A stretch of DNA of 49,673 nucleotides, from IMG/VR virus record IMGVR_UViG_2778261214_000022, positions 1 to 49,673 of that record; one strand, written 5' to 3'. The translations under genes and the position numbers were made by a program. The notes under the pieces were generated by a model. It made no database searches and had not been told where the DNA came from. It saw only the letters and a list, made by a program, of their open reading frames with translations. The DNA comes from a virus. Lineage: Duplodnaviria; Heunggongvirae; Uroviricota; Caudoviricetes. This document shows, piece by piece, positions 1-49,673 of the stretch. The stretch's first letter is position 1; the number at the start of each line of letters is the position of its first letter.

Positions 1-342
1 ATGATGAAAAAAAGTATTCTGACGTTTCTGTTACTCACCAGTTCTGCAGCGGCGCTGGCTGCACCGCAGGTGATTACCGTCAGTCGTTTTGAAGTGGGTA
101 AAGACAAATGGGCGTTTAATCGCGAAGAGGTGATGCTGACTTGCAGACCGGGTAATGCTTTGTATGTCATTAACCCAAGTACCCTCGTGCAGTATCCTTT
201 AAACGATATCGCACAAAAGGAAGTTGCCAGTGGGAAGACTAAAGCCCAACCCATTTCGGTGATTCAGATTGATGATCCTAACAATCCCGGCGAAAAAATG
301 AGTCTGGCACCGTTTATAGAACGAGCTGAAAAACTCTGTTAA
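1..342 (+). CDS. yebY: YebY-like periplasmic protein (DUF2511-type), chromosomal flank
   Basis: 113 aa ORF with N-terminal signal peptide ([22 protein letters not shown]); sits beside pphA/yebW as in E. coli; identity by recall, not searched. Confidence 0.7.
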
Positions 343-377
343 TTACCTAAAATAGCCTTTTGATTTCCAATAAAAAA

Positions 378-414
378 ACCGCCTCAGTTCTTTCACCAGA
401 ACGGGCGGTTTTTA
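378..414 (+). terminator. Intrinsic terminator after yebY
   Basis: GC-rich hairpin accgcc...ggcggt followed by TTTTT. Confidence 0.6.
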
Positions 415-576
415 ACATTTCAGCTGATGACCACCACGCTTTTTATTGACCATTTTGCACGCAAACTGGAAAACCTGGCGTCGTCATCTATTCTTAAAGG
501 GCAAGGCAACTAAGCCTGCATTAATGCCAACTTTTAGCGCACGGCTCTCTCCCAAGAGCCATTTCCCTGGACCGAA

Positions 577-602
577 TACAGGAATCGTATTCGGTCTTTT
601 TT
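577..602. repeat. attL core (direct repeat with 48581-48607)
   Basis: acaggaatcgtAttcggtct+T-run here versus acaggaatcgtGttcggtctc+T-run at the right end; core also forms hairpin ccgaatac/gtattcgg. Confidence 0.7.
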
Positions 603-637
603 TAATTGTATTTAAAATCAATCAGTTGCAAACGTCT

Positions 638-668
638 CCCCGAAATTCCCCGAAATTTACTCGAATTT
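638..668. repeat. Tandem ccccgaaatt repeats, candidate integrase arm-type sites
   Basis: ccccgaaatt at 638-647 and 648-657, degenerate copy actcgaattt 659-668; similar cccgaaaattt near attR. Confidence 0.4.
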
Positions 669-734
669 CTGTATTCCGGTCTTTTTTGGTTATATCACAA
701 CTAAAATGCATTTAACAATCCATTTACGTTAAAA

Positions 735-1811
735 TCAGAGCAGTAAGTACGTTTTTTCTCTCTCATCAAGATACATTTTTGTTGTCTTCTCCGATGTGTG
801 GCCAAGTAGACGCTGAGCAAATTCTTCTCCACATGTTTCTTTGTACAATCGTCCAGCCAGACTTCTGATCTCGTGAAAAGTTGGTGGGTTTTCACTGAAC
901 TGGATACCTGTTAATTTTCTGGCTGCGACAAATTTTTTTGTCAGGCCATCCGGGTGAATGCTGCCGTCAGGGCTATTTTTTCTAATCCCGGCACTGATTA
1001 GATAATCTCCCCGGCTTACCAGGCGGCAGCGTTCAACTACTGTACCAAGCCGTAGACCAGCGACAGGAAGGCTGAGTGACAGGGGGATAGCAATCATCAT
1101 TCCTGTCTTAATTTGCCTGATGTGGAGACGATCATCATAAATATCACTGAACCGCATATTCGTTATGTCTTCGCGACGTTGTCCTGTTACAAGGGCTAAG
1201 TCCATAGCTAATGGGAACCATGTCGGAAGTTGATCTGCTGCCTCCCTGATGCAGTTGTATGTCTTTAGTTTCAGTCGTTCTCTTGTAACTACTATTTTCG
1301 GTGCTCTTGTTGGCGTTACTGGATTTTGAGATATACGTCCTTCAACAATGGCCTCACGAAACATATCAGACAACACAGAACGCATTGATCCTGCCATTGT
1401 GTTTTTCCCTCCTTCAATCCACAAATCAAGAAACTCGGCAATATGGCGAGTGGTTATTTCTGTCAGTAAAATCCCTCCCAATTTTTCTTTTATTGTCTCT
1501 AGTTGATTTACCCGAATTTTATAAGTATTTCTGGACACTTTTCTCCTTATAAGAATCGTTTTGTAACGTTCAATCCAATCTGCCATAGTAAATGAGTCGA
1601 ACCCTTTAAGCTTTTCAATTAAGGCAGCAGGAGAGTAGTTTTTGTATATATAATGATTTGCTTCAATTGCCTGCGCTACTGCATCTCTTCTTGAAATTTT
1701 ACCTAGTGTAAATTCTTCTTTCGTCAGAGGGTTGCGCCAGTAATATGCTTTGTCCCTCCTTCGATATGTTAAGTTTTTAGGCAAATTGGGATCGTATTTT
1801 TTCCGCTGCAT
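735..1811 (-). CDS. int: Tyrosine integrase, lambda Int family
   Basis: 358 aa; lambda-Int-like N-terminus and C-terminal catalytic region (HEIRSLAGRLY ... LLGHTSEKTTKMY). Confidence 0.95.
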   Translation of the reverse strand: MQRKKYDPNLPKNLTYRRRDKAYYWRNPLTKEEFTLGKISRRDAVAQAIEANHYIYKNYSPAALIEKLKGFDSFTMADWIERYKTILIRRKVSRNTYKIRVNQLETIKEKLGGILLTEITTRHIAEFLDLWIEGGKNTMAGSMRSVLSDMFREAIVEGRISQNPVTPTRAPKIVVTRERLKLKTYNCIREAADQLPTWFPLAMDLALVTGQRREDITNMRFSDIYDDRLHIRQIKTGMMIAIPLSLSLPVAGLRLGTVVERCRLVSRGDYLISAGIRKNSPDGSIHPDGLTKKFVAARKLTGIQFSENPPTFHEIRSLAGRLYKETCGEEFAQRLLGHTSEKTTKMYLDEREKTYLLL

Positions 1812-2058
1812 GTTTTAACTTCTCCAGTAACGGACTGTCTCTCCCTTGTCGCCCATTAGGCTGATGGTATGTTATATCGGTATCAACCTTATTTGGGTTG
1901 ATATAGAAAGCCTCCGGAACCACCCTGTAACTCCTCCCGTGTAGTTCAGGTGCAGGATAAATGTTTCCATTCCTTGCCCATCGTCTCAGCGTTGATATTG
2001 ATGGTGGGTTATCCGGATATCTGAGTTTTCCCCACGTTTTGAGTGTCACAAGATTCAT
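1777..2058 (-). CDS. xis: Excisionase
   Basis: 93 aa, overlaps int start by 35 nt; Xis-like motif (ISTLRRWARNGNIYPAPELHGRSYRV); start moved to Met3 for RBS spacing. Confidence 0.8.
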   Translation of the reverse strand: MNLVTLKTWGKLRYPDNPPSISTLRRWARNGNIYPAPELHGRSYRVVPEAFYINPNKVDTDITYHQPNGRQGRDSPLLEKLKHAAEKIRSQFA

Positions 2059-2164
2059 TGCCATACCTCTTACGATATGACCGCCAGTAAATATACAGAA
2101 TACTGGCGGACGTGATTGATTTTTAATAATCAGCTATGAAGTTATAATTTGGATATAATGCAAC

Positions 2165-2353
2165 TCATGAGGACAGAAGTTTCTCGCAATTAAAATTTAT
2201 CAGCTTTACTTTCTGCTCTCTGGAAACGTCTGCTTCTTTTTTTCCCGAGAGCATTTTTTCGCATTCCGATTTGGTTAACTTTGTTTTTGAGTACCTTGTC
2301 CAGTTAGTAGGAGTGCCACCTTCCTTTTCAATAGTGGCGGTAATTTTATACAT
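2165..2353 (-). CDS. Hypothetical small protein (Rac ydaC position)
   Basis: 62 aa from internal ATG with GGAGG RBS 6 nt upstream; 8 nt overlap with upstream gene. Confidence 0.5.
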   Translation of the reverse strand: MYKITATIEKEGGTPTNWTRYSKTKLTKSECEKMLSGKKEADVSREQKVKLINFNCEKLLSS

Positions 2354-2552
2354 GAACACCTCCATTATTATTTCCAGTGGTTCGTTTATTCCATCGTTCG
2401 AGTGCTTCTTTTTCACTTCCACCATAGCCGGTTCGGGATTCGCATCCGTTACACTTCGCGCGGTAATATCCTGAAATGGCTTTCACCGTTACTGATGGAC
2501 AACCACAAAACGGACATGGTTTAACATCGTCATATCTCAAAGTTTTTGTCAT
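2346..2552 (-). CDS. lar: Lar-family restriction alleviation protein
   Basis: KPCPFCG ... CNGC ... EALERWNKR motif pattern typical of Lar family; start at Met10 assumed. Confidence 0.6.
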   Translation of the reverse strand: MTKTLRYDDVKPCPFCGCPSVTVKAISGYYRAKCNGCESRTGYGGSEKEALERWNKRTTGNNNGGVHV

Positions 2553-2596
2553 AAAAACTATCTCACGTTGGCGGTGCATTACACCGCCAGGCTGGA

Positions 2597-3430
2597 TTAT
2601 TCTTCTGGATTATCGATTACACTGTATTCCCCGGCTATAACCGATATGTCGTCTGGATTAATTGTTTCCACCTCTTTTCCATCCATCGATACAGCACGCT
2701 GGATTTCAATAGATACCGGCAGATACTTGAACAGTTTTCGTATCACTGTCTTTTTGGCCATGTCTTCAAAGTGTTCATCCCAGATGGACGACTCCCCTTT
2801 TGACGCTGCGTTTTTTGCTGCCTTGCTGTGTGTGTCGCGAACTTTTTCTACCTGTTTGCGGGTCATGACTTCAAACTGCACTCCTCCGTCTTTCAGTTTT
2901 GCAACAGCATAGACATGGGTTATAGGGGCATCTTCGTTTTCACCGGGACGATGAACCAGTTTTTCATCAAGGCCAAGTTCATAGCTGAATTCATCACATT
3001 CACGGACAACACGAGCTGACAGACTGATGATTTGACCTGATCGACGGGCAAGGTCGATCATGCCGCGATAACCGATGATCAGCTGTACGTTCTTCTTACC
3101 GTTTTTTGCTTTTCCGTTGCCGAACGGTAGCAGATATGCATGACCGAGGGCGCTACCTGGCTCAAGTCCGAGCTGTGAACACTGTACGATGGCACCGATA
3201 AAACTCGTCGAGTCACAGTTTCTTAGTTCCGGTACTTTACGGATTTCTGTTGTGGCAATGCGGATCATGCGTTCCGCTGTCATGTGACGTGGCAGAGCTG
3301 CTGCCAGTTGCGCTTTCATTGCCGGGCTGTTAATCACGCACAGCACATCCTTATCGTTAACTGCTGCTGGTGCACGGTTTCCCTGAGTTTTTTGCAGATC
3401 GGCTTTTGCGATAGGTGGTTGCTTAGTCAT
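2597..3430 (-). CDS. recT: Recombinase RecT (single-strand annealing protein)
   Basis: 277 aa from [23 protein letters not shown]; near-identical to remembered Rac RecT; 8 nt overlap with recE. Confidence 0.95.
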
Positions 3431-6110
3431 TTGTATATTCCTTAGCCCAGCGGGGCAGTGATAACGTCTTAATAGCTGGCCATTCATCGGTATTGAGGCA
3501 GTCAGCCAGGGTTCGCAGATTGCGGTGATATTCCTGCTGGCCTGCCAGTTTTGCTTCTTCGCCCATCATGAAAATTTCAACCGGATAACGTCCGCATTCA
3601 ACTGTTGTGCTGACGGCCAGAAAAACGAAAGTTGGTTGCACACCAAACTGTGCCTCATAACCGTCACTGTAGAATGCATCCTGAACGTGATAGCGGTATT
3701 CGTAATATGCGGTTTTGAATCGCTGAATATCCGCCGTAGTTTTCACGTCCACGATCCAGTGAAATTCAGGGATAATTTTGTCCGGACGGCACCGACACAA
3801 AATTCCCGTTTCCGGATCTTCCCAGTAAATTGATGATTCAGCGTGTCCGGCGCTTTCAACAAGCCATTGCCCCAGCGGCAAAGCCATAACGCTCTGATAC
3901 ATGAGTTCAATTTTCCGGCCTTCTTCCGCAGTGATAACTGTTTTTCCTGTGCTTGCGCATTCCATCAGAAACGTTTTCTCTTCTTCTTTTCCGGCGTTTG
4001 TACGGCGGTTAAATTCAGGTGCTACGATAAAGCGGTTACTGAATTCTTCCGGTTCAAGTACACGGCAGTGGAAAGCGGTTCCTAAATCGAGCGTTTTTGT
4101 CTTTGTAGTGTCCACGGGGGCATTTTTACGCCACAAATACAGTGCCGGAGTATCAGCAATGTCATCGAGCTGAGACTTACTGACACCGGGACCCGCGTGG
4201 TAATTCTCATTCGAAATTCCGTAATAAATACCTAGCTCTATGTCTTCTACGATTACGGGATCTGCGACTTCGCCAGTTTCATCACTGCAATCGCGATGCG
4301 GATCGCTGCCAGCATTCTCATTGTGCGGATGTTCAGCGCCTTCCATTTCCTCCGGATCTTTTTCCTTAGCTTCAACCTGATTCTCTTCACCGAATGTTTC
4401 CTGGTATGTTGCGTCGCCCATCACCGCACCACAGTCAGGGCAGTTATCCCCGCCAGTCTGACCGCAGGCATTGCAGACTTTTTCCACTTCCTGTTGCGCC
4501 ACTGGTTCAGGCTGTTTCGTTTCTGGCTCGTTTTGTAACGCATTTTGGCTGTTTTGTTCCGCTTTCTGGTCGTTTTGTTCCGATTCGGGCTGGTTCTGGT
4601 TCACAGAATCGCGGGTTTCAATCCCCTTAACCCATTTCGGATCATTCGGGTCGCTAATTCCGTCAACGAACTCACCGCGTGATGCAGCAAGAAACTTATC
4701 GGCGTCAGGCTGGTTGATATTGGCAGCCTGCATAATTTTGTTTACTTCGTCAGCGGTAACTTTTACCTGATTAACCGGATCTATCTGTGCCTGAGTATCC
4801 AGCGATTGCGTGTCCTGGCGATGTTCAGTTGTATCCGGCTCCATTGCTTCAGTCGTTGCCTGTTCATCTGCCAGTGCGCCAGACGGTTGCGATTTTTCTT
4901 CATCGTTTTTTTCTTCTTCTGTTTCTTGCCCGGCAGCCAGCTCGCGGTTTATTTCTTCCAGGATATCTTTTTCCGGTGTATGTCGTGCAGCAGCGAGGGT
5001 TTCCTTGCTGGGGTTCTCGTGATCAGTTTCCGTTAAGTGGGCGTTGATATACACCTGAAGGCGTACCCTGTAGAGATAAAGTTCAGGGTGGGCGCTCCGG
5101 ATAAGTGCAAAAATAGCGGCACGGGAATAATCCAGGATACCCGGGATTGCGCGAAGTGCTGCGGACCATTCTTTGAACGGACTTTCTTTCTTCCGGACGA
5201 CTTTTTTTGCGCGACGATAAACGCTGCCCGGGATTTCATAAATATTAAAATCCATCGGAAGGGTGGCCGCTGCAATCTCCACATCCAGCGTATCGAAGGT
5301 GTGTACTAAATTCGGATTGCGATCGGTTTTGTTCCCGCCGCCAGCATTAGCACCGGAAGCCGTGCGGGTGATACGCGAAACACGATTTCCTTTCATCCAC
5401 TCTTTTGTCAGCAGACCGCGATCGGTGTAGTCGGCGTCCAGGTATGCTTCGATAAAAGAGGTTATCAGTCCCAGGTCCGAATTTACGGGGGCGGGGAAAA
5501 CTTTGTCAGTGTCTCGCACCAGTTTGTGGAGATCGCGAATTTCCAGTGGTTCGAGTTGCGCTGCTTTATTTGAGATGGCCAGCGCGGCAACGGCGGGAAG
5601 TTTTTCATCCTGTGCGTTATGTAATGCGCGCAGTTCGTCCCGCGAAACGTGTGTGATCGGTTTTTCGCTGCCGTGCTGTGCCAGCCATCGAACAGGCAGA
5701 ATCTGACCTGAAACCGGCAGGAGCATGTTCTCCTCAATCTCAGCCATGTCTTCGCCGTTGACGTTGGTATTGTCAGTGCTGGCTGGTTTATCCTGAACAG
5801 AGGGTGAGGGCGCGATAAATACCATTGTGATGCCATCTTCCCCGCCTTTTTCGTAACGGTTGCAGAATTCCGTATCAAATACGCCTTCTGGCGGGAGGTC
5901 ATTAACAACGGGCAAATTGACGCGAACAGGTTTTTTGAAGTCATCTTCATCGTATCCAGCATCGTCAATCGCAACAGCACCACGGGAGATGGCAATGGAT
6001 AATTTTTTCGTTTCAGCCCAGTAAAAACCGCCTTTAATACCGAGACGTTTTCTTACTTTGTCATTTTTTGCTTCGTAATACAGTGGGTAAACTTGTTTAT
6101 CGGTGCTCAT
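3423..6110 (-). CDS. recE: Exodeoxyribonuclease VIII RecE
   Basis: 895 aa; C-terminal nuclease domain matches remembered Rac RecE ([48 protein letters not shown]). Confidence 0.95.
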
Positions 6111-6211
6111 TGTTTTTTAACCTCAACTCAGATTAAAATTCGTTTTGTTCAGTGAATGATCTTGCTGGATACACACTGTTCGTAGCCTGCGACATACGCA
6201 GGCTATTTCTT

Positions 6212-6487
6212 TCAGATTTCACCTTTTAATTTCATTGCAATCAGAGTTGCCAGAAATTCGGCTTTTTTTTCTGCAGGCAGATTCTTTCCGATATGCACCA
6301 GGCACATTTTTTTGACACCTTCATCAAGTGTTTTTACGTTGCCTGATGGACCATCGATATCAACCACAGTGAATGGGGTTTCTTTATTTTCTGTTTTAAT
6401 CACGTAGCCAATACGCTTTCCTTCCAGATTAACCTCGTGAACAATGTCATCGGTAGTTACAACAGTGGCTTCATAACTGGTAATCAT
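6212..6487 (-). CDS. racC: RacC-like protein
   Basis: 91 aa (MITSYEATVVTTDDIVHEVNLEGKRIGYV...), position just downstream of recE as in Rac. Confidence 0.8.
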   Translation of the reverse strand: MITSYEATVVTTDDIVHEVNLEGKRIGYVIKTENKETPFTVVDIDGPSGNVKTLDEGVKKMCLVHIGKNLPAEKKAEFLATLIAMKLKGEI

Positions 6488-6560
6488 TTTTTCTCCTTAA
6501 TTAAGGTTGAGCGAATACCTGCCATTTTTGGCATAAATTCAGTTTCGAATAGTCAATTAA

Positions 6561-6731
6561 TTAAAGTTCGTGTGCCATCTGGTCTTTTTCGGCACAGATT
6601 TCACTACAATATTTTTTCATTTCCGTCGTTGGTATAACTCCACGCATGAAATGAAGTGGTCTTGTAATGATTTTGCTTTCTTCAATTTCTTTATTGCAAA
6701 GGTGATAAGCACATTTTATTTTCTTAGTCAT
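6561..6731 (-). CDS. ydaE: YdaE-like small Cys-containing protein
   Basis: 56 aa ORF found by hand translation ([56 protein letters not shown]); below the 60 aa ORF-track cutoff; start overlaps kilR stop (TAATG). Confidence 0.65.
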   Translation of the reverse strand: MTKKIKCAYHLCNKEIEESKIITRPLHFMRGVIPTTEMKKYCSEICAEKDQMAHEL

Positions 6732-6952
6732 TACCATGACTCCGCCTTTACAGGTAAACCATCACGACCGAGGAAGACTTTAATCATGCAGTCAGAAATG
6801 CATGTTTTTGTAGTCAGGCTACGAATATAAAGTTTTCGCTTTTTAATATTGTTTGCCGAGGCGATATATGTCCGACCTTCATGAAGAACATAATCGCCAG
6901 GGGTCACACACTGACGTGGTATTTCATCAGTTCCGAAGTGATGAGCAATCAT
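6731..6952 (-). CDS. kilR: KilR-like cell-division inhibitor
   Basis: 73 aa from Met5 ([32 protein letters not shown]...), GGAG RBS 6 nt upstream; matches remembered Rac KilR. Confidence 0.8.
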
Positions 6953-7130
6953 AATTATCTCCATTTTTACAAATGAATTTTGTCGATGCGGTGCCTGGTG
7001 CCTCCAGGTGACGTTAACCAGTTAACAATTAACGCCGGATATTTCACCCATAACTCTGCTACGAAGGACAATAGCTTTTTAACTGTTCCGCGTGCGCTTA
7101 GCCGCATTCACCGCATCACAAAATTCACTT

Positions 7131-7178
7131 TAAAAAGGGCGGACATCAGTCGAACTTCAAGAAAAAACTGATGCCGCC
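7131..7178 (-). terminator. Intrinsic terminator-like hairpin inside the leftward early operon
   Basis: ~12 bp stem gggcggacatcagt/actgatgccgcc; the plus-strand A-run 7131-7136 gives a T-run after the hairpin on the minus strand. Confidence 0.45.
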
Positions 7179-7376
7179 AAGACTACACACAGCAGTGTTG
7201 TTATTCACAACCGGAGGCGCACTCCCACCATTTAAATTTAACAGACAAGACCGACTCTTTATGGATATCGGAAATGCGCCTTCGTGTTGTGCCCGGTTTT
7301 ATTTCACCACCTCCGGGCTTTGGTGGCCTCGGCTATACCCCTACAGCGAGAATATTGAATTAATCCAAATAATGGA

Positions 7377-7529
7377 TTAGCAAGTATTTCTGGCAAGCCA
7401 GCGACGTGCGCCCGTTTCAGTTTTGAATGTCTTGCTTTTGGTATAAGTCATGGCGGTGAACGTTCCATCCTGGTTGGGGAACACGCCACACACCAGGGAT
7501 TCGTTGTTGCCGAGGTCGATTTTTTGCAT
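7377..7529 (-). CDS. ydaF: YdaF-like small protein
   Basis: 50 aa ORF by hand translation (MQKIDLGNNESLVCGVFPNQDGTFTAMTYTKSKTFKTETGARRWLARNTC); name from Rac synteny and size. Confidence 0.55.
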   Translation of the reverse strand: MQKIDLGNNESLVCGVFPNQDGTFTAMTYTKSKTFKTETGARRWLARNTC

Positions 7530-7539
7530 TTTTCGCACC

Positions 7540-7674
7540 TCACATTTTGTTGTTGCGGATAGAGGCTTCTGCCTGCCAGAGATCCCAGTCGTTGCTGCGT
7601 AGAGCCTGTACAGCCTGGCTGTAAGTGATACCGCAACAATCCATCAAATACTGAACTACTTCGTAATGCACCAT
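7540..7674 (-). CDS. ydaG: YdaG-like small protein
   Basis: 44 aa ORF by hand translation (MVHYEVVQYLMDCCGITYSQAVQALRSNDWDLWQAEASIRNNKM); first gene of leftward operon. Confidence 0.55.
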   Translation of the reverse strand: MVHYEVVQYLMDCCGITYSQAVQALRSNDWDLWQAEASIRNNKM

Positions 7675-7741
7675 TTTATCTCTCCCTTTAACGCCGGGTT
7701 GCGGAACTAAAACCTACAGCGCCGTGCTGTTCTTGATAGAA

Positions 7742-7770
7742 ATATTAGTAACGCGGATATTTTAAGTCAA
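7742..7770 (-). promoter_or_regulatory. PL-like sigma70 promoter for leftward early operon
   Basis: Minus strand TTGACT - 17 nt - TAATAT (plus coords 7765-7770 and 7742-7747), ~65 nt upstream of ydaG-like start. Confidence 0.5.
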
Positions 7771-7867
7771 CAGTATGGCGTATAATATTTTTGATTTGGT
7801 AACTATGTAAATGTTTTTTCAAGGGAAAAATATTAGTTATACAGCTGATTTGCAGAAGTTATGGCAC

Positions 7868-7898
7868 AAAAAAAACCGACTAAGACGTCGGTTTTTTT
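7868..7898. terminator. Bidirectional intrinsic terminator downstream of repressor gene
   Basis: A-run, hairpin ccgac-taagac-gtcgg, T-run. Confidence 0.6.
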
Positions 7899-7924
7899 GT
7901 TGTGGATGGGGTAGTGAGCGGTGG

Positions 7925-8386
7925 CTACTGGTTACGTTTCTTTAGTGCCAGCATGTTCTCGAAGGCTTCCTCGTAGAGCTTGTTTAGTCCACGTAGCTGG
8001 TTAAGGAGTTTGGCTTTTTCTGACGCAGGTAGAATCTCGAAGAGGTTAAGCAACTCTGCCTGTTCTTCATTGACCAGCCTCCATCCTTTGCCTGAAAAGC
8101 TATCATCATAAGTATCTGATGATCTTACATAATTCATTAAGTCTTTAAGGTCTTCTCGAATGTCCTCTGGTTTTACCTTTAACAGAGCCGCAAATTTTAG
8201 CGCAGCATCGGTATTTACCGGTATCTTGCCGTTCAGATACTGGCTAACGGTGCCTTGAGATTCGAATCCCAACAACTCAGCCGCCAGCTCTTGAGTCAGC
8301 TTCAGCTCTTTTTTTCTTGCATTCCATGCGGCTTTTAAATTCTTGCTCGCTTCTGGAGTTGCAATCACTTCGCGTGTTTTTTTCAT
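7925..8386 (-). CDS. Prophage repressor, XRE-family HTH, DicA/RacR-like, no S24 peptidase domain
   Basis: 153 aa; HTH (LTQELAAELLGFESQGTVSQYLNGK) and C-terminal region resembling DicA; divergent from cro/ydaS-like gene. Confidence 0.85.
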   Translation of the reverse strand: MKKTREVIATPEASKNLKAAWNARKKELKLTQELAAELLGFESQGTVSQYLNGKIPVNTDAALKFAALLKVKPEDIREDLKDLMNYVRSSDTYDDSFSGKGWRLVNEEQAELLNLFEILPASEKAKLLNQLRGLNKLYEEAFENMLALKKRNQ

Positions 8387-8434
8387 ACATAGAGTTTATT
8401 TGTTTTACCAATATTATCAAAGATAGTTTGACTA

Positions 8435-8463
8435 TTGATCTTTAAAATTAGTGGGGCTAATAT
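8435..8463 (+). promoter_or_regulatory. PR-like promoter for rightward ydaS-like operon
   Basis: TTGATC - 17 nt - TAATAT in the 100 bp divergent intergenic region. Confidence 0.4.
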
Positions 8464-8487
8464 TTGCTCGAGGCATAACGTAGAAGG

Positions 8488-8769
8488 TTGGCTATGAACT
8501 TAAGAGACTATTTAAAAGAGAAACATATCACCCAGCTACAGTTTGGGAAGCTAACGGGTTTATCTCAGGTGCACGTAAGTCGAGTGCTGGGGGGCTATGA
8601 AAGATTCAGCCCTGAAAAAGCATTACGTGTTGCTGAAGTAACGAATTTCGAGGTTACACCTCATGAACTCCGGCCTGATATCTACCCGAATCCAACCGAC
8701 GGTTTACCTGTTGGATGTAAGGCTAACACACAAAATACACAGGAGTTGATTCATGAAAATCAGGCATGA
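8488..8769 (+). CDS. ydaS: YdaS-like Cro/CI-family HTH protein
   Basis: 93 aa, HTH (LTGLSQVHVSRVLGG), LRPDIYP motif; first gene rightward of repressor as in Rac racR-ydaS-ydaT. Confidence 0.75.
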   Translation: MAMNLRDYLKEKHITQLQFGKLTGLSQVHVSRVLGGYERFSPEKALRVAEVTNFEVTPHELRPDIYPNPTDGLPVGCKANTQNTQELIHENQA

Positions 8770-9175
8770 GCACATCGAATCAGTGCTGTTAGCCCTGGCA
8801 GCCGAAAAAGGGCAGGCGTGGGTCGCTAACGCAATTACTGAAGAATATCTGCGCCAGGGGGGAGGTGAATTGTCTCTGACACCAGGCAAGGACTGGAACA
8901 ATCAGCAGAACATCTATCGCCGTTGGTTAAAAGGTGAAACGGAAGCGCAAAGGGAAAAAATTCAGAAGCTGATCCCAGCAATTCTGGCAATCCTTCCGCG
9001 GGAGCTGCGTCACCGACTCTGCATCTTCGATACCCTGGAACGCCGTGCATTACTGGCGGCGCAGGAAGCGTTGAGTACGGCAATTGATGCGCATGATGAC
9101 GCAGTCCAGGCCGTTTACCGTAAAGCGCATTTCGGCGGTGGTGGAGCGTCCGACGATTCTGTTGTAGTGCATTGA
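8753..9175 (+). CDS. ydaT: YdaT-like protein
   Basis: 140 aa (MKIRHEHIESVLLALAAEKGQAWVANAITEEYLRQGGGE...); matches remembered Rac YdaT; 17 nt overlap with ydaS-like gene. Confidence 0.8.
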   Translation: MKIRHEHIESVLLALAAEKGQAWVANAITEEYLRQGGGELSLTPGKDWNNQQNIYRRWLKGETEAQREKIQKLIPAILAILPRELRHRLCIFDTLERRALLAAQEALSTAIDAHDDAVQAVYRKAHFGGGGASDDSVVVH

Positions 9176-9194
9176 TTGAATAGGGTATCCAATA

Positions 9195-9608
9195 ATGAAA
9201 ATCAAACCGTACATAAATGCCGGAAATCTTACTCCCGGCGAACTACGAGACTGGATCCTGAAACTTGCAAAAAATGCAGAAATTGCGGGTTGGGGTACAG
9301 AAACTTCGGTTCGGAAGCTTCAGAGCGCAGAACTTAGCCTGCGCTCAGTTATGGACGATTTATCCCCAAGAATTAATTTTCTGGGGTCAGAGCAAATAAT
9401 TCGTTCGGAAGGTCACTCCAGCGAAGTTGCGGAAGTTCTGAATACTCTGAGGGTAACTTTTGCTGCCGTTCGCGATATTCAACGAACCATTCTCTCATTG
9501 ATTTCTCAGCTTCAAGAAATTGATAGTCGCATTCCTGACGGGGGTCATAGAGAGCGTCTTCCAGAATGTGAAGAGCAAGGACAGGGGAAACAGATAAGGG
9601 ATCAGTAA
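9195..9608 (+). CDS. Hypothetical protein
   Basis: 137 aa ORF 20 nt after ydaT in the same direction; weak RBS; overlaps an antisense ORF. Confidence 0.45.
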   Translation: MKIKPYINAGNLTPGELRDWILKLAKNAEIAGWGTETSVRKLQSAELSLRSVMDDLSPRINFLGSEQIIRSEGHSSEVAEVLNTLRVTFAAVRDIQRTILSLISQLQEIDSRIPDGGHRERLPECEEQGQGKQIRDQ

Positions 9609-9828
9609 TACGTTTTTCACTTGCCTGGTATAGCAATCTCGCCAGCGAATCATAGCTACTGGGGCTCAGGAGAGAATCCCGTGAGTGATTTGTAAGAATC
9701 AGGTGGAAGCGGGTGAGAACTATAGCCCTGCATGTTACCAGGTTAACCATGTCGTGGTCGTGCTGGTTAATTTTGTACACAGTGCGCATGTGATTTTTAA
9801 TTTTTTGGCAAACAGCCATTAAAGACAT
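9373..9828 (-). CDS. Hypothetical protein antisense to rightward operon
   Basis: 151 aa ORF with strong GGAGG RBS 6 nt before ATG; 3-prime 236 nt overlap the plus-strand ORF 9195-9608. Confidence 0.4.
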   Translation of the reverse strand: MSLMAVCQKIKNHMRTVYKINQHDHDMVNLVTCRAIVLTRFHLILTNHSRDSLLSPSSYDSLARLLYQASEKRITDPLSVSPVLALHILEDALYDPRQECDYQFLEAEKSMREWFVEYRERQQKLPSEYSELPQLRWSDLPNELFALTPEN

Positions 9829-9907
9829 GTCGAACCTCCTTTGGTTCTGTTGATTGGGGAATCACAGATTATATCCGGAGGAAGGTTCGACACCAGATGA
9901 GGCAATT

Positions 9908-11032
9908 ATGGTTAAGGCTAAAAACATGCCAAATCCCATGCCAAAAACTAAGGCAAACAATGAGCCTTATCGCAAGGTAAAAATAACGATATGGGATGAT
10001 CCCAAATTTAGGGCGTTATCTCCTCTGCCTCCAAGTGGACAGAGTTTGTTTATTTATCTGCTGACCAGTCCATTTACCGGGATTATTCCTGGGTTGTTTA
10101 AAGCCGGGCGGGCAGCAATGGCTGAAGAGTTGGGGTGGGATATCGAAGCCTTTGACTTAGCCTTAGGCGAAGCCATGAATCTTGGCATGGTGAAAGCAGA
10201 TATCAAAGCCAGAGTTTTTTGGCTCCCGAATGCTGCGAAACACAATCCGCCAAACTCGATAAATGTCATTAAATCCTGGGCAAAGGCATTCGCTTTAATT
10301 CCTGATTGCCCTCTCAAATGGGAGGCCAGGGAATCGCTGAGAGCCGCGTCCTACGGGGTTTCTGAGGCTTTGGGGATGGCATTCGATAAGGCAATCCCTT
10401 TGCCTGAGGATAAGCCTAAGGATAAGGCTAACGCTTTGTCATGCGGTATCCAGATAACAGATAACAGATATATAAACCCCACACATAACGCGCGCGTGCG
10501 CGAGGGTGCTCCGGCCAGTGAGGCAAATGGCGTGCCGTTGCAGACAGCGGAACCTGATTACCTGGAAGGCCTGAGCGAACCCATCGGGAAATTTCCGATG
10601 ACCGATGGCTGGCATCCGTCGCCGGATTTTCGACGACGGGCTGCGCTGTGGGGCGTGGCTCTTCCTGAGCCGGAATTTACACCAGCTGAACTTGCCGCCT
10701 TCCGGGACTACTGGGCAGCGGAGGGGAAAGTTTTCACGCAGGTTCAGTGGGAGCAGAAATTCGCCCGTCACGTAAATCACGTCAGGGCGCAGGTTAAACC
10801 AGTCAGCAAGGGGGTGAGCCATGCAGCCGCACCAGGTGGCGCCGCATCACGGGCAGTTCAGGAAATTCGGGCAGCACGTGAGCAGTGGGAACGTGAAAAC
10901 GGATTTATCAGCGACGGAAACGGCGTGGAAGCTGTGGGAACTCATGGGGGAGGTTTATTCGAACCGCTGGACCCAGAAGAACGGGGCCGCACCTTCGAAG
11001 CTCTGGATTGCACAGATTGGCGCGATGACTGA
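9908..11032 (+). CDS. Replication initiation / primosomal protein (O-like position, DnaT-like C-terminal region)
   Basis: 374 aa from Met19; C-terminal region ([39 protein letters not shown]) resembles DnaT-type domain; lies upstream of P-like gene. Confidence 0.65.
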
Positions 11033-11486
11033 GCAGCAAATCCGGCTGGTCTGCCGCCAGTGCATGGACCGCTGCCGGGCGGGTGAAACATGGCCTCCGG
11101 ACCTGGCTGAGTTTGTGGCGCTGATTTCGGAAAGCGGGGCAAATCCATTTGGTCTGACGGTGGATAACGTGATGGAGGAATATCGCCGCTGGCGCAATGA
11201 GTCCTGGCGATACGACGGAAGCGATAAATACCCGTGGTCTCAGCCTGTGCTGTATCACATTTGCCTCGAGATGCGTTCAAAGGGGATTGAGCGCCAGATG
11301 ACCGAAGGGGAGTTAAAACGGCTTGCAGAACGGCAGCTGACGAAATGGGCAAAGCATGTTGGTAACGGCCTGAGCGTTCCGCCAGTCCGGCGGCAACTGG
11401 CAGCACCAGAACGCCCGTCGGGGCCAACACCAATTGAGTTGCTGAAACAGGAATATGAACGCCGGAAGGCAGCTGGTTTTGTTTGA
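10821..11486 (+). CDS. Lambda P-like replication protein (helicase loader)
   Basis: 221 aa; alignable by eye to lambda P (FVA..GLP.V.E...YPWS...ELRR.A); GGGGGTGA RBS before ATG at 10821; overlaps upstream gene by 212 nt. Confidence 0.7.
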
Positions 11487-11520
11487 GATTGGTAAATAAT
11501 TTTTAACGGGAGAAATTTTA

Positions 11521-12300
11521 ATGGAAACGTTGATTGATACGTTAAAAGCGATGCAAAAGGTGACGTGCACTGAGCTTGCTACCAGTTTGGGCATTGCACC
11601 GGCTGAGGCGATTAAAATGTTGCGGGAGTACGAAGAGCAGGGAGAAGTTGTATCGGTTAATGGTTACTGGTCTGTTTCAGAACGACAAAGTGGCGTGAAA
11701 GAAAAAACAGTGCCGGTGTGTAAAGCGGAAAGAAAATCCCGCATGGTGGTCAGCAGAAAAGACCGTGAGCCACTGAATCGCTGCGACATCCTGTCCACAC
11801 TTGCTCATGGTGGGGCAATGACCACCGCTGAGATTGCAATTGCTGTGGGGCGTGCTGATTGCGTCAGGTCGCTGGTTTCTGCGATGGAAAAGCTTTGCCG
11901 CGATGGCATGGCGATTAAGCTGGGACAGGGGAAGGGGTGTAAGTGGATGCTGGTAAAAGAAACCGGGGAAAATTTACCAGCAGAGCCGAAATTTGTATCG
12001 GTAGCGAAAACACCTGGTAAAGCCTTTTCTCGGCCAGCCGGTGTTGCGTTACCAGTACAGGAGGTTGCAACACAGGAAGATATTAAAACAGAAACTGTGG
12101 CGGACATTGTGCATTCGCTGCCATCGTTTACTGAAACGCGAGCTGATGACCTGGTTTTACCATCACTGCATATGGCAAACCGCGAACTGCGTCGGGCGAA
12201 AAATCATGTCCGGAAGTGGGAGCGAGTCTGCGCGGCGCTGCGGGAACTGTACAGGCACAAGGATATTGTCAGACAGATTATCGCCACCGGAGAACGGTAG
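11521..12300 (+). CDS. Hypothetical protein with two winged-helix-like segments
   Basis: 259 aa ORF; function not recognised. Confidence 0.65.
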   Translation: METLIDTLKAMQKVTCTELATSLGIAPAEAIKMLREYEEQGEVVSVNGYWSVSERQSGVKEKTVPVCKAERKSRMVVSRKDREPLNRCDILSTLAHGGAMTTAEIAIAVGRADCVRSLVSAMEKLCRDGMAIKLGQGKGCKWMLVKETGENLPAEPKFVSVAKTPGKAFSRPAGVALPVQEVATQEDIKTETVADIVHSLPSFTETRADDLVLPSLHMANRELRRAKNHVRKWERVCAALRELYRHKDIVRQIIATGER

Positions 12301-12302
12301 CG

Positions 12303-12620
12303 GTGAGTGGCTGGAAGAAGTGGTGCAGGGCTGAAATCATGGTGCTCCGGCAGTGTGCGGGAACGATGACAGTCGACAGCATCGGCAGTCTGATTGGTCG
12401 TAGTGAGCCGGCGGTCAGGGCGAAAGCACGGGAACTGGGTATCGGCATGATGTTGCGTGGTGATTATCACCAGTCAACAAAATATCCGCAGAGCGATATT
12501 GAGCTGGTGCGACAGTTGCATCAGCGTGGCGTGTCCAGGAGAGAAATTGCCAGAAAATTCGGAATGCCGTTGCGCACAGTGAATAACTACGTTTATTTCA
12601 ACAGGAGGGTTCTGGAGTGA
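12303..12620 (+). CDS. GcrA-like / HTH DNA-binding protein
   Basis: N-terminus SGWKKW...GTMTVDSIGSLIGRSEPAVRAKARELGI fits GcrA N-domain pattern; C-terminal HTH (VSRREIARKFGMPLRTV); GTG start inferred. Confidence 0.5.
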   Translation: MSGWKKWCRAEIMVLRQCAGTMTVDSIGSLIGRSEPAVRAKARELGIGMMLRGDYHQSTKYPQSDIELVRQLHQRGVSRREIARKFGMPLRTVNNYVYFNRRVLE

Positions 12621-12907
12621 GGGTTTATATCGCCGGTCCAATGACGGGCTATGAAAATTTCAACCGTGAGGCGTTCCACAAGGTGGAAGAGGAACTGAAA
12701 CGGGATGGGCACACAGTCTTAAATCCGGCAGTACTTCCGGACGGACTGACGCAGCCGCACTACATGGATATTTGCATGGCAATGATTCGCTGCGTGGATG
12801 CGATTTACATGCTGAAAGACTGGCAGCGGTCGGCAGGTGCCAGGGCAGAACTGGCACTGGCGGAGAAGCTGGGGCATGCGGTTATTTTACAGAAGGCGAT
12901 GCAGTGA
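12617..12907 (+). CDS. DUF4406-like protein, nucleoside 2-deoxyribosyltransferase-like fold
   Basis: 96 aa; N-terminal YIAGPMTGYENFNREAF motif; GTG start with AGGAGGG RBS; GTGA overlap with upstream stop. Confidence 0.7.
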   Translation: MRVYIAGPMTGYENFNREAFHKVEEELKRDGHTVLNPAVLPDGLTQPHYMDICMAMIRCVDAIYMLKDWQRSAGARAELALAEKLGHAVILQKAMQ

Positions 12908-12909
12908 AT

Positions 12910-13086
12910 ATGTTCTGGATAATCAAAATTGAGCTGTTTGTTATTGTTTTCCTGATCAGTGCATTTCTGGCAGCGGCTTTTATTATCTGGGAAAATCCTT
13001 TTCGACATATCAGTCCACTGTTTGCAATCAGGGTGTTAATAGCATCGGTTGTAGTGGTGTGGTTAATTTGTTTTGCATTATTTTAA
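12910..13086 (+). CDS. Small membrane protein
   Basis: 58 aa, two hydrophobic segments; coupled to upstream gene. Confidence 0.4.
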   Translation: MFWIIKIELFVIVFLISAFLAAAFIIWENPFRHISPLFAIRVLIASVVVVWLICFALF

Positions 13087-13099
13087 TGGAGTTAATGTT

Positions 13100-13411
13100 A
13101 TGAACGAAATCAAAGAAATGCCGGTAGAACGTGATGCATATGGCTGCTGGATACATCCTGAATATGAAAAATTTTGTGATGGCCGGGAGTATATTTCGAC
13201 GGAAGAATTTAATGCCTGGATGAAGGCGAATAATCTTCAGTGGACCATTCGCGCAATGGATGAAGATGATTTTAATCCGGATGCGGATGGTCCTGATATT
13301 TCCGCATGGGAGCCGGAACGACCAGAGGGTGATGGGTGGTTTATTGGCTCCATTCATGACACGGAAGACGGCCCGGTTTGTGTATGGATGAGAAATAAGG
13401 TTCAGGCATAA
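13100..13411 (+). CDS. Hypothetical protein
   Basis: 103 aa from Met10, GGAG RBS 8 nt upstream. Confidence 0.6.
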   Translation: MNEIKEMPVERDAYGCWIHPEYEKFCDGREYISTEEFNAWMKANNLQWTIRAMDEDDFNPDADGPDISAWEPERPEGDGWFIGSIHDTEDGPVCVWMRNKVQA

Positions 13412-13537
13412 AGCGATAAACAAACTGACAATAAGACACTGAAATTTAAATCAGAAGTGATTTTTATTAAATCCTTAACCGGAGGGATTTCTGCACCCTC
13501 AAAACATCAGGAGGCCGCCCGAAAGGGCGGTAAGACA

Positions 13538-13711
13538 ATGCGAAAATTCAAAATAGTTATCGAAACGAGGATTGTTGGTAACGTGCGTGAAGATGTATTT
13601 GAAGTGGATGATGATGCGACTCCTGAGGAAATAGAAAACGAGGCAATTGATGTTTTCTTTAATCACTGCAATTACTCAATTTACGAAATAAAAGACGAAG
13701 TGGAAGAGTAA
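13538..13711 (+). CDS. Hypothetical small acidic protein
   Basis: 57 aa from internal Met; upstream AGGAGG is followed by hairpin ccgccc-gaaa-gggcgg. Confidence 0.4.
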   Translation: MRKFKIVIETRIVGNVREDVFEVDDDATPEEIENEAIDVFFNHCNYSIYEIKDEVEE

Positions 13712-14074
13712 ATGGCGACTTTGACCAAAGAAGAACGGTTTACCAAAGAGCAGTTAATAGCCCACGCAGAGGAGGCTATTGAATCACAGAGACTGTGCAT
13801 ACCAGGCACAATCGACCATGACCTCATTCGCGCATATAAGATGGATATTGCTGTTCTGGAAATTGCACTGCAATCGCTGGCAGCAGCGCCAGTTGGTAAA
13901 TTTTATGAATACAAACCAGTGGGGTATCAGTGTCTGGTCGACGAGTTAACTATGCAGGTAAAGCAGTTAGCCTGGCAACTGAGGAAAGCGAAGCCGGACT
14001 GCAAACTGCCGGATAAGGCGATGGACTACCTGGAGCGAAACGGACTGACAAGCGTGGAGGATGTTTTACGATGA
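13712..14074 (+). CDS. Hypothetical protein
   Basis: 120 aa ORF starting right after previous stop. Confidence 0.6.
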
Positions 14075-14154
14075 CCTGGCCTGAAGCATTCACAACGGCA
14101 GGAATTGCGATGGCGGTGGCGCTGGTGGTGTATTCGATTTTCTGCTGGGGATAA
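14071..14154 (+). CDS. Small hydrophobic peptide
   Basis: 27 aa ([27 protein letters not shown]) by hand translation; ATGA overlap; GGAGG 10 nt upstream. Confidence 0.35.
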
Positions 14155-14156
14155 CA

Positions 14157-14187
14157 AAAGCCAGCCCATTAGGGCTGGTTTTTTAAA
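14157..14187. terminator. Bidirectional intrinsic terminator
   Basis: aaaag-ccagccc-atta-gggctgg-tttttt between convergent genes. Confidence 0.7.
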
Positions 14188-14470
14188 GAGGTAGCTTCAT
14201 GATGGCTGCCAGTGCGCCAACAGCAACGACGAGCATCCCGCCAAATCTGACAGTCAGTTGCAGGGTGAGTTTATCAATTTTTGCATCAATGGCAGCAATG
14301 TCATTTTTTAGTTCAGTTTTAACATCGTTCAGGTCGCGCTTTGTAGCGACTTCTGCCGCTTCGTGAGAATCCTTTACTGCAGCAGATATGGCGCGAGCTT
14401 GTGCTGCAGGCATTCCGGCGGCTTCTAGGGTTTCAACGAATTTCAGAGTATCAAAATAGACCTGAGCCAT
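14183..14470 (-). CDS. Coiled-coil protein with C-terminal membrane anchor (DUF1640-like)
   Basis: 95 aa; predicted helical N-region and hydrophobic C-terminus (FGGMLVVAVGALAAIMKL); reverse-oriented inside a forward operon. Confidence 0.6.
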   Translation of the reverse strand: MAQVYFDTLKFVETLEAAGMPAAQARAISAAVKDSHEAAEVATKRDLNDVKTELKNDIAAIDAKIDKLTLQLTVRFGGMLVVAVGALAAIMKLPL

Positions 14471-14671
14471 GGTATTAAGTCCTTCGTTGTTGGGGAATGT
14501 TGTTATTTTAGCTTGTTATGTCTGTTGACGACAACAGACATCCGGGGCTATAGCACTATAAAACCGTTTAGGAGTAGCATGGCTGGGGTGTTGTCAGCAA
14601 TGAGCAATTGGTGGTGTGATGCGGTTGTGATGATAAGAAGAACAATACCCCCCCGTGGGATTGTGGAGGGA

Positions 14672-14842
14672 TTATTTATTGGGTGTATTGATGTCTTGAA
14701 GAGTGACTTTTATTTCTTCACCTGAATCTGCATTTTTGAGGACATATACAATGTCGTCATTAAGAATGTGCACTACGAGCCATTCTCCATCTTTTTCACG
14801 TAAGTGAACGATACTGCCTGTTGATATGCCATGAACGGTCAT
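14672..14842 (-). CDS. Small beta-rich protein (DUF2158/YodC-like guess)
   Basis: 56 aa ORF by hand translation (MTVHGISTGSIVHLREKDGEWLVVHILNDDIVYVLKNADSGEEIKVTLQDINTPNK); weak RBS. Confidence 0.4.
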   Translation of the reverse strand: MTVHGISTGSIVHLREKDGEWLVVHILNDDIVYVLKNADSGEEIKVTLQDINTPNK

Positions 14843-14959
14843 TTCTGCGTCTCTCGTGTTGTAGGTATAAGGTTAGTATAGCCAAGAATGCATGAAAGGC
14901 ATAGCAGGCTATAAAGTAGCAAAAGGTGATGTTAATCGTCCTGATCGTCATCTGTTTAA

Positions 14960-15156
14960 CCGTCATAGTGACGACACTGGTAACGAGGAAAGACCTCTGT
15001 GAGGTACAAATCCGAATCGGTCAGACGGAGGTCGCTGTCTTTACAGCTTACGAACCTGAGGAGTAAGAGACCTGGCGGGAGAGAAATCTCCCGCCTCCTC
15101 TGATGTGTCAGGCATCTTCAACGCCCCCGTACTTAACCCGCTTCGACGGGTTTTTT
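14960..15156 (+). ncRNA. Candidate structured small RNA or leader
   Basis: No convincing ORF; perfect 9 bp hairpin ggcgggaga-GAAA-tctcccgcc (15074-15095) then intrinsic terminator. Confidence 0.25.
15137..15156 (+). terminator. Intrinsic terminator
   Basis: cccg-cttcga-cggg followed by TTTTTT. Confidence 0.6.
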
Positions 15157-15319
15157 GTTACGATTATTTTTAATCAAACAGGCTTTTTGTGTTTTTGTGA
15201 TTTGTTGTTCTTGAGGCTAATTACGGGGGAAATAGAATCTCATTACTTGATTGGCGCGCAGGGAGAAGAGGGATGGCCCCCAAACAGGGGAAAGTTATTT
15301 ATCCAGAAGGATTCTGCTG

Positions 15320-15493
15320 ATGAAAATCGAAGAATTGCGTGAAATTTTTAGTGAAAATGGCCTCTATGCTGTGCGCGTTGAGAATGGGGAAGTTATCTAC
15401 GCAACGTTAATTCCTGATGATCATGTAATTTTATCTATCGAGGCATTCATTGAATACCTGGAAAGGCTCGGTTTCAAGGTAGTTTGGGAATGA
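15320..15493 (+). CDS. Hypothetical small protein
   Basis: 57 aa from Met24, AAGGA RBS. Confidence 0.45.
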   Translation: MKIEELREIFSENGLYAVRVENGEVIYATLIPDDHVILSIEAFIEYLERLGFKVVWE

Positions 15494-15552
15494 GTTATAA
15501 TTCGTAAGCCAGCCTGAACACCTGGCAACCTACAGCGCTATTGGAGAAAGCA

Positions 15553-16152
15553 ATGGCGCATATACAACTGGTCAAACAAACCTCTTCCGGATTACTTCTC
15601 CCGGCGACGCCGGAGAGTTGCGATTTTCTGTATCAAATCAAAATAGGTGAGTGGATACACGCAGACTTTAAGCGTGTGCGTAACTACGCATTCCACAAGC
15701 GTTTTTTCAAACTCCTGCAACTGGGATTCGATTACTGGACTCCGATCGGTGGGGCGATCACACCTCGAGAACGAGAAATGGTATCAGGATTCGTTGATTA
15801 CCTGTGTGAATCAGTAGGCCGGGAACATACGCCAGCTCTGAGCGAAGCCGCAGAGCAATATCTGAATACAGTTGCGACACGCAGAACCCGGGATACGGCA
15901 TTGCTTAAGTCATTTGACGCTTTCCGCGAGTGGGTAATCATTCAGGCCGGATTTTACACCGAGCATTTTTATCCGGATGGTAGCCGTGGGCGCAGGGCGA
16001 AATCAATCGCGTTTGCGAATATGGACGAAACCGAGTTTCAGCAGGTTTATAAATCTGTACTGAATGTGCTGTGGAACTGGATCCTGTTCCGTAAATTTTC
16101 CTCTCCGGAACAAGTCGAAAATGTGGCCGCGCAGCTGCTGGAGTTTGCGTAA
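15553..16152 (+). CDS. DUF1367-like phage protein (nin-region type)
   Basis: 199 aa from MAHIQLVKQ; GGAG RBS 6 nt upstream; family by recall. Confidence 0.7.
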   Translation: MAHIQLVKQTSSGLLLPATPESCDFLYQIKIGEWIHADFKRVRNYAFHKRFFKLLQLGFDYWTPIGGAITPREREMVSGFVDYLCESVGREHTPALSEAAEQYLNTVATRRTRDTALLKSFDAFREWVIIQAGFYTEHFYPDGSRGRRAKSIAFANMDETEFQQVYKSVLNVLWNWILFRKFSSPEQVENVAAQLLEFA

Positions 16153-16442
16153 TGGTGAATTTGCGTAAAGCGGCGCGGGGCCAGATGTGCCAGGTCAGAA
16201 TTCCTGGCTACTGCAATCACAATCCCGGAACGTCTGTGCTGGCACATTACAGGCTGGCGGGGACGTGTGGAACAGCGACAAAACCACACGATATGCAGGC
16301 GGCGATTGCCTGTAGCTCGTGCCACGATTTAATCGACGGGAGAGTAAAAACCATCGATTACACCAAAGAAGAATTGCGCCTGATGCATGCAGAAGGTGTT
16401 TTTCGCACACAAGAAATCTGGAGAAAGGAGGGATATTTGTGA
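16152..16442 (+). CDS. DUF1364-like Cys-rich phage protein
   Basis: 96 aa with CQVRIPGYC ... CSSCHDLIDG motifs; TAATG overlap with upstream gene. Confidence 0.7.
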   Translation: MVNLRKAARGQMCQVRIPGYCNHNPGTSVLAHYRLAGTCGTATKPHDMQAAIACSSCHDLIDGRVKTIDYTKEELRLMHAEGVFRTQEIWRKEGYL

Positions 16443-16981
16443 TTTACCCAACGAATACAGGAAAAAGCGGAGAACACCTTCGTCTCACTACGCTGGAAAG
16501 TGTCTGGATTCAGGGAAAACTGCGTATGTGGGGGCGCTGGTCGTATATTGGTGGCGGTAAGACAGGGAATATGTTTAACCAGATGTTGACCTCTAAAAAG
16601 CTGACAAAAACGGCAATTAACGAGGTGCTCCGGAGGATGAAAAAAGCAGGTCTGGACAAGCCTGAACTTGAGGCTTTTTTGCGGGATATGATTAACGGCA
16701 AGCAAAAGAGCTGGCTGGCACATTGTGCCGATTCAGAGGCATTAATAATCGACAGAGTTATTGGCGAAGTTATGGCGGATCATCCGGGATTGATTTGTAT
16801 TCTCCGGCAACGCTATGAGGGGCGGGGGATGACTAAGCGAAAAATGGCTGAATTGCTAAATGATGCACACCCAGAGTGGTGTTTTAGCACATGCGAAAAG
16901 CGAATTGCTAATTGGTTGGCTGTTGCTGAGTATGCGCTATACATTCCCATGCGAGAATCATTTGCTCAAAAAATGGCTTGA
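16439..16981 (+). CDS. Q-like late antiterminator (candidate)
   Basis: 180 aa from GTG with AAGGAGGG RBS; MWGRWSY motif resembles Q family; sits immediately upstream of terminator, tRNAs and lysis genes. Confidence 0.55.
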   Translation: MIYPTNTGKSGEHLRLTTLESVWIQGKLRMWGRWSYIGGGKTGNMFNQMLTSKKLTKTAINEVLRRMKKAGLDKPELEAFLRDMINGKQKSWLAHCADSEALIIDRVIGEVMADHPGLICILRQRYEGRGMTKRKMAELLNDAHPEWCFSTCEKRIANWLAVAEYALYIPMRESFAQKMA

Positions 16982-17061
16982 TTTTTTACGTACAAACTGC
17001 TTCAATTTTGGTACGCTTCGTAAAGCTGTATCACGAGGCGTATAGCAGACATGGACACCTG

Positions 17062-17088
17062 AAAACCCGCTTAATGTGGGTTTTTTTA
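17062..17088 (+). terminator. tR-prime-like intrinsic terminator downstream of Q-like gene
   Basis: aacccgc-ttaat-gtgggtt followed by TTTTTTT, ~80 nt after Q-like stop. Confidence 0.6.
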
Positions 17089-17700
17089 CGCCCGAAAAGT
17101 GGTGCGGTACGTTAAACGTGCCCGAGGCTGTGAATACGGTTTTTTAGCTCACTGATTTTCTCGACAGGAATTATTGGTATGTCAAAATGCTACTGACAGA
17201 TAAACTGAAAAATGCACAATAAGAGAAGAACGGGAAACTTATTATCAAGCAGAATACGAGACGCGAACTAAGATAGGTGACCGTGCTGGCAGTTTCATTG
17301 TTCATCTGCCAGCGTTTGACACAGGTTGTGTACTGGCTGCGAAAGCGCGTGGGGTGATGAGTTCTGCGTTCACATACAGGGTGGTGTGAAGCCAGCTTTT
17401 TGTGTATTCAGATGGCATTCTGATTTTGTTTGGAGTTTTTAATATCAAGGGATTACGCATCGGGTCGCCAGCTTAATACAATGTATTTAGTAATGTGATG
17501 CTTAGTATCACTTATATTATTACGACCCCCTTTTTTAGAGGGGCGATATGGCGTGTTTAGTAATTTTTTATTCAAACAAATTTACAATTACATAGTTGGT
17601 AAATATTGCATCCTGATTATTTATTAGTATTATTTTTGTGGTTCCGAGGGAATGATACATTATGTATCGGGGCATCTCATCTCACTCCCGAGGAACCAAC

Positions 17701-17776
<76 letters not shown>

Positions 17777-17779
17777 TAT

Positions 17780-17851
<72 letters not shown>

Positions 17852-18026
17852 CTCTTGTAAAACAAACGAGGCATAGCTTTATCAGCACTGGCGAATTTTC
17901 GCGGAGAACAGCTTTGTAGGTACTATTGTTTTTCTTCATGCTGTAATATCTGAACGGTTACAGTTTCAGTGCTGCTTTTTTTGTATTACATAATGGTATG
18001 TGATTATTACTTGTAAACGTCGTTAG

Positions 18027-18103
18027 CAGAATGAGTCGTTACCTGTTCCATGCGCACACGTACAGTAAGCCAGGGTGGCTTTGTAGGTTGACGACTCATT
18101 CTG
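18027..18103 (+). other. Long inverted repeat (13 bp stem, ~50 nt loop)
   Basis: cagaatgagtcgt ... acgactcattctg. Confidence 0.4.
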
Positions 18104-18153
18104 GTGGCGACCATATATAAATATAATTCTATTACTACACGATGAATGCTCTG

Positions 18154-18180
18154 GCCCGTCTCCTGACGGGCATTTTTTTA
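18154..18180 (+). terminator. Intrinsic terminator
   Basis: gcccgtc-tcctg-acgggc followed by TTTTTTT. Confidence 0.6.
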
Positions 18181-18307
18181 TCCATATACAGGGTTCGTAC
18201 CAGCGGACCTTTTTCACATCTGTGTCCTGCACACACCACACCAGAAAACACCAGATAACACCACACAAAAGGCATCTGCGGGTGCCTTTGATGGGGTGTT
18301 TTTTTAC

Positions 18308-18330
18308 GGGCCGACAGAGGCCCTTTTTTA
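18308..18330 (+). terminator. Intrinsic terminator just upstream of holin RBS
   Basis: gggcc-gacaga-ggccc followed by TTTTTT. Confidence 0.6.
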
Positions 18331-18347
18331 TTTACAGGAGAAAAAGT

Positions 18348-18737
18348 ATGTCTGAACCCTTATCCGGTTCCGGCACGGCTGCGGCGCTCGGCGGGGCGAC
18401 GGTATTCGGGCTGTTTACCGGAACGGATTTCGGGATTGTGTTTGGTGCATTCGCAGGGGCGCTGTTTGTGGCCACGATACCACAGAAGATTTCTGTCTGG
18501 CGTGTAGCAGCGCATTTTCTGGTGTCGTTCATTGTTGGCGTGCTGGGGGCGGATGTGATGGCGTCTTACCTGGTTGAAAAACTGAATCTCCACAGCACAT
18601 CTCTCGACGCGCTTTGCGCGGTACTGGTATCGGTGGTGTCGGTGAAGATTCTCTCATTCATCCACCAGCAGGATATCGCATCGCTGGTATCCGGGCTGTT
18701 CTCCCGTCTGCGGGGTGGAGGCGGTAATGTTAAGTAA
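18348..18737 (+). CDS. Holin-like membrane protein
   Basis: 129 aa, Gly/Ala-rich hydrophobic segments; AGGAG RBS; first gene of lysis cluster. Confidence 0.55.
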   Translation: MSEPLSGSGTAAALGGATVFGLFTGTDFGIVFGAFAGALFVATIPQKISVWRVAAHFLVSFIVGVLGADVMASYLVEKLNLHSTSLDALCAVLVSVVSVKILSFIHQQDIASLVSGLFSRLRGGGGNVK

Positions 18738-19002
18738 CCTTCCCGGATTACTGAATGTGGTGTTAAGCACGGTTATCGTGCTGACGCTCTTTTTTTATCG
18801 TCGTGGTAAGTCGAGACACAAACCGCTGATGTCGTGGCTGGCCTGGCTGCTGATGCTGCTTTATGCCTTTGCGCCGCTTTGTTATCTGTGTGGTCGCTTT
18901 CCACCCGGTAACTGGCTGGTCGTCCTGATTAACCTGGTGTTCTGCGTGCTGGTGATACGAGCACGCGGGAACGTATCAAAAATCCTTTCATTACGGAGGT
19001 GA
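18727..19002 (+). CDS. Lysis-associated small membrane protein (holin/antiholin-like)
   Basis: 91 aa with 2-3 hydrophobic helices; GGAGG RBS; between holin-like gene and endolysin. Confidence 0.5.
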   Translation: MLSNLPGLLNVVLSTVIVLTLFFYRRGKSRHKPLMSWLAWLLMLLYAFAPLCYLCGRFPPGNWLVVLINLVFCVLVIRARGNVSKILSLRR

Positions 19003-19004
19003 GT

Positions 19005-19382
19005 ATGCCCGGTAAATTCAGATTCAGTCGTCGAAGTGAGAAAAATCTGGAGGGCGTCAAACCACAGCTGGTTGCTGTTGTTCGTCGCGCTCTGGAGTTG
19101 TCGGAGGTTGATTTCGGTATTACGGAAGGCCTGCGCAGTAAGTATCGCCAGAAACAGCTGGTTGCAGAAGGGAAAAGCCAGACCATGAACAGCCGCCACC
19201 TGACCGGTGATGCGGTGGATGTTGTGGCCTACATTGGAAGCCAGGTGTCATGGGACTGGCCTCTGTACGAGAAAATCGCGCAGGCATTTAAGCAGGCTGC
19301 CGCAGAGCTGGGAACTGCCATCGAATGGGGCGGGGACTGGCGGACGCTTAAAGACGGCCCACATTTTCAATTGAAGCGATAG
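19005..19382 (+). CDS. Endolysin, peptidase M15 family (L-alanyl-D-glutamate peptidase type)
   Basis: 125 aa; metal-binding motif SRHLTGDAVDV, WDWPLY; GGAGG RBS. Confidence 0.85.
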   Translation: MPGKFRFSRRSEKNLEGVKPQLVAVVRRALELSEVDFGITEGLRSKYRQKQLVAEGKSQTMNSRHLTGDAVDVVAYIGSQVSWDWPLYEKIAQAFKQAAAELGTAIEWGGDWRTLKDGPHFQLKR

Positions 19383-19399
19383 CTTGCAAAACATACAGG

Positions 19400-19420
19400 G
19401 CCGCCATGAGCGGCTTTTTT
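19400..19420 (+). terminator. Intrinsic terminator after endolysin
   Basis: gccgc-catga-gcggc followed by TTTTTT. Confidence 0.55.
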
Positions 19421-19452
19421 ATTGCTCAAAAAACGAAAGAACGGAGGTACGT

Positions 19453-28881: not shown

Positions 28882-29491
28882 TATTAACTTTCATCCGTTT
28901 AAAAACCGTGGAGCATTTGGTGGCCTTTTTAACGTCGAATCCCGTGGGCTGATGCAGGGGGATGCGCAGGATGATCCGGCAATTCGTCTGCAACTTTGCT
29001 CCGGTCGACTGGACAGCAAAATCACTGAACCGGTATGGGGTGGAGTTGGAGTTATGGAGTGCATTGCTCCCGCGAAAGACAGCGTTAACGGTGCGGTAAT
29101 TAAACAAGCCACGAAGGACGCCTGTAACGCCTTTACTGTCTTTAATCAGGCATTTCATGGCATTACCACGCCGGATAATCCGGTGCCGTTATATCTCGCG
29201 GGTGGCTTTGTTCACTATTACCGCGTTGGCTCAGGTGCCCGCATTCCTCTCCCTGTCAGTGCAGAAGTTGTTGCGCTGGCTGATGGAAATAACACCGTTG
29301 CTGCCAGTGGTTTTGTGTGGGATCTGACGAAAAACATGGTTGATGTTTATTCGGGATCACCCGGCGCTAATCCGAAAGTGGATATTAAGCTGCTGATGGT
29401 TTCAGTTGACGGAAACCTGACGGTGAAAAAAGAGGATGGCGGTAACGTTGTCTGGGAAATCGGCAAACCGTGCGGCCTGTTTTTAATTTAA
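28874..29491 (+). CDS. Hypothetical head-associated protein
   Basis: 205 aa between scaffold-like and capsid genes. Confidence 0.55.
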   Translation: MADINFHPFKNRGAFGGLFNVESRGLMQGDAQDDPAIRLQLCSGRLDSKITEPVWGGVGVMECIAPAKDSVNGAVIKQATKDACNAFTVFNQAFHGITTPDNPVPLYLAGGFVHYYRVGSGARIPLPVSAEVVALADGNNTVAASGFVWDLTKNMVDVYSGSPGANPKVDIKLLMVSVDGNLTVKKEDGGNVVWEIGKPCGLFLI

Positions 29492-29505
29492 GGGGATATT
29501 AATTA

Positions 29506-30534
29506 ATGAGCGCATTTACTCCTGCGACTACTATTGTGTCGCCGTCAATGGTGCTGCCGGAAATGATCGTGCAACAGAGCATGGCTTCCGGGGCGTTTGA
29601 AGTCCTGGCTGGTGGTGCTCCAGCGGTAAAAATCAGTTCCAGTGATTTGATGGTCTATCAGAAATATCTGCGCATGACCTCGCAGGCGCAGGTCAGCCAG
29701 TCTCTGCCGGGTCAGTTACCGTCTTCCAGTATCTCTGGCGGCTATGACGGAATGATGACTTACCGAATTTCTTCCCGCTCGCAATACAGCTATCTCGATA
29801 CTGATGCAGCAGATCGCTGGGGCTATTCTCTGATTGAAGGCCTGCGCCTGGCTAACCGTCAGGGACACGCTCAAATGTTGCGTAATATGCTGCTGTATGG
29901 CGTGAATGCAGCTAATAACGAGGGGATCACCAACTCACCGAACGCAGTGACGCTGAATCTGGGCAACGACAGCAAAGGTAACGATTCGTACACCACCTGG
30001 GATTCCGGCGAGATGGCTAAATTTATGCTTGGCCTGATTGCTGACCAGAAAACCCGCATGTTGCTGCTGGGGCAGCCATTAACGACTGTTATTCTGAGCC
30101 CACAGCGATTCATGAAGGCGCTGGAGTGGACAGGAATTGTTGAGCTGACCAGTTACCAGCGTCCTGGTGGTGGTACCGGAACGGTGGGAACGATGGTTAA
30201 AGACGTCGCCGATAAGGCGACAGGCGACGACATCATGTTCTGCCAGGACGACACGCTGATCGGTAAAGGCGCTGGTGGTAATGACCTGATCATCGTTACG
30301 AACCCGACGATTGAGGTTCCGGAAGCGCGTCACACCATTAACACCAATATTTTCTCCACGCTGGTACCTAACCAGCAGGCCGTCAACGTGATGTTCTGTG
30401 ATATGGCAGCGCCGACGGAAATCCCGTCCCCTATGCCGGATGGCGGCCTGACCACGTTGTATACCATGCGCGCGACGCCGGGCTGGAACTTCCGCCCTGA
30501 GGGGATCACCCTGTTGTCTGCCAAATACGCATAA
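29506..30534 (+). CDS. Major capsid protein (putative)
   Basis: 342 aa, position after scaffold, followed by terminator. Confidence 0.65.
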   Translation: MSAFTPATTIVSPSMVLPEMIVQQSMASGAFEVLAGGAPAVKISSSDLMVYQKYLRMTSQAQVSQSLPGQLPSSSISGGYDGMMTYRISSRSQYSYLDTDAADRWGYSLIEGLRLANRQGHAQMLRNMLLYGVNAANNEGITNSPNAVTLNLGNDSKGNDSYTTWDSGEMAKFMLGLIADQKTRMLLLGQPLTTVILSPQRFMKALEWTGIVELTSYQRPGGGTGTVGTMVKDVADKATGDDIMFCQDDTLIGKGAGGNDLIIVTNPTIEVPEARHTINTNIFSTLVPNQQAVNVMFCDMAAPTEIPSPMPDGGLTTLYTMRATPGWNFRPEGITLLSAKYA

Positions 30535-30553
30535 ACGTTCAATCTGATAACGC

Positions 30554-30577
30554 GGGGAGCTAAATGCTCCCTTTTTT
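30554..30577 (+). terminator. Intrinsic terminator after capsid gene
   Basis: gggagc-taaat-gctccc followed by TTTTTT. Confidence 0.6.
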
Positions 30578-30590
30578 GTGGGAAAAATTT

Positions 30591-31061
30591 ATGAAGCTCT
30601 ACATCGCTAACTGCTCACGTCAGCCGCACACGTTCAACTACAAACTCCCCGAAAAAACGCAGTCGTTCGGTGTGACAATTCCGTCCGGACGTCAGCATAT
30701 GATCGAAAATCAGTCCGATATTATCGACCACATCATCCGACAGCATGAGCCTTACGGATTCCAGCGTTGTGACAAGGTGGACAAGAATTTTTCCGGTATC
30801 TGCTATTCCATCGATAAACCTGTGAGCGTCGGTCGCATTGAGGATTGCGCGGAGCAGAAAACGGAAAATCTGGAATCCCTGTCAGAAGAAATTCTTGCAG
30901 CCAGCGCCGTATCGCTGAATAACGCAGTGGATCAGGCAGTGATTCAAAGTGGCGAAAAACCTCAACCGGGTGGTATTGAAATGGAAATCACCGGGGAAGC
31001 GATTAACACTGAACAGGAAAATCCGCCCAGCACAAAGCGAAATATTAAGGTTAAAAAATAA
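30591..31061 (+). CDS. Hypothetical structural protein
   Basis: 156 aa from Met10. Confidence 0.55.
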   Translation: MKLYIANCSRQPHTFNYKLPEKTQSFGVTIPSGRQHMIENQSDIIDHIIRQHEPYGFQRCDKVDKNFSGICYSIDKPVSVGRIEDCAEQKTENLESLSEEILAASAVSLNNAVDQAVIQSGEKPQPGGIEMEITGEAINTEQENPPSTKRNIKVKK

Positions 31062-31501
31062 TGACCTTGCGTCCGTCACTGGAGGGATTTATTCGCTTTG
31101 TTCGTGACGACATGAAAGTACCGGTTCACGCTATTGCTGACGATGATCCGACGCTGGAATGTTGCTTTCAGTCTGCGATGGAGCTAATCCCTCACGATCA
31201 GGGGCTGGAGCGTTTACCCATCATCTATGTGCGAACGGTTTATAACGCTGCCGCCTCATTTCTCCTGAATTTCGCTCCCGGCTCGTGGTTTGCCGACCTG
31301 AGAAAAAAACTCAACCTTGGGAAACTGGCTACCGGGCTTGTCAGCGCGGCAGCAGACCAGGGGACATCTGGTTCGATCACCATCAGCGACGCGCTGAGTA
31401 ATCTGTCTTTGCTGGATTTGCAGATGTTACAGGATCCGTATGGACGACAGGTTGTTGCGGTGCTGATGCAGATGGGCACGGTATGGGGTTACACGCCATG
31501 A
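31061..31501 (+). CDS. Hypothetical head-tail joining protein
   Basis: 146 aa, TAATG coupling. Confidence 0.55.
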   Translation: MTLRPSLEGFIRFVRDDMKVPVHAIADDDPTLECCFQSAMELIPHDQGLERLPIIYVRTVYNAAASFLLNFAPGSWFADLRKKLNLGKLATGLVSAAADQGTSGSITISDALSNLSLLDLQMLQDPYGRQVVAVLMQMGTVWGYTP

Positions 31502-31938
31502 AACTTTGTTTTGGGGTTATCGACCAGCCGTATGACTACGGCGACGAACCGGGAAAAACCACGTTTGACGTGGCCTGTGACCTCGAGGAGCGATACGAAA
31601 TTTTTACGCACTTCTGGGAAATGCATAAGGACGAGATTATCCAGGAGGCAGGTACTGAACTGGCGTACCAGTTGGTCAATCACTTCAAGTATAAGGCTCC
31701 GCTACCTGGCGAGCATTTTCTGGAAGGGACCGGGAAGATTTTCCATATATTTCTTGAAACCGAAGAAATGGCCGGAATGACGATCAACGGAAATCAGGTC
31801 CCAACCCAGGCTGCGTTACAGGGTGTTAACTCAAGGCTTAAGGACAAATATACCGGGGAGCGGCGCCCGTCATTCATAGATGGCGGCCTGTTTAAGGGCA
31901 GCTTTATAGCGTGGATAGATAACAATGCCGAGTCTTGA
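31498..31938 (+). CDS. Hypothetical structural protein
   Basis: 146 aa, ATGA overlap. Confidence 0.5.
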   Translation: MKLCFGVIDQPYDYGDEPGKTTFDVACDLEERYEIFTHFWEMHKDEIIQEAGTELAYQLVNHFKYKAPLPGEHFLEGTGKIFHIFLETEEMAGMTINGNQVPTQAALQGVNSRLKDKYTGERRPSFIDGGLFKGSFIAWIDNNAES

Positions 31939-32869
31939 AGAATTAGCCGAACAGCACAGTTCGCAGCTCTCGTCCGTTCTTAAATCCGCAGTTGAAACCA
32001 TCTCGTCAGACCAGGAAATCACGTTCAGGCTCTATGTCCGGCAGGTTCTGCCGCTGGATGGTTTTGTCTATTGGGTTAATGCGGAAATCATCAGTTGCGA
32101 TGAACTGTGTCGTCTGAATATTGAGTCACCAACTCGTCTGAAAATCAAAGGCAGCCTGCATCGTCAGGTTATTGCGATTCAGGACGAGTCTGTCTCGAAG
32201 GATGTGAACAACATTATTTTCACGCCTGTTCAGCAGGTTGATGATTTTAATGTGGAAAATCCCGATGCGATCTATCTCGGTGAGTACGGCGGCGTCCAGT
32301 TCGCTTTTTCTCGAATGGAGAGCCGCTATCAGCAGTCGGGTATTTTTCATTATCGCGGCATGGCGATTTTGCCAACCATGCGTTCCCAGATTATCGACTG
32401 CGAGGAGGATATCAGCGACGAGCAGATCATATCCAACAGCATCCCGATCTGGCTGCAAATGAAAGATGCCGCGACCGTGTATCCGTCTTACCTGGTACCG
32501 CAGAACCTTCGCCCTCCGTATATCGCGGTGGATGTTCGCAACAGTATTCCGTTGCAGGTGGCTCCCGTTGTTTTCGGAGGTGAGCGGTTCCAGCTAGTCC
32601 AGGATTCGGTTCGCCTGACGCTTTACGGATTCAGCAACAAAATGGCGCTGGATCTTGTCGACTCGGTGGTGAACAGGGCGCTGGAGGAGGAAAAGTTTGG
32701 TGTAACCAATATTCCGGTGGTTCAGGACGCAAAGTCGGGACAGGTTGAAATCAACGCTCTGGCGAAGAAAAAGATTGTCGATTTTGACGTGAATTACTAC
32801 CAGAGCACCGCCCGGGAAATATCCCGGCAGTTGATTGAAAAAGTTATTTGTAAATATGAGGTTAAATAA
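31925..32869 (+). CDS. Hypothetical structural protein
   Basis: 314 aa. Confidence 0.55.
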   Translation: MPSLEELAEQHSSQLSSVLKSAVETISSDQEITFRLYVRQVLPLDGFVYWVNAEIISCDELCRLNIESPTRLKIKGSLHRQVIAIQDESVSKDVNNIIFTPVQQVDDFNVENPDAIYLGEYGGVQFAFSRMESRYQQSGIFHYRGMAILPTMRSQIIDCEEDISDEQIISNSIPIWLQMKDAATVYPSYLVPQNLRPPYIAVDVRNSIPLQVAPVVFGGERFQLVQDSVRLTLYGFSNKMALDLVDSVVNRALEEEKFGVTNIPVVQDAKSGQVEINALAKKKIVDFDVNYYQSTAREISRQLIEKVICKYEVK

Positions 32870-34206
32870 TGGGATTTAATATCGTCACGGTGAATGTGTC
32901 CCAGACCATCGGGGCCATTCCCTCGAATTTGCAGCAGATGTCTGCGGTTCTCTCGTTTGGTTCCACGACTCATGAGCCGGGAAAACCCGTATTACTCACC
33001 CGTAATCAGGACATTAACGAACTGGTTAAAAATCCGATTGTTGCCTTGTCGGCAGCTGTCGCAGGAAGATCTGCGACAAACGTCACTGTTACGATGACGC
33101 TTCCGGAAGGGAGTAATATCCGGCGCGAAAACAGTTCTGAGGTAAAGATTGTCGTTTCCGGTTGCTCTCCCGACGCGTGGAACGGCGAATATACTGCTAC
33201 CGTCGCGGATGAAAAAACACTGACCTGGACAATAGCTGATTCTCAGCTTTCCGGTTCGCCAGTGACACTGGGTCAGTTTTCCATTGCTGGCAGTGAAAAT
33301 CTGGTGACGGCAGTAAACACGTTTTTTGCCCAGGGAAATTCAGTGGGGATTTACCTGCTGGAGTTGGGAGTACAGAAAGGCGGAGTCAGTAAGGAAATCG
33401 CTGCACTGAAAGCTTATATGGAAGATCCGCTCCTGCGTTTTTATGCGTATCTGGTGCCGCAGCCGTGGGATGGTGACGCAGAGTTTATCAGTCTGGCAAA
33501 ACTCCACACCGCCAACGAAGCGATGCAGTATTTCTTCGTGCTGACGAAAACGCCGGACGACACGAATTACGTTTCGCCTTATGCCGGTATTAAGTCGGTT
33601 ATTGCAACGGCGGATGATACGTACCCGGCGACAAACGCGGCAGCAGCCGTAATGTGGAACTATGTTTCCGCATCACCTTCAGAAATCAACAAGGTGCCGC
33701 CGATGGCATTTCGCTATTTACAGGCGGTAAACGCCCACAAGGGCAAAAATTCCATTCTGGCCACGATGACGAAGCAGAATATTAACTACATCGAAACGGG
33801 TGCTGAGGGTGGAATCTCCAACACGATCCTGGTGAAAGGCGTTACCAGTGACGGTAACGATATGACGTACTGGTATTCCGTGGATTGGGTGCAGATTAAC
33901 GTCGATATGCAGCTCGCCAACGCGGTGATCAACGGCTGCAATAACCCAATTAACCCGCTTTACTACAACCAGGACGGGATCGACCGTCTGCAGCAGGTCG
34001 CACAGGCGGTGTTCAATACGGGCGTATCTTACGGCCTGGTCAACGGCCAGCCTGTCGTAGATGCAGTGCCTTTCCGCCAGTATATCAACACGAATCCGAA
34101 TGATTACGGTATCGGGCGTTATGCGGGCCTTTCGGCCTCCTATACGCCGATGCGCGGATTTGTCGAAATCATTTTTAACATCAATGTGACAATGCAGCTT
34201 TCGTGA
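32869..34206 (+). CDS. Tail sheath protein (putative)
   Basis: 445 aa, directly precedes tube-like gene; by size and order. Confidence 0.6.
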   Translation: MGFNIVTVNVSQTIGAIPSNLQQMSAVLSFGSTTHEPGKPVLLTRNQDINELVKNPIVALSAAVAGRSATNVTVTMTLPEGSNIRRENSSEVKIVVSGCSPDAWNGEYTATVADEKTLTWTIADSQLSGSPVTLGQFSIAGSENLVTAVNTFFAQGNSVGIYLLELGVQKGGVSKEIAALKAYMEDPLLRFYAYLVPQPWDGDAEFISLAKLHTANEAMQYFFVLTKTPDDTNYVSPYAGIKSVIATADDTYPATNAAAAVMWNYVSASPSEINKVPPMAFRYLQAVNAHKGKNSILATMTKQNINYIETGAEGGISNTILVKGVTSDGNDMTYWYSVDWVQINVDMQLANAVINGCNNPINPLYYNQDGIDRLQQVAQAVFNTGVSYGLVNGQPVVDAVPFRQYINTNPNDYGIGRYAGLSASYTPMRGFVEIIFNINVTMQLS

Positions 34207-34217
34207 GGGACTGAACC

Positions 34218-34661
34218 GTGCCTAATCCAATGATCCCCGTTGGCACCCTTAACCGGGTTCGCGCCAGCGTTAAATTCACCTCTCATTCCGAACTGAATGT
34301 GTCCGCCTCATTTCTGGCAAAAGAAGGCGTCGAATTGTCCTTTCAGGGCAATATCACGGAGTTTTTACCCGCCATGACGGGAGCCGTGCAGTCGCCGCAG
34401 CCATACATGATTTTACAGGCGCGTGTTCATCTGCTGCGTAGCCAGGCGCTGGGGAAACAATTCAAGGCTCAATGGGAAAAGAACGCCACGATCGGCGACG
34501 CAAAAGTGTATAGCGACAGCACGGTATTCGGTGACTTCGATATCTATAACACGGCGATCACCAACGTGCAGGATATGACCTTCGCCGGGGGCGAGCCTGG
34601 TGTAGCCATCACCATTACCGGTACGTATTACATCAACTCTGAAATGTGGGATCTGGTATGA
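34218..34661 (+). CDS. Tail tube protein (putative)
   Basis: 147 aa, GTG start with GAGGG RBS. Confidence 0.55.
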   Translation: MPNPMIPVGTLNRVRASVKFTSHSELNVSASFLAKEGVELSFQGNITEFLPAMTGAVQSPQPYMILQARVHLLRSQALGKQFKAQWEKNATIGDAKVYSDSTVFGDFDIYNTAITNVQDMTFAGGEPGVAITITGTYYINSEMWDLV

Positions 34662-35275
34662 AAATCGCGCGAAATTTGAATCTGATTATTCCTGTCCGGA
34701 CAGAAAAGGGGAACGGCTGGATCCATGCCACGCCGATCAGCAAAGAGGTGTTTAAAGAGCATTTCTTTATTCTGAGTAAAACCTTTTCTGCCATTTTTTC
34801 AGAAGGTCTTGGCGTCGTTTCGGGGCCGCGTATCGCCTGCCTTATGCTGGAACGGATCTCCTCAGATATGAATATCTGGGATGGCGAAAAGGGCGTTCGC
34901 AATACGCTCGTGAATGAAATCATTCGTCTTGCGAATCTGGTTTACCCAGTCGAAGGGAAAGGCTACGACACGATCCCGCTTGATATGGCGCTAGAGCGCG
35001 GCATCGTTGAATTTGATGATGTGGCAGGTGAACTCGTTTTTTTTACATGCGTCTCGTCGATAAACACACCGGAGCAGACGGAACAGATGATGCTGGTAGT
35101 CAGTGGAATGTGGAACAGTCGCACTTCATCCTTGAGTCTTACGGAATGGATTGCTTCATTGCCGACATTGAAGCCTGTCGCCAGTTCTGGCGCGACGGCG
35201 AGCACGTTATCAGCGACATCCTCGACTACTCAGCCGGAGACGGATTCAGCGACATCTGGGCAAATTCCGGTCTGA
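34658..35275 (+). CDS. Tail assembly chaperone
   Basis: 205 aa, immediately upstream of tape measure gene; contains slippery run. Confidence 0.6.
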   Translation: MKIARNLNLIIPVRTEKGNGWIHATPISKEVFKEHFFILSKTFSAIFSEGLGVVSGPRIACLMLERISSDMNIWDGEKGVRNTLVNEIIRLANLVYPVEGKGYDTIPLDMALERGIVEFDDVAGELVFFTCVSSINTPEQTEQMMLVVSGMWNSRTSSLSLTEWIASLPTLKPVASSGATASTLSATSSTTQPETDSATSGQIPV

Positions 35276-35349
35276 ATGTAAAAACAGCAGCTCAGTTTCG
35301 TGAGCTGCGTAAATGCACGACGCCGGGAGGGGTATTGAATGTCAGGTAA
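35038..35349 (+). other. Programmed -1 frameshift site and extension of tail chaperone
   Basis: T_TTT_TTT heptamer at 35038-35044 in frame with chaperone; -1 frame stays open to 35349 and ends at the tape measure start. Confidence 0.5.
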
Positions 35350-37312
35350 TCAGATGCCAGTTCTGACACTGGACGTTAATGAAGAACACCTTAAGCGACT
35401 TGAGGCGATATTTGAAAAGTATCGCAATGGGCTGATGATTGGCCCTGCGGGGACGCCGCTTAAAATACCTTCAAATACAGGTCTAGGAGGTGGCACGCAG
35501 CAGGCAACCTCGGGCGGAGAAGCCAATCAGGCTCCCAGGAAACCATCTTCACCTGCGCCCACCGATGGACGTTTAAGGGATGAAAAAGGGAGCTTTGTCG
35601 GTAGCGGAAAAACACCTGATTCGCTGGTGAGCAACTATAAAGGTCGCGGCGAAACGATGTTTGATAAGTATCTCAGTAGTCTGGGTAAAAACGCTCAGGG
35701 GACGCTGAAAACTTACAAGCAGATCAATTCAACGCTTAAAACGACCAATTCACGACTGAAAACGCTGTTTAAAACGACTGTATCCTGGGGGAGCAAAATT
35801 GCGGCGCTTGGTTCGGTCGGTGCTTTCGGGTACGGATATATGGCGAGCAAGGTTGCAGCGCAATACAGCGTGGCTCAGGGGCTGGGTATGGAAACCGCAC
35901 AGATGCAGGCCGCACGTGCCACCTATTCGCCATATTTTTCTGGCACAGAAGAACTGGTTCAGCATCTGGCGAACGCACAGAAAAATCCGAATGATCCAAA
36001 CTATGCTGGTCTGGTCAGTCTTGGAATTGATCCTCGAGATGGTGCAGCAAAGAATCTGCCCAAACTTATGAGCGCGCTTGCATCTCTCGTTAAGCAATAT
36101 AAAGGTTCAGGACTTACTCAGGGGATTCTCAACGGACAAGGGCTTGGATTTGTTGATGTCGCGACAACTAACCAGGTGGAAGCGAATCTGGACAAGATCC
36201 CCCAACTGAACGAGAAATTTGCATCAAATACCAGGTTGCTCGGTGCTTACCTCACGCCAGCTATGCAGTCAGGTTATCAGGATACGGTGAGTAACCTGAT
36301 GGTAAATGGAAACAGAATATCAAATTCCTGGTATGCAGCTCTCGCCAGATATAACCCACTAATCACAGGTGCATCTGATGGGCTGACATCCAATATTGAA
36401 GGTTTTCTGAATGGTGGAAATTTTCAGAAAATTCTCACTGAGGCTGGCGAAGGGCTGGAGAAACTTGGTAAGTGGCTGAATAGCGAACAATTTAAAAATG
36501 ATCTTGACGATTTTTCTCTGGCGGTGAGCCGGATTGCAAAAGCAATATGGTCAGCTATCAAATGGATCGGTGGGGAAGATAAATATCTCCCCGGAACCGG
36601 AGTTGGTGCTGAACAGGCAGATCCAGTTCTTGCGGCATTTGGGAATAAATATCTCGGTGGTGCGTTGCCGGGAGCAAACCCGATGACAAATCAGTATACG
36701 GGTGAGTTTTATAAACAGGATGATGTATATAAAAATTACCGTATGCCTAATGATTTAAAGAGAAATATTCAGAACTTTGTAGAGCAAGCCAATAATACTT
36801 ATCGACTTCCTAAAAATATGATGTCAGCTATCGCGGAGGTTGAATCTTCGTGGAATCCTCTGGCAAGAGGAACTCCAGATGAAAAAGGTAGATTCGCTAA
36901 GGGGTTGTGGCAATTCTGGGATAGCACCGCAAAACAGTATGGTCTGGTGGGTGATGATGTTTATGACCCAAATAAATCCACTCTTGCGGCTGGCCGCTTT
37001 TTAAATGATCTGAACCGGCGTTATAAAGGCGATGTGGCAAAAATGCTTACGGCATATAACGGAGGTCGTATTGATAGAGATGGAAATCTAAGTTTGAGAA
37101 TGGAGACTGTAAAATATTTAATTAAATTATTGCCTCAGATACAGGGAGCTTTGGATCAACACCCTGGTATTATGAATCAGCTAAGAAATGCCAGAGATAA
37201 CCTTCAGGGTGCTGGCAAAAATGCCCGCGCAATAATTGAGCTTCAGGTGCGACAATCGCCGGGTTCCGACATACTGGCACAACTCGCCGGAACGCAACAA
37301 ATACCGGGGTAA
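35339..37312 (+). CDS. Tape measure protein with lytic transglycosylase-like region
   Basis: 657 aa; motif MMSAIAEVESSWNP ... TAYNGG near C-terminus. Confidence 0.8.
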   Translation: MSGNQMPVLTLDVNEEHLKRLEAIFEKYRNGLMIGPAGTPLKIPSNTGLGGGTQQATSGGEANQAPRKPSSPAPTDGRLRDEKGSFVGSGKTPDSLVSNYKGRGETMFDKYLSSLGKNAQGTLKTYKQINSTLKTTNSRLKTLFKTTVSWGSKIAALGSVGAFGYGYMASKVAAQYSVAQGLGMETAQMQAARATYSPYFSGTEELVQHLANAQKNPNDPNYAGLVSLGIDPRDGAAKNLPKLMSALASLVKQYKGSGLTQGILNGQGLGFVDVATTNQVEANLDKIPQLNEKFASNTRLLGAYLTPAMQSGYQDTVSNLMVNGNRISNSWYAALARYNPLITGASDGLTSNIEGFLNGGNFQKILTEAGEGLEKLGKWLNSEQFKNDLDDFSLAVSRIAKAIWSAIKWIGGEDKYLPGTGVGAEQADPVLAAFGNKYLGGALPGANPMTNQYTGEFYKQDDVYKNYRMPNDLKRNIQNFVEQANNTYRLPKNMMSAIAEVESSWNPLARGTPDEKGRFAKGLWQFWDSTAKQYGLVGDDVYDPNKSTLAAGRFLNDLNRRYKGDVAKMLTAYNGGRIDRDGNLSLRMETVKYLIKLLPQIQGALDQHPGIMNQLRNARDNLQGAGKNARAIIELQVRQSPGSDILAQLAGTQQIPG

Positions 37313-37315
37313 AAG

Positions 37316-37984
37316 ATGTCACTTAATTACTTTGGACAAGCTTTCAAACTGGCGTTTGAAGTTTCGCCCATTCTTTTAGTTGATGGCATAGCGTCGAAAA
37401 TTCCCGGCGGGGTGATGCCGATTGCTGTTCTGACCGAAGGACTAAGTATCGCGAACGGTCTGCTGCATGGAGAGATTCATACACGCTCGATGGCGGCATT
37501 CACGCCAATGGCCGGGACAACGCTGGTCCAGCAGGATATTTGCAACCTGAATTTCTATAACCAGGTAACGGCAGCGAATGCGACCGTCAGGAAGCCTAAC
37601 CGGGTAGTCATGCAGATGATCCGTCCGGTATCAACGGAGGACGGTGGCTACACCACTAAGGGGATGACGTTTACGGCGCTGAAAATGGCGCTTGATATGC
37701 ATAACCAGTATGGCGGTTGTTATACCGTTATGACTCCCTCGTTTATCTACACGCGCTGCCTGATGCGGTCGTTTATCGATACATCTGGTTTCTCTGAGCA
37801 GAACAAGCAAGTGCAGCACACCTGGCTGATTGAGTTTGAGCAACCATTGTCGTCTGTCGAACAAACAGTAAAGACGCTGGCTAGTGTTCTGGATAAATTT
37901 GATAAAGGGATGCCGTCAGACGGGCCGCTATCGTGGTCAGGCATTAAGAACCAGGTCGTGCAGGAGTTTGGTATTGGCTTATGA
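37316..37984 (+). CDS. Tail/baseplate protein
   Basis: 222 aa, follows tape measure. Confidence 0.5.
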   Translation: MSLNYFGQAFKLAFEVSPILLVDGIASKIPGGVMPIAVLTEGLSIANGLLHGEIHTRSMAAFTPMAGTTLVQQDICNLNFYNQVTAANATVRKPNRVVMQMIRPVSTEDGGYTTKGMTFTALKMALDMHNQYGGCYTVMTPSFIYTRCLMRSFIDTSGFSEQNKQVQHTWLIEFEQPLSSVEQTVKTLASVLDKFDKGMPSDGPLSWSGIKNQVVQEFGIGL

Positions 37985-38247
37985 CAACGTTAATTCCTTT
38001 TAAACCTGACGGGCGAGGCCCGTTTCAGTTCACGGCCAGAATTGGAGAATATGAAACATTCGCCCGCGTTCCGTTTAATCTGTATGCAAATCGTTACTAC
38101 TTGGAACTGAAAGACAGTTCTGGCGACGTGATTGTGTACATGCCGTTGATCGCGTCACCTGACAGTTACGACATCAATCTGGCGCTGCCTTGCTCACCGG
38201 GGAAACTTGTTTTTCGCGAAAGTACGAATCAGTTTGAGGTTTCGTAA
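37981..38247 (+). CDS. Small tail protein
   Basis: 88 aa, ATGA coupling. Confidence 0.5.
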   Translation: MTTLIPFKPDGRGPFQFTARIGEYETFARVPFNLYANRYYLELKDSSGDVIVYMPLIASPDSYDINLALPCSPGKLVFRESTNQFEVS

Positions 38248-39254
38248 TGCGTTATTACCGACTGGAAATTATTAATCCTAAAACAGGCAAGCCGCCAGTG
38301 GATAGCAATGGAAAACCCATTGGACCTTTTGATACCAGTGAAACACCAGGATGTGGGTTGCATGTTGAATTTGACTTTGAAGTAACCGGCCTGGATGTAG
38401 TCTGTTCGGGCACGATGCTGACGATCTATGGATTACCAATTGACATGCTGAAGCAAAGCGTAAGCTTGCAGGGTTGTCTGGTCCGTATGAAAGCAGGCTT
38501 TGTTCAGGGGTTACCACTGGCAAATAAGGATCAACAGGGGGAGGTAATCTATGGTGAAATTTATCTGGCCTATGCCAACTGGATCGGCACGAACCAGACT
38601 TTAAACCTGGTAATAAATCCAAGCATACGCAAAACCGATGACGGTAAACCTTTTTCAATTGAGGGGCAGGGGGAAGCAGGCGAAAGGGTTGGCGATGTTT
38701 TAGTCCGCGCTTTGCAAAAAGCATATCCCAATAAATTGATTGATTGCACAGTCAGCGACAACCTAGTTTTGCCAGAGCCGTGGACGGGTAAATATACAGA
38801 GATTGGTTCTCTGGCAATGGTCGTAAAAAACGCCTCTATTGCGATGATGCGTAATGAAAGGTATAGCGGAATCGCCATCAGTATTCTTTCCGACAGAATA
38901 CGAATCTACGATAACGCATCGGCAAAGTGGGGTGAGCCAAAAACAATTCATGCCCATGAACTGGTCGGGCAGCCGACATGGGTAGCGCCGTTTACCGTCA
39001 GCTTCAAATGCCCGATGAGGGGCGATATCAGATGTGGTGATGTGGTTAATTTGCCGGAGGGGCTTTATTCGGGCGCCGCGTCGATTGTGATGGCTAATAC
39101 AATGGCTCCTGGCGTTATCTCCAAAAACTCGACCACGTTTACCGGGAAATTTCTTGTGAAATCGGTCAGACACATTGGTTCGTATCTGACAGCCGATGGC
39201 GATGCCTGGGTGACGGTATTCGAGGCATATGCTGAGAACTGGGCGAGGGTGTAA
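38247..39254 (+). CDS. Baseplate hub-like protein
   Basis: 335 aa, TAATG coupling. Confidence 0.5.
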   Translation: MRYYRLEIINPKTGKPPVDSNGKPIGPFDTSETPGCGLHVEFDFEVTGLDVVCSGTMLTIYGLPIDMLKQSVSLQGCLVRMKAGFVQGLPLANKDQQGEVIYGEIYLAYANWIGTNQTLNLVINPSIRKTDDGKPFSIEGQGEAGERVGDVLVRALQKAYPNKLIDCTVSDNLVLPEPWTGKYTEIGSLAMVVKNASIAMMRNERYSGIAISILSDRIRIYDNASAKWGEPKTIHAHELVGQPTWVAPFTVSFKCPMRGDIRCGDVVNLPEGLYSGAASIVMANTMAPGVISKNSTTFTGKFLVKSVRHIGSYLTADGDAWVTVFEAYAENWARV

Positions 39255-39967
39255 TGTCAAACGCTCAAAAAATACCGTTTCTCCGAACGCTGTCGGAGAT
39301 GATGACCAGTTCTGGTAACCAGCAAGCCGAGCTTAAAGGCCGTGAATTGCCCTGCCATGTTGTCGATGTCAGCGGGCAGATAGTGACAGTTCAGTTTGAT
39401 ATGCTCCCCGAGGGGATCAACTTTCCGCAGATAACAATCCCTGTCGCCACATTCCCGTATATCCGTTACCCGATACAGCCGGGCGATCGAGGAGTAACAA
39501 TTGCCGCTGATGTATCCCTGCGCGGTGTGTCCGGGTTGGGAACTGGTATGGCGACGCTCTCTTACTCGATGTCGCTCACTCCCCTGTTTTTCGTGCCACT
39601 GGCAAACAAGGACTGGTCCGACGAAGATCCGCAAAAAATCGTTTTGTACGGTCCGGATGGCGCGATCCTCAAAACAGAGGACGGCAGTAGCTCGGTAACG
39701 GTGGCTCCGGAAGAAATCAGGCAAAAGTCGAAAGCTGTTTACCTTGAGGCCGAAGATATTTTCCTGAACGGGAAAATTCACCTCAACGGACCGATCGTCC
39801 AGGACAAAGCCCAGATGAAGGATACAACCGCTTCGCTGATTGGCCCTCTTAAGGTCGAGAAAGATGCAGTTATCAACGGCGTGAGCGCCAGCGGCCACAG
39901 CCACGATGTGACTGGCGTTCAAAGCGGCGGCAGCACGATCACGTCGAAGCAACCAAATCCGGGTTAA
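39254..39967 (+). CDS. Baseplate spike-like protein
   Basis: 237 aa. Confidence 0.5.
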   Translation: MSNAQKIPFLRTLSEMMTSSGNQQAELKGRELPCHVVDVSGQIVTVQFDMLPEGINFPQITIPVATFPYIRYPIQPGDRGVTIAADVSLRGVSGLGTGMATLSYSMSLTPLFFVPLANKDWSDEDPQKIVLYGPDGAILKTEDGSSSVTVAPEEIRQKSKAVYLEAEDIFLNGKIHLNGPIVQDKAQMKDTTASLIGPLKVEKDAVINGVSASGHSHDVTGVQSGGSTITSKQPNPG

Positions 39968-40006
39968 CCGGTTAATTTCACTTTAAATTCTATCCATAAA
40001 GCGAAA

Positions 40007-40037
40007 GCCCCGACTGGGCAAACAGTCGGGGCTTTTT
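40007..40037 (+). terminator. Strong intrinsic terminator ending baseplate operon
   Basis: gccccgactg-ggcaaa-cagtcggggc followed by TTTTT. Confidence 0.75.
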
Positions 40038-40069
40038 GTTTCTGACCTTGAATAAGGCAAGGAGAAGTC

Positions 40070-40207
40070 GTGTTTGATTTTAGCAAACTGATTCGGGAGA
40101 TTCGAGTTATGGCTGAAAAATTATCCACCTGGAAGTTTTTGCTTATTTGGTTGGTCTTTCTGATTCTTGCGTCTGGTTATTTTGTTGGTCAGATCCGATG
40201 GTGGTGA
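40070..40207 (+). CDS. Small single-pass membrane peptide ending RWW
   Basis: 45 aa from GTG with AAGGAG RBS (MFDFSKLIREIRVMAEKLSTWKFLLIWLVFLILASGYFVGQIRWW). Confidence 0.4.
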   Translation: MFDFSKLIREIRVMAEKLSTWKFLLIWLVFLILASGYFVGQIRWW

Positions 40208-40214
40208 GGGCGCG

Positions 40215-40562
40215 ATGAGAACATGGGGCCGCGTCAACGACGCGAACGGCAACAAAAAATGGGTTGCAGTAGAATCTGACACCAACGGTGATTTCTCCTA
40301 CGGCTGGCTGACGACGCTCATTCAGACGTTAAAGCTGGGGTTGGGGGAGTCGCCGTTTTACGCGAATTACGGCATTCCAGCGCAGCAGTGCATCGTGCAG
40401 CAGATTTACCCGGATTACTATGTGAACATGGTTCAGCAACAGTTTGCCGGGTATTTTGCATCATTGGCAATTTCAAAGGTAGATGGGGCAGAGAACCCCA
40501 CCTATAACATCGATGTTGTGTTTTTTAATGGGACCAGTTATCGGACGCAGGTTCCGGTTTGA
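40215..40562 (+). CDS. Hypothetical protein
   Basis: 115 aa from Met17; possibly a baseplate component or cargo. Confidence 0.55.
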   Translation: MRTWGRVNDANGNKKWVAVESDTNGDFSYGWLTTLIQTLKLGLGESPFYANYGIPAQQCIVQQIYPDYYVNMVQQQFAGYFASLAISKVDGAENPTYNIDVVFFNGTSYRTQVPV

Positions 40563-41101
40563 GGCAAGTTTTCGGGCATCAGTTGGGCCAGTGGCGTATT
40601 AAGAAGTTCATCGCGTGGCATGACAATCCATCCACTTTTGCGTAGTAAGTGAATTGCCCATTCTGTGGTGATAACTGAGCCTGATTTGTGGTGCTCAATG
40701 TGGGTAACCGATCCGTTTCTGACGCGCATGATGATGTCAACATTCAGAGGGGATTGTGTGCTGGTAGTTTCTTCGCGCAGCTTCTTCTCGCACTCGATGA
40801 AGTATCGGCGGATCTGGCGGCCTTTTTCGTTGCGTTCGACCATTGCCAGCTCTTTGGCGGTATCTAGGGTGAGGTGGTAGTCCTTGCGGTTGTGGCCTCC
40901 CCGGCCTTTTGCTTCCCGAATTTGGGAAGCAATCACATAGTCCTGATTTTCTACGAATTCATACTCGCTAAGTCGCTCGGTGATCCAAGTAGCAAAGCGC
41001 TTACCTATTTCGAGAAAGGCGTGCAGATCGCGAGCATTACAGAGAAGGATGGTTTCGTTTGAGACTGTTCCGTTGAAAACGGGGATCAGTTGGGTTGTCA
41101 T
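40538..41101 (-). CDS. AntA-type antirepressor-like protein
   Basis: 187 aa from internal Met with GAGGT RBS; N-terminal antirepressor-like region (ARDLHAFLEIGKRFATWITERLSEYEFVENQDYV ... LTLDTAKELAMVERNEKGRQIRRYF). Confidence 0.7.
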   Translation of the reverse strand: MTTQLIPVFNGTVSNETILLCNARDLHAFLEIGKRFATWITERLSEYEFVENQDYVIASQIREAKGRGGHNRKDYHLTLDTAKELAMVERNEKGRQIRRYFIECEKKLREETTSTQSPLNVDIIMRVRNGSVTHIEHHKSGSVITTEWAIHLLRKSGWIVMPRDELLNTPLAQLMPENLPQTGTCVR

Positions 41102-41434
41102 GATGACCTCTGTTTGTTTTCTTCGAATTACCACTATCTGAGTGGTGCCAGGAGGTTCGAAACGGCACAAACAAAGCCGCGGACTTATTCCCCTTTCGGG
41201 TGTTGTATTCGTCGCCCTCCCGACATTGATCGGGGATGTGACCGCACATGGTGCCATCACTAAATAGTAGGCATAAAAAATCCAACACTGACGGGGTTGG
41301 TTGTGACCGTGTTTGTTGAGGTTTCGACGCCTCATGCACATAATCATACTCAATAGCTCATGGATGTAAAGTCTGATTTGAATAGAGAAAAACCGTTGAT
41401 AAAATCCGCATGAACATTTGATAATGAGGTGATT

Positions 41435-41824
41435 ATGTCGGTAAGTATAAAAATTGCACTCCCTTTATTTACAATTTTATTCGTCTCTTGGTGTGCGATT
41501 GGTACGCCAATTGAAAAATCAGAAAGGCTCATTACTAATCAAGATGTTTCTTTAAGCGAAGAACAACGGCAATTGCTTCAGCATATGAGAAATGAAATGA
41601 TTGTAACAGATCAACTATCAGAATCGTGTCGCTTGGTGAGTGAAGGAAAGGAAAAAGCGGCTTTAACAAAACTCCAAAGTATAGAATGGAGCAATACGGG
41701 GTTAAAAATTTCCAAAAATGGCGTTCATAATGACGGTATTATTGAATACTTTAAGAAAAGACTGCAATTAGGTAGCGAAGGATGTGATGTTTTTACCCAA
41801 GATCTTATTCGTGACGTATATTAA
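41435..41824 (+). CDS. Secreted hypothetical protein
   Basis: 129 aa; hydrophobic signal-like N-terminus; GAGGTGA RBS; AT-rich. Confidence 0.6.
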   Translation: MSVSIKIALPLFTILFVSWCAIGTPIEKSERLITNQDVSLSEEQRQLLQHMRNEMIVTDQLSESCRLVSEGKEKAALTKLQSIEWSNTGLKISKNGVHNDGIIEYFKKRLQLGSEGCDVFTQDLIRDVY

Positions 41825-41828
41825 AAAC

Positions 41829-41857
41829 AGCCCGCGTTCAGCGGGTTGTTTTTTTTT
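41829..41857. terminator. Bidirectional intrinsic terminator between convergent genes
   Basis: cccgc-gttca-gcggg followed by T-run, A-run upstream. Confidence 0.7.
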
Positions 41858-41861
41858 GAGG

Positions 41862-42338
41862 TTACTTGTAATTACCTATTGTGCCACTGATTTCGCATGA
41901 ATACTTACTGAATTCAGTAGGTACAAATTCAACGGAAATAATATCCCCTACTTTTAATGGTCTTGAATCGGACATTCTTATTTCATACTTTAATTCTGGA
42001 TTTTTGAAATCAACCGCAGATAATCTTTGGTTTGATAGTGAATTTACTTTAACTTTTGTTTTATACCAATGCTTGTCTAGATTTGAATCAAAAAATATCT
42101 TTGCGGAATCATCAGTGCTAAACTGATCGCAGATTTCGGAAACTATTTTGTCGCTTTTAACGACCGCTGTCTTATAAGATGATGATTCATTTTTAATATC
42201 TTCATCGGAAGGTGATGAAAAATGGCCAATTAAATAAAGTATAAAGACAATTCCAATTAATGTTCCACAGCCACCATTATTCCTTCCGCTTGATACAGAA
42301 ATACCAGAAAGACCTTTTTTGTTGAAATAGAACCGCAT
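41862..42338 (-). CDS. Membrane-anchored hypothetical protein
   Basis: 158 aa; AAGGAG RBS 5 nt before ATG; N-terminal TM segment; AT-rich codon usage. Confidence 0.65.
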   Translation of the reverse strand: MRFYFNKKGLSGISVSSGRNNGGCGTLIGIVFILYLIGHFSSPSDEDIKNESSSYKTAVVKSDKIVSEICDQFSTDDSAKIFFDSNLDKHWYKTKVKVNSLSNQRLSAVDFKNPELKYEIRMSDSRPLKVGDIISVEFVPTEFSKYSCEISGTIGNYK

Positions 42339-42375
42339 TATATCTCCTTATAACGTATTCAAGTGATAAGTAAAT

Positions 42376-43602
42376 ATGTCAGAAATACCAATTACTATGA
42401 CCAGTGCGGGTGCGCAGCCTACGCCACCCAATGATTTGCTCGCAAATCTTATCACCAGAGTTGCTGAAAAAGTACCTGGATATACAGCCAACCTTCCGGC
42501 GGGACTTATTACAGACCTTGCCAGCACGGCAGTCGGGGCGCTGGCATTAATAGACCAGGCGCGGGTTGATCTTATTAACTCCGTAAGCCCATACGGCGCG
42601 AATATTCCGTTACTGATGCAACTCGGAAACATTTATGGAGCACAGAAGGGATTAAGTACAAATACGGCGGTATACGTGGTGTTTGAGGCGTTGCCGGGGT
42701 TTGGTATCCCTAAAGGATTTGTTGTCGGTGACGGCAACTACCAGTATGCAGTTTCCCGCGATACGGTGGTACCGGAAAGCGGGCAGACTGAGCCAGTCTA
42801 CTGTGTGGCCACAACGTCAGGCTCATGGGCTGTACCGGAAGGAACCGTAACGCAGGTCATTACATCGGTACCCAAAGATCAGCCTGTAAAATGCACGAAC
42901 CTTACCGCAGGTATGCCCGGTCAGGAGGCGCAGACGTGGGCATCATACCGCGCCGAAGTCATGGAGTCCGGCATGTTTGGTGTGCAGGGAACACCGGATT
43001 GCTTTAAAGCGATGCTCAAATCAGTAAGCGGTGTGCGCGAAAACCTGATTTCTTTCCGGCAGTCGTCGCTGGGGAAATGGGTTGCGGTTGTTGGTGGCGG
43101 TGATCCGTATGATGTGGCTTATGCGATTTACAAATCTGTACCGGATATTTCGAAACTGACCAACGATGTTAGCAATCTGTCCGGTGCGGCAGTGGAAAAA
43201 CGCACGGTTTCAATAACCGTTTCGCCGGACGTTTATCAGGTGCCTTTCGTTATCCCGTCATCACAAAATGTTATGGTGCTAATCACCTGGAACACGGTGT
43301 CTGATGATTATGTTGATCCGGCGGGTATTGCTATGGCTGTGCAGCAAAACGTTGCTGATTACATCAATTCAATTGAAGTCGGACACCCGATAAATCTGCT
43401 GCGAATCCAGGATATTTTTACCAGCTCCGTAAAATTGCTGGTTGATGCGACGTTGATCTCAACAATCAGTGTGAGCATTGGTATTAACGGCCATATTGTT
43501 CTTCCGGCAAAAGACACAAGCCTGGTTTATGGCGATACCTATTCCTATTTTTCGACGGTGGCATCACAGGTTCAGGTCAACAAGTATGCAATATCTGACT
43601 GA
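42376..43602 (+). CDS. Baseplate J-like protein
   Basis: 408 aa, followed by I-like and tail fiber genes. Confidence 0.65.
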   Translation: MSEIPITMTSAGAQPTPPNDLLANLITRVAEKVPGYTANLPAGLITDLASTAVGALALIDQARVDLINSVSPYGANIPLLMQLGNIYGAQKGLSTNTAVYVVFEALPGFGIPKGFVVGDGNYQYAVSRDTVVPESGQTEPVYCVATTSGSWAVPEGTVTQVITSVPKDQPVKCTNLTAGMPGQEAQTWASYRAEVMESGMFGVQGTPDCFKAMLKSVSGVRENLISFRQSSLGKWVAVVGGGDPYDVAYAIYKSVPDISKLTNDVSNLSGAAVEKRTVSITVSPDVYQVPFVIPSSQNVMVLITWNTVSDDYVDPAGIAMAVQQNVADYINSIEVGHPINLLRIQDIFTSSVKLLVDATLISTISVSIGINGHIVLPAKDTSLVYGDTYSYFSTVASQVQVNKYAISD

Positions 43603-44212
43603 GAAAATTCTCCCTGCTTATCCATTTGTGCAGTACAGAGATGATCCGAATGTTGTTGCGTTCTTTGATGCATACAATGAAATTGCTCAGGAATACCTTG
43701 ATTCACTCAACAATCTGGCATTGCCATGCTGGACATCGGAATCAATAACCGGGCAATTGCTGGACTGGATTGCACTCGGGATTTATGGCGTTGAAAGGCC
43801 TTTACTACAGGTTTCCGAGGAGGCTATTGCACGCGGCGCATACGATACCATTGAATACAATACGATCCCGTATGCAGCAATGCGGAATTACGTTCCGGGG
43901 CAGGCATCGTATGTTCCTGATGATTATTTCAAACGAATATTAACGTGGAATTTTTATAAGGCTGACGGTTCGCATTTCTGCATTGACTGGTTAAAGCGCC
44001 GTGTGGCGCGGTTCATTCATGGAAAAAATGGAATAGACCCGCCGTTGCAGCACACTTTTGATGTGAGCGTGACTGTGTCGGACAGCGTTTTTTCTATTCA
44101 TATACCAGAATATGGTGATGGTATAGGCTATTTTCTGAAAGATGCCATTGACCAGAAATATGTAAAACTCCCTTTTATTTATTCTTATGCAACAACGGTG
44201 ATTCAAAAATGA
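43586..44212 (+). CDS. Tail protein I-like
   Basis: 208 aa from internal Met, 17 nt overlap with upstream gene. Confidence 0.5.
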   Translation: MQYLTEKILPAYPFVQYRDDPNVVAFFDAYNEIAQEYLDSLNNLALPCWTSESITGQLLDWIALGIYGVERPLLQVSEEAIARGAYDTIEYNTIPYAAMRNYVPGQASYVPDDYFKRILTWNFYKADGSHFCIDWLKRRVARFIHGKNGIDPPLQHTFDVSVTVSDSVFSIHIPEYGDGIGYFLKDAIDQKYVKLPFIYSYATTVIQK

Positions 44213-45702
44213 TTCTTGGGTTCGGCAATAACGTTGTTTCAGCACTGGCTGGTGATATCACCACGATTCAGACTGATATTCCGGTAATGCCCGGTACAGG
44301 GGCTAAATTTGCAAAATTGCTTTCTGCCGATTTTGAAAATAAATCGAACGGGCAACGCGTCTATGCAAAAATTACGCTTACCGATAATAAAGAGTCTGCA
44401 TTTGAGATTTGTCATTTGGTATCGGTAAGCGGTGATGTGTTGAAAGTCATTCGTGGGCAGGAAGGAACAACCGCGAAAGGTTGGTCCCTTAATGATGTTG
44501 TGGCTAACTTTGCCACGCGTGGTTCGGAAAACTATTTCGTACAGATAGCGCAGCTTCAGAGCGGTCATTATATTGCGGGTGTTGCTGGCGGCACTGCAAA
44601 CGCACTGACGCTGGAACTTCCCTCGACGTTTTTTGTTAATGGAGGTACAGATTGGACGCTACGAACTCCGATTATCGTTTTCCCCGTTCAGAACAATACC
44701 AACGCCGCGACGCTTCAATTAACACTAGGCGGAAAGGTTCTTGGTTCGTTCCCACTTTATAAGGGGAACAAGTCCGAGCTGGTAGCGAATGATATCATTA
44801 AGGGTATTCCTTTGATTTGCCTTCTTGATAGCGAGAAAAGCTATTTCAGTGTGATAAACCCCGGCAATATCTATTCAGATTTTGATCTGCGATATGTAAA
44901 AAAATCTGGTGATTTGATGACCGGGGAGCTGAAAATTCGTGGTGTTAATGCATTGAGGATTTTTAACGAGGCTTTTGGCCTTATTTTTCGTCGTTCGGAA
45001 GAGTGCCTGCACCTTATCCCTACCAGTGAAGGTCAGGGCGAAAACGGTGATATCGGCCCATTAAGGCCATTTGCTATAAATCTGAGAACAGGCGCTATAT
45101 CAGTCAGCCACGGTGCAAAAATTGATGGTGGGCTGGCGCTTGGTACGAATAACGCATTGGGTGGTAATTCTATTACTCTCGGTGATAACGATACAGGTAT
45201 AAAACAAAACGGCGATGGCATTCTGGATGTTTATGCTAATAATCAGCGCGTATTTCGCTTTCAGAATGGAGTTGCTATTGCTTTTAAAAACGTTCAGGCC
45301 GGGGATAGTAAAAAATTCACGCTATCCAGCTCCAACAGCTCCACGAAGAACGTAGGGTTTAATTTATGGGGTAATCCATCCAGACCTGTAGTTGCAGAAC
45401 TTGGTGATGATTCCGGCTGGCATTTCTACAGTCAGAGAAATACAGACGATAGCGTCACATTCGCTGTAAATGGGCAGATAACTCCATCAAACTACGGAAA
45501 CTTTGATGCCCGCTATCAGACCAAAACAGGCGGCGTGCAGGATGTACGTCTGGGAAGCGCCATTGGTATTGGACGCGGGGGAAATGCGCCATCAGGTCAT
45601 TTACTGAGTGGTGTTGATGGCGGTGAAAGTGTGAACTGGGCCAATGCACGCCCGGTGCAGGTTCTGATTAATGGCGTCTGGAGAAATGTAGCGAGTTTGT
45701 AA
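44209..45702 (+). CDS. Tail fiber protein
   Basis: 497 aa, Gly/Asn/Ser-rich C-terminal part, followed by assembly chaperone. Confidence 0.7.
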   Translation: MILGFGNNVVSALAGDITTIQTDIPVMPGTGAKFAKLLSADFENKSNGQRVYAKITLTDNKESAFEICHLVSVSGDVLKVIRGQEGTTAKGWSLNDVVANFATRGSENYFVQIAQLQSGHYIAGVAGGTANALTLELPSTFFVNGGTDWTLRTPIIVFPVQNNTNAATLQLTLGGKVLGSFPLYKGNKSELVANDIIKGIPLICLLDSEKSYFSVINPGNIYSDFDLRYVKKSGDLMTGELKIRGVNALRIFNEAFGLIFRRSEECLHLIPTSEGQGENGDIGPLRPFAINLRTGAISVSHGAKIDGGLALGTNNALGGNSITLGDNDTGIKQNGDGILDVYANNQRVFRFQNGVAIAFKNVQAGDSKKFTLSSSNSSTKNVGFNLWGNPSRPVVAELGDDSGWHFYSQRNTDDSVTFAVNGQITPSNYGNFDARYQTKTGGVQDVRLGSAIGIGRGGNAPSGHLLSGVDGGESVNWANARPVQVLINGVWRNVASL

Positions 45703-45704
45703 TC

Positions 45705-46253
45705 ATGATGCACTTAAAAAATATTACGGTACAAAACCCTAAAACAATTGAGCAATACCAGCTGGCGCGACAGCATAAATTTTTATTGTGGCTGTTCTCA
45801 GATGATGGACAGGAATGGCACGAAGCCCAGGAAAAATTTCTACCAGACACCCTGAAAGTTATTTATGTTAAAACTGGCGAAGTGGTCTGGGTCGGAAAAG
45901 ACATCACCTCAATCTGCCCGGAAAATAAAAGCGTGATTGAGTTGCCGGATATTACCGCTAATCGTCGCATTGAAGCATCAGGCTACTGGTTTTACCGCAA
46001 TGATGAATTTGTTTTCGACTACAAACTTAAAGCGGAAGACGAGCGTGATGCCCTGTTAAAACAGGTCAGTATCATGACCAGCGAATGGGAAAAAGACCTG
46101 CTGCTGGGATTAATCAGCGACGAAGACAGGGAAAAGCTGAAAGCGTACCGCATTTACGCGAAATCGCTGCAGGCGATGGATTTCAGCACCATCACTGATA
46201 AAGCCTCATATAACGCCATTGAATGGCCCGTCTCTCCGGAAGCCTCTTCCTGA
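45705..46253 (+). CDS. Tail fiber assembly protein (Tfa)
   Basis: 182 aa, C-terminal AIEWPVSPE motif typical of Tfa. Confidence 0.75.
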   Translation: MMHLKNITVQNPKTIEQYQLARQHKFLLWLFSDDGQEWHEAQEKFLPDTLKVIYVKTGEVVWVGKDITSICPENKSVIELPDITANRRIEASGYWFYRNDEFVFDYKLKAEDERDALLKQVSIMTSEWEKDLLLGLISDEDREKLKAYRIYAKSLQAMDFSTITDKASYNAIEWPVSPEASS

Positions 46254-46276
46254 TTTAATTTATCGCGAGAAAAACT

Positions 46277-47701
46277 ATGTCTGTAGTGATATCAGGTGCG
46301 CTGATTGATGGCGCAGGCATCCCCATGTCCGGATGCCACATAATTCTGAAATCCCGGGTAAACACCTCAGAGGTGGTGATGCGCACAGTTGCCGACGTGG
46401 TGACAGGAAACTGTGGCGAGTACTGTTTTGAGGCGCAGACCGGAAAATACTGCGTATATCTGAAGCAGGACTGGCGCGACGAGTACTGTGTTGGAGATAT
46501 TGCTGTATACGACGACTCAAAGCCCGGCACACTGAATGATTTTCTGACCGCCCCCGATGAAGGCGACCTCAAGCCCGACGTGGTGAAACGTTTTGAGGAA
46601 ATGGTGGCGCAGGCGCAGCAGAGCGCGGAAACTGCAACAGAAAGCGAACGACAGGCAGGGCAACATGCAGACGCTGCCGCCCGTGCAAAAGAAGAGGTAA
46701 AAAAACTGGCGGAAGGTGTTCAGCAGAACGCCGACGCGGTTGCGGAGGGTAAACAACAGGCCGAAAATCTGGCCTCACGGGTTGAGGATACCGCCGCGGA
46801 GGTCAGGCAGGATGCTGAAGTCGCGAAAAAGGCCGCATCTGATGCAGAGCATGTCAGGGAGGATATTGATACTGCGTTATCTGCGGCACTGAAAACGGCG
46901 AATCGTTTATCAGAGCTGGCAGAAGAAGGCGAAGAGGCTCAGCAGGAATCCCGTGATAATCTTGGACTGAAAAGCGCAGCCACAATGACGCCACAGAGCG
47001 ACATTCGTGACCGGACTGAAGGCCGTCTGGCGACACCTGGCGCATTTGGTTTTGGGCATATTTTTTTGCCCGCAGAGCGTATCCGTTTTAACACAGAGGA
47101 TGATTTTCTGTCCTGGGTAAGGAATGCGACGCCGGGTGAATATTTTGTTGAGGGTGACAGTAAAATCATATCCGGAGGTGTGTTGTTTAACGGGATGGTC
47201 CGCATCCGGTGGGTTGAGGCACACAATAATCCACCGGAGCCGCGATATACAGCAAAGGCCATTATTTTCTACGGTATTAATGGCAATGTTTATTACAACC
47301 GCTACTGGACAACAGGTAATGGTTATCTGACTGGCTGGGAAAATCTGAAGATGACCTCACAGGACATTATCTCTCTTCTGTCCGGTATTGCTCCCGGTAC
47401 CACGGACGGCTGGTACGGTGCAGGCAGTCTTGTACTGGCGGCTTATAACGGTAAGGGAGACGCAGACACCGACCGCCGGATAAAACGCGGTTACAGCTAT
47501 CCGGGGTCACGCCTGAGCGCGGTTGAATTTATGTGTCACGGCACGACCGGTAGCGGGGTTGGATATAACGACAGCGTTTCCGTATATGTGCGGGGTTCTG
47601 GTGGTGGTATGCCGGGGTCGTATCGGGCACTGTCAGGTGATGGGCTCGGGTCTGCCGGGTCAGCCAGTGTCATGATTGGTTTGTTCATACGTATTGCGTA
47701 G
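46277..47701 (+). CDS. Side tail fiber protein (Stf-like)
   Basis: 474 aa; N-terminal lambdoid tail-fibre domain and Ala/Glu-rich coiled-coil. Confidence 0.75.
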   Translation: MSVVISGALIDGAGIPMSGCHIILKSRVNTSEVVMRTVADVVTGNCGEYCFEAQTGKYCVYLKQDWRDEYCVGDIAVYDDSKPGTLNDFLTAPDEGDLKPDVVKRFEEMVAQAQQSAETATESERQAGQHADAAARAKEEVKKLAEGVQQNADAVAEGKQQAENLASRVEDTAAEVRQDAEVAKKAASDAEHVREDIDTALSAALKTANRLSELAEEGEEAQQESRDNLGLKSAATMTPQSDIRDRTEGRLATPGAFGFGHIFLPAERIRFNTEDDFLSWVRNATPGEYFVEGDSKIISGGVLFNGMVRIRWVEAHNNPPEPRYTAKAIIFYGINGNVYYNRYWTTGNGYLTGWENLKMTSQDIISLLSGIAPGTTDGWYGAGSLVLAAYNGKGDADTDRRIKRGYSYPGSRLSAVEFMCHGTTGSGVGYNDSVSVYVRGSGGGMPGSYRALSGDGLGSAGSASVMIGLFIRIA

Positions 47702-47708
47702 GTGTTTT

Positions 47709-48272
47709 ATGGAAATAAAACGCATCGAAAATGCGCGTTATCTTGAAAATGGCGCGATTGACTGCGGGGTGTTGTTTGATGGCATGGATGAACCGGTTCC
47801 GTATACGGCAACTGCCACGGATACAGCAGAGACAGGGCAGCGAGTCTGGCAGGAGCTGCAAAGCGGGAGATGGGGAGAAATAACGCCGTTCACCGTCACG
47901 TCAGAGATGCTGGAAGCAGCAAAAGCAGCCAAACGCCGGGAAATTGAAGCATGGCGTACAGAGCAGGAGGCGCAGCCATTCATTTTTGAATGGAACGGTC
48001 ATAGCTGGAACGGGGGACCGGATTCGATGGCCCGTCTTTATCCGGTGGCGATGGCATCGAAATCCGACACAGCACGGGACGTCATGACGTGGGGCGATGC
48101 GGAAAATCAGCAGGTAAAGTTGTCAATGCAACAACTGGATGAGCTACTTACTGCAATGGTTCAGGCGCAGGTTGATCGCAATGATGAAATTTATCGCCGT
48201 CAGCGTGAATTGAAAGAGGAACTGAGCAGTCTGGGGGATTTGAATTCGATTAGGAATTTTATAGTGGAATAA
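47709..48272 (+). CDS. Tail fiber assembly / chaperone protein (second copy)
   Basis: 187 aa from Met12, directly after side tail fiber. Confidence 0.55.
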   Translation: MEIKRIENARYLENGAIDCGVLFDGMDEPVPYTATATDTAETGQRVWQELQSGRWGEITPFTVTSEMLEAAKAAKRREIEAWRTEQEAQPFIFEWNGHSWNGGPDSMARLYPVAMASKSDTARDVMTWGDAENQQVKLSMQQLDELLTAMVQAQVDRNDEIYRRQRELKEELSSLGDLNSIRNFIVE

Positions 48273-48437
48273 CAAAAGCCGCGGCACGTCGTATGCAAGA
48301 ACGTACCGCGGCTGGCTGATGGACGTTCGATAGCGCGAGTTTGAATGAAAATCAGCCGGAGGTGATTTTACATAATTGCTACGGAATTATTCAATACAGG
48401 AATTGCTTGTGTATGCATGGATTGATCTGAAATATTC

Positions 48438-48468
48438 CCGAAAATTTCTCTAAAAAACTCGAAAAAAA
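48438..48468. repeat. cccgaaaattt / ctcgaaaaaaa motifs, candidate arm-type sites at right end
   Basis: Resemble the ccccgaaatt repeats at 638-668. Confidence 0.35.
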
Positions 48469-48580
48469 TAGTAACTAATTGAATGTATTAATATGTAATG
48501 GTATGTGTTAGGGATTAAAAGATGAGCATGAATTTATTTAACACATTAATTCTAAAAGATTTTGTTGTTTGTTGACGAAA

Positions 48581-48607
48581 ACAGGAATCGTGTTCGGTCT
48601 CTTTTTA
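48581..48607. repeat. attR core (direct repeat with 577-602)
   Basis: acaggaatcgtGttcggtctc+T-run. Confidence 0.7.
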
Positions 48608-48740
48608 TCTGTTAAAAGCCAGAAGCATTTCCTTCGCTGACTTTATAGTCAACCATAACACACACTCTACTGTCTGAGTCCAGCGTTTTTTAACATTCTT
48701 GTTAAGATTATGTGATCTTTAGCGCGGGAGGAAAATATTG

Positions 48741-49673: not shown

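Follow-up and report, generated by a model that had tools for sequence, protein, structure and literature searches.

Insertion of a Rac-type myovirus prophage into the 3' end of the Escherichia coli sRNA gene sdsR, with rebuilding of the SdsR terminator at attL

The DNA analysed here (49,673 nucleotides, hereafter the window) contains a prophage of 48,003 bp located between yebY and pphA of E. coli, which in all likelihood is a Rac-type temperate myovirus that a lambda-type heterobivalent tyrosine integrase inserted at the 3' end of sdsR (ryeB), an sRNA gene. The bacterial attachment site attB is the SdsR terminator, and attP brings a copy of its loop, 3' stem arm and U-run, hence sdsR regains its full length upon recombination at attL, beside int. 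Only there does the complete hairpin form again, and attR keeps a 3' fragment without a hairpin. Coordinates are collected in Table 1.

Table 1. Position of the prophage, host and attachment-site features in the window
Feature	Position	Strand	Remarks
yebY, left bacterial flank	1-342	+	RefSeq annotation of matching genomes
ryeA (sraC) body, antisense to sdsR	373-607	-	Rfam RF00101 at 463-607, 179 bits
sdsR (ryeB), full length	504-603	+	Rfam RF00111, 118.1 bits, model positions 1-100 of 100
SdsR Rho-independent terminator	569-603	+	11-bp stem 569-579/587-597, 7-nt loop 580-586, T-run 598-603
attL identity block (core)	578-604		ACAGGAATCGTaTTCGGTCTtTTTTTA; phage-type bases A589 and T598
Predicted 7-bp overlap region	580-586		AGGAATC; terminator loop between inverted stem arms; from crossover limits and dyad geometry
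IHF-consensus match, H'-like	616-628	+	AATCAATCAGTTG, fits WATCAANNNNTTR; between core and P' repeats; equivalent position kept in many relatives
Three tandem 10-bp arm-type repeats, P'1 to P'3	637-666	+	TCCCCGAAAT, TCCCCGAAAT, TTACTCGAAT; CGAAA conserved in relatives
Core-like box	671-682	+	GTATTCCGGTCT; near copy of 3' stem arm; conserved in family; no significant hairpin
int, lambda/HK022-type tyrosine integrase	735-1811	-	PF00589 (1.2e-16), PF22022, PF09003 (28.1 bits; cut-off 22)
xis, lambda-type excisionase	1777-2064	-	PF07825, 6.4e-14; RefSeq 'excisionase'
RalA/RalR	2165-2425		Rfam RalA 212.8 bits
recT and recE, Rac-type recombination module	2597-6110	-	PF03837, PF06630, PF12684
Structural arm	24017-48272	+	TerL, portal, capsid, sheath, lytic tape-measure-like protein, baseplate hub, Baseplate_J, tail fibres, DUF4376 assembly protein
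Two P-arm arm-type sites	48435-48465	+	TTCCCGAAAAT (48435-48445), AAACTCGAAAA (48455-48465); same orientation as P' sites
IHF-like site beside P-arm repeats	48471-48483	-	imperfect here; consensus in relatives
attR identity block	48581-48607		ACAGGAATCGTgTTCGGTCTcTTTTTA; host-type bases G48592 and C48601; displaced native sdsR 3' end, without hairpin partner
Displaced native ryeA promoter and 5' end (inferred)	48608-48670	-	-10-like TATAAA, reverse complement of 48642-48647; start ~48634-48645
pphA, right bacterial flank	48738-49397	+	RefSeq annotation of matching genomes; now 48 kb from sdsR promoter

Ends of the prophage and the rebuilt SdsR terminator

The prophage is bounded by a 27-bp imperfect direct repeat with two mismatches, whose longest exact block is 11 bp, as compared to a best match of 19 bp with up to two mismatches in control comparisons (n=400) using shuffled ends and pairs of interior segments. 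A sequence-only reading of this DNA had proposed a prophage carrying att repeats at both ends, and the repeat indeed lies at the ends that it gave. A synthetic empty site, made of the left flank and attR, matches uninterrupted E. coli genomes along 800 nt at 100% identity, which is the outcome expected from the comparison with an empty site proposed in that reading. The site is unoccupied in 5191 of 5426 genomes, and the yebY-sdsR-int-xis junction is present in 228 of them.

The target had been described as terminator-like and intergenic between yebY and pphA; the flanking genes are as named, but the target is the 3' end of an sRNA gene, identified by Rfam as sdsR/ryeB, whose last 26 nt (578-603) come from the att core. 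The 11-bp stem and 7-nt loop fold at attL and in native attB, with a predicted -15.8 kcal/mol at attL (z = -4.0), while fold predictions for attR and attP gave no hairpin (z = +0.4). Of this hairpin, the att repeat includes no more than the loop and the 3' stem arm, together with the T-run. The direct repeat (~25 bp), the dyad and the T-run described in the sequence-only reading are all real, but the dyad extends outside the repeat, which starts 2 nt before the loop. Regeneration of the terminator by integration was borne out at attL, both by the full-length Rfam match and by the hairpin fold. The antisense gene ryeA has a terminator of its own at ~373-412, with a minus-strand fold of -20.6 kcal/mol.

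K-12-like attB reads CGTGTTCGGTCTC, and the deposited phage genome PP818812.1, whose Int is 98.6% identical, carries a contiguous attP, TTGACGAAA-ACAGGAATCGTATTCGGTCTTTTTTTAATTG, which is the window's sequence left of attR joined to that right of attL and hence exactly the inferred attP. Comparison of this attP with attB defines attL as phage-type and attR as host-type at both polymorphic sites, placing the crossover within 578-588. From these limits and the geometry of the dyad, the two inverted stem arms are putative core-type Int sites and the loop AGGAATC is the predicted strand-exchange overlap. The C site of attP, GACGAAAAC, resembles the left stem arm only loosely, which counts against this core geometry.

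The sdsR locus is described as an attachment site for phages (PMC3333887), and insertion into ryeB has been published for Salmonella since 2008 (Balbontin 2008, as cited in PMC7380047, PMC3333887 and PMC3603311), hence the hot spot is already known and the present case is ordinary but cleanly documented. As reported for PhiW104 and the ryeA/ryeB hot spot of Salmonella enterica, the insertion lies in the final ~23-26 bp of ryeB/sdsR, restoring the sRNA 3' end and replacing the 5' portion of the antisense gene ryeA; unlike PhiW104, the host here is E. coli and the backbone is that of a Rac-type myovirus. Salmonella-type relatives have the same core and an Int 70-74% identical to the present one, for example phage ZC-S1_prp, where the core lies next to int (Int ~72% identical). 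Integration into stem-loops of tRNA and tmRNA genes, as far as cited in PMC3603311 from Williams 2002, likewise takes place at an RNA-gene stem that is symmetric and closed by a 7-nt loop, with the phage bringing and restoring the 3' part of the gene and int adjoining the restored gene. Here, in contrast, a Rho-independent terminator within a bidirectional sRNA locus serves as the target, and antisense ryeA and the read-through-dependent pphA are not restored.

Integrase, arm-type repeats and the layout of attP

Int combines PF09003, its N-terminal arm-binding domain, with PF00589, as do the heterobivalent integrases of lambda and HK022, to which it is 39-41% identical (41% for HK022 Int), and the PF07825 excisionase is shared as well. 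The tandem CCCCGAAATT repeats very probably serve Int as arm-type sites, considering their conservation in the family and the arm-binding domain of Int. Arm-type sites near int and attR had been proposed already, at 638-668 and 48438-48468; the repeats are present and the proposal is supported, but their exact places are those of Table 1. What exceeds chance is the clustering of the repeats, their common strand and above all their conservation in relatives. The core is carried by 120 IMG/VR loci, among which ~70 are attL-type, and at a distance of 107-163 bp all but two of these have a homologous int (49-99% identity) on the opposite strand. These relatives all occupy sdsR. Among the P' arms, 28 remained after dereplication, with integrases 49-99% identical; in them, three CGAAA repeats occur at fixed distance with a variable spacer between core and repeats, and the bases flanking CGAAA shift in concert over all three copies within each class. 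In divergent P arms, two to three CGAAA motifs are located around positions -143 and -122 relative to the core, and an IHF-like AAC-N4-TTGAT comes after them. The P-arm sites are kept in the attP of pPE4 although the sequence upstream diverges, and the circular genome of the siphovirus Flyfo, with an Int 50% identical, has the same att layout.

In the proposed mechanism, the N-terminal domain of Int would bind the three P' CGAAA repeats (+54 to +83 from the loop centre) and the two P sites (-151 to -121), the IHF-consensus sites would bend the arms and a lambda-like Xis would direct excision, the candidate IHF and Xis sites being placed by sequence geometry and the lambda paradigm. Three tandem P' arm sites next to int, P-arm sites and IHF-consensus sites between core and arm sites are also the arrangement of lambda and HK022, and the span of the present attP (~-151 to +83) is close to that of lambda attP, which covers roughly -152 to +82. 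At the same time, the present system differs from lambda and HK022 in its CGAAA-type arm consensus, in a core located in an sRNA terminator with attB forming a perfect 11-bp dyad with a 7-nt spacer, and in an additional conserved core-like box beyond P'3. The two sites of the P arm are in direct orientation here, whereas the P2 site of lambda is inverted.

Genome architecture and alternative explanations

A contractile tail is confirmed by the genes for the sheath (32869-34206), the baseplate hub and Baseplate_J (42376-43602), and the structural arm, its sheath and baseplate genes included, matches that of Rac-SA53 (KU052037) at 95.4% identity with 86% of the query covered. RalR/RalA, RecET, the KilR region and YdaT/YdaU/YdaW-type early genes are shared with Rac-SA53 and the K-12 Rac remnant, while the LT-IIa and pertussis-like toxin genes and the IS1 element of Rac-SA53 were not seen in the present prophage. 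The sequence-only reading had described a mosaic of a Rac-like arm and a Mu/P2-like contractile arm; the contractile tail stood, but no family specific to Mu or P2 was among the matches, the sheath matching only phrog_205 and a sub-threshold DUF3383.

That a Rac early region was recently joined to a Mu- or P2-type tail module is very unlikely. The early region is Rac-like (RalRA, RecET, YdaT, DnaT-like, DUF1627, DUF1133), with genes for a sheath and for a Baseplate_J protein in the late region, but the identical pairing occurs in Rac-SA53 (left arm 36% coverage at ~90%) and in pPE4 and is hence the normal layout of the lineage, with no Mu or P2 signature family among the sheath and tail matches. 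The module differing from Rac-SA53 is int/att, since the annotated attB of Rac-SA53 adjoins uspF. Intact Rac-type phages, Rac-SA53 among them, are normally built from a Rac-like early arm and a contractile-tail late arm. It is also quite unlikely that the prophage is decayed and immobile, its att repeats fossils and the rebuilt terminator a by-product without current recombination function. Relatives do include damaged att regions, as in an IMG/VR locus (L065) without the H' site and P'1-3, and a tandem array with a remnant (L129). Against decay, the att sites are accompanied by uninterrupted ORFs for int, xis and the full replication, lysis, head and contractile-tail gene sets, a deposited phage genome of 93-95% identity has a joined attP, and every arm-type site is intact in the present prophage. 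Assignment of the CGAAA repeats to another protein (Xis, Fis, a repressor), or to a repetitive int 3'-UTR or terminator element, is most improbable, even if the 7-mer CYCGAAW is not enriched across the window (34 found vs 31 expected) and the third repeat can be drawn with the downstream core-like box as a weak hairpin followed by a T-run. This hairpin does not stand out from shuffled sequences (z = -0.96), both arms contain the repeats in one orientation and at lambda-like distances, their positions are fixed across integrases only 49-73% identical while adjacent bases vary, and the N-terminal 60 residues of Int, which has an arm-binding domain, are strongly conserved in the family.

Predicted consequences for RyeA, SdsR and pphA

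RyeA, ~261-270 nt long in K-12, is transcribed from a sigma-70 promoter, and transcription of pphA comes from read-through that starts at the sdsR promoter (PMC6610125). The native ryeA promoter was placed using this RyeA length, the terminator position and the sequence; a simple promoter scan did not flag it. Going by what is published for this locus, attR would retain the sigma-70 promoter of ryeA together with the initial ~30-40 nt of RyeA, and pphA would be separated from the promoter that normally drives it, a dependence that is an additional feature of E. coli as compared to the Salmonella hot spot. SdsR of the lysogen would have the phage-type A and U at two 3' positions, and int-sense transcripts would enter the RyeA body. 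In the P' arm of the phage, a promoter-like sequence on the minus strand (632 to 605) could partly stand in for the lost ryeA promoter, so the change in RyeA in E. coli may be large or small and of either sign.

That the insertion is neutral for regulation, with sdsR rebuilt and hence sRNA function and pphA expression unchanged, is unlikely. Such neutrality would agree with a full-length SdsR, an equally stable terminator and a phage-arm promoter-like site directed into the RyeA body, but the mapped RyeA length places the ryeA promoter past the crossover, on the attR side, and pphA relies on read-through. In Salmonella, the published account of PhiW104, which integrates in the last 23 bp of ryeB, reports that lysogeny lowered RyeA and raised RyeB (PMC7380047). 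With the ryeA promoter at attR and pphA cut off, lysogens of the present prophage should keep SdsR but change RyeA and pphA expression.

Integration at the sdsR terminator

The phage DNA located between yebY and pphA amounts to 48,003 bp and is bounded by the direct repeat that the sequence-only reading had placed at its ends. This repeat is 27 bp long and imperfect, with two mismatches and a longest exact run of 11 bp, and it is not a chance match since the longest match with up to two mismatches in control comparisons (n = 400) reached only 19 bp. The coordinates of the repeat copies and of the surrounding features are collected in the table. The hairpin earlier described as terminator-like is the Rho-independent terminator of the small RNA SdsR (also called RyeB), whose predicted fold has an energy of -15.8 kcal/mol (z = -4.0). 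The notion that the repeat contains a dyad holds in part, as the loop, the 3' arm and the T-run lie inside it, but the repeat starts 2 nt before the loop and does not include the whole dyad. The core at 578-603 corresponds to positions 75-100 of the SdsR model.

Features of the prophage ends and of the flanking host DNA
Feature	Position	Strand	Details
yebY	1-342		left end of the window
SraC/RyeA, antisense partner of SdsR	463-607	-	Rfam, 179 bits
SdsR/RyeB, full length	504-603	+	Rfam, 118 bits (gathering score 38)
SdsR Rho-independent terminator	stem 569-579/587-597; loop 580-586; T-run 598-603		11-bp stem; 7-nt loop, AGGAATC
attL copy of the direct repeat	578-604		ACAGGAATCGTaTTCGGTCTtTTTTTA
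IHF consensus, perfect (H')	616-628		AATCAATCAGTTG; between core and P'1; kept in many relatives
P' repeats (P'1-P'3), three tandem 10-bp units	637-666		TCCCCGAAAT, TCCCCGAAAT, TTACTCGAAT
int	735-1811	-	catalytic, central and lambda arm-DNA-binding domains
xis	1777-2064	-	lambda excisionase family PF07825, 6.4e-14
P-arm units, two, related to P' repeats	48435-48445; 48455-48465	same as P' repeats	TTCCCGAAAAT; AAACTCGAAAA
attR copy of the direct repeat	48581-48607		ACAGGAATCGTgTTCGGTCTcTTTTTA
pphA	48738-49397		right end of the window

A synthetic empty site, in which the left flank up to 577 is joined to 48581 onward, was found to be 100% identical to E. coli chromosomes without the insertion over 800 nt, in agreement with the insertion point that had been proposed. 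The site is uninterrupted in 5191 of 5426 complete E. coli genomes, and the yebY-sdsR-int-xis junction, present in 228 of the 5426, accounts for essentially all occupied sites. As the K-12-like attB reads ...ACAGGAATCGTGTTCGGTCTCTTTTTATCTG, G and C at the two variable positions of attR belong to the host. Conversely, the phage genome PP818812.1 (pPE4), whose integrase is 98.6% identical to that of the window, carries a contiguous attP, ...TTGTTGACGAAA-ACAGGAATCGTATTCGGTCTTTTTTTAATTGTATTT..., which is exactly the left side of the window's attR joined to the right side of its attL, and A and T at the corresponding positions of attL therefore belong to the phage. This distribution of variants places the crossover in 578-588, a stretch of 11 bp with the 7-nt loop at its centre. 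The attP of the excised phage is predicted to consist of 48428-48580 joined to 578-690, with TTGACGAAA meeting ACAGGAATCGTATTCGGTCTTTTTTTAATTG at the junction. An attP-like junction in the IMG/VR locus L129 was also considered as an excised circle and was rejected, because the junction is internal to a tandem array that occupies sdsR in L129; the contiguous attP in PP818812.1 is better evidence.

These comparisons show that attB is the SdsR terminator and that attP carries its 3' half, with attL rebuilding sdsR and attR holding the displaced native 3' end. Regeneration of the terminator by integration, as claimed from the sequence alone, is true for attL, where full-length SdsR was found, and a fold test of the attR sequence and of the reconstructed attP gave no hairpin (z = +0.4). 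The element belongs with the sdsR/ryeB-targeting prophages of the PhiW104 type, a site defined by a core in the last ~23 bp of ryeB/sdsR (PMC7380047): its core lies in this segment, sdsR is reconstituted at attL, and the 5' portion of ryeA, as judged from the probable RyeA start, is replaced by phage DNA. attB presents an 11-bp dyad around a 7-nt spacer, and the left candidate core-type site in attP is degenerate. The inverted stem arms would act as core-type Int sites with the 7-nt loop as the overlap region, following the same logic as integration at tRNA stem-loops (Williams 2002, as cited in PMC3603311).

Probable arm-type sites and the integrase family

The catalytic domain of Int was recognized by PF00589 (1.2e-16, residues 180-351), with an additional match to the central domain PF22022, and its N-terminal residues 3-61 match the arm-DNA-binding domain PF09003, Arm-DNA-bind_1 (28.1 bits against a cut-off of 22), in a region that is strongly conserved in the integrase family. 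The protein is 39-41% identical to each of the lambda, HK022, HK97 and 434 integrases. At the sequence level, several features of a lambda-type heterobivalent system are present, namely a catalytic and an arm-binding domain, arm sites in both arms, an adjacent xis gene and IHF-consensus sites. By this layout, Int would bridge arm and core sites, with IHF bending the DNA and Xis directing excision.

The 7-mer CYCGAAW is not enriched in the window as a whole (34 found versus 31 expected), and the argument for arm-type sites consequently rests on clustering and conservation. The integrase family was reached by a DNA-pattern scan of IMG/VR for the core, which returned at least 120 loci in which the core is fixed by construction; a single-integrase search of genome contigs gave only two near-identical loci. 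At least about 70 of the IMG/VR matches listed are attL-type loci, in which the SdsR body lies to the left of the core and phage DNA to its right, and all but two of those listed carry a homologous integrase of 49-99% identity (none was detected in these two), encoded on the opposite strand and ending 107-163 bp from the core. When 28 dereplicated P' arms (the phage DNA between the attL core and int) among the matches listed were aligned, about 35 bp following the core proved variable, and three CGAAA blocks then occur at a fixed distance with 10-11 bp phasing and at least 90% conservation. Among the same matches, the bases flanking CGAAA vary by class (CCCGAAA, CTCGAAA, TCCGAAA, CACGAAA, CACCAAA), and in any one element the three copies share the same change. 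On the opposite side, P arms of attR- and attP-type loci of many classes among the matches listed contain two or three CGAAA motifs at about -143 and -122 from the core, followed by AAC-N4-TTGAT, which fits the IHF consensus on the other strand. IHF-like sites, including one at 48471-48483, also adjoin the P-arm repeats of the window, and pPE4, which diverges from the window upstream of ~48428, retains the arm sites. Measured from the loop centre, the sites reach from -151 to +83, which is similar to the length covered by lambda attP. The suggestion that the repeats near int and attR are integrase arm-type sites is, as far as sequence can tell, strongly supported.

The same layout with a slightly different core was observed in the circular genome of Flyfo siphovirus Tbat2_3, whose integrase shares 50% identity. 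Its variant loop AGGATTG offered a test of the loop as overlap, and an attB match to it was found in 0 viral contigs; three metagenome matches were dismissed as chance, their sequence being unrelated and non-SdsR.

Several further elements were noted around the attachment sites. A core-like box at 671-682, just beyond P'3, is a near copy of the 3' stem arm of the terminator (GTATTCCGGTCT, then a T-run) and is conserved across the integrase family. It was considered together with P'3 as an extra terminator and rejected, since the fold is no better than that of shuffles. The IMG/VR locus L065 has lost everything from its core copy to this box, including the H' site and P'1-3, and that prophage should therefore be locked in; among the 5426 complete E. 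coli genomes, 0 have a deletion of this type. Three direct repeats of the (T)ATGT type with ~10-bp spacing are present at 48484-48512 (AATGTATTAA TATGTAATGG TATGTGTTAGG), on the stretch that separates the P-arm IHF-like site from the core. By analogy with lambda, where X1/X2 are the Xis sites, these are candidate Xis sites; they are partly conserved in pPE4 and in locus L018 and not in other classes. Another IMG/VR locus, L020, holds an element of 8.3 kb with the core on both sides, in which an (ACGGAA)n hexamer run directly abuts the right-hand core.

Genome layout and Rac relatives

The left arm of the element is Rac-like and encodes RalA/RalR, RecT, RecE (Exonuc_VIII), an HTH repressor, YdaT, a DnaT-like protein, DUF1627 and a Q-like DUF1133 protein. 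Genes for TerL, portal, capsid and tail sheath (phrog_205) make up the right arm together with those for a lytic tape-measure-like protein, the baseplate hub, Baseplate_J and the tail fibres. The RalR/RalA type I toxin-antitoxin pair lies at 2165-2425 (Rfam RalA, 212.8 bits), as in Rac. With RalR/RalA, RecE/RecT, Rac-type immunity and replication genes and DNA matches to Escherichia phage Rac-SA53 (KU052037), the element is of the Rac type. The proposal of a mosaic joining a Rac-like arm to a Mu/P2-like contractile-tail arm was borne out for the Rac-like arm and for the contractile tail, which is confirmed by the sheath and baseplate genes. However, Mu- and P2-specific structural families sought in the right arm gave no match: the sheath matched phrog_205 and a sub-threshold DUF3383, the tube, a 323-aa head-region ORF and several baseplate ORFs had no Pfam match, and only the generic Baseplate_J was recognized. 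Moreover, since both arms are present in Rac-SA53 (right arm 95.4% identity over 86% of the query, left arm ~90% over 36%) and in pPE4, their pairing is the normal architecture of intact Rac-type phages. The Rac prophage of K-12 is a remnant of such an intact phage. What differs is the int/att module: the annotated attB of Rac-SA53 adjoins uspF, and the present element lies between yebY/sdsR and pphA, which makes this module the real modular difference from Rac-SA53.

PP818812.1 (locus L130, 3100-3440) is named 'Actinobacillus phage vB_Apl-pPE4' and is 93-95% identical to the E. coli Rac-type prophage of the window; as its attP fits the enterobacterial sdsR terminator, the Actinobacillus host attribution looks doubtful. 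Two phage tRNA genes, tRNA-Thr(UGU) and tRNA-Gly(UCC), lie at 17701-17852, in the interval that leads from the Q-like gene to the lysis and late region. Among the baseplate genes, an AntA/AntB-type antirepressor gene (40538-41353, minus strand) is inserted on the opposite strand, and its leader contains a match to the Rfam family sRNA-Xcc1 (41139-41224, minus strand; 70.9 bits, gathering score 53). A strong GC-rich hairpin without a T-run directly follows the last tail-fibre assembly gene, at 48274-48320 (GCCGCGGCACG...CGTACCGCGGC), and is kept in pPE4.

Predicted consequences for sdsR, ryeA and pphA

In K-12, SdsR is 100-102 nt long, RyeA is transcribed from a sigma-70 promoter as an RNA of ~261-270 nt ending at a Rho-independent terminator, and pphA is transcribed mainly via read-through from the sdsR promoter (PMC6610125). 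From this RyeA length and the minus-strand terminator of the window, which ends at ~373-379, the RyeA start would lie on the attR side, 29-44 nt past the core. Read on the minus strand, 48642-48647 gives a -10-like TATAAA, and a simple promoter scan did not flag the native ryeA promoter at attR. With the start so placed on the basis of the published transcript, the prophage would cut the RyeA body off from its promoter and 5' end; it is also predicted to separate pphA from the sdsR promoter by 48 kb, and int-sense transcription would point into the RyeA body. In the stretch from int to sdsR, no terminator was flagged on the minus strand. At 605-632 of the P' arm, the minus strand contains a promoter-like match (TTTGCA, 16 bp, TACAAT) that is likewise directed into the RyeA body and shares sequence with the IHF-consensus site. 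This match could give a chimeric RyeA; it is not statistically notable (2 found versus 4.2 expected). The SdsR of the lysogen differs from the native RNA at two 3' positions, an A-U stem pair for G-U and UCUUUUUUU for UCUCUUUUU, with equal predicted hairpin stability, and its phage-donated 3' end has an unbroken U7 tail where the native one has UCUCUUUUU.

Lysogeny by the Salmonella phage PhiW104, which uses the same site, has been reported to lower RyeA and to raise RyeB (PMC7380047). It is conceivable, if improbable in our estimation, that the integrase family has gone further than using the site and has evolved to rewire SdsR/RyeA: the phage arm would take away the ryeA promoter, a surrogate antisense RNA under phage control would come from int-sense read-through or from the promoter-like site at 632-605, the phage 3' end (A-U and U7 for G-U and UCUCUUUUU) would alter SdsR termination or Hfq loading, and the box at 671-682 would serve as an additional, undescribed Int site that recombines with the core and can lock the prophage in, as in L065.

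Integration at ryeB/sdsR has already been published (Balbontin 2008, as cited in PMC7380047, PMC3333887 and PMC3603311), and "RyeB" serves as an island site label in PMC10111431. The element of the window is another sdsR/ryeB-integrating phage with a lambda-paradigm att system, and the findings are mostly confirmatory, showing in E. coli that the sdsR/ryeA locus described in Salmonella is a phage attachment site. The family-wide map of arm sites and the conserved core-like box at 671-682 may not have been described before, and represent an incremental advance. In about 4% of complete E. coli genomes the sdsR site is occupied, essentially always by the same integrase family, and its attP map (core, predicted overlap, five arm-type sites and IHF-like sites) could guide the design of integration vectors and excision assays. 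Physiologically, lysogens at sdsR would be natural mutants with the ryeA promoter and pphA uncoupled from sdsR, and lysogeny at this site should be considered when SdsR, RyeA or PphA phenotypes are compared among E. coli strains, including the O26, O111, O45 and O55:H7 lineages.

Follow-up and report, generated by a model that had tools for sequence, protein, structure and literature searches.

How does transcription from the left promoter of this prophage get past a strong internal hairpin to reach kilR, the recombination genes and int, when the operon begins with two very small genes, neither of which resembles the antitermination gene N of lambda? The locus lies within a viral sequence of 49,673 nucleotides (IMG/VR record IMGVR_UViG_2778261214_000022, positions 1 to 49,673), the whole of which is referred to here as the window. 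The original prediction left two answers side by side, an RNA-based mechanism like the put sites of phage HK022, or read-through that is simply partial. Our analysis favors the second and gives it a wider frame. We estimate a probability of about 0.85 that the left operon is a Rac-type version of the dicB operon, in which the hairpin would be the leaky terminator of the small RNA KilS and the downstream genes would be reached by partial, N-less read-through.

The window contains a prophage of the Rac-like lambdoid kind, whose insertion adjoins the ryeA/sdsR small-RNA locus. Its left operon is transcribed from the minus strand in the order ydaG, ydaF, kilR, ydaE, racC, recE, recT, lar/ralR, xis, int, and annotation bears out the gene order that had been proposed (ydaG, ydaF, kilR, on through recE and recT to int). 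Over 6100-8500, identity to the closest complete E. coli genome is 98.6%, and the gene annotations there are the same (DUF1391 protein, kilR). The landmarks outside the first genes are these:

463-607: SraC/RyeA, by Rfam match
504-603: SdsR, by Rfam match
1811..735, minus strand: int
2169-2347: RalA antitoxin RNA, by Rfam match
6110..3423, minus strand: recE
7869..7898, both strands: bidirectional intrinsic terminator, AAAAAAACCGAC-6 nt-GTCGGTTTTTTT
7925..8386, minus strand: prophage repressor gene, HTH_3 domain, DicA-like C-terminus
16319..16981, plus strand: Q-like late antiterminator gene, DUF1133, weak Phage_antitermQ match, phrog_753

The repressor gene occupies the position of racR/dicA. 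Its product matches Pfam HTH_3 (1.1e-9) and the PHROGs category 'transcriptional repressor', its C-terminal 42 amino acids are 38% identical to K-12 DicA, and in phage Rac-SA53 this 462-nt gene bears the annotation 'dicA'; the immunity region as a whole, repressor and promoter, is of another type than that of K-12 racR. Upstream of the left-operon promoter, the transcript of the repressor gene ends at the 12-nt inverted repeat at 7869..7898, which is 100% complementary and flanked by runs of A and T. Facing this bidirectional terminator from about 100 nt away is a TATAAT on the plus strand (7781-7786), and weak Rfam matches to STnc430 and STnc370 cover 7782-7905 (+); a short rightward transcript across 7782-7905 is conceivable. 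Downstream of the Q-like gene lie tRNA-Thr(TGT) and tRNA-Gly(TCC) (17701-17852, +), followed by the holin and endolysin genes, and late control is of the Q type although N is absent. In the distal part of the window, 41139-41224 (-) matches Rfam sRNA-Xcc1 with 70.9 bits, above the gathering score.

The operon itself starts with the following elements:

7742..7770, minus strand: predicted left-operon promoter, -35 TTGACT at 7770..7765, -10 TAATAT at 7747..7742, spacer 17
7540..7674, minus strand: ydaG, 44 aa, UBA-like, phrog_14709 (unknown function)
7377..7538, minus strand: ydaF, DUF1391, 50 aa from the ATG at 7529

A match to promoter hexamers proves nothing on its own, because sites of equal quality are as frequent in shuffled sequence: seven promoter-quality sites were found against 5.8 expected in 4 kb, which is not above chance, and a site matching 10/12 positions lies at 7811..7782, about 40 bp upstream of the one considered here. 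The latter agrees with the consensus at 9/12 positions in a sigma-70 scan, so that the term 'near-consensus' was generous. The claim that it is a promoter stands on comparison instead. At least seven heteroimmune relatives carry TTGAC(C/T/G)-17-TAAnnT at a fixed distance from a conserved leader, with different spacers and flanks, and Qin, upstream of ydfA, is one group with this motif at the fixed position. Given that the hexamers and the distance are kept across immunity types while the spacers differ, TTGACT-17-TAATAT is, with high probability, the true left promoter, homologous by position to the Qin promoter upstream of ydfA and thus equivalent to that of the dicB operon. An AATATT-centred motif (AAATATTAGT / TAATATTTTT) recurs around this promoter at 7740-7749, 7783-7792 and 7826-7837, with a spacing of about 44 bp, and again at 8412-8418 and 8459-8465 in the repressor/cro-like intergenic region. 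These copies may be operators, or merely -10-like AT-rich boxes; a consistent longer palindrome, as expected of operators, was not seen among the repeats around the left promoter.

What, then, is the hairpin in the roughly 400 nt of minus-strand non-coding sequence between ydaF and kilR? We find that it is the 3' part of a gene:

7132..7228, minus strand: KilS small RNA, 97 nt, orthologue of K-12 b4833
7235..7243, minus strand: candidate extended -10 promoter of KilS, TGnTAAATT, read from sequence
7132..7178, minus strand: predicted KilS intrinsic terminator, 13-bp stem with one bulged U, then C and U5

The strong minus-strand hairpin with a T-tract that had been described at this place is well founded. 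Its stem runs from 7178 to 7138 and its U5 from 7136 to 7132, its energy is -23.8 kcal/mol (z = -3.5), and 0/200 shuffles fold as well. No other strong intrinsic-terminator-like element occurs on the minus strand from the promoter to int. The loop is large, 14-16 nt, and a simple terminator scan with a loop limit of 8 nt therefore missed the hairpin, for which direct folding was used in its place; with such a loop and a U-tract of just 5 U, termination efficiency is not reliably computable from sequence. A second hairpin, 10 bp and GC-rich, lies between racC and recE (6182-6206). As its T-run is on the plus strand only, it was ruled out as a terminator of the left operon; oriented against the operon, it may stop antisense transcription.

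In the K-12 RefSeq record the ncRNA gene kilS (b4833, 1418405..1418502) lies between kilR and sieB in Rac. The window's KilS is identical to it at 92/98 positions (5 substitutions and 1 single-base indel), and its position is orthologous, directly upstream of the kilR leader and on the kilR strand; the terminators of the two differ at a single pair, A-U to G-U, in the uppermost part of the stem. On these sequence grounds the hairpin is the Rho-independent terminator of a known small RNA and not an anonymous terminator, and because it would also serve as an Hfq-type 3' module, it is the end of a gene as much as a stop inside an operon. K-12 KilS was predicted from Hfq RIL-seq data, and northern analysis verified an RNA of about 98 nt, which was described as coming from the 5' UTR of kilR and as likely to have an independent transcription start; it took part in only three RIL-seq interactions, all with low scores, and its reproducible partner was yncL (Bar et al. 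2021, PMC8175672). The TGnTAAATT motif in the window lies 7 nt upstream of the position that matches the K-12 KilS 5' end. It is the same in K-12 Rac and nearly invariant in 25 KilS-type loci (the -12 T position varies in 4/25), and it is the candidate for an extended -10 promoter that KilS probably has of its own.

The element is common. Its whole 97 nt recur at 90% identity or more in 1585/5426 complete E. coli genomes (~29%), and in the 25 matches sampled no annotated feature lies under KilS; since it scores just under the Rfam DicF cut-off, KilS goes unannotated in this share of the genomes. The same arrangement is found in recovered phages, for example Rac-SA53, where no N is annotated. 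Compared with K-12 Rac, the window lacks sieB, and ydaF is followed 148 nt on by KilS on the same strand, so that left-operon transcripts can run into KilS. K-12 Rac has sieB on the opposite strand between ydaF and kilS, and forms with and without sieB both occur among related phage contigs. Within the interval 7229-7376 of the window, the ydaF stop codon comes within about 30 nt of the conserved region upstream of kilS.

KilS has a better known relative. At gathering thresholds, Rfam reports nothing at the hairpin site, and the matches to DicF and STnc100 described here appear in its E-value mode only. The full DicF model (RF00039) aligns at 7191..7137 (-) with 42.8 bits (E 9.8e-8), below the gathering cut-off of 48; on the same model K-12 KilS scores 39.1 bits and true DicF 76.7 bits. 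The terminator shares GGCGG...CCGCCCTTTTTAAAGTGAATTTTG with the homologous DicF terminator, and the Rho-independent hairpin that characterizes DicF, GGCGG...CCGCC followed by a U-tract, is present in the window. Likewise, Rac-type and Qin-type loci have in common the core UUGGCGG(U/C)AUCAGUUUU, the terminator's 3' half together with the flank (CCGCCCUUUUUAAAGUGAAUUUUGUGAUG), and the larger part of a leader of about 170 nt, after which the genes are unrelated, kilR in the Rac type and dicB in Qin. By this comparison KilS is a diverged relative of DicF, and the two are versions of one module. They differ in the loop and the 3' arm, where the ftsZ-pairing loop ACUCCG of DicF is replaced by UUCUUGAAG, and in the 5' part. 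KilS is extended at its 5' end by a structured domain of about 45 nt and seemingly has its own start, and the full RNA folds as 5' domain plus terminator with -35.4 kcal/mol (z = -3.46). The 5' end of DicF, in contrast, is cut by RNase E (PMC5069750, Balasubramanian et al. 2016, with reference to Faubladier et al. 1990). With the ftsZ-pairing loop lost, KilS may act on other targets, and RIL-seq in K-12 gave yncL. The best local duplex of KilS with ftsZ has -15.3 kcal/mol, no better than shuffles; the test is crude and tells us nothing, since true DicF does not stand out from shuffles in it either. Whole-molecule prediction of KilS and DicF duplexes with ftsZ yielded meaningless long duplexes and was discarded.

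Scanning viral contigs for the shared core recovered 113 genuine elements, 87 of them DicF-type, 25 KilS-type and one of a third type. All follow one order. After the repressor comes a DUF1391 gene, accompanied by YdaG or YdfB/YdfC, and optionally sieB on the opposite strand; the small RNA is next, and KilR/YdaE or DicB/YdfD closes the series. Space for an N gene is absent from all of these more than 100 phage-contig loci. Some loci are mosaics, three joining DicF to KilR and one joining KilS to DicB. The DicF/KilS RNA, the structured leader and the division-inhibitor gene thus behave, to judge from these arrangements, as exchangeable cassettes that recombine at the shared leader. The third small-RNA variant (GGCGGAATCAGTTTTTGCTTCGCTACTGCTCTTCCGCC) is found in one viral contig locus. 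In the literature searched, no paper was found that names KilS and DicF together. Sequences like dicF were probably described in Rac as early as Faubladier and Bouché 1994 (J Bacteriol 176:1150) and Conter et al. 1996 (J Bacteriol 178:5100).

Could the hairpin be nothing other than a transcription stop that insulates the toxic kilR gene, the RNA that ends there having no regulatory role? This is the strongest of the alternatives, and we still regard it as improbable. It agrees with the toxicity of kilR, which is kept silent in K-12, with the few and low-scoring RIL-seq interactions of K-12 KilS (PMC8175672), and with the failure to predict significant pairing to ftsZ, a result that has to be read together with the same failure for DicF. 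It fits poorly with the conservation of the whole 97 nt, rather than of the hairpin alone, in the 1585 genomes, and with the structured 5' domain that contributes to the z-score of the full RNA. RIL-seq, moreover, captured the K-12 RNA in chimeras on Hfq, and for its homologue DicF a regulatory role is proven.

Downstream of the hairpin, the transcript that escapes termination enters a second structured region:

6965..7131, minus strand: structured kilR leader (STnc100-like), 167 nt from the KilS terminator to the kilR start codon
6731..6964, minus strand: kilR, FtsZ/division inhibitor

The kilR product matches phrog_294, 'Kil protein for bacterial septation inhibition' (1.1e-37). Over 6945..7135 (-), the leader aligns to the full Rfam STnc100 model (RF02076) with 40.8 bits, the cut-off being 47; Qin has this leader ahead of dicB, with a score of 34.4 bits. 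A consensus fold of 42 distinct sequences has an outer helix that pairs GAUG(C/U)GGUG with CAC(C/U)GCAUC, in which both variable positions alternate between G-C and G-U only, and an inner hairpin in which two pairs show compensatory change (GC to UA, UA to GC). The leader between terminator and kilR is a real RNA structure. Its outer helix begins about 19 nt past the KilS terminator, which is the place expected for the 72-nt end that RNase III gives DicF, and by this analogy we infer that the helix is an RNase III site.

How the dicB operon deals with its terminator is documented. PMC5069750, citing Faubladier et al. 1990, describes two 3' ends of DicF, one made by Rho-independent termination (53 nt) and one by RNase III processing of read-through RNA (72 nt); in the same article (PMC5069750) DicB, which lies downstream of DicF, is expressed from that operon without N. 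As the dicB operon yields both a small RNA and a longer mRNA, its terminator is leaky by design. Of the two options named at the outset, partial read-through is therefore the best supported, since the homologous operon is known with both terminated and RNase III-processed read-through forms. A second barrier is likely as well. According to PMC5793797 and PMC12482147, citing Cardinale et al. 2008, Rho and NusG silence kilR in K-12, and the gene comes on once NusG declines, which makes a factor-dependent barrier downstream of the hairpin likely here too.

We propose that the operon works as follows. The repressor-controlled promoter at 7770..7742 would transcribe ydaG and ydaF and then run into the KilS gene (7228..7132). 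The hairpin would set the 3' end of KilS, supplying the stem-loop and U-tail typical of Hfq-binding small RNAs, and at the same time would be a leaky barrier to transcription into kilR, recE, recT and int. The polymerases that pass it would make a long RNA in which the 167-nt structured leader stands ahead of kilR, and the example of DicF makes it probable that RNase III cuts the leader. An antiterminator of the N type would play no part; expression downstream would be set by promoter firing and partial read-through, with Rho/NusG termination as a further limit, as in K-12. For the prophage in the window, both the partial read-through and the RNase III cleavage of the kilR leader are carried over from the homologous operons and are to be taken as presumptive.

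A question remains, is there an antitermination device of another kind? Rac/Qin-type prophages might carry one that is unrelated to N, Q and put, residing either in the 5' leader of the left-operon transcript or in YdaG or the DUF1391 protein. We consider this unlikely, slightly more so than a stop without regulatory role. If it were true, the device would on induction switch the KilS/DicF terminator from the making of a small RNA to full read-through into kilR/dicB, recET, xis and int. The leader contains one candidate element:

7716..7730, minus strand: small 5' hairpin of the left-operon transcript, ACAGC-ACGGC-GCUGU, flagged by the scan as terminator-like

Its pairing is kept through four variants of the stem (ACACC/GGTGT, ACAGC/GCTGT, CAACGA/TCGTTG and GCAC/GTGC). 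Downstream of it and just ahead of the ribosome binding site lies a conserved box, GTTCCGCnACCCGGCGTTAA, nearly invariant whether the first gene is ydaG or ydfA, and the conserved leader before the first gene reads ...GTTCCGCnACCC(C)GGCGTTAA(A/G)GGGA..., then the start codon. Hairpin and box together might thus render polymerase resistant to termination in cis, in the manner of the HK022 put RNAs, and carry it past the KilS hairpin after induction; for an operon that has no N and whose recET, xis and int genes lie beyond a good terminator, this would be of advantage. This version is again a little less probable than the general proposal. The HK022 record has no put annotation, and putL and putR were located through their mutual similarity. 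A pattern search for putL/putR-like sequence gave 8 matches in the window against 11 expected, and nhmmer gave a best E of 5.4 in the window, its sole left-operon match having E = 37. Nor is there a stable two-stem RNA upstream of the terminator: the ydaG leader (7675-7735 region, -) folds with z = 0.06, no better than shuffles, and the ydaF-kilS spacer with z = -0.06, and Rfam finds nothing relevant. The search for put-like structures that the original prediction had called for thus speaks against a put-like mechanism. In addition, K-12 sieB opposes the operon between ydaF and kilS, and KilS is reported to have its own promoter, downstream of the leader. The 5' hairpin and the conserved ribosome-binding region are most simply an mRNA-stability and translation element.

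As to proteins, the claim that the operon has no N-like gene and that its first genes are tiny and not arginine-rich holds. YdaG (Pfam UBA_4, 23.4 bits against a cut-off of 21.8) has 2 Arg and YdaF (Pfam DUF1391, 3.6e-29), a homologue of Qin YdfA, has 3 Arg; neither matches N, Nun, Q or other antitermination families in Pfam or PHROGs. YdaG is annotated as 'hypothetical' or 'uncharacterized', and it exceeds the Pfam cut-off for a UBA-like domain. No arginine-rich motif occurs in the operon-strand ORFs from the promoter (7770) to the recE start (6110), and arginine-rich ORFs elsewhere in the window mostly overlap longer ORFs. A 46-aa ORF at 7107..6967, with some Arg and Lys, was considered as a hidden N-like protein and rejected, because it lies inside the conserved RNA leader, has frame-shifting indels relative to K-12 and Qin, and has no Pfam match. 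Inspection by eye only revealed no boxA (CGCTCTTA) beside the covarying 5-bp leader hairpin. That YdaG or YdaF is a new kind of protein antiterminator in place of N is the least probable of the alternatives and very unlikely: both are first genes after the left promoter, where N would be, and in K-12 they lie beside sieB, like lambda N, a DUF1391 gene precedes the small RNA in most loci with a captured upstream region, and neither protein has a known function, but both lack an arginine-rich RNA-binding motif and any similarity to N, Q or antitermination families, YdaG is replaced by the unrelated YdfB/YdfC in DicF-type operons, and a nut-like boxA/boxB pair was not seen.

How such a terminator can stand in an operon without N would thus be explained: the hairpin is read as the end of a known prophage small RNA in an operon of the dicB type, where read-through is partial and N is not needed. 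KilS, its terminator and operons of this type without N have been described before, and the observation that raised the question is correct but known. The under-annotation of KilS and the exchange of cassettes may help the annotation of prophage small RNAs, and they leave current understanding unchanged.

Set beside known systems, the left arm resembles that of lambda pL in its succession of repressor, post-repressor terminator, left promoter, small early genes, kil-type gene, recombination genes, xis and int, and K-12 Rac extends the likeness, with sieB beside the early genes as N lies near sieB in lambda. Unlike lambda and HK022, the window has no N or Nun homologue, arginine-rich ORF, recognisable boxA/boxB pair or put-like sequence. 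The kilR leader shares its outer helix and inner hairpins with the STnc100/PasD prophage RNAs (Zhu, Shabalina and Storz, bioRxiv 2026, 10.64898/2026.05.13.724894), yet it scores below the cut-off and is here the 5' leader of kilR, in Qin that of dicB, and not obviously a free-standing small RNA. The closest counterpart is the dicB (dicBF) operon of Qin, which likewise has a repressor, a DUF1391 gene, a small RNA with a terminator, a leader of about 170 nt and a division inhibitor, and no N gene; the inhibitor is KilR in the window and DicB in Qin.

What the first reader, a model, noticed from the sequence alone, without database searches (positions are those of the whole stretch)
7925..9175. 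Immunity region of the Rac racR-ydaS-ydaT type with a peptidase-less repressor
The repressor is an XRE-HTH protein with a DicA-like C-terminus and no S24 autoprotease domain, diverging from ydaS-like and ydaT-like genes. In E. coli K-12 Rac the corresponding repressor is reported to hold toxic ydaS/ydaT in check. An intact version in a complete prophage implies induction by something other than RecA-mediated self-cleavage, which would fit the AntA-like antirepressor at 40538-41101.
Basis: partly seen in the sequence, partly recalled or inferred. Interest (0 to 1): 0.45.

Follow-up and report, generated by a model that had tools for sequence, protein, structure and literature searches.

The report
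Rac-family prophage immunity switch, DicA-type repressor
This is an ordinary lambda-style lysis/lysogeny switch of a Rac-family E. coli prophage. Its repressor lacks the self-cleaving domain, so DNA damage probably cannot switch it on directly; the more unusual feature is a small RNA that appears to gate the phage's antirepressor gene.

Summary
The three genes are real. There is a 153-aa HTH repressor (7925-8386, -), a 91-aa YdaS-family Cro analogue (8494-8769, +) and a YdaT/CII analogue (8753-9175, +).

The region is not the K-12 racR type. The repressor has no detectable similarity to RacR. It combines a lambda-CI-like N-domain with a DicA-type helical C-domain (hhalign 98.3% to DicA, Sakai Sp10 and pPE4 repressors). 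A 1-kb cassette (about 7711-8746) replaces the K-12 one, while the flanks and YdaT are about 92-93% identical to Rac, so this is a heteroimmune Rac relative.

The only two 1-mismatch copies of AATATT-N9-AATATT in 49.7 kb sit on the predicted PR and PL -10 boxes, and the motif recurs in homologous loci (one named Hafnia alvei). The repressor mRNA looks leaderless. A YdaT-box spans the ydaT start.

There is no S24 domain and no LexA box. The same allele occurs in 180 of 5426 complete E. coli genomes and is annotated dicA/dicC in phage Rac-SA53. Peptidase-less repressors with YdaS/YdaT as Cro/CII are already published, so the finding is ordinary.

The AntA gene is real, but any link to this repressor is untested. 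Its leader carries an Rfam sRNA-Xcc1 element whose loop covaries with the ant ribosome-binding site across 58 phage loci, which resembles P1 c4-ant control.

The parts
7925..8386 (-). CI-analogue immunity repressor, 153 aa. It has a lambda-CI-like HTH N-domain (about residues 10-90) and a DicA-type helical C-domain (about residues 105-153). There is no S24 peptidase.
   Evidence: ORF; Pfam HTH_3 only. PDB profile hit to the lambda CI N-terminal domain at E 2.6e-11; Foldseek 1lmb. hhalign 98.3% to DicA/Sp10/pPE4 repressors. AF2 model. No similarity to RacR.
8393..8420 (-). Predicted PRM-like promoter: TTGATA (8420-8415), 16-nt spacer, TAAACT (8398-8393). It places the transcription start at or next to the repressor ATG (8386), giving a leaderless mRNA with no SD.
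   Evidence: Promoter scan. A -10-like TAnAAT hexamer lies at the same 6-nt distance from the ATG in the homologous loci L006-L011 (L006 is Hafnia alvei). Leaderless paaR2 and cI are the precedent (PMC8630535). This is inferred, not shown.
8435..8463 (+). Predicted PR: TTGATC (8435-8440), 17-nt spacer, TAATAT (8458-8463). It drives cro-ydaT-replication genes; SD AGAAGG lies at 8482-8487 ahead of the ATG at 8494.
   Evidence: Read from the sequence. It matches 8 of 12 positions, so the scan tool did not call it. K-12 PydaST uses the same -10, TAATAT (PMC11879457). The layout mirrors PL.
8444..8464 (.). Operator OR1, AAAATTAGTGGGGCTAATATT (AATATT-N9-AATATT with 1 mismatch). It covers the PR spacer and -10.
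   Evidence: One of only two 1-mismatch matches in the window. The same arms and spacing occur in homologous loci.
8395..8415 (.). Weaker operator-like site OR2, TTTATTTGTTTTACCAATATT (2 mismatches). It covers the PRM -10 and spacer.
   Evidence: The ACTAAT(A/T)TT core is conserved in homologous loci.
8494..8769 (+). Cro analogue, 91 aa, YdaS-family HTH. It is 32% identical to K-12 YdaS and has no similarity to DicC.
   Evidence: RefSeq annotates it as a YdaS family helix-turn-helix protein.
8746..8763 (.). YdaT-box TTGATTCATGAAAATCAG, spanning the ydaT start codon. It is the presumed activator site for a leftward PRE-like promoter. It also marks the right-hand junction of the swapped immunity cassette.
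   Evidence: 0.29 matches expected by chance. The same box sits at the same place in K-12 Rac, Sp10, Rac-SA53, pPE4 and the homologous loci L006/L008. Published YdaT-box TTGATT-N6-AATCAA (PMC9986795, PMC11879457). Similarity to K-12 DNA resumes at 8747.
8753..9175 (+). YdaT, the CII analogue, 140 aa; 93% identical to K-12 YdaT.
   Evidence: PDB hits 3c4r and 8bt1 (YdaT).
7869..7898 (.). Perfect 12-bp inverted repeat (AAAAAAACCGAC / GTCGGTTTTTTT) with U-tracts on both strands. It is the likely bidirectional terminator ending the repressor transcript.
   Evidence: the repeat finder I7; sequence. The terminator scan did not list it.
7741..7789 (.). OL region. OL1 is AATATTAGTAACGCGGATATT (7741-7761, 1 mismatch) and OL2 is 7769-7789 (2 mismatches). 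They overlap the predicted PL on the minus strand: TTGACT (7770-7765), 17-nt spacer, TAATAT (7747-7742). PL reads into ydaG/ydaF/kilR/recET.
   Evidence: Conserved in homologous loci.
40538..41101 (-). AntA-domain antirepressor candidate, 187 aa, in a moron-like insert between baseplate genes.
   Evidence: It is 83% identical to the annotated Ant of phage Rac-SA53.
41139..41224 (-). sRNA-Xcc1-family structured RNA in the ant leader. It has a closing stem of 9 bp and two hairpins. The hairpin-2 loop (CUUUGUUUGU) and the junction (UUUCGAA) are complementary to the ant leader.
   Evidence: Rfam RF02221, 70.9 bits against a gathering score of 53. Covariation tests.
41108..41127 (-). Predicted target sites of the sRNA in the ant leader: UUCGAA (41127-41122) and ACAAACAGAG (41117-41108). 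The second overlaps the SD AGAGG of ant.
   Evidence: Read from the sequence. Duplex energy -19.1 kcal/mol, reached by 10 of 500 shuffles. Compensatory change in Rac-SA53 and across 58-64 loci.
2116..2133 (.). Second YdaT-box-like site, TTGATTTTTAATAATCAG, upstream of the leftward xis/int genes (1777-2064, 735-1811). This would correspond to the CII-activated PI of lambda.
   Evidence: It lies exactly where similarity to Rac begins. The function is inferred only.

Best explanation
The locus is the lysis/lysogeny switch of a complete Rac-family lambdoid prophage. It is heteroimmune to K-12 Rac.

Repressor and operators. The 153-aa repressor is a CI analogue. Its lambda-CI-like HTH domain binds operators built from two AATATT hexamers 15 bp apart. 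The DicA-type helical C-domain most likely mediates oligomerisation and cooperative binding (inferred). The operators overlap the -10 boxes of PR (8444-8464) and PL (7741-7761), so the repressor shuts off both early operons. A weaker site over its own leaderless PRM-type promoter would give autoregulation.

Cro and CII analogues. When the repressor is lost, PR expresses the 91-aa YdaS-family Cro analogue, which is expected to compete for the same intergenic sites. PR also expresses YdaT, a CII analogue that binds the TTGATT-N6-AATCAG box across its own start codon. That binding would fire a leftward establishment promoter. A second box upstream of xis/int may control those genes.

Induction. 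The repressor has no S24 domain and no cleavage site, and no LexA box guards any candidate inducer. Induction should therefore be independent of RecA-stimulated self-cleavage, arising either spontaneously (bistable switching) or through a protein antirepressor. The only candidate encoded in the prophage is the AntA protein. It appears to be kept translationally silent by a c4-like small RNA (Rfam sRNA-Xcc1) made from its own leader.

Shown by sequence and comparison: gene identities, domain architecture, cassette swap, operator and box positions, sRNA-leader covariation. Inferred: DNA-binding specificity, leaderless transcript, role of the C-domain, the Ant target and the induction trigger.
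For: - Gene content and synteny.
- YdaT is 93% identical to the K-12 protein, and there is a 32% YdaS relative.
- The repressor N-domain resembles lambda CI. It is 43-64% identical to the N-domains of CI-type repressors that carry PF00717.
- The whole protein is homologous to DicA, Sp10 and pPE4 repressors.
- The C-domain is predicted helical.
- Mosaic boundaries lie at about 7711 and 8746.
- The only two 1-mismatch AATATT-N9-AATATT sites in 49.7 kb sit on the PR and PL -10 boxes. There were 9 matches at up to 2 mismatches against 3.6 expected, and none of 100 shuffles reached 9.
- The operator motif recurs at the corresponding OR and OL positions of homologous loci, and a -10-like hexamer keeps its distance to the ATG, where the repressors are 58-71% identical.
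- The YdaT-box is conserved and matches published footprints (PMC11879457).
- Published functional precedents: PaaR2/YdaS/YdaT in CP-933P (PMC8630535), and Sakai Sp10, which has a peptidase-less DicA-type repressor and was not induced by mitomycin C yet transferred to K-12 (PMC2669165).
- No LexA box.
- sRNA-Xcc1 in the ant leader, with two covarying complementarities to the leader.
- Genes downstream of sRNA-Xcc1 belong to antirepressor-type families.
Against: - Nothing here is experimental for this allele.
- The operator motif is AT-rich and overlaps -10 boxes, so some of its conservation may reflect promoters rather than repressor sites.
- PR matches the sigma-70 consensus at only 8 of 12 positions.
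- The AlphaFold C-domain has low confidence (pLDDT about 50), and no solved structure matches it.
- No evidence ties Ant to this repressor. The modules reassort, and the co-occurrence seen (at least 14 of 42 ant carriers) can be explained by shared descent.
- Sakai Sp10 carries a different allele (about 23% identity), so its mitomycin C behaviour is only an analogy.
Confidence: 0.8

Rival explanations
1. Ant-driven induction. The AntA protein binds and inactivates this particular repressor, perhaps through the DicA-type C-domain. This would be the normal route by which the prophage is induced, once the sRNA gate on ant translation is overcome.
For: - The repressor lacks S24.
- Ant is the only antirepressor-type gene found in the prophage.
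- At least 14 of the 42 E. coli genomes with a full-length homologue of this ant carry this repressor allele 31-37 kb away, although the allele occurs in only 3.3% of genomes.
- A near-identical ant in phage pPE4 accompanies another DicA-type repressor that has a different HTH domain but the same C-terminal motif.
Against: - No binding data exist.
- The enrichment is expected from common descent of whole prophages.
- At least 138 of the 180 carriers of the repressor lack this ant.
- No LexA box or other recognisable signal input lies upstream of ant.
- In P22 and P1, Ant serves anti-immunity on infection rather than prophage induction (own knowledge; PMC8198154).
- AntA-domain proteins are often of unproven function.
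Confidence: 0.3
2. No dedicated inducer. The switch flips stochastically (bistability, as in CP-933P) or through host-factor effects on repressor level, such as proteolysis or H-NS/temperature effects as for DicA and Rac. Ant acts on other phages' repressors or only during superinfection.
For: - Bistable PaaR2/YdaS switching was shown for a peptidase-less analogue (PMC8630535).
- Sp10 was not induced by mitomycin C yet transferred to K-12 (PMC2669165).
- Rac excision is reported to be induced during biofilm formation (PMC4632033 abstract).
- Ant and the repressor assort independently in many genomes.
Against: - The prophage keeps an intact, tightly gated ant module within its tail region. This conservation suggests a function for the phage itself.
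- No data exist for this allele.
Confidence: 0.35
3. Toxin-repressor (TA-like) module. YdaS and YdaT are toxins whose only relevant biology is host killing, and the repressor exists to silence them. This is what the Pfam names and the 2017 RacR papers imply.
For: - The Pfam families are named YdaS_toxin and YdaT_toxin.
- racR is essential in K-12, and ydaS/ydaT expression is lethal (PMC5700377, PMC5700373).
Against: - The genes sit in the cI-cro-cII slots of a complete phage between PL and the replication genes.
- YdaT is a structurally and biochemically characterised CII-like DNA-binding activator (PMC9986795, PMC11879457).
- YdaS acts as Cro (PMC8630535).
- Jobling's critique (PMC5917428).
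- Operators are shared between PR and PL, which a TA module would not need.
Confidence: 0.07
4. SOS induction by cryptic RecA-stimulated self-cleavage of the repressor.
For: The N-domain is related to those of S24-bearing CI repressors.
Against: - No S24 hit.
- The C-terminal region is too short at about 70 aa, and is predicted all-helical.
- No Ala-Gly or Cys-Gly site in the sequence.
- It is homologous end to end to DicA-type repressors.
- Sakai prophages whose repressors lack the peptidase motif (Sp6, Sp9, Sp10) did not respond to mitomycin C.
Confidence: 0.03

Closest known systems
K-12 Rac racR-ydaS-ydaT immunity region
   Same: It occupies the same position, between ydaG/ydaF/kilR/recET and the replication genes. 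It has the same divergent layout. YdaT is 93% identical, with the same YdaT-box over its start codon. The PR -10 (TAATAT) is the same. Flanking DNA is about 92% identical.
   Different: The repressor is unrelated to RacR at the sequence level. The Cro analogue is only 32% identical to YdaS. The 1-kb PL/OL-repressor-OR-cro cassette shares no DNA similarity, so immunity specificity must differ. sieB is absent. The prophage is complete and uses a different integrase and attachment site.
DicA (Qin) and the DicA-type repressors of Sakai Sp10 (ECs_1941) and phage pPE4
   Same: All are short (129-153 aa) HTH repressors with the C-terminal motif LLxLFxxLPxSE(K/Q) followed by a helix. hhalign gives 98.3% probability end to end. 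None has a peptidase. All occupy the cI slot of lambdoid prophages. The Sakai study reports Sp6, Sp9 and Sp10 as not inducible by mitomycin C.
   Different: Overall identity is only 23-28%. The score is below the NCBIfam DicA cutoff (35 against 101 bits). The HTH domain is closer to lambda CI and to S24-bearing CI repressors. The partner Cro is YdaS-type, not DicC.
CP-933P PaaR2-YdaS-YdaT (E. coli O157:H7)
   Same: It has a peptidase-less CI analogue translated from a leaderless mRNA. YdaS acts as Cro and YdaT as CII. The switch is bistable and does not react to mitomycin C (PMC8630535).
   Different: No paaA2-parE2 toxin-antitoxin genes lie downstream of the repressor here. The CP-933P proteins are only 26-31% identical to the K-12 YdaS/YdaT per the paper.
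Phage lambda cI-cro-cII with OR/OL, PRM/PR/PL/PRE
   Same: The gene order and divergent promoters are the same. Operators are shared between the left and right promoters. The repressor mRNA is leaderless (inferred here). An activator box sits at the cII-proximal end. The repressor N-domain fold is the same.
   Different: There is no S24 C-domain, so no RecA-mediated induction. CII is replaced by the non-homologous YdaT fold. Operator number and spacing differ: two clear and two weak sites rather than 3 + 3.
P1/P7 immI (c4 antisense RNA-icd-ant)
   Same: A small structured RNA is encoded upstream of the antirepressor gene on the same strand. Two short segments of it are complementary to the downstream leader, one covering the ribosome-binding site. 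The specificity segments vary between phages (mechanism from PMC8198154 and PMC7313666).
   Different: The RNA matches Rfam sRNA-Xcc1 (RF02221), not C4 (RF01695); there was no C4 hit even at E up to 10. No icd-like ORF lies between the RNA and ant. No operator for the main repressor is found at the ant promoter. Processing and action in trans are untested.
LexA-controlled antirepressors of Gifsy-type prophages (recalled from Lemire et al. 2011, not checked here)
   Same: A non-cleavable repressor is paired with a prophage-encoded antirepressor.
   Different: No LexA box lies upstream of ant or elsewhere in the window. The gate here is an RNA.

Membership tests
Rac (K-12) racR-ydaS-ydaT immunity type | Repressor orthologous to RacR | tested here: not met
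   BLASTP against K-12 RacR gives E = 26, i.e. no alignment. There is no DNA similarity across 7711-8746.
Rac (K-12) racR-ydaS-ydaT immunity type | YdaS-family Cro analogue transcribed divergently from the repressor | tested here: met
   Pfam YdaS_toxin scores 30.9 bits against a cutoff of 30. Identity to K-12 YdaS is 32%. The match is marginal and the allele distant.
Rac (K-12) racR-ydaS-ydaT immunity type | YdaT orthologue with a YdaT-box at its 5' end | tested here: met
   93% identity. Box TTGATTCATGAAAATCAG at 8746-8763.
DicA family repressors (NCBIfam NF007257) | Score at or above the curated cutoff (101 bits) | tested here: not met
   35.1 bits, although the alignment spans model positions 7-132 of 135.
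DicA-type short prophage repressors (HTH plus helical C-domain with the LPxSE motif) | End-to-end homology including the C-terminal motif | tested here: met
   hhalign gives 98.3% probability, E 1.6e-14, over 131 aligned columns. Pairwise hits to DicA, Sp10 and pPE4 are confined to or include the C-domain.
LexA/CI-type self-cleaving repressors (Peptidase S24) | S24 domain with a Ser/Lys dyad and an Ala-Gly cleavage site | tested here: not met
   No PF00717 hit. The C-domain is short and predicted helical. There is no AG dipeptide. Relatives of the N-domain that do carry PF00717 are about 100 aa longer.
Lambda-type immunity switch | The same operator motif at both early promoters, overlapping their -10/-35 elements | tested here: met
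   AATATT-N9-AATATT occurs at 8444-8464 (PR) and 7741-7761 (PL). These are the only 1-mismatch sites in the window. The motif recurs at the corresponding positions of homologous loci. Binding itself was not tested.
Lambda-type immunity switch | Repressor binds the operators and represses PR/PL; Cro competes | not testable with these tools
   Needs EMSA, footprinting or reporter assays.
Antirepressor-mediated, SOS-linked induction (Gifsy/N15/186 type) | LexA box controlling the antirepressor gene | tested here: not met
   There is no CTGT-N8-ACAG site at up to 1 mismatch in 41090-41900 or 7600-8800, and no match of 15 or more of 20 positions to the LexA consensus anywhere in the window.
Antirepressor-mediated induction (any type) | Physical inactivation of this repressor by Ant | not testable with these tools
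   Only co-occurrence is available, and it is compatible with shared descent.
Rfam sRNA-Xcc1 (RF02221) | Covariance-model score above the gathering threshold | tested here: met
   70.9 bits against 53, full-length match to model positions 1-87, at 41139-41224 (-).
P1/P7 C4 antisense RNA (Rfam RF01695) | Match to the C4 covariance model | tested here: not met
   No C4 hit at E up to 10 in 40900-41600.
c4-like mode of action (antisense RNA gating ant translation) | RNA segments complementary to the downstream RBS region, kept complementary by compensatory change | tested here: met
   Loop versus pre-SD: a Watson-Crick run of 7 or more in 45% of 58 own pairs against 2.3% of cross pairs. Junction versus leader: 6 or more in 81% of 64 own pairs against 13% of cross pairs. 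Regulation itself was not tested.

The most novel reading that the evidence does not exclude
The prophage may run a two-tier, SOS-independent immunity resembling P1. The first tier would be a non-cleavable DicA-type CI analogue. The second would be an antirepressor that can inactivate it and is itself held off by a c4-like antisense RNA.

That RNA is the Rfam family sRNA-Xcc1. The papers found here, up to 2025, describe it as a Xanthomonas/Xylella virulence-associated trans-acting sRNA. Under this reading it would be a widespread phage 'antirepressor gate'. Its hairpin loop and junction encode immunity specificity by pairing with the ribosome-binding region of the adjacent ant, KilA-N, Bro-N, ORF6N, P22_AR or Rha gene.

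Rough sub-probabilities: the sRNA gates translation of the downstream gene, about 0.75; Ant targets this particular repressor, about 0.35; the link between sRNA-Xcc1 and antirepressor control is unpublished, about 0.6.
Probability: 0.3. Interest if true: 0.6.

Novelty: new member of a known kind. Interest (0 to 1): 0.25.

Why it matters
As stated, the finding adds little. It is one more immunity allele of the mosaic Rac/lambdoid family. The allele is already present in 180 complete E. coli genomes and is annotated in phage Rac-SA53. Its logic, a peptidase-less repressor with YdaS as Cro and YdaT as CII, has been worked out in sister systems.

It is still useful for three reasons:
1. It shows that the annotation labels 'toxin YdaT' and 'YdaS toxin' mislead.
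2. It gives concrete operator, promoter and YdaT-box coordinates that can be tested directly.
3. It shows that cI-type N-domains and DicA-type C-domains have been shuffled.

The by-product could matter more. If sRNA-Xcc1 elements are c4-like gates on antirepressor genes, an Rfam family would get a different function from the one described in the papers found here. That would also give a handle on how SOS-independent prophages decide to induce, or to overcome resident immunity.

Tried and rejected
- LexA-box searches (exact, 1-mismatch and 20-mer consensus) found nothing near ant or the immunity region. I dropped SOS coupling through LexA.
- I looked for the repressor's operator motif at the ant promoter and found none.
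- The PDB sequence search with the C-domain alone gave no hits. Foldseek of the AF2 model matched only the HTH domain. The C-domain fold therefore stays unassigned.
- phmmer of the 59-aa C-domain against 1.8 billion representatives returned only 5 hits. This was too insensitive to map the spread of the domain.
- Jobling 2016, which describes Rac-SA53, is not held in the library. What that paper says about dicA/dicC could not be checked, so only the GenBank annotation was used.
- I searched for att direct repeats of 12 nt or more between the first 1 kb and the last 9.7 kb of the window and found none.
- The promoter scanner did not call PR (8 of 12 matches) and the terminator scanner did not call the 7869-7898 hairpin. 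Both were read from the sequence and from the parallel with PL.
- My first covariation control, using whole hairpin regions with G-U pairs allowed, was uninformative because shared TTCGAA and SD/closing-stem sequences pair in all combinations. I replaced it with loop-only and junction-only Watson-Crick tests.
- I assumed at first that Sakai Sp10 carried the same repressor as O157:H7 strain 2571. It does not: it has a 139-aa allele with about 23% identity. Sp10's mitomycin C phenotype is therefore an analogy only.
- I considered DicC as the Cro partner and found no similarity.
Full report
OBSERVATION. The coordinates hold three ORFs:
- 7925-8386 (-), 153 aa.
- 8494-8769 (+), 91 aa. The ATG at 8494 is preceded by AGAAGG; the ORF list extends it to a TTG at 8488.
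- 8753-9175 (+), 140 aa.

Pfam finds HTH_3 and no Peptidase_S24 on the first, YdaS_toxin (30.9 bits, cutoff 30) plus HTH_3 on the second, and YdaT_toxin on the third. PHROGs calls them transcriptional repressor/regulator, repressor (phrog_35) and CII-like activator (phrog_163). NCBIfam aligns the first protein to DicA over nearly the whole model, but at 35 bits against a cutoff of 101. The AntA-domain ORF at 40538-41101 (-) is also real.

CONTEXT. The window is an E. coli prophage.
- The immunity region is 100% identical to strains C5 and F2_407_2_2, and 96.6% identical to phage Rac-SA53, where the genes are annotated dicA, dicC and ydaT.
- The left arm carries ralR/RalA, recT, recE, racC, ydaE, kilR, ydaF and ydaG (Rfam RalA; annotation).
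- The right arm carries DnaT-like and P-like replication genes, then two tRNAs, lysis genes, terminase, portal, tail and tail-fibre genes.
- The element lies between a DUF2511 gene with ryeA/sdsR (1-607) and a metallophosphatase gene (48738-49397). It has a lambda-type integrase at 735-1811, unlike the ttcA-integrating intR of Rac. Similarity to Rac-type prophages starts at 2116.
- It appears complete.

NOT THE racR TYPE. K-12 YdaT is 93% identical. K-12 YdaS is only 32% identical over 50 aa, and RacR gives no alignment (E = 26). A blastn comparison with the K-12 Rac segment shows about 92% identity for 6103-7351, 7398-7710 and 8747-9173, and nothing in between. A cassette of about 1 kb has therefore been exchanged. 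It contains PL/OL, a terminator, the repressor, OR and cro. Its right junction falls exactly at the YdaT-box. This is the classic lambdoid way of making a heteroimmune phage.

The allele is found in 180 of 5426 complete E. coli genomes, against 1086 for racR. These include O157:H7 strains, where the identical protein WP_000753628.1 sits in the prophage at ttcA.

THE REPRESSOR.
- Its N-terminal 80 residues resemble the lambda CI N-domain. phmmer gives E 2.6e-4 and an alignment profile gives E 2.6e-11. Foldseek of the AF2 model hits 1lmb with TM 0.77-0.80 normalised to the target.
- In the large protein collection the same N-domain occurs at 43-64% identity fused to PF00717 (S24) domains in proteins of 234-259 aa. 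The segment ESQGTVSQYLNGKIP is invariant in the alignment with these proteins.
- Here the C-terminal part is instead a region of about 70 residues, predicted all-helical at low confidence. It carries the motif ELLNLFEILPASEK.
- That motif is shared with K-12 DicA (38% over 42 aa), with the Sakai Sp10 repressor ECs_1941 and with the repressor of phage pPE4.
- A profile-profile comparison of the two groups gives 98.3% probability, end to end.
- Full-length homologues (58-92% identity) with the same neighbours occur in genomes and contigs named Enterobacter ludwigii, Hafnia alvei and Serratia.
- There is no Ala-Gly site and no room for a peptidase.

REGULATORY DNA.

Repressor promoter. On the minus strand, TTGATA-16-TAAACT (8420-8393) ends 6 nt before the repressor ATG, and no SD is present. 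A -10-like TAnAAT hexamer lies at the same distance from the ATG in homologous loci such as the Hafnia alvei locus L006. This suggests a leaderless mRNA, as shown for lambda cI and PaaR2 (PMC8630535).

PR and PL. PR is read as TTGATC-17-TAATAT (8435-8463). PL is TTGACT-17-TAATAT on the minus strand (7770-7742). Aligned on their -10 boxes, the two promoters share AATATT-N9-AATATT. A window-wide search finds 9 sites at up to 2 mismatches, against 3.6 expected, and none of 100 shuffles reached 9. The only two 1-mismatch sites are 8444-8464 (PR) and 7741-7761 (PL). Two further 2-mismatch sites lie at 8395-8415 (over PRM) and 7769-7789. The same arms and spacing occur at the corresponding OR position in three distinct homologous loci, and at the OL position in the two Hafnia-type loci. 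These are the likely operators. Part of the signal may come from the overlapping -10 boxes.

Terminator. A perfect 12-bp hairpin with U-tracts on both sides (7869-7898) should terminate the repressor transcript.

YdaT-box. TTGATTCATGAAAATCAG (8746-8763) spans the ydaT start. It matches the published YdaT-box, TTGATT-N6-AATCAA, which in K-12 activates a leftward PRE-like promoter (PMC11879457; PMC9986795). The box is present at the same place in K-12 Rac, Sp10, Rac-SA53, pPE4 and the homologous loci L006 and L008. The only other site in the window at up to 1 mismatch lies at 2116-2133, upstream of xis/int. This recalls the CII-dependent PI of lambda.

MECHANISM. The simplest reading is a lambda-like switch. 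The repressor holds PR and PL off and probably autoregulates. The YdaS-family protein acts as Cro. YdaT acts as CII for establishment.

This has been demonstrated for sister systems:
- K-12 Rac (PMC11879457).
- CP-933P, where PaaR2 is peptidase-less and leaderless, the switch is bistable and it does not react to mitomycin C (PMC8630535).

Jobling argued the same for Rac in general (PMC5917428). Asadulghani et al. noted in 2009 that the repressors of Sakai Sp4, Sp6, Sp9 and Sp10 lack the peptidase domain. They reported that Sp6, Sp9 and Sp10 were not induced by mitomycin C, although Sp10 could still be transferred to K-12 (PMC2669165). I checked Sp10. Its repressor is a different allele (139 aa, about 23% identity) of the same DicA-type architecture. 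Induction without RecA-mediated cleavage is therefore expected, and it is not a new idea.

THE ANTIREPRESSOR.

For a link to this repressor:
- Ant is the only antirepressor-type gene in the prophage.
- At least 14 of the 42 genomes with a full-length homologue of ant plus its leader carry this repressor allele 31-37 kb away.
- pPE4 combines a 92.6% identical ant (DNA) with another DicA-type repressor.

Against a link:
- This enrichment is what shared ancestry of whole prophages would give.
- At least 138 of the 180 repressor carriers lack this ant.
- No LexA box exists.
- The operator motif is not found at the ant promoter.

I put about 0.3 on Ant being the inducer of this repressor.

A BY-PRODUCT: sRNA-Xcc1 IN THE ant LEADER. 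The ant leader contains a full-length match to Rfam sRNA-Xcc1 (41139-41224, 70.9 bits against 53). Its hairpin-2 loop, CUUUGUUUGU, can pair with ACAAACAGAG, which overlaps the ant SD. Its junction, UUUCGAA, can pair with UUCGAA further upstream (duplex -19.1 kcal/mol, reached by 10 of 500 shuffles). In Rac-SA53 both the loop and the leader differ, yet they remain complementary.

A scan of viral contigs for the conserved core returned at least 119 loci. Among the unique loci:
- Loop versus pre-SD (58 pairs): a Watson-Crick run of 7 or more occurs in 45% of own pairs against 2.3% of cross pairs.
- Junction versus leader (64 sequences): a run of 6 or more occurs in 81% of own pairs against 13% of cross pairs.

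The downstream proteins belong to P22_AR, KilA-N, Bro-N, ORF6N, AntA and Rha families. All of these are antirepressor-type domains.

This is the architecture of P1/P7 immI, where c4 antisense RNA blocks ant expression through complementary sites in the leader (PMC8198154; PMC7313666). However, the RNA does not match the Rfam C4 model. In EDL933 an sRNA-Xcc1 copy is listed among ncRNAs with low ribosomal coverage and tens of thousands of reads (PMC5331693). The papers I could find still treat sRNA-Xcc1 as a virulence-linked trans-acting sRNA. I may have missed work that makes the c4 connection.

VERDICT. As an immunity region it is a new member of a well-known kind, and interest is low. The sRNA-gated antirepressor is the part worth following up.

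Noticed in passing
window 41139-41224 (-), with targets at 41108-41127; loci L013-L133: An Rfam sRNA-Xcc1 element sits in the leader of the ant gene. In 58-64 unique phage loci its hairpin-2 loop and 3' junction are complementary to the RBS region of their own downstream gene, with compensatory changes. Those downstream genes are antirepressor-type (P22_AR, KilA-N, Bro-N, ORF6N, AntA, Rha). This looks like a P1 c4-ant type translational gate. The papers found here describe the family as a Xanthomonas virulence-linked sRNA.
   Followed up: partly
window 2116-2133: A second YdaT-box-like site (TTGATTTTTAATAATCAG) lies just upstream of the leftward xis/int genes. It sits exactly at the junction where similarity to Rac-type prophages begins. 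It may be the counterpart of the CII-activated PI promoter of lambda.
   Followed up: no
window 1-2115 and 48738-49673: The prophage is not at the Rac site (ttcA). It lies between a DUF2511 gene plus the ryeA/sdsR sRNA pair (463-607) and a metallophosphatase gene (pphA-like). It has a lambda-type integrase (735-1811) in place of intR. The integration module was swapped independently of the immunity cassette. No att repeat of 12 nt or more was found.
   Followed up: partly
proteins P0024-P0030 versus window 7925-8386: The repressor's HTH domain, including the segment ESQGTVSQYLNGKIP that is invariant in the alignment, also occurs fused to Peptidase_S24 in 234-259-aa CI-type repressors from other sources. 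The DNA-binding and C-terminal modules of prophage repressors have evidently been shuffled between cleavable and non-cleavable forms.
   Followed up: partly
window 41253-41240 (-), just upstream of the sRNA: The palindrome ATGTG-N4-CACAT lies immediately 5' of the sRNA-Xcc1 element. It is kept in Rac-SA53 although the central 4 nt differ. It could be an operator for an unidentified regulator of the sRNA-ant transcript.
   Followed up: no
window 41429-42338: Next to ant there are two ORFs with no family match. One is 131 aa with a signal-peptide-like N-terminus (41429-41824, +). The other is 158 aa with a hydrophobic N-terminal segment (41862-42338, -). They converge on a bidirectional terminator-like hairpin near 41825-41850. 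The block looks like a moron inserted between baseplate genes.
   Followed up: no
window 7351-7398 versus K-12 Rac (L001 2672-3160): The superinfection-exclusion gene sieB, which lies between kilR and ydaF in K-12 Rac, has no similar DNA in the window. The kilS sRNA region was not examined.
   Followed up: no
window 17701-17851: Two phage-encoded tRNA genes lie ahead of the lysis genes. They are annotated tRNA-Thr and tRNA-Gly in the near-identical strain C5 prophage.
   Followed up: no
phage record PP818812.1 (L012, L014): The record 'Actinobacillus phage vB_Apl-pPE4' is 99% identical to this E. coli prophage over ydaT and the neighbouring DNA. It carries Rac-type recE/kil genes. The host assignment in that record looks doubtful.
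   Followed up: no

Follow-up and report, generated by a model that had tools for sequence, protein, structure and literature searches.

Two convergent genes of an E. coli prophage, orf137 and orf151, together with the leader of the second gene, probably form a conserved three-part module, in which dual-coding DNA shared by the two genes is combined with an SD-locking leader and a putative antisense-silencing mechanism. In Rac-like lambdoid prophages, the module has its place after the cro/cII-like genes (ydaS, ydaT) and ahead of the replication genes. Whether long antisense overlaps of two genuine protein-coding genes occur in bacteria is still a matter of dispute, and the reported examples are mostly young ORFs inside old genes. 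The orf137/orf151 pair offers unusually clean comparative material, with conserved families, a sharply bounded segment and natural single-partner variants.

Layout and conservation of the locus

The window, by which we mean the whole 49.7-kb stretch of DNA that was analyzed, carries the features collected in Table 1. The 137-aa plus ORF and the 151-aa minus ORF of the first-pass annotation were confirmed, as was their antisense overlap of 236 nt (9373-9608). That annotation considered either a spurious ORF or an antisense-embedded gene; the antisense overlap of real genes was borne out, but the two genes are convergent and tail-to-tail rather than embedded. Within the shared stretch, plus codon position 1 lies opposite minus position 1, plus position 2 opposite minus position 3, and plus position 3 opposite minus position 2. 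The plus gene follows ydaS-ydaT and precedes the replication genes, and SD-like motifs are found ahead of the plus start in most lineages. The replication gene starts at most a few codons away from where Prodigal-type calls place the start of its homologues (368-375 aa), and its SD and start adjoin the orf151 leader.

Table 1 Features of the orf137/orf151 locus (positions in the window).
Feature	Position	Strand	Basis or remark
ydaT (CII-like), directly upstream of orf137	8753..9175	+	Pfam YdaT_toxin, phrog_163, PGAP
orf137, "plus family" gene, PHROG 37051	9195..9608	+	ORF, ATG start, 137 aa
orf137 parts	core aa 1-111 (9195-9527); tail aa 112-137 (9528-9605); stop 9606-9608	+	core conserved
GC-rich hairpin GAGCGCAG-N8-CUGCGCUC	9323..9346	-	inverted repeat I16; about 27 nt past minus stop
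orf151, "minus family" gene	9373..9828	-	ORF, ATG start, 151 aa
Doubly constrained (dual-coding) segment	9376..9528	both	minus codons 101-151; plus codons ~60-111
Conserved leader hairpin, ~70 nt	9827..9893	-	arms are the inverted repeat reported earlier
Leader 5' arm (anti-SD GUGUCGAACCUUCCU)	9893-9879	-	predicted fold
Leader inner pairs; apical helix	9876-9875 with 9844-9843; 9868-9860 with 9855-9846	-	predicted fold
Leader 3' arm (AGGAGGUUCGACAU; holds SD 9839-9835 and A and U of AUG)	9840-9827	-	predicted fold
Promoter-like site TTGGCA-16-CATAAT	9905..9932	-	consensus scan; putative leftward start near 9897
Replication gene (DnaT-like primosomal), next rightward	9908..11032	+	Pfam DnaT, phrog_1408; start per PP818812.1

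The two ORFs are treated differently by annotation pipelines. PGAP calls only the plus ORF (WP_040092190.1) and leaves a gap of 509 nt, and Prodigal-type callers (metagenome/Logan) call only the minus ORF, so that half of the locus is hidden in each database. A single-sequence homology search gave the impression that only the minus ORF is conserved, which was rejected as a gene-calling artefact; the plus ORF is open in all distant loci, and distant plus-family proteins were recovered by profile search. Literature searches found no description of the orf137/orf151 pair or of the leader, and AgvB and the Pas sRNAs have no evident relation to either.

For comparison, 51 loci (Escherichia, Salmonella, Serratia and others) were used, which yielded 36 distinct sequences. 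In this set, neither ORF is interrupted in any intact lineage, with protein identity down to about 25-30%, and the sizes range over 150-153 aa for the minus ORF, 110-147 aa for the plus ORF and 158-239 nt for the overlap. Remote relatives at 26-31% identity also have both ORFs open, with an overlap of 194-272 nt, and keep the leader. At the other extreme, the very same module is present in E. coli C5 (NZ_CP010122.1, 3152320-3153000). Against the >90 nt of shared sequence that defines an antisense pair, 236 nt are shared in the window and 158-272 nt across the intact lineages. The synteny is also maintained, with the minus gene always facing the cro/ydaT operon just before replication genes of differing types. 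In addition, several loci carry one partner in altered form. The minus gene is degenerate in copy 1 of lineage L053 and is down to 35 codons in L052, and in both cases the plus motif RI(D/N)FLxSxQII is kept; in L020, the minus gene is present together with an unrelated plus N-terminus. Judged from these loci, each gene survives without an intact partner.

The leader of orf151 and its possible acting strand

The inverted repeat that the first-pass annotation saw at the junction corresponds to the conserved hairpin-forming leader of the minus gene. Its perfect 10-nt arms (TGTCGAACCT at 9828-9837 and AGGTTCGACA at 9883-9892) are 45 nt apart, and with one bulge the pairing reaches 9827-9840/9879-9893. 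The 10-mer arm occurs in only two places in the window (expected 0.08; two matches in 0 of 100 shuffles), and the leader is present there in one copy. The strong GGAGG ribosome binding site of the minus ORF, also pointed out earlier, was located with a spacing of 6 nt to the ATG, and the leader is predicted to pair an anti-SD with this GGAGG and the AUG of orf151. The fold of the window lineage has an MFE of -29.2 kcal/mol (z = -3.7), and the same fold was obtained in seven other lineages.

Using a model-fitted alignment of 36 distinct leaders, 84.5% of cells were paired and the covariation score was 0.096 vs 0.048 (each reached by 0 of 500 shuffles), with double changes in 6 of the 9 pairs of the apical helix. 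This alignment leans towards structure, and the covariation is clear on it only; in a plain MAFFT alignment of 16 leaders, covariation was not above shuffles (115/500). The lower stem gives no covariation because it is nearly invariant. The leader was found in 635 of 5426 complete E. coli genomes (12%), and it stands ahead of at least eight unrelated leftward "cargo" genes, including ECs1072 in the O157:H7 prophage CP-933P. A scan of 9100-10100 with Rfam 15 gave no match on 9820-9900 and elsewhere only chance-level matches (E > 1). The computational comparison shows that the leader is a conserved portable element; it represents an undescribed, widespread cis-element. It marks a hot spot at which interchangeable leftward accessory genes are placed between the immunity and replication modules.

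The ends of a leftward transcript are less clearly marked. The putative start of the promoter-like site coincides with the 5' edge of the conserved leader. This site is weak because the consensus scan gave 2 sites vs 1.2 expected, and no equivalent consensus site was found upstream of the leader in L005, L006, L017 and L057. Since a consistent sigma-70 consensus is missing upstream of the leader elsewhere, the 5' arm is a putative part of the minus mRNA. At the other end, the GC-rich hairpin downstream of the minus stop sits in plus codons of the conserved SAExSLR motif. L005, L006 (here with a U-tract), L015 and L020 have an equivalent hairpin at this distance, and L016, L017 and L019 have none. 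The minus mRNA may end at the GC-rich hairpin; scans for promoters and terminators across lineages found no conserved intrinsic terminator.

Two alternative readings of the leader have to be weighed, each of which we consider rather unlikely. First, the hairpin may have been selected on the rightward early-operon RNA, where it would act in processing, stability or attenuation just before the replication genes are reached; that it also covers the orf151 SD would then be a side effect. In 14 of 16 lineages, the mirror-image hairpin of the rightward RNA indeed has the higher computed stability, and more cells are pairable there (88.2% vs 84.5% on the leftward RNA). The wobble-pair strand test leans slightly to the plus strand, with A-C juxtapositions (G-U on the plus strand) outnumbering G-U by 87 to 54, and by about 3:1 when the terminal pair and columns 11-76 are excluded; at columns 11-76, the variant seen most often is C x A in the minus RNA, which corresponds to G-U on the plus strand. 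The plus strand also has a short hairpin that resembles a terminator (GAACCUCCUUUGGUUC + UGUUGAUU). However, base composition may account for the A-C excess, the minus strand is favoured in L016 and L019, and the long hairpin has no following U-tract. Furthermore, whichever rightward gene comes next, the element is always linked to a cargo gene that is read leftward and to its start codon.

Second, the inverted repeat may act as DNA, with the invariant arms serving as regulator half-sites on either side of a leftward promoter, so that either orf151 or the replication genes would be controlled at the level of transcription. The arms are essentially invariant despite the unrelated cargo proteins, which suggests sequence-specific recognition, and a perfect -10 hexamer (TATAAT, 9873-9868) lies between them in the window lineage; elsewhere, a consensus promoter upstream of the leader is lacking. 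The hexamer is not conserved, however, and reads GATAGC, GCTAGC or TTATCC in other lineages. A half-site spacing of 45 bp is unusual for a single operator, and the pairing of the apical helix is kept via double changes that include several pair types, G-U among them. The leader apex (TTGATT-N4-AATCAC) resembles YdaT-box half-sites (PMC9986795, PMC11879457), and it was considered as a YdaT box. This candidate was rejected: the spacing is N4 and not N6, and the motif is missing in other lineages, including L053, which encodes ydaT.

Coding constraint on both strands

The plus protein matches phrog_37051 over its full length (E = 3.8e-92, residues 1-137 of 137), and its homologues show 39-57% identity. 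In the half outside the overlap, orf137 has a coding signature in the sequence comparison, with p-distances of 0.495/0.391/0.613 by codon position and dN/dS of 0.23-0.73. The AF2 model (pLDDT 74.5) has three helices and a disordered tail, and the last ~26 codons form a poorly conserved tail. When the model was compared with the PDB by Foldseek, only generic coiled-coil matches were obtained (E > 0.1). No match for either product was found in Pfam, NCBIfam or PADLOC, with none of the PADLOC anti-phage defence profiles reaching E <= 1.

In the shared DNA, the minus gene loses synonymous freedom over the plus core. At third positions of the minus gene, the p-distance is 0.544 over codons 1-100 but 0.278 over codons 101-151 (Mann-Whitney p = 2.4e-8), a twofold drop of synonymous variation in the last 51 codons, exactly over the plus core. 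For codon pairs with identical amino acids, the fraction with different codons was 0.50/0.61/0.25. OLGenie-style dN/dS in the core was 0.51 [0.30-0.82] for the plus frame and 0.31 [0.19-0.49] for the minus frame, as compared with 0.81 [0.59-1.12] for a fake-frame negative control; the plus tail and this control gave 0.81-0.88, not significantly below 1. The plus-frame signal is moderate because the control interval (0.59-1.12) overlaps that of the plus frame (0.30-0.82). The earlier proposal had named coding constraint across related prophages as the check on the two ORFs, and constraint was found in both frames rather than in one. These computations show purifying selection on both frames, the shared segment included, with the moderate signal in the plus frame as noted. 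The doubly constrained part is about 150 of the 236 nt. The last ~50 codons of orf151 use the same DNA as codons ~60-111 of orf137, so that about 150 nt probably encode two conserved proteins. Within the overlap, plus codon position 2 is the most variable, which indicates that the minus frame dominates.

Simulation of stop-codon absence was decisive for the minus frame. For the plus frame, the probability of being open over the overlap, given the minus protein, is 0.29 in the window lineage and 0.16-0.5 per lineage. An open plus frame is thus not improbable by itself, and its significance rests on conservation rather than on the existence of the ORF; the simulation was not significant per lineage for the plus frame and was therefore not used as evidence for it.

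The same openness is what would be expected if the shared segment coded for the minus protein only, so that orf151 and the N-terminal ~60 codons of orf137 would matter and the plus frame would simply run on until a chance stop. This single-coding explanation, which we judge quite improbable, is also in line with the high variability of plus codon position 2, with a plus tail that is neutral between distant lineages and shifts its stop position, with the open plus frame over the overlap of L020 despite an unrelated N-terminus, and with a minus motif that is better preserved than the plus motif at deep divergence. It does not account for the twofold loss of minus-synonymous variation being confined to the plus core, or for the plus dN/dS of 0.51 there vs 0.81-0.88 in control and tail. 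Moreover, the plus motif RIxFLxSxQII and helix 3 are kept in L052 and in copy 1 of L053, which have a lost or degenerate minus gene, and residues 35-112 of orf137 are modelled by AF2 as one confident helical hairpin that spans the overlap boundary. Dual coding of the segment is the reading that we prefer.

The minus gene has a coding signature of its own in its non-overlapping half, where sequence comparison gave a pN of 0.31 vs a pS of 0.69; its dN/dS is 0.13-0.31. Gap-free homologues of 151 aa were found down to 49% identity, and 23 cluster representatives came up in a profile search, with identity down to 23% and, save a few shorter fragments, a length of about 150-160 aa. The C-terminal motif LPELxWxDLPxELF is invariant. 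The protein is modelled as all-helical at low confidence; with a pLDDT of 56, the AF2 model was too poor for a fold search and was set aside. Neither orf151 (PHROG, Pfam, NCBIfam) nor ten remote minus-family members (Pfam) gave a match. Although PGAP annotates the plus ORF alone and the minus ORF lacks a database match, the notion that the minus ORF is spurious antisense and the plus ORF the sole gene is already contradicted by the comparative data and has next to no chance of being correct: the family keeps a fixed length and its C-terminal motif down to 23% identity, pN is well under pS outside the overlap, the minus frame would be open by chance, given the plus protein, with a probability of 0.007-0.2 per lineage (product near 5e-12), and the gene has a strong SD and a dedicated conserved leader.

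Proposed model and comparison with known systems

On the preferred reading, orf137 is a genuine gene that extends the early operon rightward and encodes a ~110-aa three-helix protein with a poorly conserved tail, and orf151 would be an accessory ("moron"-type) gene that is transcribed leftward like the repressor and is kept translationally locked by its own leader. When the early rightward promoter fires, ydaS-ydaT-orf137 transcription would meet orf151 head-on and would also produce an RNA that is complementary to the orf151 mRNA over its full length. The leftward gene could then be turned off by collision and by degradation of the duplex. Conversely, leftward transcription may limit the leakage of rightward transcription into the replication genes, and the two proteins would be made in mutually exclusive states.

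A broader reading, which we regard as a distinctly unlikely extension, is that the leader and the convergent overlap constitute a general, portable cassette of Rac-like prophages, in which the lytic transcript serves as the antisense off-switch and the two proteins could be partners. If this were true, a single invariant SD-locking hairpin would serve a variety of accessory genes placed after it, and the early lytic operon would overlap each cargo with its last gene. In the orf137/orf151 family, the arrangement would have lasted long enough for ~150 nt to turn dual-coding. The possible pairs would then include an effector and its antidote, or a sensor and an effector of a lysogen-protective system, with the linkage enforced by the shared DNA.

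Compared with known systems, the module combines several features. To our knowledge, in published antisense pairs an older, well-known gene contains an embedded ORF that is young and taxonomically restricted. In contrast, both orf137 and orf151 belong to families traceable to about 25-30% identity, are tail-to-tail rather than embedded, and each is also found without the other. As in the pairs pop/ompA, asa, ano and nog1/citC of EHEC and olg1/olg2 of Pseudomonas, far more than 90 nt are shared on opposite strands (PMC7103648, PMC6294744, PMC5960689, PMC8850804). In those pairs, too, annotation pipelines keep one ORF, and the type of evidence is the same, namely OLGenie-style purifying selection in both frames.

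The lambda oop RNA is a 77-nt non-coding RNA transcribed leftward between cII and the replication gene, antisense to the 3' end of cII. The orf151 unit is similar in that a putative leftward transcript would start in the cII-type/replication interval and enter a rightward early gene at its 3' end, and duplex-dependent down-regulation would be allowed in both. Unlike oop, the orf151 unit is not a short non-coding RNA antisense to the cII gene; it encodes a conserved 151-aa ORF and overlaps orf137, downstream of the cII analogue, and not ydaT. The type I toxin-antitoxin systems of B. subtilis prophages (txpA/RatA, bsrG/SR4) pair hydrophobic toxins of <60 aa with a non-coding RNA antitoxin. They resemble the present locus in being prophage-borne and convergent, and their 3' overlap of 100-300 nt and one buried RBS would have a counterpart in the gene overlap and the predicted SD sequestration here, but both partners here are conserved proteins of >=110 aa, from a Gram-negative host clade; orf151 (151 aa) is well beyond the toxin size of under ~60 aa, and its partner is a conserved protein-coding gene rather than a non-coding RNA.

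SD-sequestering leaders include RNA thermometers (ROSE/fourU) and the alternative structures of lambda cIII. Similarly, the SD and start codon of orf151 are predicted to lie inside a stable stem with an upstream anti-SD. Unlike the labile thermometers, this stem is long and nearly perfect, at about -27 to -29 kcal/mol, and is without an Rfam match.

The closest counterpart in position is the ECs1072 family (NF033230) of the O157:H7 prophage CP-933P, which lies in the corresponding position, with ydaT on one side and the replication gene on the other, and in the same orientation. The ECs1072 gene, like orf151, encodes 151 aa and has the same leader hairpin, and its 3' end is overlapped over 317 nt by a convergent ORF (phrog_8304, 169 aa). 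In NZ_CP008957.1, this gene extends over 1256691-1257146 and its leader over 1257144-1257217. The proteins themselves are not alike: orf151 gave no NF033230 match (NCBIfam, E <= 1), and BLASTP against the EDL933 member gave E = 22. On this comparison, ECs1072 is a different cargo behind the same leader. As this copy of the leader lies in the well-studied CP-933P, the proposed model can be tested directly on public RNA-seq and Ribo-seq data.

Gene arrangement and homologues of the pair

The locus lies where the immunity and replication modules of a Rac-like lambdoid E. coli prophage meet, and it is 100% identical to E. coli strain C5. The first-pass annotation had described a 137-aa plus ORF (orf137) and a 151-aa minus ORF (orf151) with an antisense overlap of 236 nt and a strong GGAGG ribosome-binding site for the minus ORF, and the coordinates, the overlap and the GGAGG, 6 nt before the ATG, were all confirmed. 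A good SD also precedes the plus start in most lineages (e.g., caGGAGGaagtATG, AAGGAGG). The RefSeq/PGAP annotation has the plus ORF but not the minus ORF and contains a 509-nt gap, the gene callers of the metagenome and Logan collections report only the minus ORF, and both are annotated, as hypothetical proteins, in one GenBank phage record, PP818812.1. The products of this record ('Actinobacillus phage vB_Apl-pPE4') are 100% (orf137) and 99.3% (orf151) identical to those of the window, and its gene order (Kil, DicA-like repressor, ydaT, ORF pair, replication genes) matches the Rac-like one seen here; Actinobacillus as its host looks questionable.

Coordinates of the features discussed (in the window unless a locus is named)
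Feature	Coordinates	Strand	Remark
GC hairpin	9323-9346		~27 nt beyond minus stop codon
cI-like repressor gene	7925-8386	-	
ydaS / cro-like gene	8488-8769	+	
ydaT / CII-like gene	8753-9175	+	ORF pair comes next
Plus ORF (orf137)	9195..9608	+	137 aa
Minus ORF (orf151)	9373..9828	-	151 aa
Leader	9827-9893		before minus ATG, reaching into it
DnaT-like replication gene		+	after ORF pair
Lambda-P-like gene			after ORF pair
27-codon ORF	9897-9980	+	
L053, plus-family copy 1	3001-3363		
L053, plus-family copy 2	3368-3748		
L053, minus-family gene	3555-4028		157 aa, with leader
L184 (CP-933P), leader	2501-2580		
L184, ECs1072-family gene	2572-3027	+	151 aa, unrelated to orf151
L184, convergent antisense ORF	2711-3220	-	169 aa, full-length phrog_8304 match

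Homology searches returned distant homologues for each product. Using single sequences, the minus product retrieved homologues of 49-58% identity, 151 aa every time, and the plus product only those of >=86% identity. The apparent lack of distant plus homologues was an artefact: at all distant loci the plus frame proved to be open and to specify a recognisable homologue, and profile search recovered plus-family proteins of 39-57% identity in Klebsiella, Salmonella and E. coli. The comparison set of 51 loci gave 36 distinct sequences of the pair, and, apart from L011, a degraded prophage with a double frameshift, every one has both ORFs intact, with lengths of 150-153 aa (minus) and 110-147 aa (plus) and overlaps of 158-239 nt. 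The minus family is a small one: of 1.84 billion cluster representatives at the 50% identity level, 23 belong to it. In its remote members (26-31% identity) a plus-family ORF still overlaps the gene, by 194-272 nt, and the leader, a hairpin element before the minus ATG, recurs.

Neither product has a match in Pfam, NCBIfam or PADLOC, and the sole family match of the plus product is PHROG 37051, in which function is unassigned. The AF2 model of the plus protein (pLDDT 74.5) has helices at 14-30, 35-64 and 72-112 and a disordered tail, with no significant structural neighbour, and that of the minus protein is unreliable (pLDDT 56). The hallmark of the minus family is an invariant C-terminal motif, LPELxWxDLPxELF, inside the dual-coding segment.

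Constraint on the two reading frames

Outside the overlap, comparison of distant lineages gives each ORF a canonical coding signature. The p-distances by codon position are 0.495 / 0.391 / 0.613 for the plus ORF (pS saturated, pN ~0.4, dN/dS 0.23-0.73) and 0.397 / 0.284 / 0.51 for the minus ORF (pN 0.31 vs pS 0.69). Within the overlap, codon positions face each other as +1/-1, +2/-3 and +3/-2, and variation is greatest at -3 (= +2), which makes the minus frame the dominant one. Third-position divergence of the minus gene falls from 0.54 (codons 1-100) to 0.28 (codons 101-151; Mann-Whitney p = 2.4e-8), and the share of same-residue codon pairs using different codons is 0.50 (1-74), 0.61 (75-100) and 0.25 (101-151). 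Minus codons 101-151 (9376-9528) are exactly those facing the conserved plus core, aa 60-111 (RINFLxSDQIIRSxDHS... and helix 3), and the suppression is absent from codons 75-100 beneath the variable plus tail. By an OLGenie-style estimate, dN/dS in the core is 0.51 [0.30-0.82] for the plus and 0.31 [0.19-0.49] for the minus frame, compared with 0.88 (not significant) and 0.13 [0.08-0.26] in the plus tail and 0.81 [0.59-1.12] and 0.21 [0.13-0.33] for a control in which a fake plus frame was read across the minus-only region. Avoidance of stop codons settles the case for the minus frame (probability of being open given the plus protein, 0.007-0.2 per lineage) and not for the plus frame (0.16-0.5 given the minus protein). 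The last ~26 plus codons are a poorly conserved extension, and the position of the plus stop is explained in part by conserved minus residues I/V74-T75, for which the minus strand reads TTA or TCA.

From sequence comparison, we conclude that both ORFs are real genes. Of the two earlier alternatives, a spurious ORF or an antisense-embedded gene, constraint in both frames supports the second, modified to a convergent, tail-to-tail overlap of which ~150 nt are doubly constrained. Natural variants add further support. L053 (3001-4101) carries two tandem plus-family genes after ydaT; copy 1 keeps the core motif and has antisense to it only a degenerate remnant of the minus C-terminal motif, and copy 2 is overlapped by an intact minus-family gene. 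Only 35 codons of the minus gene are left in L052, where the plus gene directly adjoins the leader. In L020 (Trabulsiella guamensis, 1434-2400), an intact 150-aa minus-family gene faces a plus ORF with an unrelated N-terminus, which is a recombinant plus gene or else an open frame that arose as a by-product, and the diverged leader has compensatory arm changes (CUGA/UCAG for CGAA/UUCG).

The leader hairpin

The inverted repeat noted at the junction (9826-9837 versus 9878-9892) was verified as a perfect 10-mer at 9828-9837 and 9883-9892, of which the window has no further copy (0.08 matches expected; two copies in 0/100 shuffles). Conservation of the 65-70 nt upstream of the minus ATG exceeds that of either protein, irrespective of the replication module that follows. 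The minus-strand RNA folds into a single long hairpin (-29.2 kcal/mol, z = -3.7), also predicted in seven other lineages, with an apical helix at 9868-9846 and a lower stem in which GUGUCGAACCU.CCU (9893-9879) pairs with AGG.AGGUUCGACAU (9840-9827), so that the SD and the first two bases of the AUG are predicted to be buried. A covariance model finds a single copy of the leader in the window and, at E < 1e-8, detects it in 77 loci; no Rfam family matches it. In a model-fitted alignment of 36 distinct leaders, 84.5% of cells pair (0/500 shuffles reach this; slid controls 27-45%), the covariation score is 0.096 vs 0.048 (0/500 shuffles), and double changes occur at 7 pairs, of which the apical helix accounts for 6; the lower stem is uninformative because it is nearly invariant. 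A plain MAFFT alignment of 16 leaders gave no excess covariation.

The leader may instead function on the rightward transcript, as the mirror hairpin has higher computed stability in 14/16 lineages, 88.2% of its cells are pairable (vs 84.5%), and there are 87 A-C juxtapositions, which are G-U on the plus strand, vs 54 G-U pairs, 36 of the latter being one invariant terminal pair. The repeat may also be a DNA operator: the invariant arms suggest sequence-specific recognition, and four other lineages lack a consensus promoter upstream of the leader. In the window, a promoter-like TTGGCA-16-CATAAT (9932..9905) would start RNA at the leader edge, with 2 such sites vs 1.2 expected. The published YdaT-box of Rac and CP-933P, ATGATT/TTGATT-N6-AATCAA (PMC11879457, PMC9986795), is matched by TTGATTcatgaaAATCAG (8746-8763), which spans the ydaT start codon. 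The leader apex TTGATTggggAATCAC (9849-9864, +) resembles its half-sites with a 4-nt spacer, but a YdaT link is doubtful because apex sequences differ in other lineages.

Cargo genes and proposed working of the locus

The locus combines an antisense overlapping gene pair with a predicted SD-sequestering leader; what stands out is how deeply both partners are conserved and how portable the leader is. The leader occurs in 635/5426 complete E. coli genomes (786 places), and the leftward cargo genes behind it are of at least 8 unrelated kinds, including the orf151 family, the ECs1072 family (NF033230; O157:H7 prophage CP-933P), the phrog_4753 family (92-97 aa), the MSFTFDK family (83 aa), BssS-like proteins and several singletons. 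A leftward accessory gene with a predicted locked ribosome-binding site lies head-on to the early rightward operon, and this geometry suggests mutually exclusive expression. Leftward mRNA would be produced only during repression of the early promoter, and after induction head-on transcription and the complementary rightward RNA would remove it. The GC hairpin past the minus stop, retained in some lineages, may form the 3' end of the minus mRNA. This proposed working is similar to that of lambda cII/oop and of 3'-overlapping type I toxin-antitoxin loci, but the locus belongs to neither class, because its product has 151 aa and its antisense partner is itself protein-coding. We found no description of this pair or leader in full text, including the YdaT, AgvB and Pas-sRNA papers, within incomplete literature coverage.

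Other cargo loci differ in their antisense ORFs. In CP-933P of E. coli O157:H7 EDL933 (NZ_CP008957.1 1254644-1259717; paaR2-paaA2-parE2 / ydaS-ydaT locus), the convergent ORF overlaps the 3' end of the ECs1072-family gene by 317 nt, its N-terminus is weakly like the plus family (hhalign E = 4e-4, probability 36%), and PGAP annotates the ECs1072 gene alone, omitting the phrog_8304 ORF. In L066, L097 and related IMG/VR loci, the phrog_4753 cargo ('MKVQAVGLFWFRD...') is almost wholly covered by a candidate antisense ORF (117-148 aa), which overlaps it by 216-273 nt; the MSFTFDK cargo is without one. In E. coli PapRG-04-4 (L003, 2089-2709), the slot is occupied by two adjoining, non-overlapping genes, an unrelated plus gene of 98 aa and a minus gene of 83 aa, the latter still behind the conserved leader (96 bits).

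The RefSeq start of the DnaT-like replication gene (region 9854-11032), placed by PGAP at ~10118 (304 aa), looks too far downstream, because PP818812.1 starts the gene at the equivalent of ATG 9908, with GAGG 5 nt upstream, Prodigal-type callers give homologues of 368-375 aa, and the phrog_1408 match starts at residue 38 of the 392-aa ORF. The reading frame of this gene is open across the leader in the window and in CP-933P, and its start is overlapped in a different frame by the 27-codon ORF (ATG 9897), which lies behind SD-like GGAGGAAGG, the plus-strand copy of the anti-SD arm.

Follow-up and report, generated by a model that had tools for sequence, protein, structure and literature searches.

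A minimal DUF4406 protein with a predicted nucleoside-deoxyribosyltransferase-type fold and its helix-turn-helix neighbor in a lambdoid prophage

A 96-aa protein encoded in a lambdoid prophage is, as judged from its structural model, a stand-alone minimal DUF4406 member of the nucleoside-deoxyribosyltransferase (NDT)/deoxyribohydrolase superfamily. Its gene is an ordinary, already annotated member of an uncharacterized family (RefSeq labels an essentially identical gene, with 99.9% DNA identity, as DUF4406), and its pairing with the helix-turn-helix gene directly upstream is incidental. The analysis showed how the gene is built, its family and fold, how far its motifs are conserved, and the mosaic character of its surroundings.

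Gene organization of the locus

The window is the whole stretch of 49,673 nucleotides analyzed here. The 701 bases around the gene pair were 99.9% identical to a prophage adjoining ttcA in strain OkiPb01716. Around the pair, that prophage contains int/xis, recET, kilR, a repressor pair, O/P-like replication genes, DUF1627, DUF1367, YbcO, a Q-like antiterminator, and lysis, terminase, and portal genes. This identity and the surrounding lambdoid gene set bear out the prophage setting given in an earlier sequence-only reading of the locus, and the window is identified on these grounds as a Rac-like lambdoid prophage of Escherichia coli. The features around the pair are listed below; the Shine-Dalgarno sequence and the overlap were read directly from the nucleotide sequence.

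11521..12300 (+): DUF1627 (YdaW-like) gene; Pfam DUF1627, E 5.9e-61
12303..12620 (+): helix-turn-helix gene, 105 aa; GTG start, TGA stop at 12618-12620
12603..12608 (+): AGGAGG, Shine-Dalgarno sequence of the DUF4406 gene, 8 nt before its start
12617..12620 (+): GTGA overlap between the helix-turn-helix stop and the DUF4406 start
12617..12907 (+): DUF4406 gene, 96 aa; GTG start; predicted minimal NDT-superfamily alpha/beta domain

Both open reading frames (12303-12620 and 12617-12907, + strand) and the GTGA overlap at 12617-12620 were found where the sequence-only reading had placed them. The N-terminus of the DUF4406 protein is (M)RVYIAGPMTGYENFNREAF. The 99.9% identical RefSeq genome has the start of the helix-turn-helix gene at the ATG of 12339, but two residues that are invariant (n = 22 homologues), Trp7 and Glu11, are encoded 5' of this ATG. 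Because the ATG start would remove these two residues, and because many homologues are annotated at 101-105 aa, the GTG at 12303 is the better start of the helix-turn-helix gene.

The gene pair sits in the early-right block, which extends from the replication genes to Q. No separate promoter or terminator bracketing the pair was detected, and promoter-like sites occurred at chance level. A moron with its own promoter and terminator was rejected, since no such signal rose above chance around the pair. The term accessory region, which had been applied to this locus, is loosely right; the pair lies within the early-right block and lacks the signals that would mark a separately expressed moron.

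Family and predicted fold of the DUF4406 protein

The 96-aa protein matched Pfam DUF4406 (PF14359) with an E value of 6.3e-37 and a score of 126.3 bits against a gathering cut-off of 22, and its residues 1-90 spanned model positions 1-90 of 91. It also matched PHROG 355. The score with the Pfam NDT model (PF05014) was 13.9 bits, below the gathering threshold of 28.8, and a match to DUF1937 was also sub-threshold. The proposed membership in DUF4406 was therefore confirmed over nearly the full model, with a score far above the cut-off and well outside what chance would give, whereas the NDT model itself stayed below its threshold. All the DUF4406-specific residues, Y-I-A-G-P-M-T/S-G, N-R..F, N-P-A.L-P.G-L, Y-M, and S.G-A..E, were present in the protein and were kept across 32 close and 245 diverse homologues. 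Neither NCBIfam nor PADLOC gave a match for the protein, and nothing relevant was returned when PDB sequences were searched, whether the query was the protein itself or a profile of 32 sequences.

An AlphaFold2 model of the protein based on 32 homologues had a pLDDT of 92.9. In this model, four strands alternate with helices, the chain stops after the fourth strand, and the resulting three-layer alpha/beta fold is superposable on solved members of the NDT/deoxyribohydrolase superfamily. These results confirm the NDT/dNMP N-hydrolase-type fold that had been suggested from the N-terminal motif pattern. The higher-ranked structural neighbors were DUF1937, NDTs, and MilB. DUF1937 (PDB 1t1j) is itself uncharacterized, and this match therefore adds no functional information.

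Conserved residues and comparison with characterized enzymes

Conservation was determined in an alignment of 245 homologues that were 43-90% identical to the 96-aa protein. Phe20 and Ser72 were conserved in approximately 100% of them (Ser72 in 245/245), Glu78 in 244/245, Gly74 and Tyr49 in 99%, Gly7 in 98%, Asn16 in 95%, Arg17 in 91%, and Tyr4 in 90%, with Phe at the last position in 8%. The hallmark of the superfamily, a Glu in the pattern [D/S]-x-G-x3-E where the helix that follows the penultimate strand begins, together with an aromatic residue (Tyr or Phe) in strand 1, is found in DUF4406. The spacing of Ser72-x-Gly74-x3-Glu78 is equal to that of the corresponding motifs in human DNPH1 (Ser98-Leu-Gly100-Val-Gly-Tyr-Glu104) and the Lactobacillus transferase (Asp92-Val-Gly94-Leu-Gly-Met-Glu98), the sequences of which were confirmed against the PDB entries.

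Shallow and deeper DUF4406 profiles were aligned by hhalign with the single sequences of DNPH1, LlNDT, and DmtZ, which served as a consistency check only because the probabilities were approximately 1%. In this register, Tyr4, Ser72, Gly74, and Glu78 of DUF4406 fall on Tyr24, Ser98, Gly100, and Glu104 of DNPH1 (probability approximately 1%) and on Tyr6, Thr97, Gly99, and Glu103 of DmtZ (probability approximately 1%). No significant sequence similarity was found between DUF4406 and any of the characterized enzymes compared by hhalign and the Pfam NDT model, and the residue equivalences therefore rest on fold and motif spacing.

The catalytic triad of DNPH1 is made up of Tyr24, Asp80, and Glu104, the last of which forms the covalent intermediate, with Ser98 coordinating the 5'-phosphate (PMC10603095). 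MilB retains the serine equivalent to DNPH1 Ser98, and the presence of Phe17 in MilB, as against Tyr, sets the preference for ribose versus deoxyribose (PMC10603095). By the DNPH1/MilB serine and this Tyr/Phe rule, DUF4406 thus carries the form of the motif seen in nucleotide hydrolases, with Ser in place of Asp, together with the deoxyribose-type Tyr. Conservation of the general-acid Asp is not firm: 67% of the homologues have Asp51, and at position 53, Cys occurs in 81% and Asp in 9%. It was Cys53, rather than Asp51, that hhalign paired with DNPH1 Asp80, in an alignment that was not significant.

Several differences from DNPH1/Rcl (2'-deoxynucleoside 5'-phosphate N-hydrolase; PDB 4p5e and 2khz) accompany the absence of significant sequence similarity. 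The crystallized chains of DNPH1/Rcl are approximately 150 aa long, compared with 96 aa here. The phosphate-type Ser six residues before the Glu is present as Ser72, but the helical extension with Ser128' is absent, the chain being too short, as is the His56/Glu55 element, and the equivalent of Asp80 is uncertain. Conversely, DUF4406 has invariants of its own, namely Asn16-Arg17, Phe20, Asn36-Pro-Ala, Pro41, and Tyr49. Of MilB and BlsM, the N-glycosidases of CMP and hydroxymethyl-CMP (PDB 4ohr), MilB differs in having Phe in the first strand, a preference for ribose, and Arg23 for the phosphate; Tyr4 of DUF4406, where MilB has Phe, suggests deoxyribose. The Lactobacillus NDT (PF05014; PDB 1f8x and 1s2d) shares the fold and has its Glu nucleophile at the equivalent helix N-terminus, but its Asp92 corresponds to Ser72 in DUF4406, its C-terminal third is absent from the DUF4406 protein (157 aa versus 96 aa), and the Pfam score is below the threshold.

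DmtZ of Gordonia phage Ghobes and Arthrobacter phage Wayne (PMC12884076) is an NDT-like phage protein that has the Tyr...Glu pair in common with DUF4406, and both proteins have an uncharged residue where the transferases carry Asp. Nevertheless, DmtZ belongs to another subfamily: it has no Pfam model, consists of 161 aa with five strands, and showed no significant hhalign similarity to DUF4406. In addition, the phages encoding DmtZ have 2-aminoadenine genomes with PurZ0, whereas this prophage is without such a pathway.

Proposed activity of the DUF4406 protein

We infer catalysis, substrate class, and biological role as follows. By analogy with the enzymes above, the DUF4406 protein may be a dNMP N-glycosidase or a deoxyribose-5-phosphate transferase that depends on Glu78 and edits the nucleotide pool in lytic growth, a proposal that we hold tentatively and place a little short of probable. 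The gene would share the transcription of the early-right block, in which it follows the O/P-like replication genes and DUF1627 and precedes the Q-like antiterminator. Its product would bind a 2'-deoxynucleoside 5'-monophosphate, the 5'-phosphate of which would be held by Ser72 and perhaps also by the Gly7-Pro-Met-Thr-Gly11 loop and Arg17. Tyr4 would position Glu78 and favor deoxyribose, and Glu78 would attack C1' to give a covalent deoxyribosyl-5-phosphate-enzyme intermediate. The intermediate would then be resolved either by water, as in an N-glycosidase, or by another base, resulting in deoxyribose-5-phosphate transfer, and the dNMP pool would consequently be edited during lytic replication. 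The upstream helix-turn-helix gene is a separate, exchangeable DNA-binding module, and the overlap reflects operon packing and not a dedicated two-protein system.

The choice of a 5'-monophosphate as the candidate substrate draws on gene linkage. DmtZ, the NDT-like protein of 2-aminoadenine phages, was shown experimentally in a 2026 study to be a dAMP hydrolase and a deoxyribose-5-phosphate transferase; its step follows that of dNTP pyrophosphohydrolases (a Dut-like enzyme and DUF5664), and fusions of DmtZ to these are frequent (PMC12884076). DUF4406 is similarly tied to such enzymes by fusion or adjacency in Yeet and Ariel. Mycobacteriophage Yeet gp156 (L166 1480-2226) is a true fusion of DUF4406 with a MazG-like (PRA-PH) domain, and in the related phage Ariel (L162 2477-4476), DUF4406 (gp162), PRA-PH (gp164), and DUF5664 (gp166) are encoded by separate genes within 2 kb. 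Furthermore, BFVD contains DUF4406-fold proteins with names that suggest, by name only, a fused dATP/dGTP diphosphohydrolase domain. These links to pyrophosphohydrolases, comparable to those of DmtZ, support a 5'-monophosphate as the substrate, with the examples being few and all outside this prophage. No dNTP pyrophosphatase gene adjoins DUF4406 in the prophage itself. Against the enzyme reading stands the lack of the C-terminal segment that in DNPH1 donates Ser128' to the neighboring subunit.

When 43 long DUF4406 proteins were scanned with Pfam for fused domains, one helix-turn-helix protein, one DUF551, and DUF7768 in three came to light, and otherwise almost nothing. Ariel gp162, named 'MazG-like pyrophosphatase', and Coral gp53, named 'deoxycytidylate deaminase', were rejected as fusions, as both are single-domain DUF4406 proteins, which leaves Yeet gp156 as the only real fusion of DUF4406 with PRA-PH. 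The GenBank product names of these two proteins (L162 2477-2857 and L163 2438-2845, respectively) are likely to be wrong.

Many database labels describe DUF4406 proteins as genuine nucleoside 2'-deoxyribosyltransferases, which swap bases between deoxynucleosides. We consider this unlikely here, since the Pfam NDT score falls short of its gathering threshold and the position of NDT Asp92 is an invariant Ser in DUF4406, a feature shared with two nucleotide hydrolases, DNPH1 and MilB. In addition, the chain stops after strand 4 and is approximately 60 residues shorter than the Lactobacillus enzyme, the C-terminal part of which contributes residues to the active site, Asn123 and the terminal Tyr157 among them. 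Several database names on DUF4406 proteins also proved unreliable.

Hydrolysis of NAD+ or of immune signals derived from ADP-ribose, such as the cyclic ADP-ribose isomers of Thoeris, would make the protein a factor of phage counter-defense. This activity is improbable for a protein whose higher-ranked structural neighbors are DUF1937, NDTs, and MilB, and whose Ser-x-Gly-x3-Glu motif and N-terminal Tyr fit the NDT/dNMP hydrolase branch. PADLOC was without matches, and a MazG-like nucleotide pyrophosphatase domain was identified in the one case in which the fusion partner was checked. In a 2022 survey of viral NAD+/ADP-ribose systems, moreover, the NAD-related DrHyd proteins in viruses were of the ARC type only (PMC9503650).

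The small size of the protein (only 96 aa, without the C-terminal elements that complete the DNPH1 active site) and the incomplete conservation of the Asp general acid would also be consistent with a non-catalytic nucleotide binder, acting as a sponge for a small-molecule signal or as a sensor; inactive members of the clade do serve as nucleotide sensors (PMC9503650). However, the candidate nucleophile Glu78 is retained in 244 of the 245 homologues together with Ser72, Gly74, and Tyr4, a pattern expected of an enzyme, and we regard a purely binding role as very unlikely.

Another reading gives a meaning to the genes that adjoin DUF4406 elsewhere. In several unrelated lineages, DUF4406 abuts or overlaps a DNA methyltransferase gene of the C5-cytosine (PF00145) or Dam type (PF05869), directly adjoining phage C5/Dam methyltransferase genes in N15 (gp57/gp58), Janthinobacterium, Aeromonas, and an actinomycete MAG; the loci concerned are L164 3001-4309 (phage N15 gp57/gp58), L139, L141, L142, L146, L154, L132, and L138. 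A DNA methyltransferase gene was present within 3.5 kb of DUF4406 in 15 of the 79 loci from other species, which is a raw count without a background rate, so that enrichment is unproven. The protein might destroy or re-base modified or alarm deoxynucleotides and thereby blunt nucleotide immunity, in which case the methyltransferase adjacency would be functional. The targets could be m6-dAMP, 5-methyl-dCMP, or dUMP arising from host DNA breakdown or host deaminase defenses, and the immunity affected would be of the nucleotide-sensing or nucleotide-poisoning kind. By our estimate, this reading has only a slim chance of being correct.

The upstream helix-turn-helix gene

The 105-aa protein matched phrog_323 ('transcriptional regulator') with an E value of 5.9e-26. 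Pfam HTH_23 matched residues 70-96 (E 2.4e-6), generic helix-turn-helix models covered only residues 60-98, and the N-terminal half had no Pfam match. The AlphaFold2 model (pLDDT 77) consists of two three-helix bundles and a low-confidence or disordered linker. The best match in both sequence and fold was 2lvs, a tandem helix-turn-helix CRISPR-repeat-binding protein, which was followed in Foldseek by DUX4 double homeodomains, the bipartite domain of Tc3 transposase, and a resolvase. According to the model, the protein is a bipartite DNA-binding protein with tandem tri-helical helix-turn-helix domains.

The sequence-only reading had called this protein GcrA-like. This name found no support in Pfam, chain length, hhalign, or Foldseek, and the protein is better described as a generic tandem helix-turn-helix protein. 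GcrA (PF07750) gave no Pfam match at E ≤ 10 with either the full protein or its N-terminal half, and the protein has 105 aa compared with the 173 aa of the GcrA chain in the PDB. The hhalign match to the GcrA DNA-binding domain was weak (E 0.0033, probability 9.7%) and fell on the C-terminal helix-turn-helix, and GcrA was absent from the top 50 Foldseek matches. The C-terminal domain of GcrA binds sigma-70.

In order to compare gene contexts, 82 close loci (DUF4406 at least 85% identical) and 79 loci from other species were used. The helix-turn-helix gene was directly upstream of DUF4406 with the 4-nt overlap in 23 of the 82 close loci and in none of the 79 from other species, whereas a DUF1627 gene occupied this position, with the same 4-nt overlap, in 58 of the close loci and in one of the others. 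In most related prophages, DUF1627 thus abuts DUF4406 directly. Where the helix-turn-helix gene is absent, homology to the window at the nucleotide level sets in precisely at 12617, the DUF4406 start codon, and a break at this point has the appearance of a typical lambdoid mosaic joint. No fusion of the two proteins was found among 265 homologues. The neighbors of DUF4406 in the 79 loci from other species included CI-like repressors, integrases, DnaB, O/P-like and NinG-like proteins, lysis genes, and DNA methyltransferases, with no universal partner among them, only generic genes of the early region of temperate phages.

The claim that the two genes are coupled as a functional pair finds no support in these counts or in the homology break, and the helix-turn-helix gene is an optional, interchangeable mosaic module upstream of DUF4406, not its partner. 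A dedicated two-gene system, for example an enzyme with its regulator or a pair of the toxin-antitoxin kind, could be argued from the GTGA overlap, from the recurrence of gene order and overlap in 23 related loci, and from the adjacency of both genes in reverse order in contig L094, but it is scarcely credible given the replacement by DUF1627 with the same overlap in 58 close loci, the absence of the helix-turn-helix gene from the directly upstream position in all 79 other-species loci, the lack of fusions among the 265 homologues, the homology break exactly at the gene boundary, and the occurrence of the helix-turn-helix family almost only in Enterobacterales records, as against that of DUF4406 across many phyla. 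Contig L094 is a 3.2-kb contig assigned to an Actinomycetes MAG that encodes, at 304-1256, an enterobacterial-type DUF4406 and, directly after it, a close helix-turn-helix homologue (E 1.6e-46), and it is probably mis-binned.

Distribution and significance of DUF4406

A match to part of the 701-base query was found in 1192 of 5426 complete E. coli genomes (approximately 22%), and 187 of the 5426 matched at least 80% of it. At E ≤ 1e-3, DUF4406 matched 10,514 cluster representatives (50% identity). Phage records with a DUF4406 match numbered 600, including N15 (gp57), phiKO2, Vibrio and Aeromonas phages, and many actinophages. No paper characterizing DUF4406 was found, the family not being the main subject by title or abstract where it is named, and the three papers naming DUF4406 yielded no biochemical data on any member. 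If the prediction of a dNMP N-glycosidase or transferase is true, temperate phages of many phyla would possess a compact enzyme for editing the nucleotide pool. This would be relevant to nucleotide-based immunity, and the enzyme might be of use as a small biocatalyst.

Other genes in the window

An unannotated 58-aa open reading frame at 12910-13086 (+) starts 2 nt past the DUF4406 stop codon. Its very hydrophobic product (MFWIIKIELFVIVFLISAFLAAAFIIW...VVVVWLICFALF) resembles a small membrane protein with two helices. It had no Pfam match, was complete in only five of the fetched loci, and is unannotated in the 99.9% identical RefSeq genome.

A 316-aa protein encoded at 21795-22745 (+) matched Pfam TAGT (TET-associated glycosyltransferase) with an E value of 6e-35 and is named 'GREB1-related protein' in RefSeq. 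Its gene overlaps the preceding ParB_N-domain gene (20870-21820, +) and is located between the lysis genes and the small terminase gene. The TAGT and ParB_N genes may form a DNA base-glycosylation module. Among the window open reading frames scanned, there was no TET/JBP, methyltransferase, or hydroxymethylase gene that would link DUF4406 to TAGT.

The gene at 25361-26800 (+), which follows the large terminase gene, bears the RefSeq label 'anti-CBASS protein Acb1 family protein' in the near-identical genome. According to Pfam, its product is a phage portal protein (Phage_portal_3, E 6e-13).

What the first reader, a model, noticed from the sequence alone, without database searches (positions are those of the whole stretch)
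14157..15160. Reverse-oriented two-gene islet with adjacent structured RNA candidate inside the nin-like region
Two minus-strand genes (a 95 aa coiled-coil protein with C-terminal membrane anchor and a 56 aa small protein found only by hand translation) sit between plus-strand operons, ended by a bidirectional terminator. To their right ~300 nt lack a convincing ORF but contain a perfect 9 bp GAAA-capped hairpin (15074-15095) and an intrinsic terminator (15137-15156). This could be an sRNA or regulatory leader next to a small membrane-protein module.
Basis: seen in the sequence. Interest (0 to 1): 0.5.

Follow-up and report, generated by a model that had tools for sequence, protein, structure and literature searches.

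The report
Sok-less Hok toxin remnant beside morons
The "structured RNA" is the tail end of a well-known phage-borne Hok toxin gene that has lost its promoter, its antidote RNA and its start codon, and it sits next to two small self-contained inserted genes of unknown function, so this is ordinary prophage mosaic rather than a new RNA.

Summary
The sequence features are real, but the region called ORF-less encodes a Hok/Gef type I toxin (14911-15066; Pfam PF01848, 75.8 bits). The GAAA-capped hairpin (15074-15095), the fbi box (15116-15128) and the terminator (15135-15158) are the conserved 3' UTR of hok mRNA, and the hairpin shows compensatory changes across hok loci. Ten related loci carry about 200 nt more upstream: the hok promoter, the tac element and the Sok antitoxin (Rfam RF01794, 98-121 bits). 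The window and six close relatives have none of this. They have also lost the hok SD, changed ATG to ATA and gained a TAG at codon 3. This is therefore a decayed, sok-less hok remnant, comparable to K-12 hokD. The 95-aa gene is a DUF1640/CCDC90-like tail-anchored coiled-coil protein with its own promoter and terminator, a typical moron. The 56-aa ORF is probably a real gene that RefSeq does not annotate (dN/dS 0.30, at least 7 intact variants). In every locus that extends far enough it sits head-to-head with hok. No separate sRNA is supported: the weak isrK hit is spurious. Interest is low. The only new item is the tiny hok-adjacent protein family.

The parts
14071..14154 (+). 27-aa single-TM small ORF (tm27), ATGA-coupled to the upstream 120-aa ORF. 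It marks the left flank of the islet.
   Evidence: Read from the sequence. Its aa sequence is 77-100% conserved in all 12 IMG/VR loci examined, and a homologous ORF is visible in L008. PGAP does not annotate it. KD 2.15.
14156..14183 (.). Bidirectional intrinsic terminator (AAAAGCCAGCCC-ATTA-GGGCTGGTTTTT). It ends both the plus-strand operon and the DUF1640 gene.
14183..14470 (-). 95-aa DUF1640/CCDC90-like protein: conserved N-terminal head, short coiled coil and C-terminal TM anchor.
   Evidence: 186 homologues across Enterobacterales and insect symbionts. All 12 aligned members hit PF07798; the window protein itself scores 30.7 bits, just under the gathering score of 33.5. PHROG 17872, E 2.8e-19.
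14505..14534 (-). Sigma-70-like promoter of the DUF1640 gene (TTGTCG-18-TAAAAT).
   Evidence: It is conserved with the Yersinia homologue (TTGTAG...TAAACT).
14518..14541 (.). Perfect 10-bp palindrome ATGTCTGTTG/CAACAGACAT over the -35 box, a possible operator.
   Evidence: It is unique in the window and not conserved in Yersinia.
14647..14671 (-). C-tract/G-tract hairpin just after the stop of the 56-aa ORF, acting as its terminator. Its length is polymorphic.
14672..14842 (-). 56-aa acidic small protein gene, not annotated in RefSeq. It is divergent from hok.
   Evidence: dN/dS 0.30 with an in-frame indel against L008. At least 7 distinct intact variants occur in 12 IMG/VR loci, always between tm27 and hok. 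Only 3 clusters exist in each of the two large protein libraries.
14875..14880 (-). Conserved -10 box (TATACT on the minus strand) of the 56-aa gene.
   Evidence: Alignment. Inference from conservation.
14891..14902 (.). Mosaic junction. About 200 nt present in relatives are missing here: the hok promoter, tac/ucb, the mok start, the Sok gene and the hok SD.
   Evidence: RF01794 is present in 10 of 10 relatives without the islet and in L002 and L004. It is absent from the window and 6 relatives.
14911..15066 (+). hokD-type toxin reading frame, decayed: ATG->ATA at 14911 and CAG->TAG at 14917. The residual ORF runs from ATG 14929 (45 aa).
15074..15095 (+). Stem-loop equivalent to the 3'-terminal protective hairpin of processed (Tr) hok mRNA.
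   Evidence: Two pairs carry compensatory G:C<->A:U changes (9 cells) and 98% of cells are paired. The role of the stem in R1 comes from PMC9841398.
15116..15128 (+). fbi (fold-back inhibition) box remnant CTTCAACGCCCCC. It differs at 2 positions from the canonical CCTCAACGCACCC and has no tac partner.
   Evidence: No complementary sequence lies upstream of hok in the locus.
15135..15158 (+). hok intrinsic terminator. The closing C:G pair of the UUCG loop is broken (G->A) in this lineage.

Best explanation
The region is a mosaic joint in the nin-like region of a lambdoid E. coli prophage. It holds three independent pieces.

1. A vestigial hokD-type type I toxin locus. Only the 3' two-thirds survive: the Hok coding frame, the protective stem-loop, the fbi box and the terminator. 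The 5' third has been replaced or deleted. That third held the hok promoter, the tac/ucb elements, the mok start, the Sok antisense antitoxin gene and the hok SD. The canonical start is now ATA and codon 3 is TAG. An intact locus works as follows (established for R1 hok/sok). The full-length mRNA is locked closed by tac-fbi pairing. Slow 3' trimming back to the stem-loop opens it. Unstable Sok RNA then blocks mok/hok translation and triggers RNase III decay, so Hok kills cells only once Sok is lost. In this window none of that can operate, so the locus is most likely a silent pseudogene. Its hairpin and terminator act at most as generic 3'-end and terminator elements on read-through transcripts.

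2. A DUF1640/CCDC90-like gene carrying its own sigma-70 promoter, a possible operator and a terminator. This is the layout of a classic moron, probably expressed in the lysogen as a tail-anchored inner-membrane coiled-coil protein.

3. A 56-aa cytoplasmic small-protein gene with its own -10 box and terminator. In relatives it sits head-to-head with an intact hok promoter.

Shown here: the identities, the boundaries, the loss of sok and the leader, the start and stop lesions, and the conservation. Inferred: silence of hok, expression of the two morons, and their cellular locations.
For: - Hok identity: Pfam at 75.8 bits. PHROG 251 aligns to profile positions 7-50 of 50, so the N-terminal 6 residues are missing.
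- Homology to canonical loci begins only at about 14895-14903.
- Relatives carry 267 nt between the small-ORF ATG and the hok ATG. The window carries 68 nt.
- Rfam 'sok' RF01794 scores 98-121 bits in 12 canonical loci. It gives no hit in the window at E<=10 and none at the gathering threshold in L010-L015.
- ATA, TAG and the SD loss are shared by all 4 genomes aligned and appear in the translations.
- The hairpin covaries across hok loci. All 7 non-pairing cells fall in the sok-less lineage.
- The fbi box has 2 substitutions or a deletion, and no tac complement exists.
- Literature: a sok-less chromosomal hok is lethal, and survivors carry promoter, start-codon, premature-stop or truncation lesions. 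The construct lacking both the hok and Sok promoters was recovered and served as the non-toxic control (PMC9841398).
- Precedent: K-12 hokD also lacks the leader and sok, with a breakpoint at the SD.
- DUF1640.
- Small ORF.
- The islet occurs in 9 of 5426 E. coli genomes and in no phage record.
Against: - Residues 7-51 of Hok remain an open frame in every lineage member, and PGAP calls it a 45-aa Hok/Gef protein.
- pN/pS against canonical alleles is 0.34-0.67, which is not clearly neutral. It rests on only 7-9 substitutions.
- The lineage is only 0-2% diverged, so an intact frame carries little weight either way.
- The hairpin is still perfect in the window itself.
- No expression data were available. 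N-antiterminated read-through from pR could still transcribe the frame during lytic growth.
Confidence: 0.8

Rival explanations
1. The shortened Hok (45-46 aa, starting at ATG 14929 or GTG 14926) is still a working toxin. It has no promoter or antitoxin of its own and is made only when N-antiterminated early transcripts read through the nin region, for example as a lysis-timing or abortive-infection aid.
For: The frame is open in all lineage members and PGAP annotates it. The TM segment and both Cys-region residues are retained. K-12 hokD shows that a leaderless hok driven by foreign upstream transcription can persist.
Against: The SD AAGGAG is deleted. The only SD-like bases (GGTGAT) overlap the ATG itself, which leaves no usable spacing. 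The basic N-terminus MKQQKA is lost. There are four lineage-specific amino-acid changes. The 3' UTR pairs are decaying only in this lineage. K-12 hokD, in contrast, keeps its SD and ATG.
Confidence: 0.12
2. The segment 15074-15158 is an independent small RNA (IsrK-like, Hfq-binding) or a 5' leader that regulates the downstream rem/Q genes.
For: There is a weak isrK (RF01394) hit at 25.2 bits, E 0.005. The segment folds stably, z = -3.4. It has a hairpin-plus-terminator architecture.
Against: The score is half the gathering score of 50. The same weak hit appears on the canonical Rac hok 3' UTR and on K-12 hokD. True isrK members (68-70 bits) lie next to C4 antisense RNA and overlap c4-a1b1, which places them in a P1-type immI context. 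The window has no C4. No promoter-like site lies upstream of 15074 on the plus strand. The hairpin starts 8 nt after the hok stop and is collinear with hok in every relative. A separate promoter-like site at 15211-15238 lies between this segment and the downstream gene and probably serves it.
Confidence: 0.03
3. The DUF1640 membrane protein and the 56-aa protein form a two-gene functional module, for example a membrane toxin or exclusion protein with a small partner. This module functionally replaced hok/sok.
For: The two genes are adjacent and co-oriented. In all 13 copies examined (the window, 9 E. coli genomes and 3 IMG/VR contigs) the DUF1640 insertion co-occurs with loss of the hok leader.
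Against: The two genes are separable. The small ORF occurs without DUF1640 in the 10 related loci examined for it. DUF1640 occurs without the small ORF next to KilA-N/AntA genes in Yersinia. Each gene has its own promoter and terminator. Neither hits PADLOC.
Confidence: 0.05

Closest known systems
hokD (relF) of the Qin cryptic prophage, E. coli K-12
   Same: It belongs to the same Hok subfamily, with about 90% nt identity over the coding region and 3' UTR. It has the same downstream neighbours (rem, then Q-type genes). It also lacks the hok leader and Sok, with no RF01794 hit, and its breakpoint lies within a few bases of the hok SD.
   Different: K-12 hokD keeps the AGGAG SD, the ATG and all 51 codons, and it is fused behind relBE. 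The window copy has lost the SD, the ATG (now ATA) and codon 3 (now TAG), and it is fused to a divergent small gene.
Intact prophage hok/mok/sok loci (phage Rac MN652886; hokW/mokW of 933W; loci L008, L016-L024)
   Same: Identical architecture from the hok start to the terminator. The tm27 and 56/57-aa neighbours are the same in L008 and L016-L024.
   Different: These loci carry the promoter (-10 TAGAAT), tac GGGTGCTTGAGG, the mok start and Sok (RF01794 at 98-121 bits). The window does not.
hok/sok (parB) of plasmid R1
   Same: It provides the mechanistic template: tac-fbi closure, 3' trimming to a protective GC stem about 10 nt after the stop, and Sok/RNase III control (PMC9841398).
   Different: R1 Hok is a different subfamily. 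Here the template applies only to the ancestor of the window copy.
IsrK sRNA of Salmonella Gifsy-1 (RF01394)
   Same: A 5' hairpin followed by a terminator, lying upstream of antirepressor and Q-type genes in a prophage.
   Different: The score is 25 bits against a gathering score of 50. True members adjoin C4 antisense RNA. The IsrK paper never mentions hok. The window segment is not a member.
MCUR1/CCDC90B (PF07798, DUF1640) family
   Same: An N-terminal head motif, a coiled-coil stalk and a C-terminal TM anchor.
   Different: The phage version is the minimal 95-aa form. Nothing is known about its function in bacteria or phages.

Membership tests
[quoted passage not shown] | Hok/Gef-family toxin reading frame | tested here: met
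   PF01848 at 75.8 bits against a cut-off of 22. PHROG 251, E 1.2e-24.
[quoted passage not shown] | Intact hok start codon and SD | tested here: not met
   ATG->ATA, Q3->TAG and AAGGAG deleted.
[quoted passage not shown] | Sok antisense RNA gene and hok 5' leader (Rfam RF01794) | tested here: not met
   No hit at E<=10 in the window. Twelve canonical relatives score 98-121 bits.
[quoted passage not shown] | tac element complementary to fbi | tested here: not met
   The fbi remnant lies at 15116-15128. No complement with <=3 mismatches lies upstream of hok in the locus.
[quoted passage not shown] | Overlapping mok frame coupled to hok | tested here: not met
   The canonical mok start lies in the deleted segment. 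Only a fortuitous 36-codon ORF (14892-15002) lies in the mok frame, and it is cut short by a TGA.
[quoted passage not shown] | Conserved 3' UTR: protective stem-loop, fbi box and terminator | tested here: met
   Alignment and pair counts show 2 covarying pairs. The terminator was found.
IsrK sRNA (RF01394) | Covariance-model score at or above the gathering score (50 bits) | tested here: not met
   25.2 bits. True members score 68-70 bits.
IsrK sRNA (RF01394) | Own promoter and an adjacent orf45-antirepressor or C4 context | tested here: not met
   No promoter-like site upstream. No C4 in the window.
DUF1640 / CCDC90-like (PF07798) | Pfam model match | tested here: inconclusive
   The window protein scores 30.7 bits against a gathering score of 33.5. 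All 12 aligned homologues match at E<=1e-3, and close homologues carry a precomputed PF07798 assignment and the NCBI name DUF1640.
DUF1640 / CCDC90-like (PF07798) | Head, coiled coil and C-terminal TM anchor architecture | tested here: met
   Alignment A5 shows a conserved head FDTLKFVETLE..AG, a stalk of variable length and the anchor GGMLVVAVG. KD 2.2 at residues 79-95.
Prophage moron | Own promoter and terminator, inserted between conserved neighbours, patchy distribution | tested here: met
   Promoter and terminators. Absent from 10 syntenic relatives. Present in 9 of 5426 genomes. Expression in the lysogen was not tested.

The most novel reading that the evidence does not exclude
The 56/57-aa acidic, beta-rich protein has no Pfam match and is not annotated in the RefSeq records examined. 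It forms only three clusters at 50% identity among 1.84 billion proteins. It could be a dedicated partner of prophage hokD-type loci, because it is always encoded head-to-head with the hok promoter. It might act as a protein-level modulator of hok transcription or of Hok action. Its retention after hok decayed would then point to a second role.
Probability: 0.08. Interest if true: 0.45.

Novelty: already known. Interest (0 to 1): 0.15.

Why it matters
It matters little beyond annotation hygiene.
- A 'Hok/Gef family protein' call in RefSeq can hide a locus that has lost its antitoxin, promoter, SD and start codon. Censuses of type I toxins should therefore check for the sok/leader model.
- The case is a natural example of the inactivation route that FASTBAC-Seq experiments predict: the hok and Sok promoters are lost together, and start and nonsense lesions are present as well.
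- Two small conserved ORFs are missing from the public annotations examined: 56 aa at 14672-14842 and 27 aa at 14071-14154.

Tried and rejected
- **IsrK homology.** The weak hits (25-33 bits) recur on every hok 3' UTR tested. A blastn search of the phage collection found no Salmonella record. A degenerate-pattern scan of genome contigs returned mostly chance hits, but it did yield three true isrK loci, all next to C4 RNA. Rejected.
- **Plus-strand 48-aa ORF at 14580-14725, which has a good AGGAG SD.** Homopolymer length differences in close relatives frameshift it. Rejected as coding.
- **AlphaFold model of the 56-aa protein.** Mean pLDDT was 57.6, with four strands and a short helix. That is too poor for a fold search, so none was run.
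- **Homologues of the 56-aa protein in genome contigs.** None were confirmed.
- **PADLOC.** No hits for any of the proteins.
- **PDB sequence search for the DUF1640 protein.** Only one hit, at E 0.25.
- **Other copies of the 14518-14541 palindrome in the window.** None were found, so no link to the prophage repressor could be made.
- **A tac-like complement to the fbi box.** None lies upstream of hok in the locus.
- **dN/dS on the hok remnant.** There are too few substitutions to decide.
- **Literature on DUF1640 in phages.** Nothing functional was found.

Full report
**Observation**

- The 95-aa minus ORF lies at 14183-14470 and the 56-aa minus ORF at 14672-14842.
- A 12-bp inverted repeat at 14156-14183, flanked by A- and T-runs, forms a bidirectional terminator.
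- The perfect 9-bp GAAA-capped hairpin lies at 15074-15095.
- An intrinsic terminator lies at 15135-15152 followed by a T-run.

The one factual error is the claim that the about 300 nt on the right hold no convincing ORF. ORF 14926/14929-15066 matches Pfam HOK_GEF at 75.8 bits against a cut-off of 22. It also matches PHROG 251 'MokW-like host killing'. RefSeq annotates it as 'Hok/Gef family protein' in E. coli C5, which is 100% identical over 14100-15350.

**What the 'RNA candidate' is**

From about 14903 to 15160 the window is about 92% identical to hokD-type loci of many lambdoid phages and prophages. In all of them the hairpin begins 8 nt after the hok stop. It is followed by CCTCAACGCACCC and then by a UUCG-capped terminator.

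CCTCAACGCACCC is the complement of the 5' end of the canonical leader, GGGTGCTTGAGG, which is where the Rfam sok/leader model begins in relatives. This makes it the fbi box that pairs with tac.

On a 12-sequence alignment, two pairs of the hairpin carry compensatory G:C<->A:U changes (9 cells), and 98% of its cells pair. Slid controls pair at 39-58% across both helices.

In R1 hok, the GC stem about 10 nt after the stop is the 3' end of the processed, translatable mRNA. It protects that mRNA from 3' exonucleases, and mutations in it abolish toxicity (PMC9841398). They are not an sRNA or a leader.

**What is missing**

Homology to canonical loci starts only at about 14895-14903.
- In relatives with the same neighbours (L008, L016-L024), 267 nt separate the ATG of the divergent small ORF from the hok ATG.
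- That interval holds a -10 box (TAGAAT), the tac element, the leader and the hok SD AAGGAG.
- The window has only 68 nt there.

Rfam RF01794 ('sok antitoxin', which models this leader) gives a clean split.
- It scores 98-121 bits in all 12 canonical loci tested.
- It gives nothing in the window, even at E<=10.
- It gives no hit at the gathering threshold in six close relatives of the window.

In addition, the canonical ATG is ATA (14911) and codon 3 is TAG (14917) in all four genomes aligned. No tac-like complement of the fbi box lies upstream of hok in the locus.

Decay is visible elsewhere too.
- The fbi box has two substitutions, or a deletion in RM11911.
- The closing C:G pair of the terminator is broken.
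- Two relatives have hairpin-breaking changes.
- All 7 non-pairing cells in the alignment belong to this lineage.
- A hok-synonymous TGC->TGT change creates a TGA in the mok frame.

**Interpretation of the hok part**

Experiments on R1 hok show that removing Sok alone is lethal. Survivors carry promoter, start-codon, nonsense or truncation lesions. The construct lacking both promoters was recovered and served as the non-toxic control (PMC9841398).

The window shows that viable route. One event, either a deletion or a heterologous replacement, removed the hok promoter and sok together. SD loss and start and nonsense lesions are also present.

K-12 hokD is a direct precedent. It has no RF01794 hit, and its homology begins at AGGAGAAGCAGGCTATG, 71 nt after relE. 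From my own knowledge, not checked here, Pedersen and Gerdes (1999) described hokD as inactivated by rearrangement.

I therefore read the window copy as a silent remnant (confidence about 0.8). The main reservation is that codons 7-51 remain open. With only 0-2% divergence in the lineage and 7-9 substitutions against canonical alleles, selection tests are uninformative.

**The two minus-strand genes**

*The 95-aa protein.* It belongs to the DUF1640/CCDC90-like family.
- It has 186 homologues in Enterobacterales and insect symbionts.
- All 12 aligned members hit PF07798, although the window protein itself falls 2.8 bits short of the gathering score.
- The family combines a conserved head, a stalk of variable length and a C-terminal anchor.
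- The gene has a sigma-70-like promoter (TTGTCG-18-TAAAAT, 14534->14505), which is conserved upstream of the Yersinia homologue.
- A window-specific 10-bp palindrome lies over the -35 box.
- The gene is absent from ten syntenic relatives and present in only 9 of 5426 complete E. coli genomes. No phage record carries it.

This is the anatomy of a moron. Its function is unknown.

*The 56-aa ORF.* PGAP does not annotate it, but it is very probably a gene.
- Against a 72%-identical copy it shows dN/dS 0.30 and an in-frame indel.
- At least seven distinct variants are all intact.
- A -10 box (TATACT) is conserved.
- Non-homologous terminator hairpins follow it in different lineages.
- In every locus that extends far enough, it lies between the 27-aa TM ORF and hok, head-to-head with hok.
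- The family is tiny, with 3 clusters in each of the two large libraries, and it has no Pfam match.
- The AlphaFold model is poor, pLDDT 58.

**Mosaic structure**

The small ORF of the window is only about 72% identical in nt to other copies, whereas the flanks are 88-95% identical. The segment 14159-14902 therefore looks imported as a block (terminator, DUF1640, variant small ORF). Its right-hand joint destroys the 5' end of hok.

**Rivals**

- *Functional shortened Hok (0.12).* It lacks an SD, and the only SD-like bases overlap the ATG.
- *Independent IsrK-like sRNA (0.03).* The 25-bit hit recurs on the Rac and K-12 hok 3' UTRs. Real isrK members score 68-70 bits and sit beside C4 antisense RNA. 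The window has neither C4 nor an upstream promoter.
- *DUF1640 plus the small protein as one module (0.05).* Each occurs without the other.

**Verdict**

This is an ordinary, already-known element, a hok type I toxin locus in a decayed sok-less state, next to a DUF1640 moron. The only mildly new item is an unannotated, hok-adjacent small-protein family. Interest is 0.15.

Noticed in passing
window 14071-14154 (+): An unannotated 27-aa single-TM ORF ([27 protein letters not shown]). Its ATG overlaps the stop of the upstream 120-aa ORF (ATGA). Its aa sequence is 77-100% conserved in all 12 IMG/VR loci examined, and a homologous ORF is visible in L008.
   Followed up: partly
window 15320-15493 (+) and 15211-15238: The rem-like gene is only 57 aa, compared with 86-aa Rem in relatives, and PGAP marks it as a truncated pseudogene. 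A promoter-like site (TTGAGG-16-TAGAAT) and a CCCC/GGGG leader hairpin upstream are conserved with phage Rac.
   Followed up: partly
window 14647-14671: A C7/G6 homopolymer hairpin, the terminator of the 56-aa gene, varies in tract length among four near-identical E. coli genomes.
   Followed up: partly
window 14518-14541: A perfect 10-bp palindrome ATGTCTGTTG-ACGA-CAACAGACAT covers the -35 box of the DUF1640 promoter. It is unique in the window and absent from the Yersinia homologue's promoter. It may be an operator for an unknown regulator.
   Followed up: partly
L103 5227-5431, L028 320-560, L061 6316-6543: True Rfam isrK members (68-70 bits) in Kluyvera, Erwinia and Aeromonas lie directly upstream of C4 antisense RNA. 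In L103 and L028 they overlap the c4-a1b1 target family. This suggests that isrK-orf45-anrP is a P1/P7 immI-type (c4-icd-ant) module.
   Followed up: partly
L145 (E. coli K-12 NC_000913.3 1645119-1645345): K-12 hokD has no sok/leader model hit. Its homology to hok loci starts at the SD, 71 nt after relE. The breakpoint is nearly the same as in the window.
   Followed up: yes
window 463-607, 2169-2347, 41139-41224, 17701-17851: Rfam hits elsewhere in the window: host SraC/RyeA and SdsR/RyeB at the left edge (probable attachment-site flank), the RalA antitoxin sRNA, an sRNA-Xcc1 family hit on the minus strand, and two tRNAs upstream of the lysis genes.
   Followed up: no
window 15047-15055: The Hok Tyr codon lies in the context GCUUACGAA (a UACG motif). 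This is the context in which TadA A-to-I recoding (Tyr->Cys) is reported for hokC/D/E mRNAs in a 2026 bioRxiv survey. The motif is retained here although the gene looks dead.
   Followed up: no
L020 2085-2228: One relative pairs a canonical sok/leader (RF01794, 98 bits) with a Hok only 35% identical to HokD. The toxin appears to have been swapped behind a conserved leader.
   Followed up: no

Follow-up and report, generated by a model that had tools for sequence, protein, structure and literature searches.

In P22, the sieA/immI (mnt-arc-ant) region separates ejection gene 16 from tailspike gene 9. It combines an antirepressor gene with a gene for inner-membrane exclusion, both of them non-structural cargo in the midst of late virion genes. 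T5 Llp and T4 Sp block receptor use or cell-wall penetration. Like Cor of phi80, N15 and HK022, they are small exported or lipid-anchored phage proteins whose genes lie beside tail or receptor-binding genes; Cor and Llp are outer-membrane lipoproteins. In P2, reverse-oriented non-essential genes border the V-W-J-I-H-G operon for baseplate and fibres at two hot spots (orf30 upstream of V and fun(Z) after G), and the annotation of the P2 record states that fun(Z) blocks T5. Cor blocks receptor use (PMC3594210), and SieA of P22 has three TM segments (PMC10883804). HK97 gp15 is a moron of the tail operon and an inner-membrane exclusion protein (Cumby et al. 2012, reviewed in PMC3594210).

The locus compared with these systems here lies in a 49,673-nt stretch of viral DNA (the window; IMG/VR record IMGVR_UViG_2778261214_000022), which is a lambdoid-regulated, Rac-SA53-like E. 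coli prophage that appears to have a contractile tail. Literature searches found nothing on the RefSeq accessions and a single passing mention of 'Rac-SA53'. A Q-like antiterminator (DUF1133/Phage_antitermQ) is encoded upstream of the tRNAs and of the holin and endolysin genes, and the simple, P2/Mu-style baseplate module consists of hub, spike, a 115-aa gene, J, an I-like gene and fibres. Positions 39968-42375 are this baseplate module broken at two insertion hot spots, one on each side of the 115-aa core gene, with the following features:

39254..39967, + strand: baseplate spike-like gene, 237 aa, the left conserved flank; weak GpV Apex motif; adjoins the hub gene in all relatives
39968-40214: slot 1, holding a terminator and a 45-aa membrane-peptide micro-gene
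40003..40042, + strand: intrinsic terminator at the left edge of slot 1; 14-bp stem (40003-40036) with 8 G-C pairs and a 6-nt loop, followed by a T-run
40070..40207, + strand: 45-aa single-helix membrane peptide gene, GTG start; phrog_6632, E 2e-28; mobile micro-cassette
40215..40562, + strand: core gene, not cargo, encoding 115 aa and occupying the position of gpW (baseplate wedge); ATG at 40215; phrog_7986; GC 0.50
40563-42375: slot 2, holding the reverse AntA antirepressor gene, p129 and p158
40538..41101, - strand: AntA/AntB-family antirepressor gene (ant), 187 aa; PF08346, phrog_14211; 25-nt overlap of its 3' end with the 115-aa gene
41139..41224, - strand: sRNA-Xcc1-type structured RNA motif in the ant 5' leader; RF02221, 70.9 bits, E 4e-13
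41370-41343, - strand: promoter-like site for ant, TTTACA-16-TATGAT; from a consensus scan, suggestive only; back-to-back with the p129 site (41343..41405)
41378-41405, + strand: promoter-like site for p129, TTGAAT-16-TAAAAT with a TG (extended -10), 9/12, 29 nt upstream; suggestive only
41435..41824, + strand: p129, predicted exported small helical protein; predicted signal peptide; Cys20; conserved Cys65/Cys117; GC 0.354
41826..41856, no strand assigned: bidirectional terminator common to p129 and p158; G+C hairpin at 41831-41845, A-run before and T-run after
41862..42338, - strand: p158, predicted bitopic inner-membrane protein; basic N-terminus, TM at about residues 24-40, acidic linker and beta-rich periplasmic domain; GC 0.325
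42376..43602, + strand: baseplate J-like gene, 408 aa, the right conserved flank; PF04865, E 9e-8; phrog_6, E 4e-38

A preliminary description had presented this stretch as one non-structural, terminator-bracketed islet of 2.4 kb. All the features it named were found at the coordinates it gave, including a strong terminator (40007-40037, within the 14-bp stem and T-run above), an RWW micro-membrane peptide (the 45-aa product, which ends in ...QIRWW and has one hydrophobic helix) and a convergent pair of genes, p129 and p158, with a bidirectional terminator between them. The bracketing by terminators holds at the left edge and in the middle; the right edge has no terminator, and only 37 bp separate the start of p158 from the start codon of J. 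The single islet does not hold, as the 115-aa gene is conserved core and is directly abutted by spike and J in cargo-free relatives. Being core between two cargo sites, it divides the interruption of the operon into two separate hot spots.

The 115-aa family comprises 717 clusters, nearly all of 114-116 aa. Hub, spike, 115-aa gene and J directly adjoin one another in distant relatives from several phyla and are contiguous, with gaps of ~0-60 nt, in loci L031, L035-L042, L102, L107, L109, L110, L112-L114, L116 and L118. The gene also has the same 348-nt length as P2 W and the same place in the order V-W-J-I. Sequence homology to gp25/W (PF04965) was sought and rejected: none of 28 members of the family matched anything in Pfam, its profile retrieved nothing from the PDB up to E 10, and hhalign against P2 gpW and Mu gp46 returned a probability of 0.1. 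The link to W is kept as a matter of synteny only. A gp25-like fold would be compatible with these searches, since gp25-like proteins are very divergent. The annotation of its product as 'hypothetical' calls for correction: the gene belongs to the core, sits at the baseplate W position and should not be handled as cargo.

The 45-aa peptide gene of slot 1 recurs in roughly 800 E. coli genomes with 85% nucleotide identity. Two of its contexts were examined, and in both it is flanked by the lysozyme and Rz genes of lambdoid prophages.

Differing cargo of 0.25-3.1 kb occupies the same two junctions in relatives from E. coli, Salmonella, Erwinia, Pantoea and Serratia, with alternative cargo in Rac-SA53, pPE4, E. 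coli W, ETEC1734 and JNEC-KY180. Of 105 related loci, 20 have an empty slot 2, with 0-60 nt separating the 115-aa gene from J, and others carry unrelated cargo at this junction. Only 7 of the 105 have p129 or p158; many of the loci are near-identical E. coli prophages, and these counts are not independent. The preliminary description had put forward comparison with relatives lacking the insert as a check. Most relatives are without p129 and p158 and have other genes or nothing at the site. A predicted signal peptide, lipobox or TM segment is present in 14 of the 21 non-regulator cargo families of slot 2 across the 105 loci, as called by our own heuristics rather than a trained predictor. A DUF1311/LprI motif, suspected in the 248-aa and 146-aa slot-2 proteins, found no support in Pfam. 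The arrangement recalls the P2 hot spots in its reverse-oriented genes, but here the operon is interrupted internally, at the V/W-position and W-position/J junctions, those of P2 lie at its ends, and the cargo is unrelated.

Among the cargo of the same slot are an HSDR_N nuclease-domain protein (21 loci) and a YafO toxin pair (4 loci), so that defence-type cargo is possible there. It is nevertheless highly improbable that p129 and p158 form an intracellular anti-phage defence or a toxin-antitoxin pair, as their convergent arrangement might suggest. None of the five islet proteins matched PADLOC-DB 2.0 up to E 1 (six alternative cargo proteins gave none up to E 0.01), both p129 and p158 are predicted to be exported or anchored and contain conserved Cys pairs of the kind usual in the periplasm, and the two genes are not co-inherited.

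The region 41350-42340, described beforehand as AT-rich, is indeed the lowest-GC part of the window (GC 0.342 vs 0.481 for the whole). Across the 49.7 kb, only 0.2% of 991-nt windows are as AT-rich, and the minimum of 0.339 falls at the same place. Positions 39968-41349 have a GC of 0.486, equal to the flanks, and only the p129/p158 pair is compositionally foreign, with values of 0.354 and 0.325 vs 0.50-0.53 in spike, the 115-aa gene, ant and J. Of 5426 complete E. coli genomes, 1 carries the pair, and no phage record searched does. A word-based search retrieved 4 clusters for p158 and 10 for p129. Orthologues with 59-81% identity give dN/dS values of 0.12-0.22 (0.18-0.22 for p129 and 0.12-0.21 for p158), and both have good Shine-Dalgarno sequences. 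The two are real genes under purifying selection. As the preliminary description had suspected, they belong to no recognised family: no match was obtained in Pfam or PHROG below E 0.03, in the PDB by profile searches or in PADLOC. A fold search of BFVD returned nothing below E 0.9, with p158 left out because its AlphaFold2 model, built from a 5-sequence alignment, was unusable (pLDDT 42).

The moron architecture proposed for the islet applies to p129 and p158, which are AT-rich, have their own terminator and vary among relatives, and not to the 115-aa core gene. Nor do the convergent genes behave as a functional pair, and obligate pairing is ruled out by their genomic contexts. In Salmonella, p158 is accompanied by a 200-aa multi-TM protein, and in locus L019 by a secreted 146-aa protein and Bro-N. 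Relatives of p158 are also found reversed inside P2-like tail operons, next to a 220-aa anchored protein. Lone p129 relatives fill slot 2 in L111, L115 and L124. In L111 the homologue is the sole insert between the 115-aa gene and J, and is itself AT-rich with its own terminator, an equivalent hairpin 3' of the gene. Hence p129 and p158 are two independent single-gene morons, horizontally acquired as variable cargo. Their location inside the baseplate module would fit baseplate or tail components, a possibility under which the moron reading was to fall, but this is effectively refuted. Both genes are absent from nearly all relatives with 90-99% identical spike, 115-aa and J genes, their composition is foreign, p158 is antisense to the operon, and a signal peptide and a TM anchor are incompatible with cytoplasmic virion assembly.

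The claim of a membrane-anchored 158-aa protein agrees with the basic N-terminus and TM helix of p158. Its predicted topology places the N-terminus in the cytoplasm, an anchor in the inner membrane and a beta-rich domain of ~115 aa in the periplasm, with the Cys pair Cys70/Cys148 invariant in alignments A1 and A4. A TM helix at residues 26-39 is also present in the AlphaFold2 model. A deep HMM search with p158 obtained only 6 matches among 1.84 billion representatives, and these brought no more than three distant relatives and two marginal matches. The two marginal ones, to Ig-like repeat giants (DUF11, Big_9/cadherin) at E 2.5e-4 and 1e-3, are regarded as non-specific beta-strand matches and were rejected as relatives. 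An OB fold (tRNA_anti-like) for the periplasmic domain was likewise not accepted, with one member at E 0.21 and a different slot-2 protein (278 aa, L120) at E 4e-4, both sub-threshold and serving as a lead only. No convincing sigma-70 promoter was found for p158; the sole candidate, a weak TGn-CATATT extended -10, shares sequence with the start codon of J. Promoter-like sites are no more numerous here than in shuffled sequence.

Like p158, HK97 gp15 has a single-pass inner-membrane product, which acts from the prophage; for p158 this topology is predicted from sequence. The two also have in common a small foreign gene inside a tail operon, between genes adjacent in relatives, with deviant GC and its own terminator. 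However, gp15 is YebO-like and much smaller, has no sequence similarity to p158 and lacks the added periplasmic domain. SieA shows no similarity to p158 or p129.

The 129-aa protein had been called secreted, in line with the signal peptide predicted here. Its AlphaFold2 model is helical (pLDDT 69.6), and the protein is predicted to be Sec-exported and is probably disulfide-bonded. Lipidation would differ among members of this family, all predicted to be exported. With a lipobox criterion of [LVI][ASTVI][GAS]C at the end of the signal peptide, the canonical L-S-G-C is found in the Salmonella-type relatives P0012 and P0014, which would be lipid-anchored, while those of L111, L115 and L124 have ordinary signal peptides. 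The sequence in the window and in all E. coli variants is V-S-W-C, which departs from the canonical lipobox. The Trp at -1 argues against lipidation of the window variant, and because it precedes the Cys, p129 here is expected to be soluble or signal-anchored. As a small, predicted exported protein encoded beside tail genes, p129 resembles Cor, Llp and Sp, but there is no sequence or fold match to them and the window protein has no canonical lipobox.

The role of p129 and p158 is most likely prophage-expressed superinfection exclusion. In a lysogen, both would be made from weak promoters of their own, and the two envelope proteins would then block adsorption or DNA injection by superinfecting phages, with HK97 gp15, P22 SieA, T4 Sp/Imm and Cor/Llp as parallels. 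During lytic growth, Q-type antitermination would carry transcription past the embedded terminators and so keep J and the fibre genes expressed. Taken as a whole, this explanation, with two slots, two independent envelope morons, superinfection exclusion and late read-through, is on balance probable. No sequence or fold similarity to the known exclusion families gp15/YebO, SieA, SieB, Imm, Sp, Cor or Llp was detected in p129 or p158, and library models are not certain for every one of these families.

Against exclusion, p129 is always co-oriented with the late operon and could be expressed mainly late. It is conceivable in that case that p129, and perhaps p158, is a lytic accessory protein of the periplasm, masking receptors against the loss of progeny on debris, as T5 Llp does, or tuning lysis. 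The late-operon strand of p129-family genes in 7/7 loci, the L111 homologue with nothing else inserted before J, and the occurrence of the slot-1 45-aa peptide in lysis cassettes elsewhere are all in favour. Yet p158 runs against the late operon wherever it occurs among the loci, p129 is accompanied by a terminator of its own and a promoter-like site, and both genes are dispensable for the phage family given the empty slots and the few carriers, which makes a lytic role distinctly unlikely.

Conversion that alters the envelope is exemplified by Bor and Lom of lambda and by the protection from colicin M that Cor confers. If p129 and p158 acted in this way, the exported proteins would change the host envelope for the benefit of the host, through serum or stress resistance, adhesion, or protection from colicins or toxins. 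Envelope location and moron architecture fit such lysogenic conversion equally well, the genes come from gut and pathogenic isolates (pig ETEC, Salmonella), and a review of morons lists roles of this kind (PMC3594210). Conversion is considered unlikely, as Pfam links the proteins neither to Bor or Lom nor to a virulence family, the genes are too rare for a general fitness factor, and they are tied to tail/baseplate clusters in two unrelated phage lineages, a placement more typical of exclusion than of virulence cargo.

An extension of the exclusion reading can be offered tentatively, with more doubt than confidence. The 115-aa/J junction may be a dedicated envelope-cargo hot spot with an antirepressor-type gene, p158 a new class of inner-membrane entry blocker, and p129 a new exported helical class that masks receptors or entry. 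Within this extension, p158, antisense in the tail operons of Rac-SA53-like and P2-like myoviruses, might use a periplasmic OB-like domain to engage the incoming tail tip or the SLT-domain tape measure.

Envelope-protein cargo is an ordinary kind of prophage cargo, and the findings are unsurprising in kind; the proteins themselves are uncharacterised and plausible superinfection blockers. Envelope-remodelling prophage morons decide which phages superinfect a strain, which is relevant to phage therapy and prophage ecology. Should p129 and p158 prove to act in exclusion, two unrelated families would be added to the short list of characterised entry blockers. The slot census further indicates over a dozen uncharacterised, predicted exported proteins at one predictable address, and inspecting the gap between the W-position gene and J could serve as a search rule for more such cargo.

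The remaining slot-2 gene, ant, is present in 37 of the 105 related loci, and its GC of 0.50 is not foreign. Its reported AntA-like identity and reverse orientation are borne out by the match to PF08346 on the - strand (residues 22-91, 93.4 bits vs a gathering score of 27, E 1.3e-26) and by matches to PHROG anti-repressor families (E 2e-74 for phrog_14211 and 8e-55). The presence of ant beside a putative inner-membrane exclusion gene, as non-structural cargo among late virion genes, resembles P22, but the protein here is of the AntA family and has an sRNA-Xcc1-type leader in place of sar, Arc and Mnt control. LexA control, as in Gifsy prophages, was considered and dismissed, with no CTGT-N8-ACAG site near the gene. 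The gene would be transcribed against the late operon from its own promoter and through the structured leader.

This leader, previously noted as long and structured, spans ~235 nt and forms a more stable fold than 198 of 200 shuffles (z -3.0). The part that matches sRNA-Xcc1 covers the full covariance model (RF02221, positions 1-87) above the gathering score of 53, with all three consensus helices aligned. sRNA-Xcc1 was originally reported as an integron-borne trans-acting sRNA of Xanthomonas (PMC2996969; Chen 2011 via citing work). Unlike the original, the motif in the window and its relatives lies ~40 nt upstream of AntA or Bro-N genes, in the manner of a cis-acting leader, which suggests that sRNA-Xcc1 may work in cis, as a leader element for antirepressor genes. 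In 5 relatives it occupies the same position upstream of ant, and the motifs of relatives score 69-78 bits.

The segment between the spike gene and J (39968-42375) had been described as a single non-structural islet, and all features listed in that preliminary description were found in the sequence. The terminator proposed at its left has a 14-bp stem (40003-40036), the micro-membrane peptide is a 45-aa ORF with an RWW end, and the 115-aa ORF starts with an ATG at 40215. The reverse gene ant (40538-41101, minus strand) encodes an AntA-like antirepressor as claimed (PF08346, E 1.3e-26), with a leader that is indeed long and structured (fold z -3.0). The 129-aa and 158-aa genes, p129 (41435-41824, plus strand) and p158 (41862-42338, minus strand), converge, with a bidirectional hairpin between them at 41831-41845. 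GC content in the reportedly AT-rich 41350-42340 is 0.342, ~3.5 sd under the window mean, and the kilobase with the lowest GC anywhere in the window (0.339) falls here too; the remainder of the segment, at 0.486, resembles the flanks.

The idea of one islet did not hold. The 105 related loci in which hub, spike, 115-aa gene, and J were placed by tblastn came out of phage records, E. coli genomes, a set with one genome for each species, and IMG/VR; they show a core 115-aa gene with an insertion slot on either side:

39968-40214, slot 1, spike gene to 115-aa gene
40563-42375, slot 2, 115-aa gene to J

In distant relatives, among them Arsenophonus, Budvicia, and bins carrying the labels Desulfobulbia, Bryobacterales, and Verrucomicrobia, the four genes stand directly side by side (gaps of ~0-60 nt). 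The 115-aa protein belongs to a large family (717 clusters) whose members are almost all 114-116 aa long. Its gene has a normal GC (0.50) and takes the gpW position of P2 in the V-W-J-I-H order; P2 W, too, is 348 nt. The 115-aa gene is therefore core, not cargo, and almost certainly structural. Sequence comparison gave no confirmation of gp25/W homology, so it is synteny that places the gene with gpW.

Of the 105 loci, 41 have nothing in slot 1. Where filled, this slot carries one to three tiny genes for membrane peptides, plus, in Salmonella, a Rha-family regulator. The 45-aa gene (phrog_6632) has 85% DNA identity to a gene in ~800 of 5426 complete E. coli genomes, and in the two contexts examined ~85%-identical copies lie between the lysozyme and Rz (spanin) genes of lambdoid prophages. 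It is a mobile micro-cassette, present at:

window 40024-40207
L017 4001-4183
L018 4001-4183

The lambdoid copies are often without annotation.

Slot 2 is empty in 20 loci and otherwise carries 0.25-3.1 kb of varied cargo. Antirepressor-type genes are frequent occupants, with AntA in 37 loci, Bro-N in L019, KilA-N in L099, and P22_AR_N in L123. The non-regulator cargo is dominated by predicted envelope proteins: by our own heuristics, a signal peptide, a lipobox, or a TM segment was called in 14 of 21 families, and clear lipoproteins occur in Erwinia, Pantoea, and Serratia. Almost no slot-2 cargo has a Pfam match, and six alternative cargo proteins tested gave no PADLOC match. Two kinds of cargo are the main exceptions, a protein with an HSDR_N nuclease domain in 21 loci and a YafO toxin pair in 4:

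L006 2994-4154 (E. coli JNEC-KY180) and 20 IMG/VR loci, e.g. L058 and L059, HSDR_N protein of 372-391 aa (PF04313, E 5e-14)
L007 7961-8951 (Salmonella), also L091, L092, and L096, YafO-toxin gene and adjoining 190-aa gene, between the 115-aa gene and ant

The HSDR_N protein, which replaces ant and the envelope genes in these 21 prophages and has no PADLOC match, may be a single-gene defence candidate. The YafO and 190-aa genes are a toxin-antitoxin-like pair. A 278-aa secreted protein (L120/L121) matches a tRNA_anti-like OB fold below threshold (E 4e-4, 20.3 bits vs cut-off 23.5), and one p158 family member matches the same Pfam family at E 0.21.

The ant leader in the window contains a full-length match to sRNA-Xcc1 (RF02221, 70.9 bits vs 53). 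The motif was located at:

window 41139-41224, minus strand, ~40 nt upstream of the AntA start codon
L001 5133-5216, before ant
L004 3588-3671, before ant
L007 7254-7338, before ant
L009 5746-5830, before ant
L011 7253-7336, before ant
L019 1697-1789, upstream of a Bro-N-type gene
L044 2862-2947 and 3397-3486, the two copies of Stx phage TL-2011c, before ant

In the relatives, as in the window, ~40 nt separate the motif from the start codon of the AntA-type or, in L019, Bro-N-type gene. An APSE phage paper places it upstream of an ORF6N gene. From its placement, the motif looks like a 5' leader acting in cis on antirepressor genes, not a free-standing sRNA. No LexA box was found near ant. The 115-aa gene and the convergent ant overlap at their 3' ends by 25 nt (40538-40562) with no terminator between them, so late-operon transcription runs antisense through ant.

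The p129 protein has a predicted N-terminal signal peptide, two conserved cysteines, and a helical mature part (AF2 pLDDT 69.6), and no fold relatives were found with the AF2 model. The lipobox is a canonical LSGC in Salmonella-type relatives and VSWC in E. coli variants including that of the window, making lipidation in the latter doubtful. More distant phages have a p129 relative as the sole slot-2 gene, and it always reads in the operon direction; the lone homologue in L111 is AT-rich with its own terminator. The p158 protein has a basic N-terminus, one predicted TM helix as membrane anchor, an acidic linker, and a ~115-aa beta-rich domain with two invariant cysteines, an arrangement that fits a bitopic protein of the inner membrane with its N-terminus in and its C-terminus out. 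Scanning all 1.84 billion representatives with HMMER returned only six matches. One distant member (P0135) occupies the equivalent slot of a related phage, and two others (P0136, P0137) lie inside P2-like tail operons, adjoining gpX, beside U or the tape-measure gene:

L023/L024 6001-7233 and L022 520-1041, distant p158 homologues of 166 and 173 aa, antisense

In L023 a 220-aa protein, anchored at its N-terminus, comes after the homologue and matches the Wolframin OB fold faintly (E 0.004).

As the neighbours of p158 differ in each context, p129 and p158 are independent units that share a terminator here by chance. Both are of foreign origin; among 5426 complete E. coli genomes only ETEC1716 has the pair, which is absent from all phage records searched. 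A structural role for them, like action in intracellular defence, is poorly compatible with these data and with the predicted export and anchoring. The feature is of an ordinary kind, moron cargo (foreign genes inserted among phage genes) in a phage hot spot. This hot spot is well defined and rich in similar genes, and holds here two uncharacterised, very rare families of predicted envelope proteins.

Purifying selection acts on both genes (dN/dS 0.12-0.22 across the two), and host-fitness conversion is one rival account of what they serve. By analogy, we infer that both proteins would be made from the prophage as envelope proteins and would keep superinfecting phages out at the stage of adsorption or DNA entry. 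Cor, Llp, and T4 Sp are parallels. One precedent is HK97 gp15, an inner-membrane protein encoded by a tail-operon moron (PMC3594210), and P22 SieA is a second (PMC10883804). Weak points of the superinfection-blocking reading are that no promoter candidate for p158 looked convincing and that p129 runs in the late-operon direction. A late periplasmic accessory role is another rival.

The window is an integrated prophage, and its left end is chromosomal DNA with the SraC/RyeA-SdsR sRNA pair. Its RNA genes are:

463-607, SraC/RyeA and SdsR/RyeB sRNA genes, left end, adjoining the integrase gene
2169-2347, RalA antitoxin RNA (Rac-type RalR/RalA), early region
17701-17851, two tRNA genes, between the Q-like gene and the lysis genes

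Its proteins include an integrase, a RecE-like exonuclease, an HTH repressor, and YdaT. A Q-like antiterminator (DUF1133/Phage_antitermQ) precedes the tRNAs, a holin, and an M15 endolysin. Q-type read-through would let J and the fibre genes be transcribed through the embedded terminators and the 1.8 kb of cargo. The late region encodes an SLT-domain tape-measure-like protein, baseplate hub, spike, J, fibres, and a sheath-like protein with a weak, sub-threshold DUF3383 match. The nearest records, Escherichia phage Rac-SA53 (KU052037) and 'Actinobacillus' phage pPE4, share 93-95% identity over the conserved parts of 39000-43500. The latter, deposited as 'Actinobacillus phage vB_Apl-pPE4' (PP818812.1, L002), shares 95% identity over the baseplate region with the E. 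coli prophage family, which suggests that its host assignment deserves checking.
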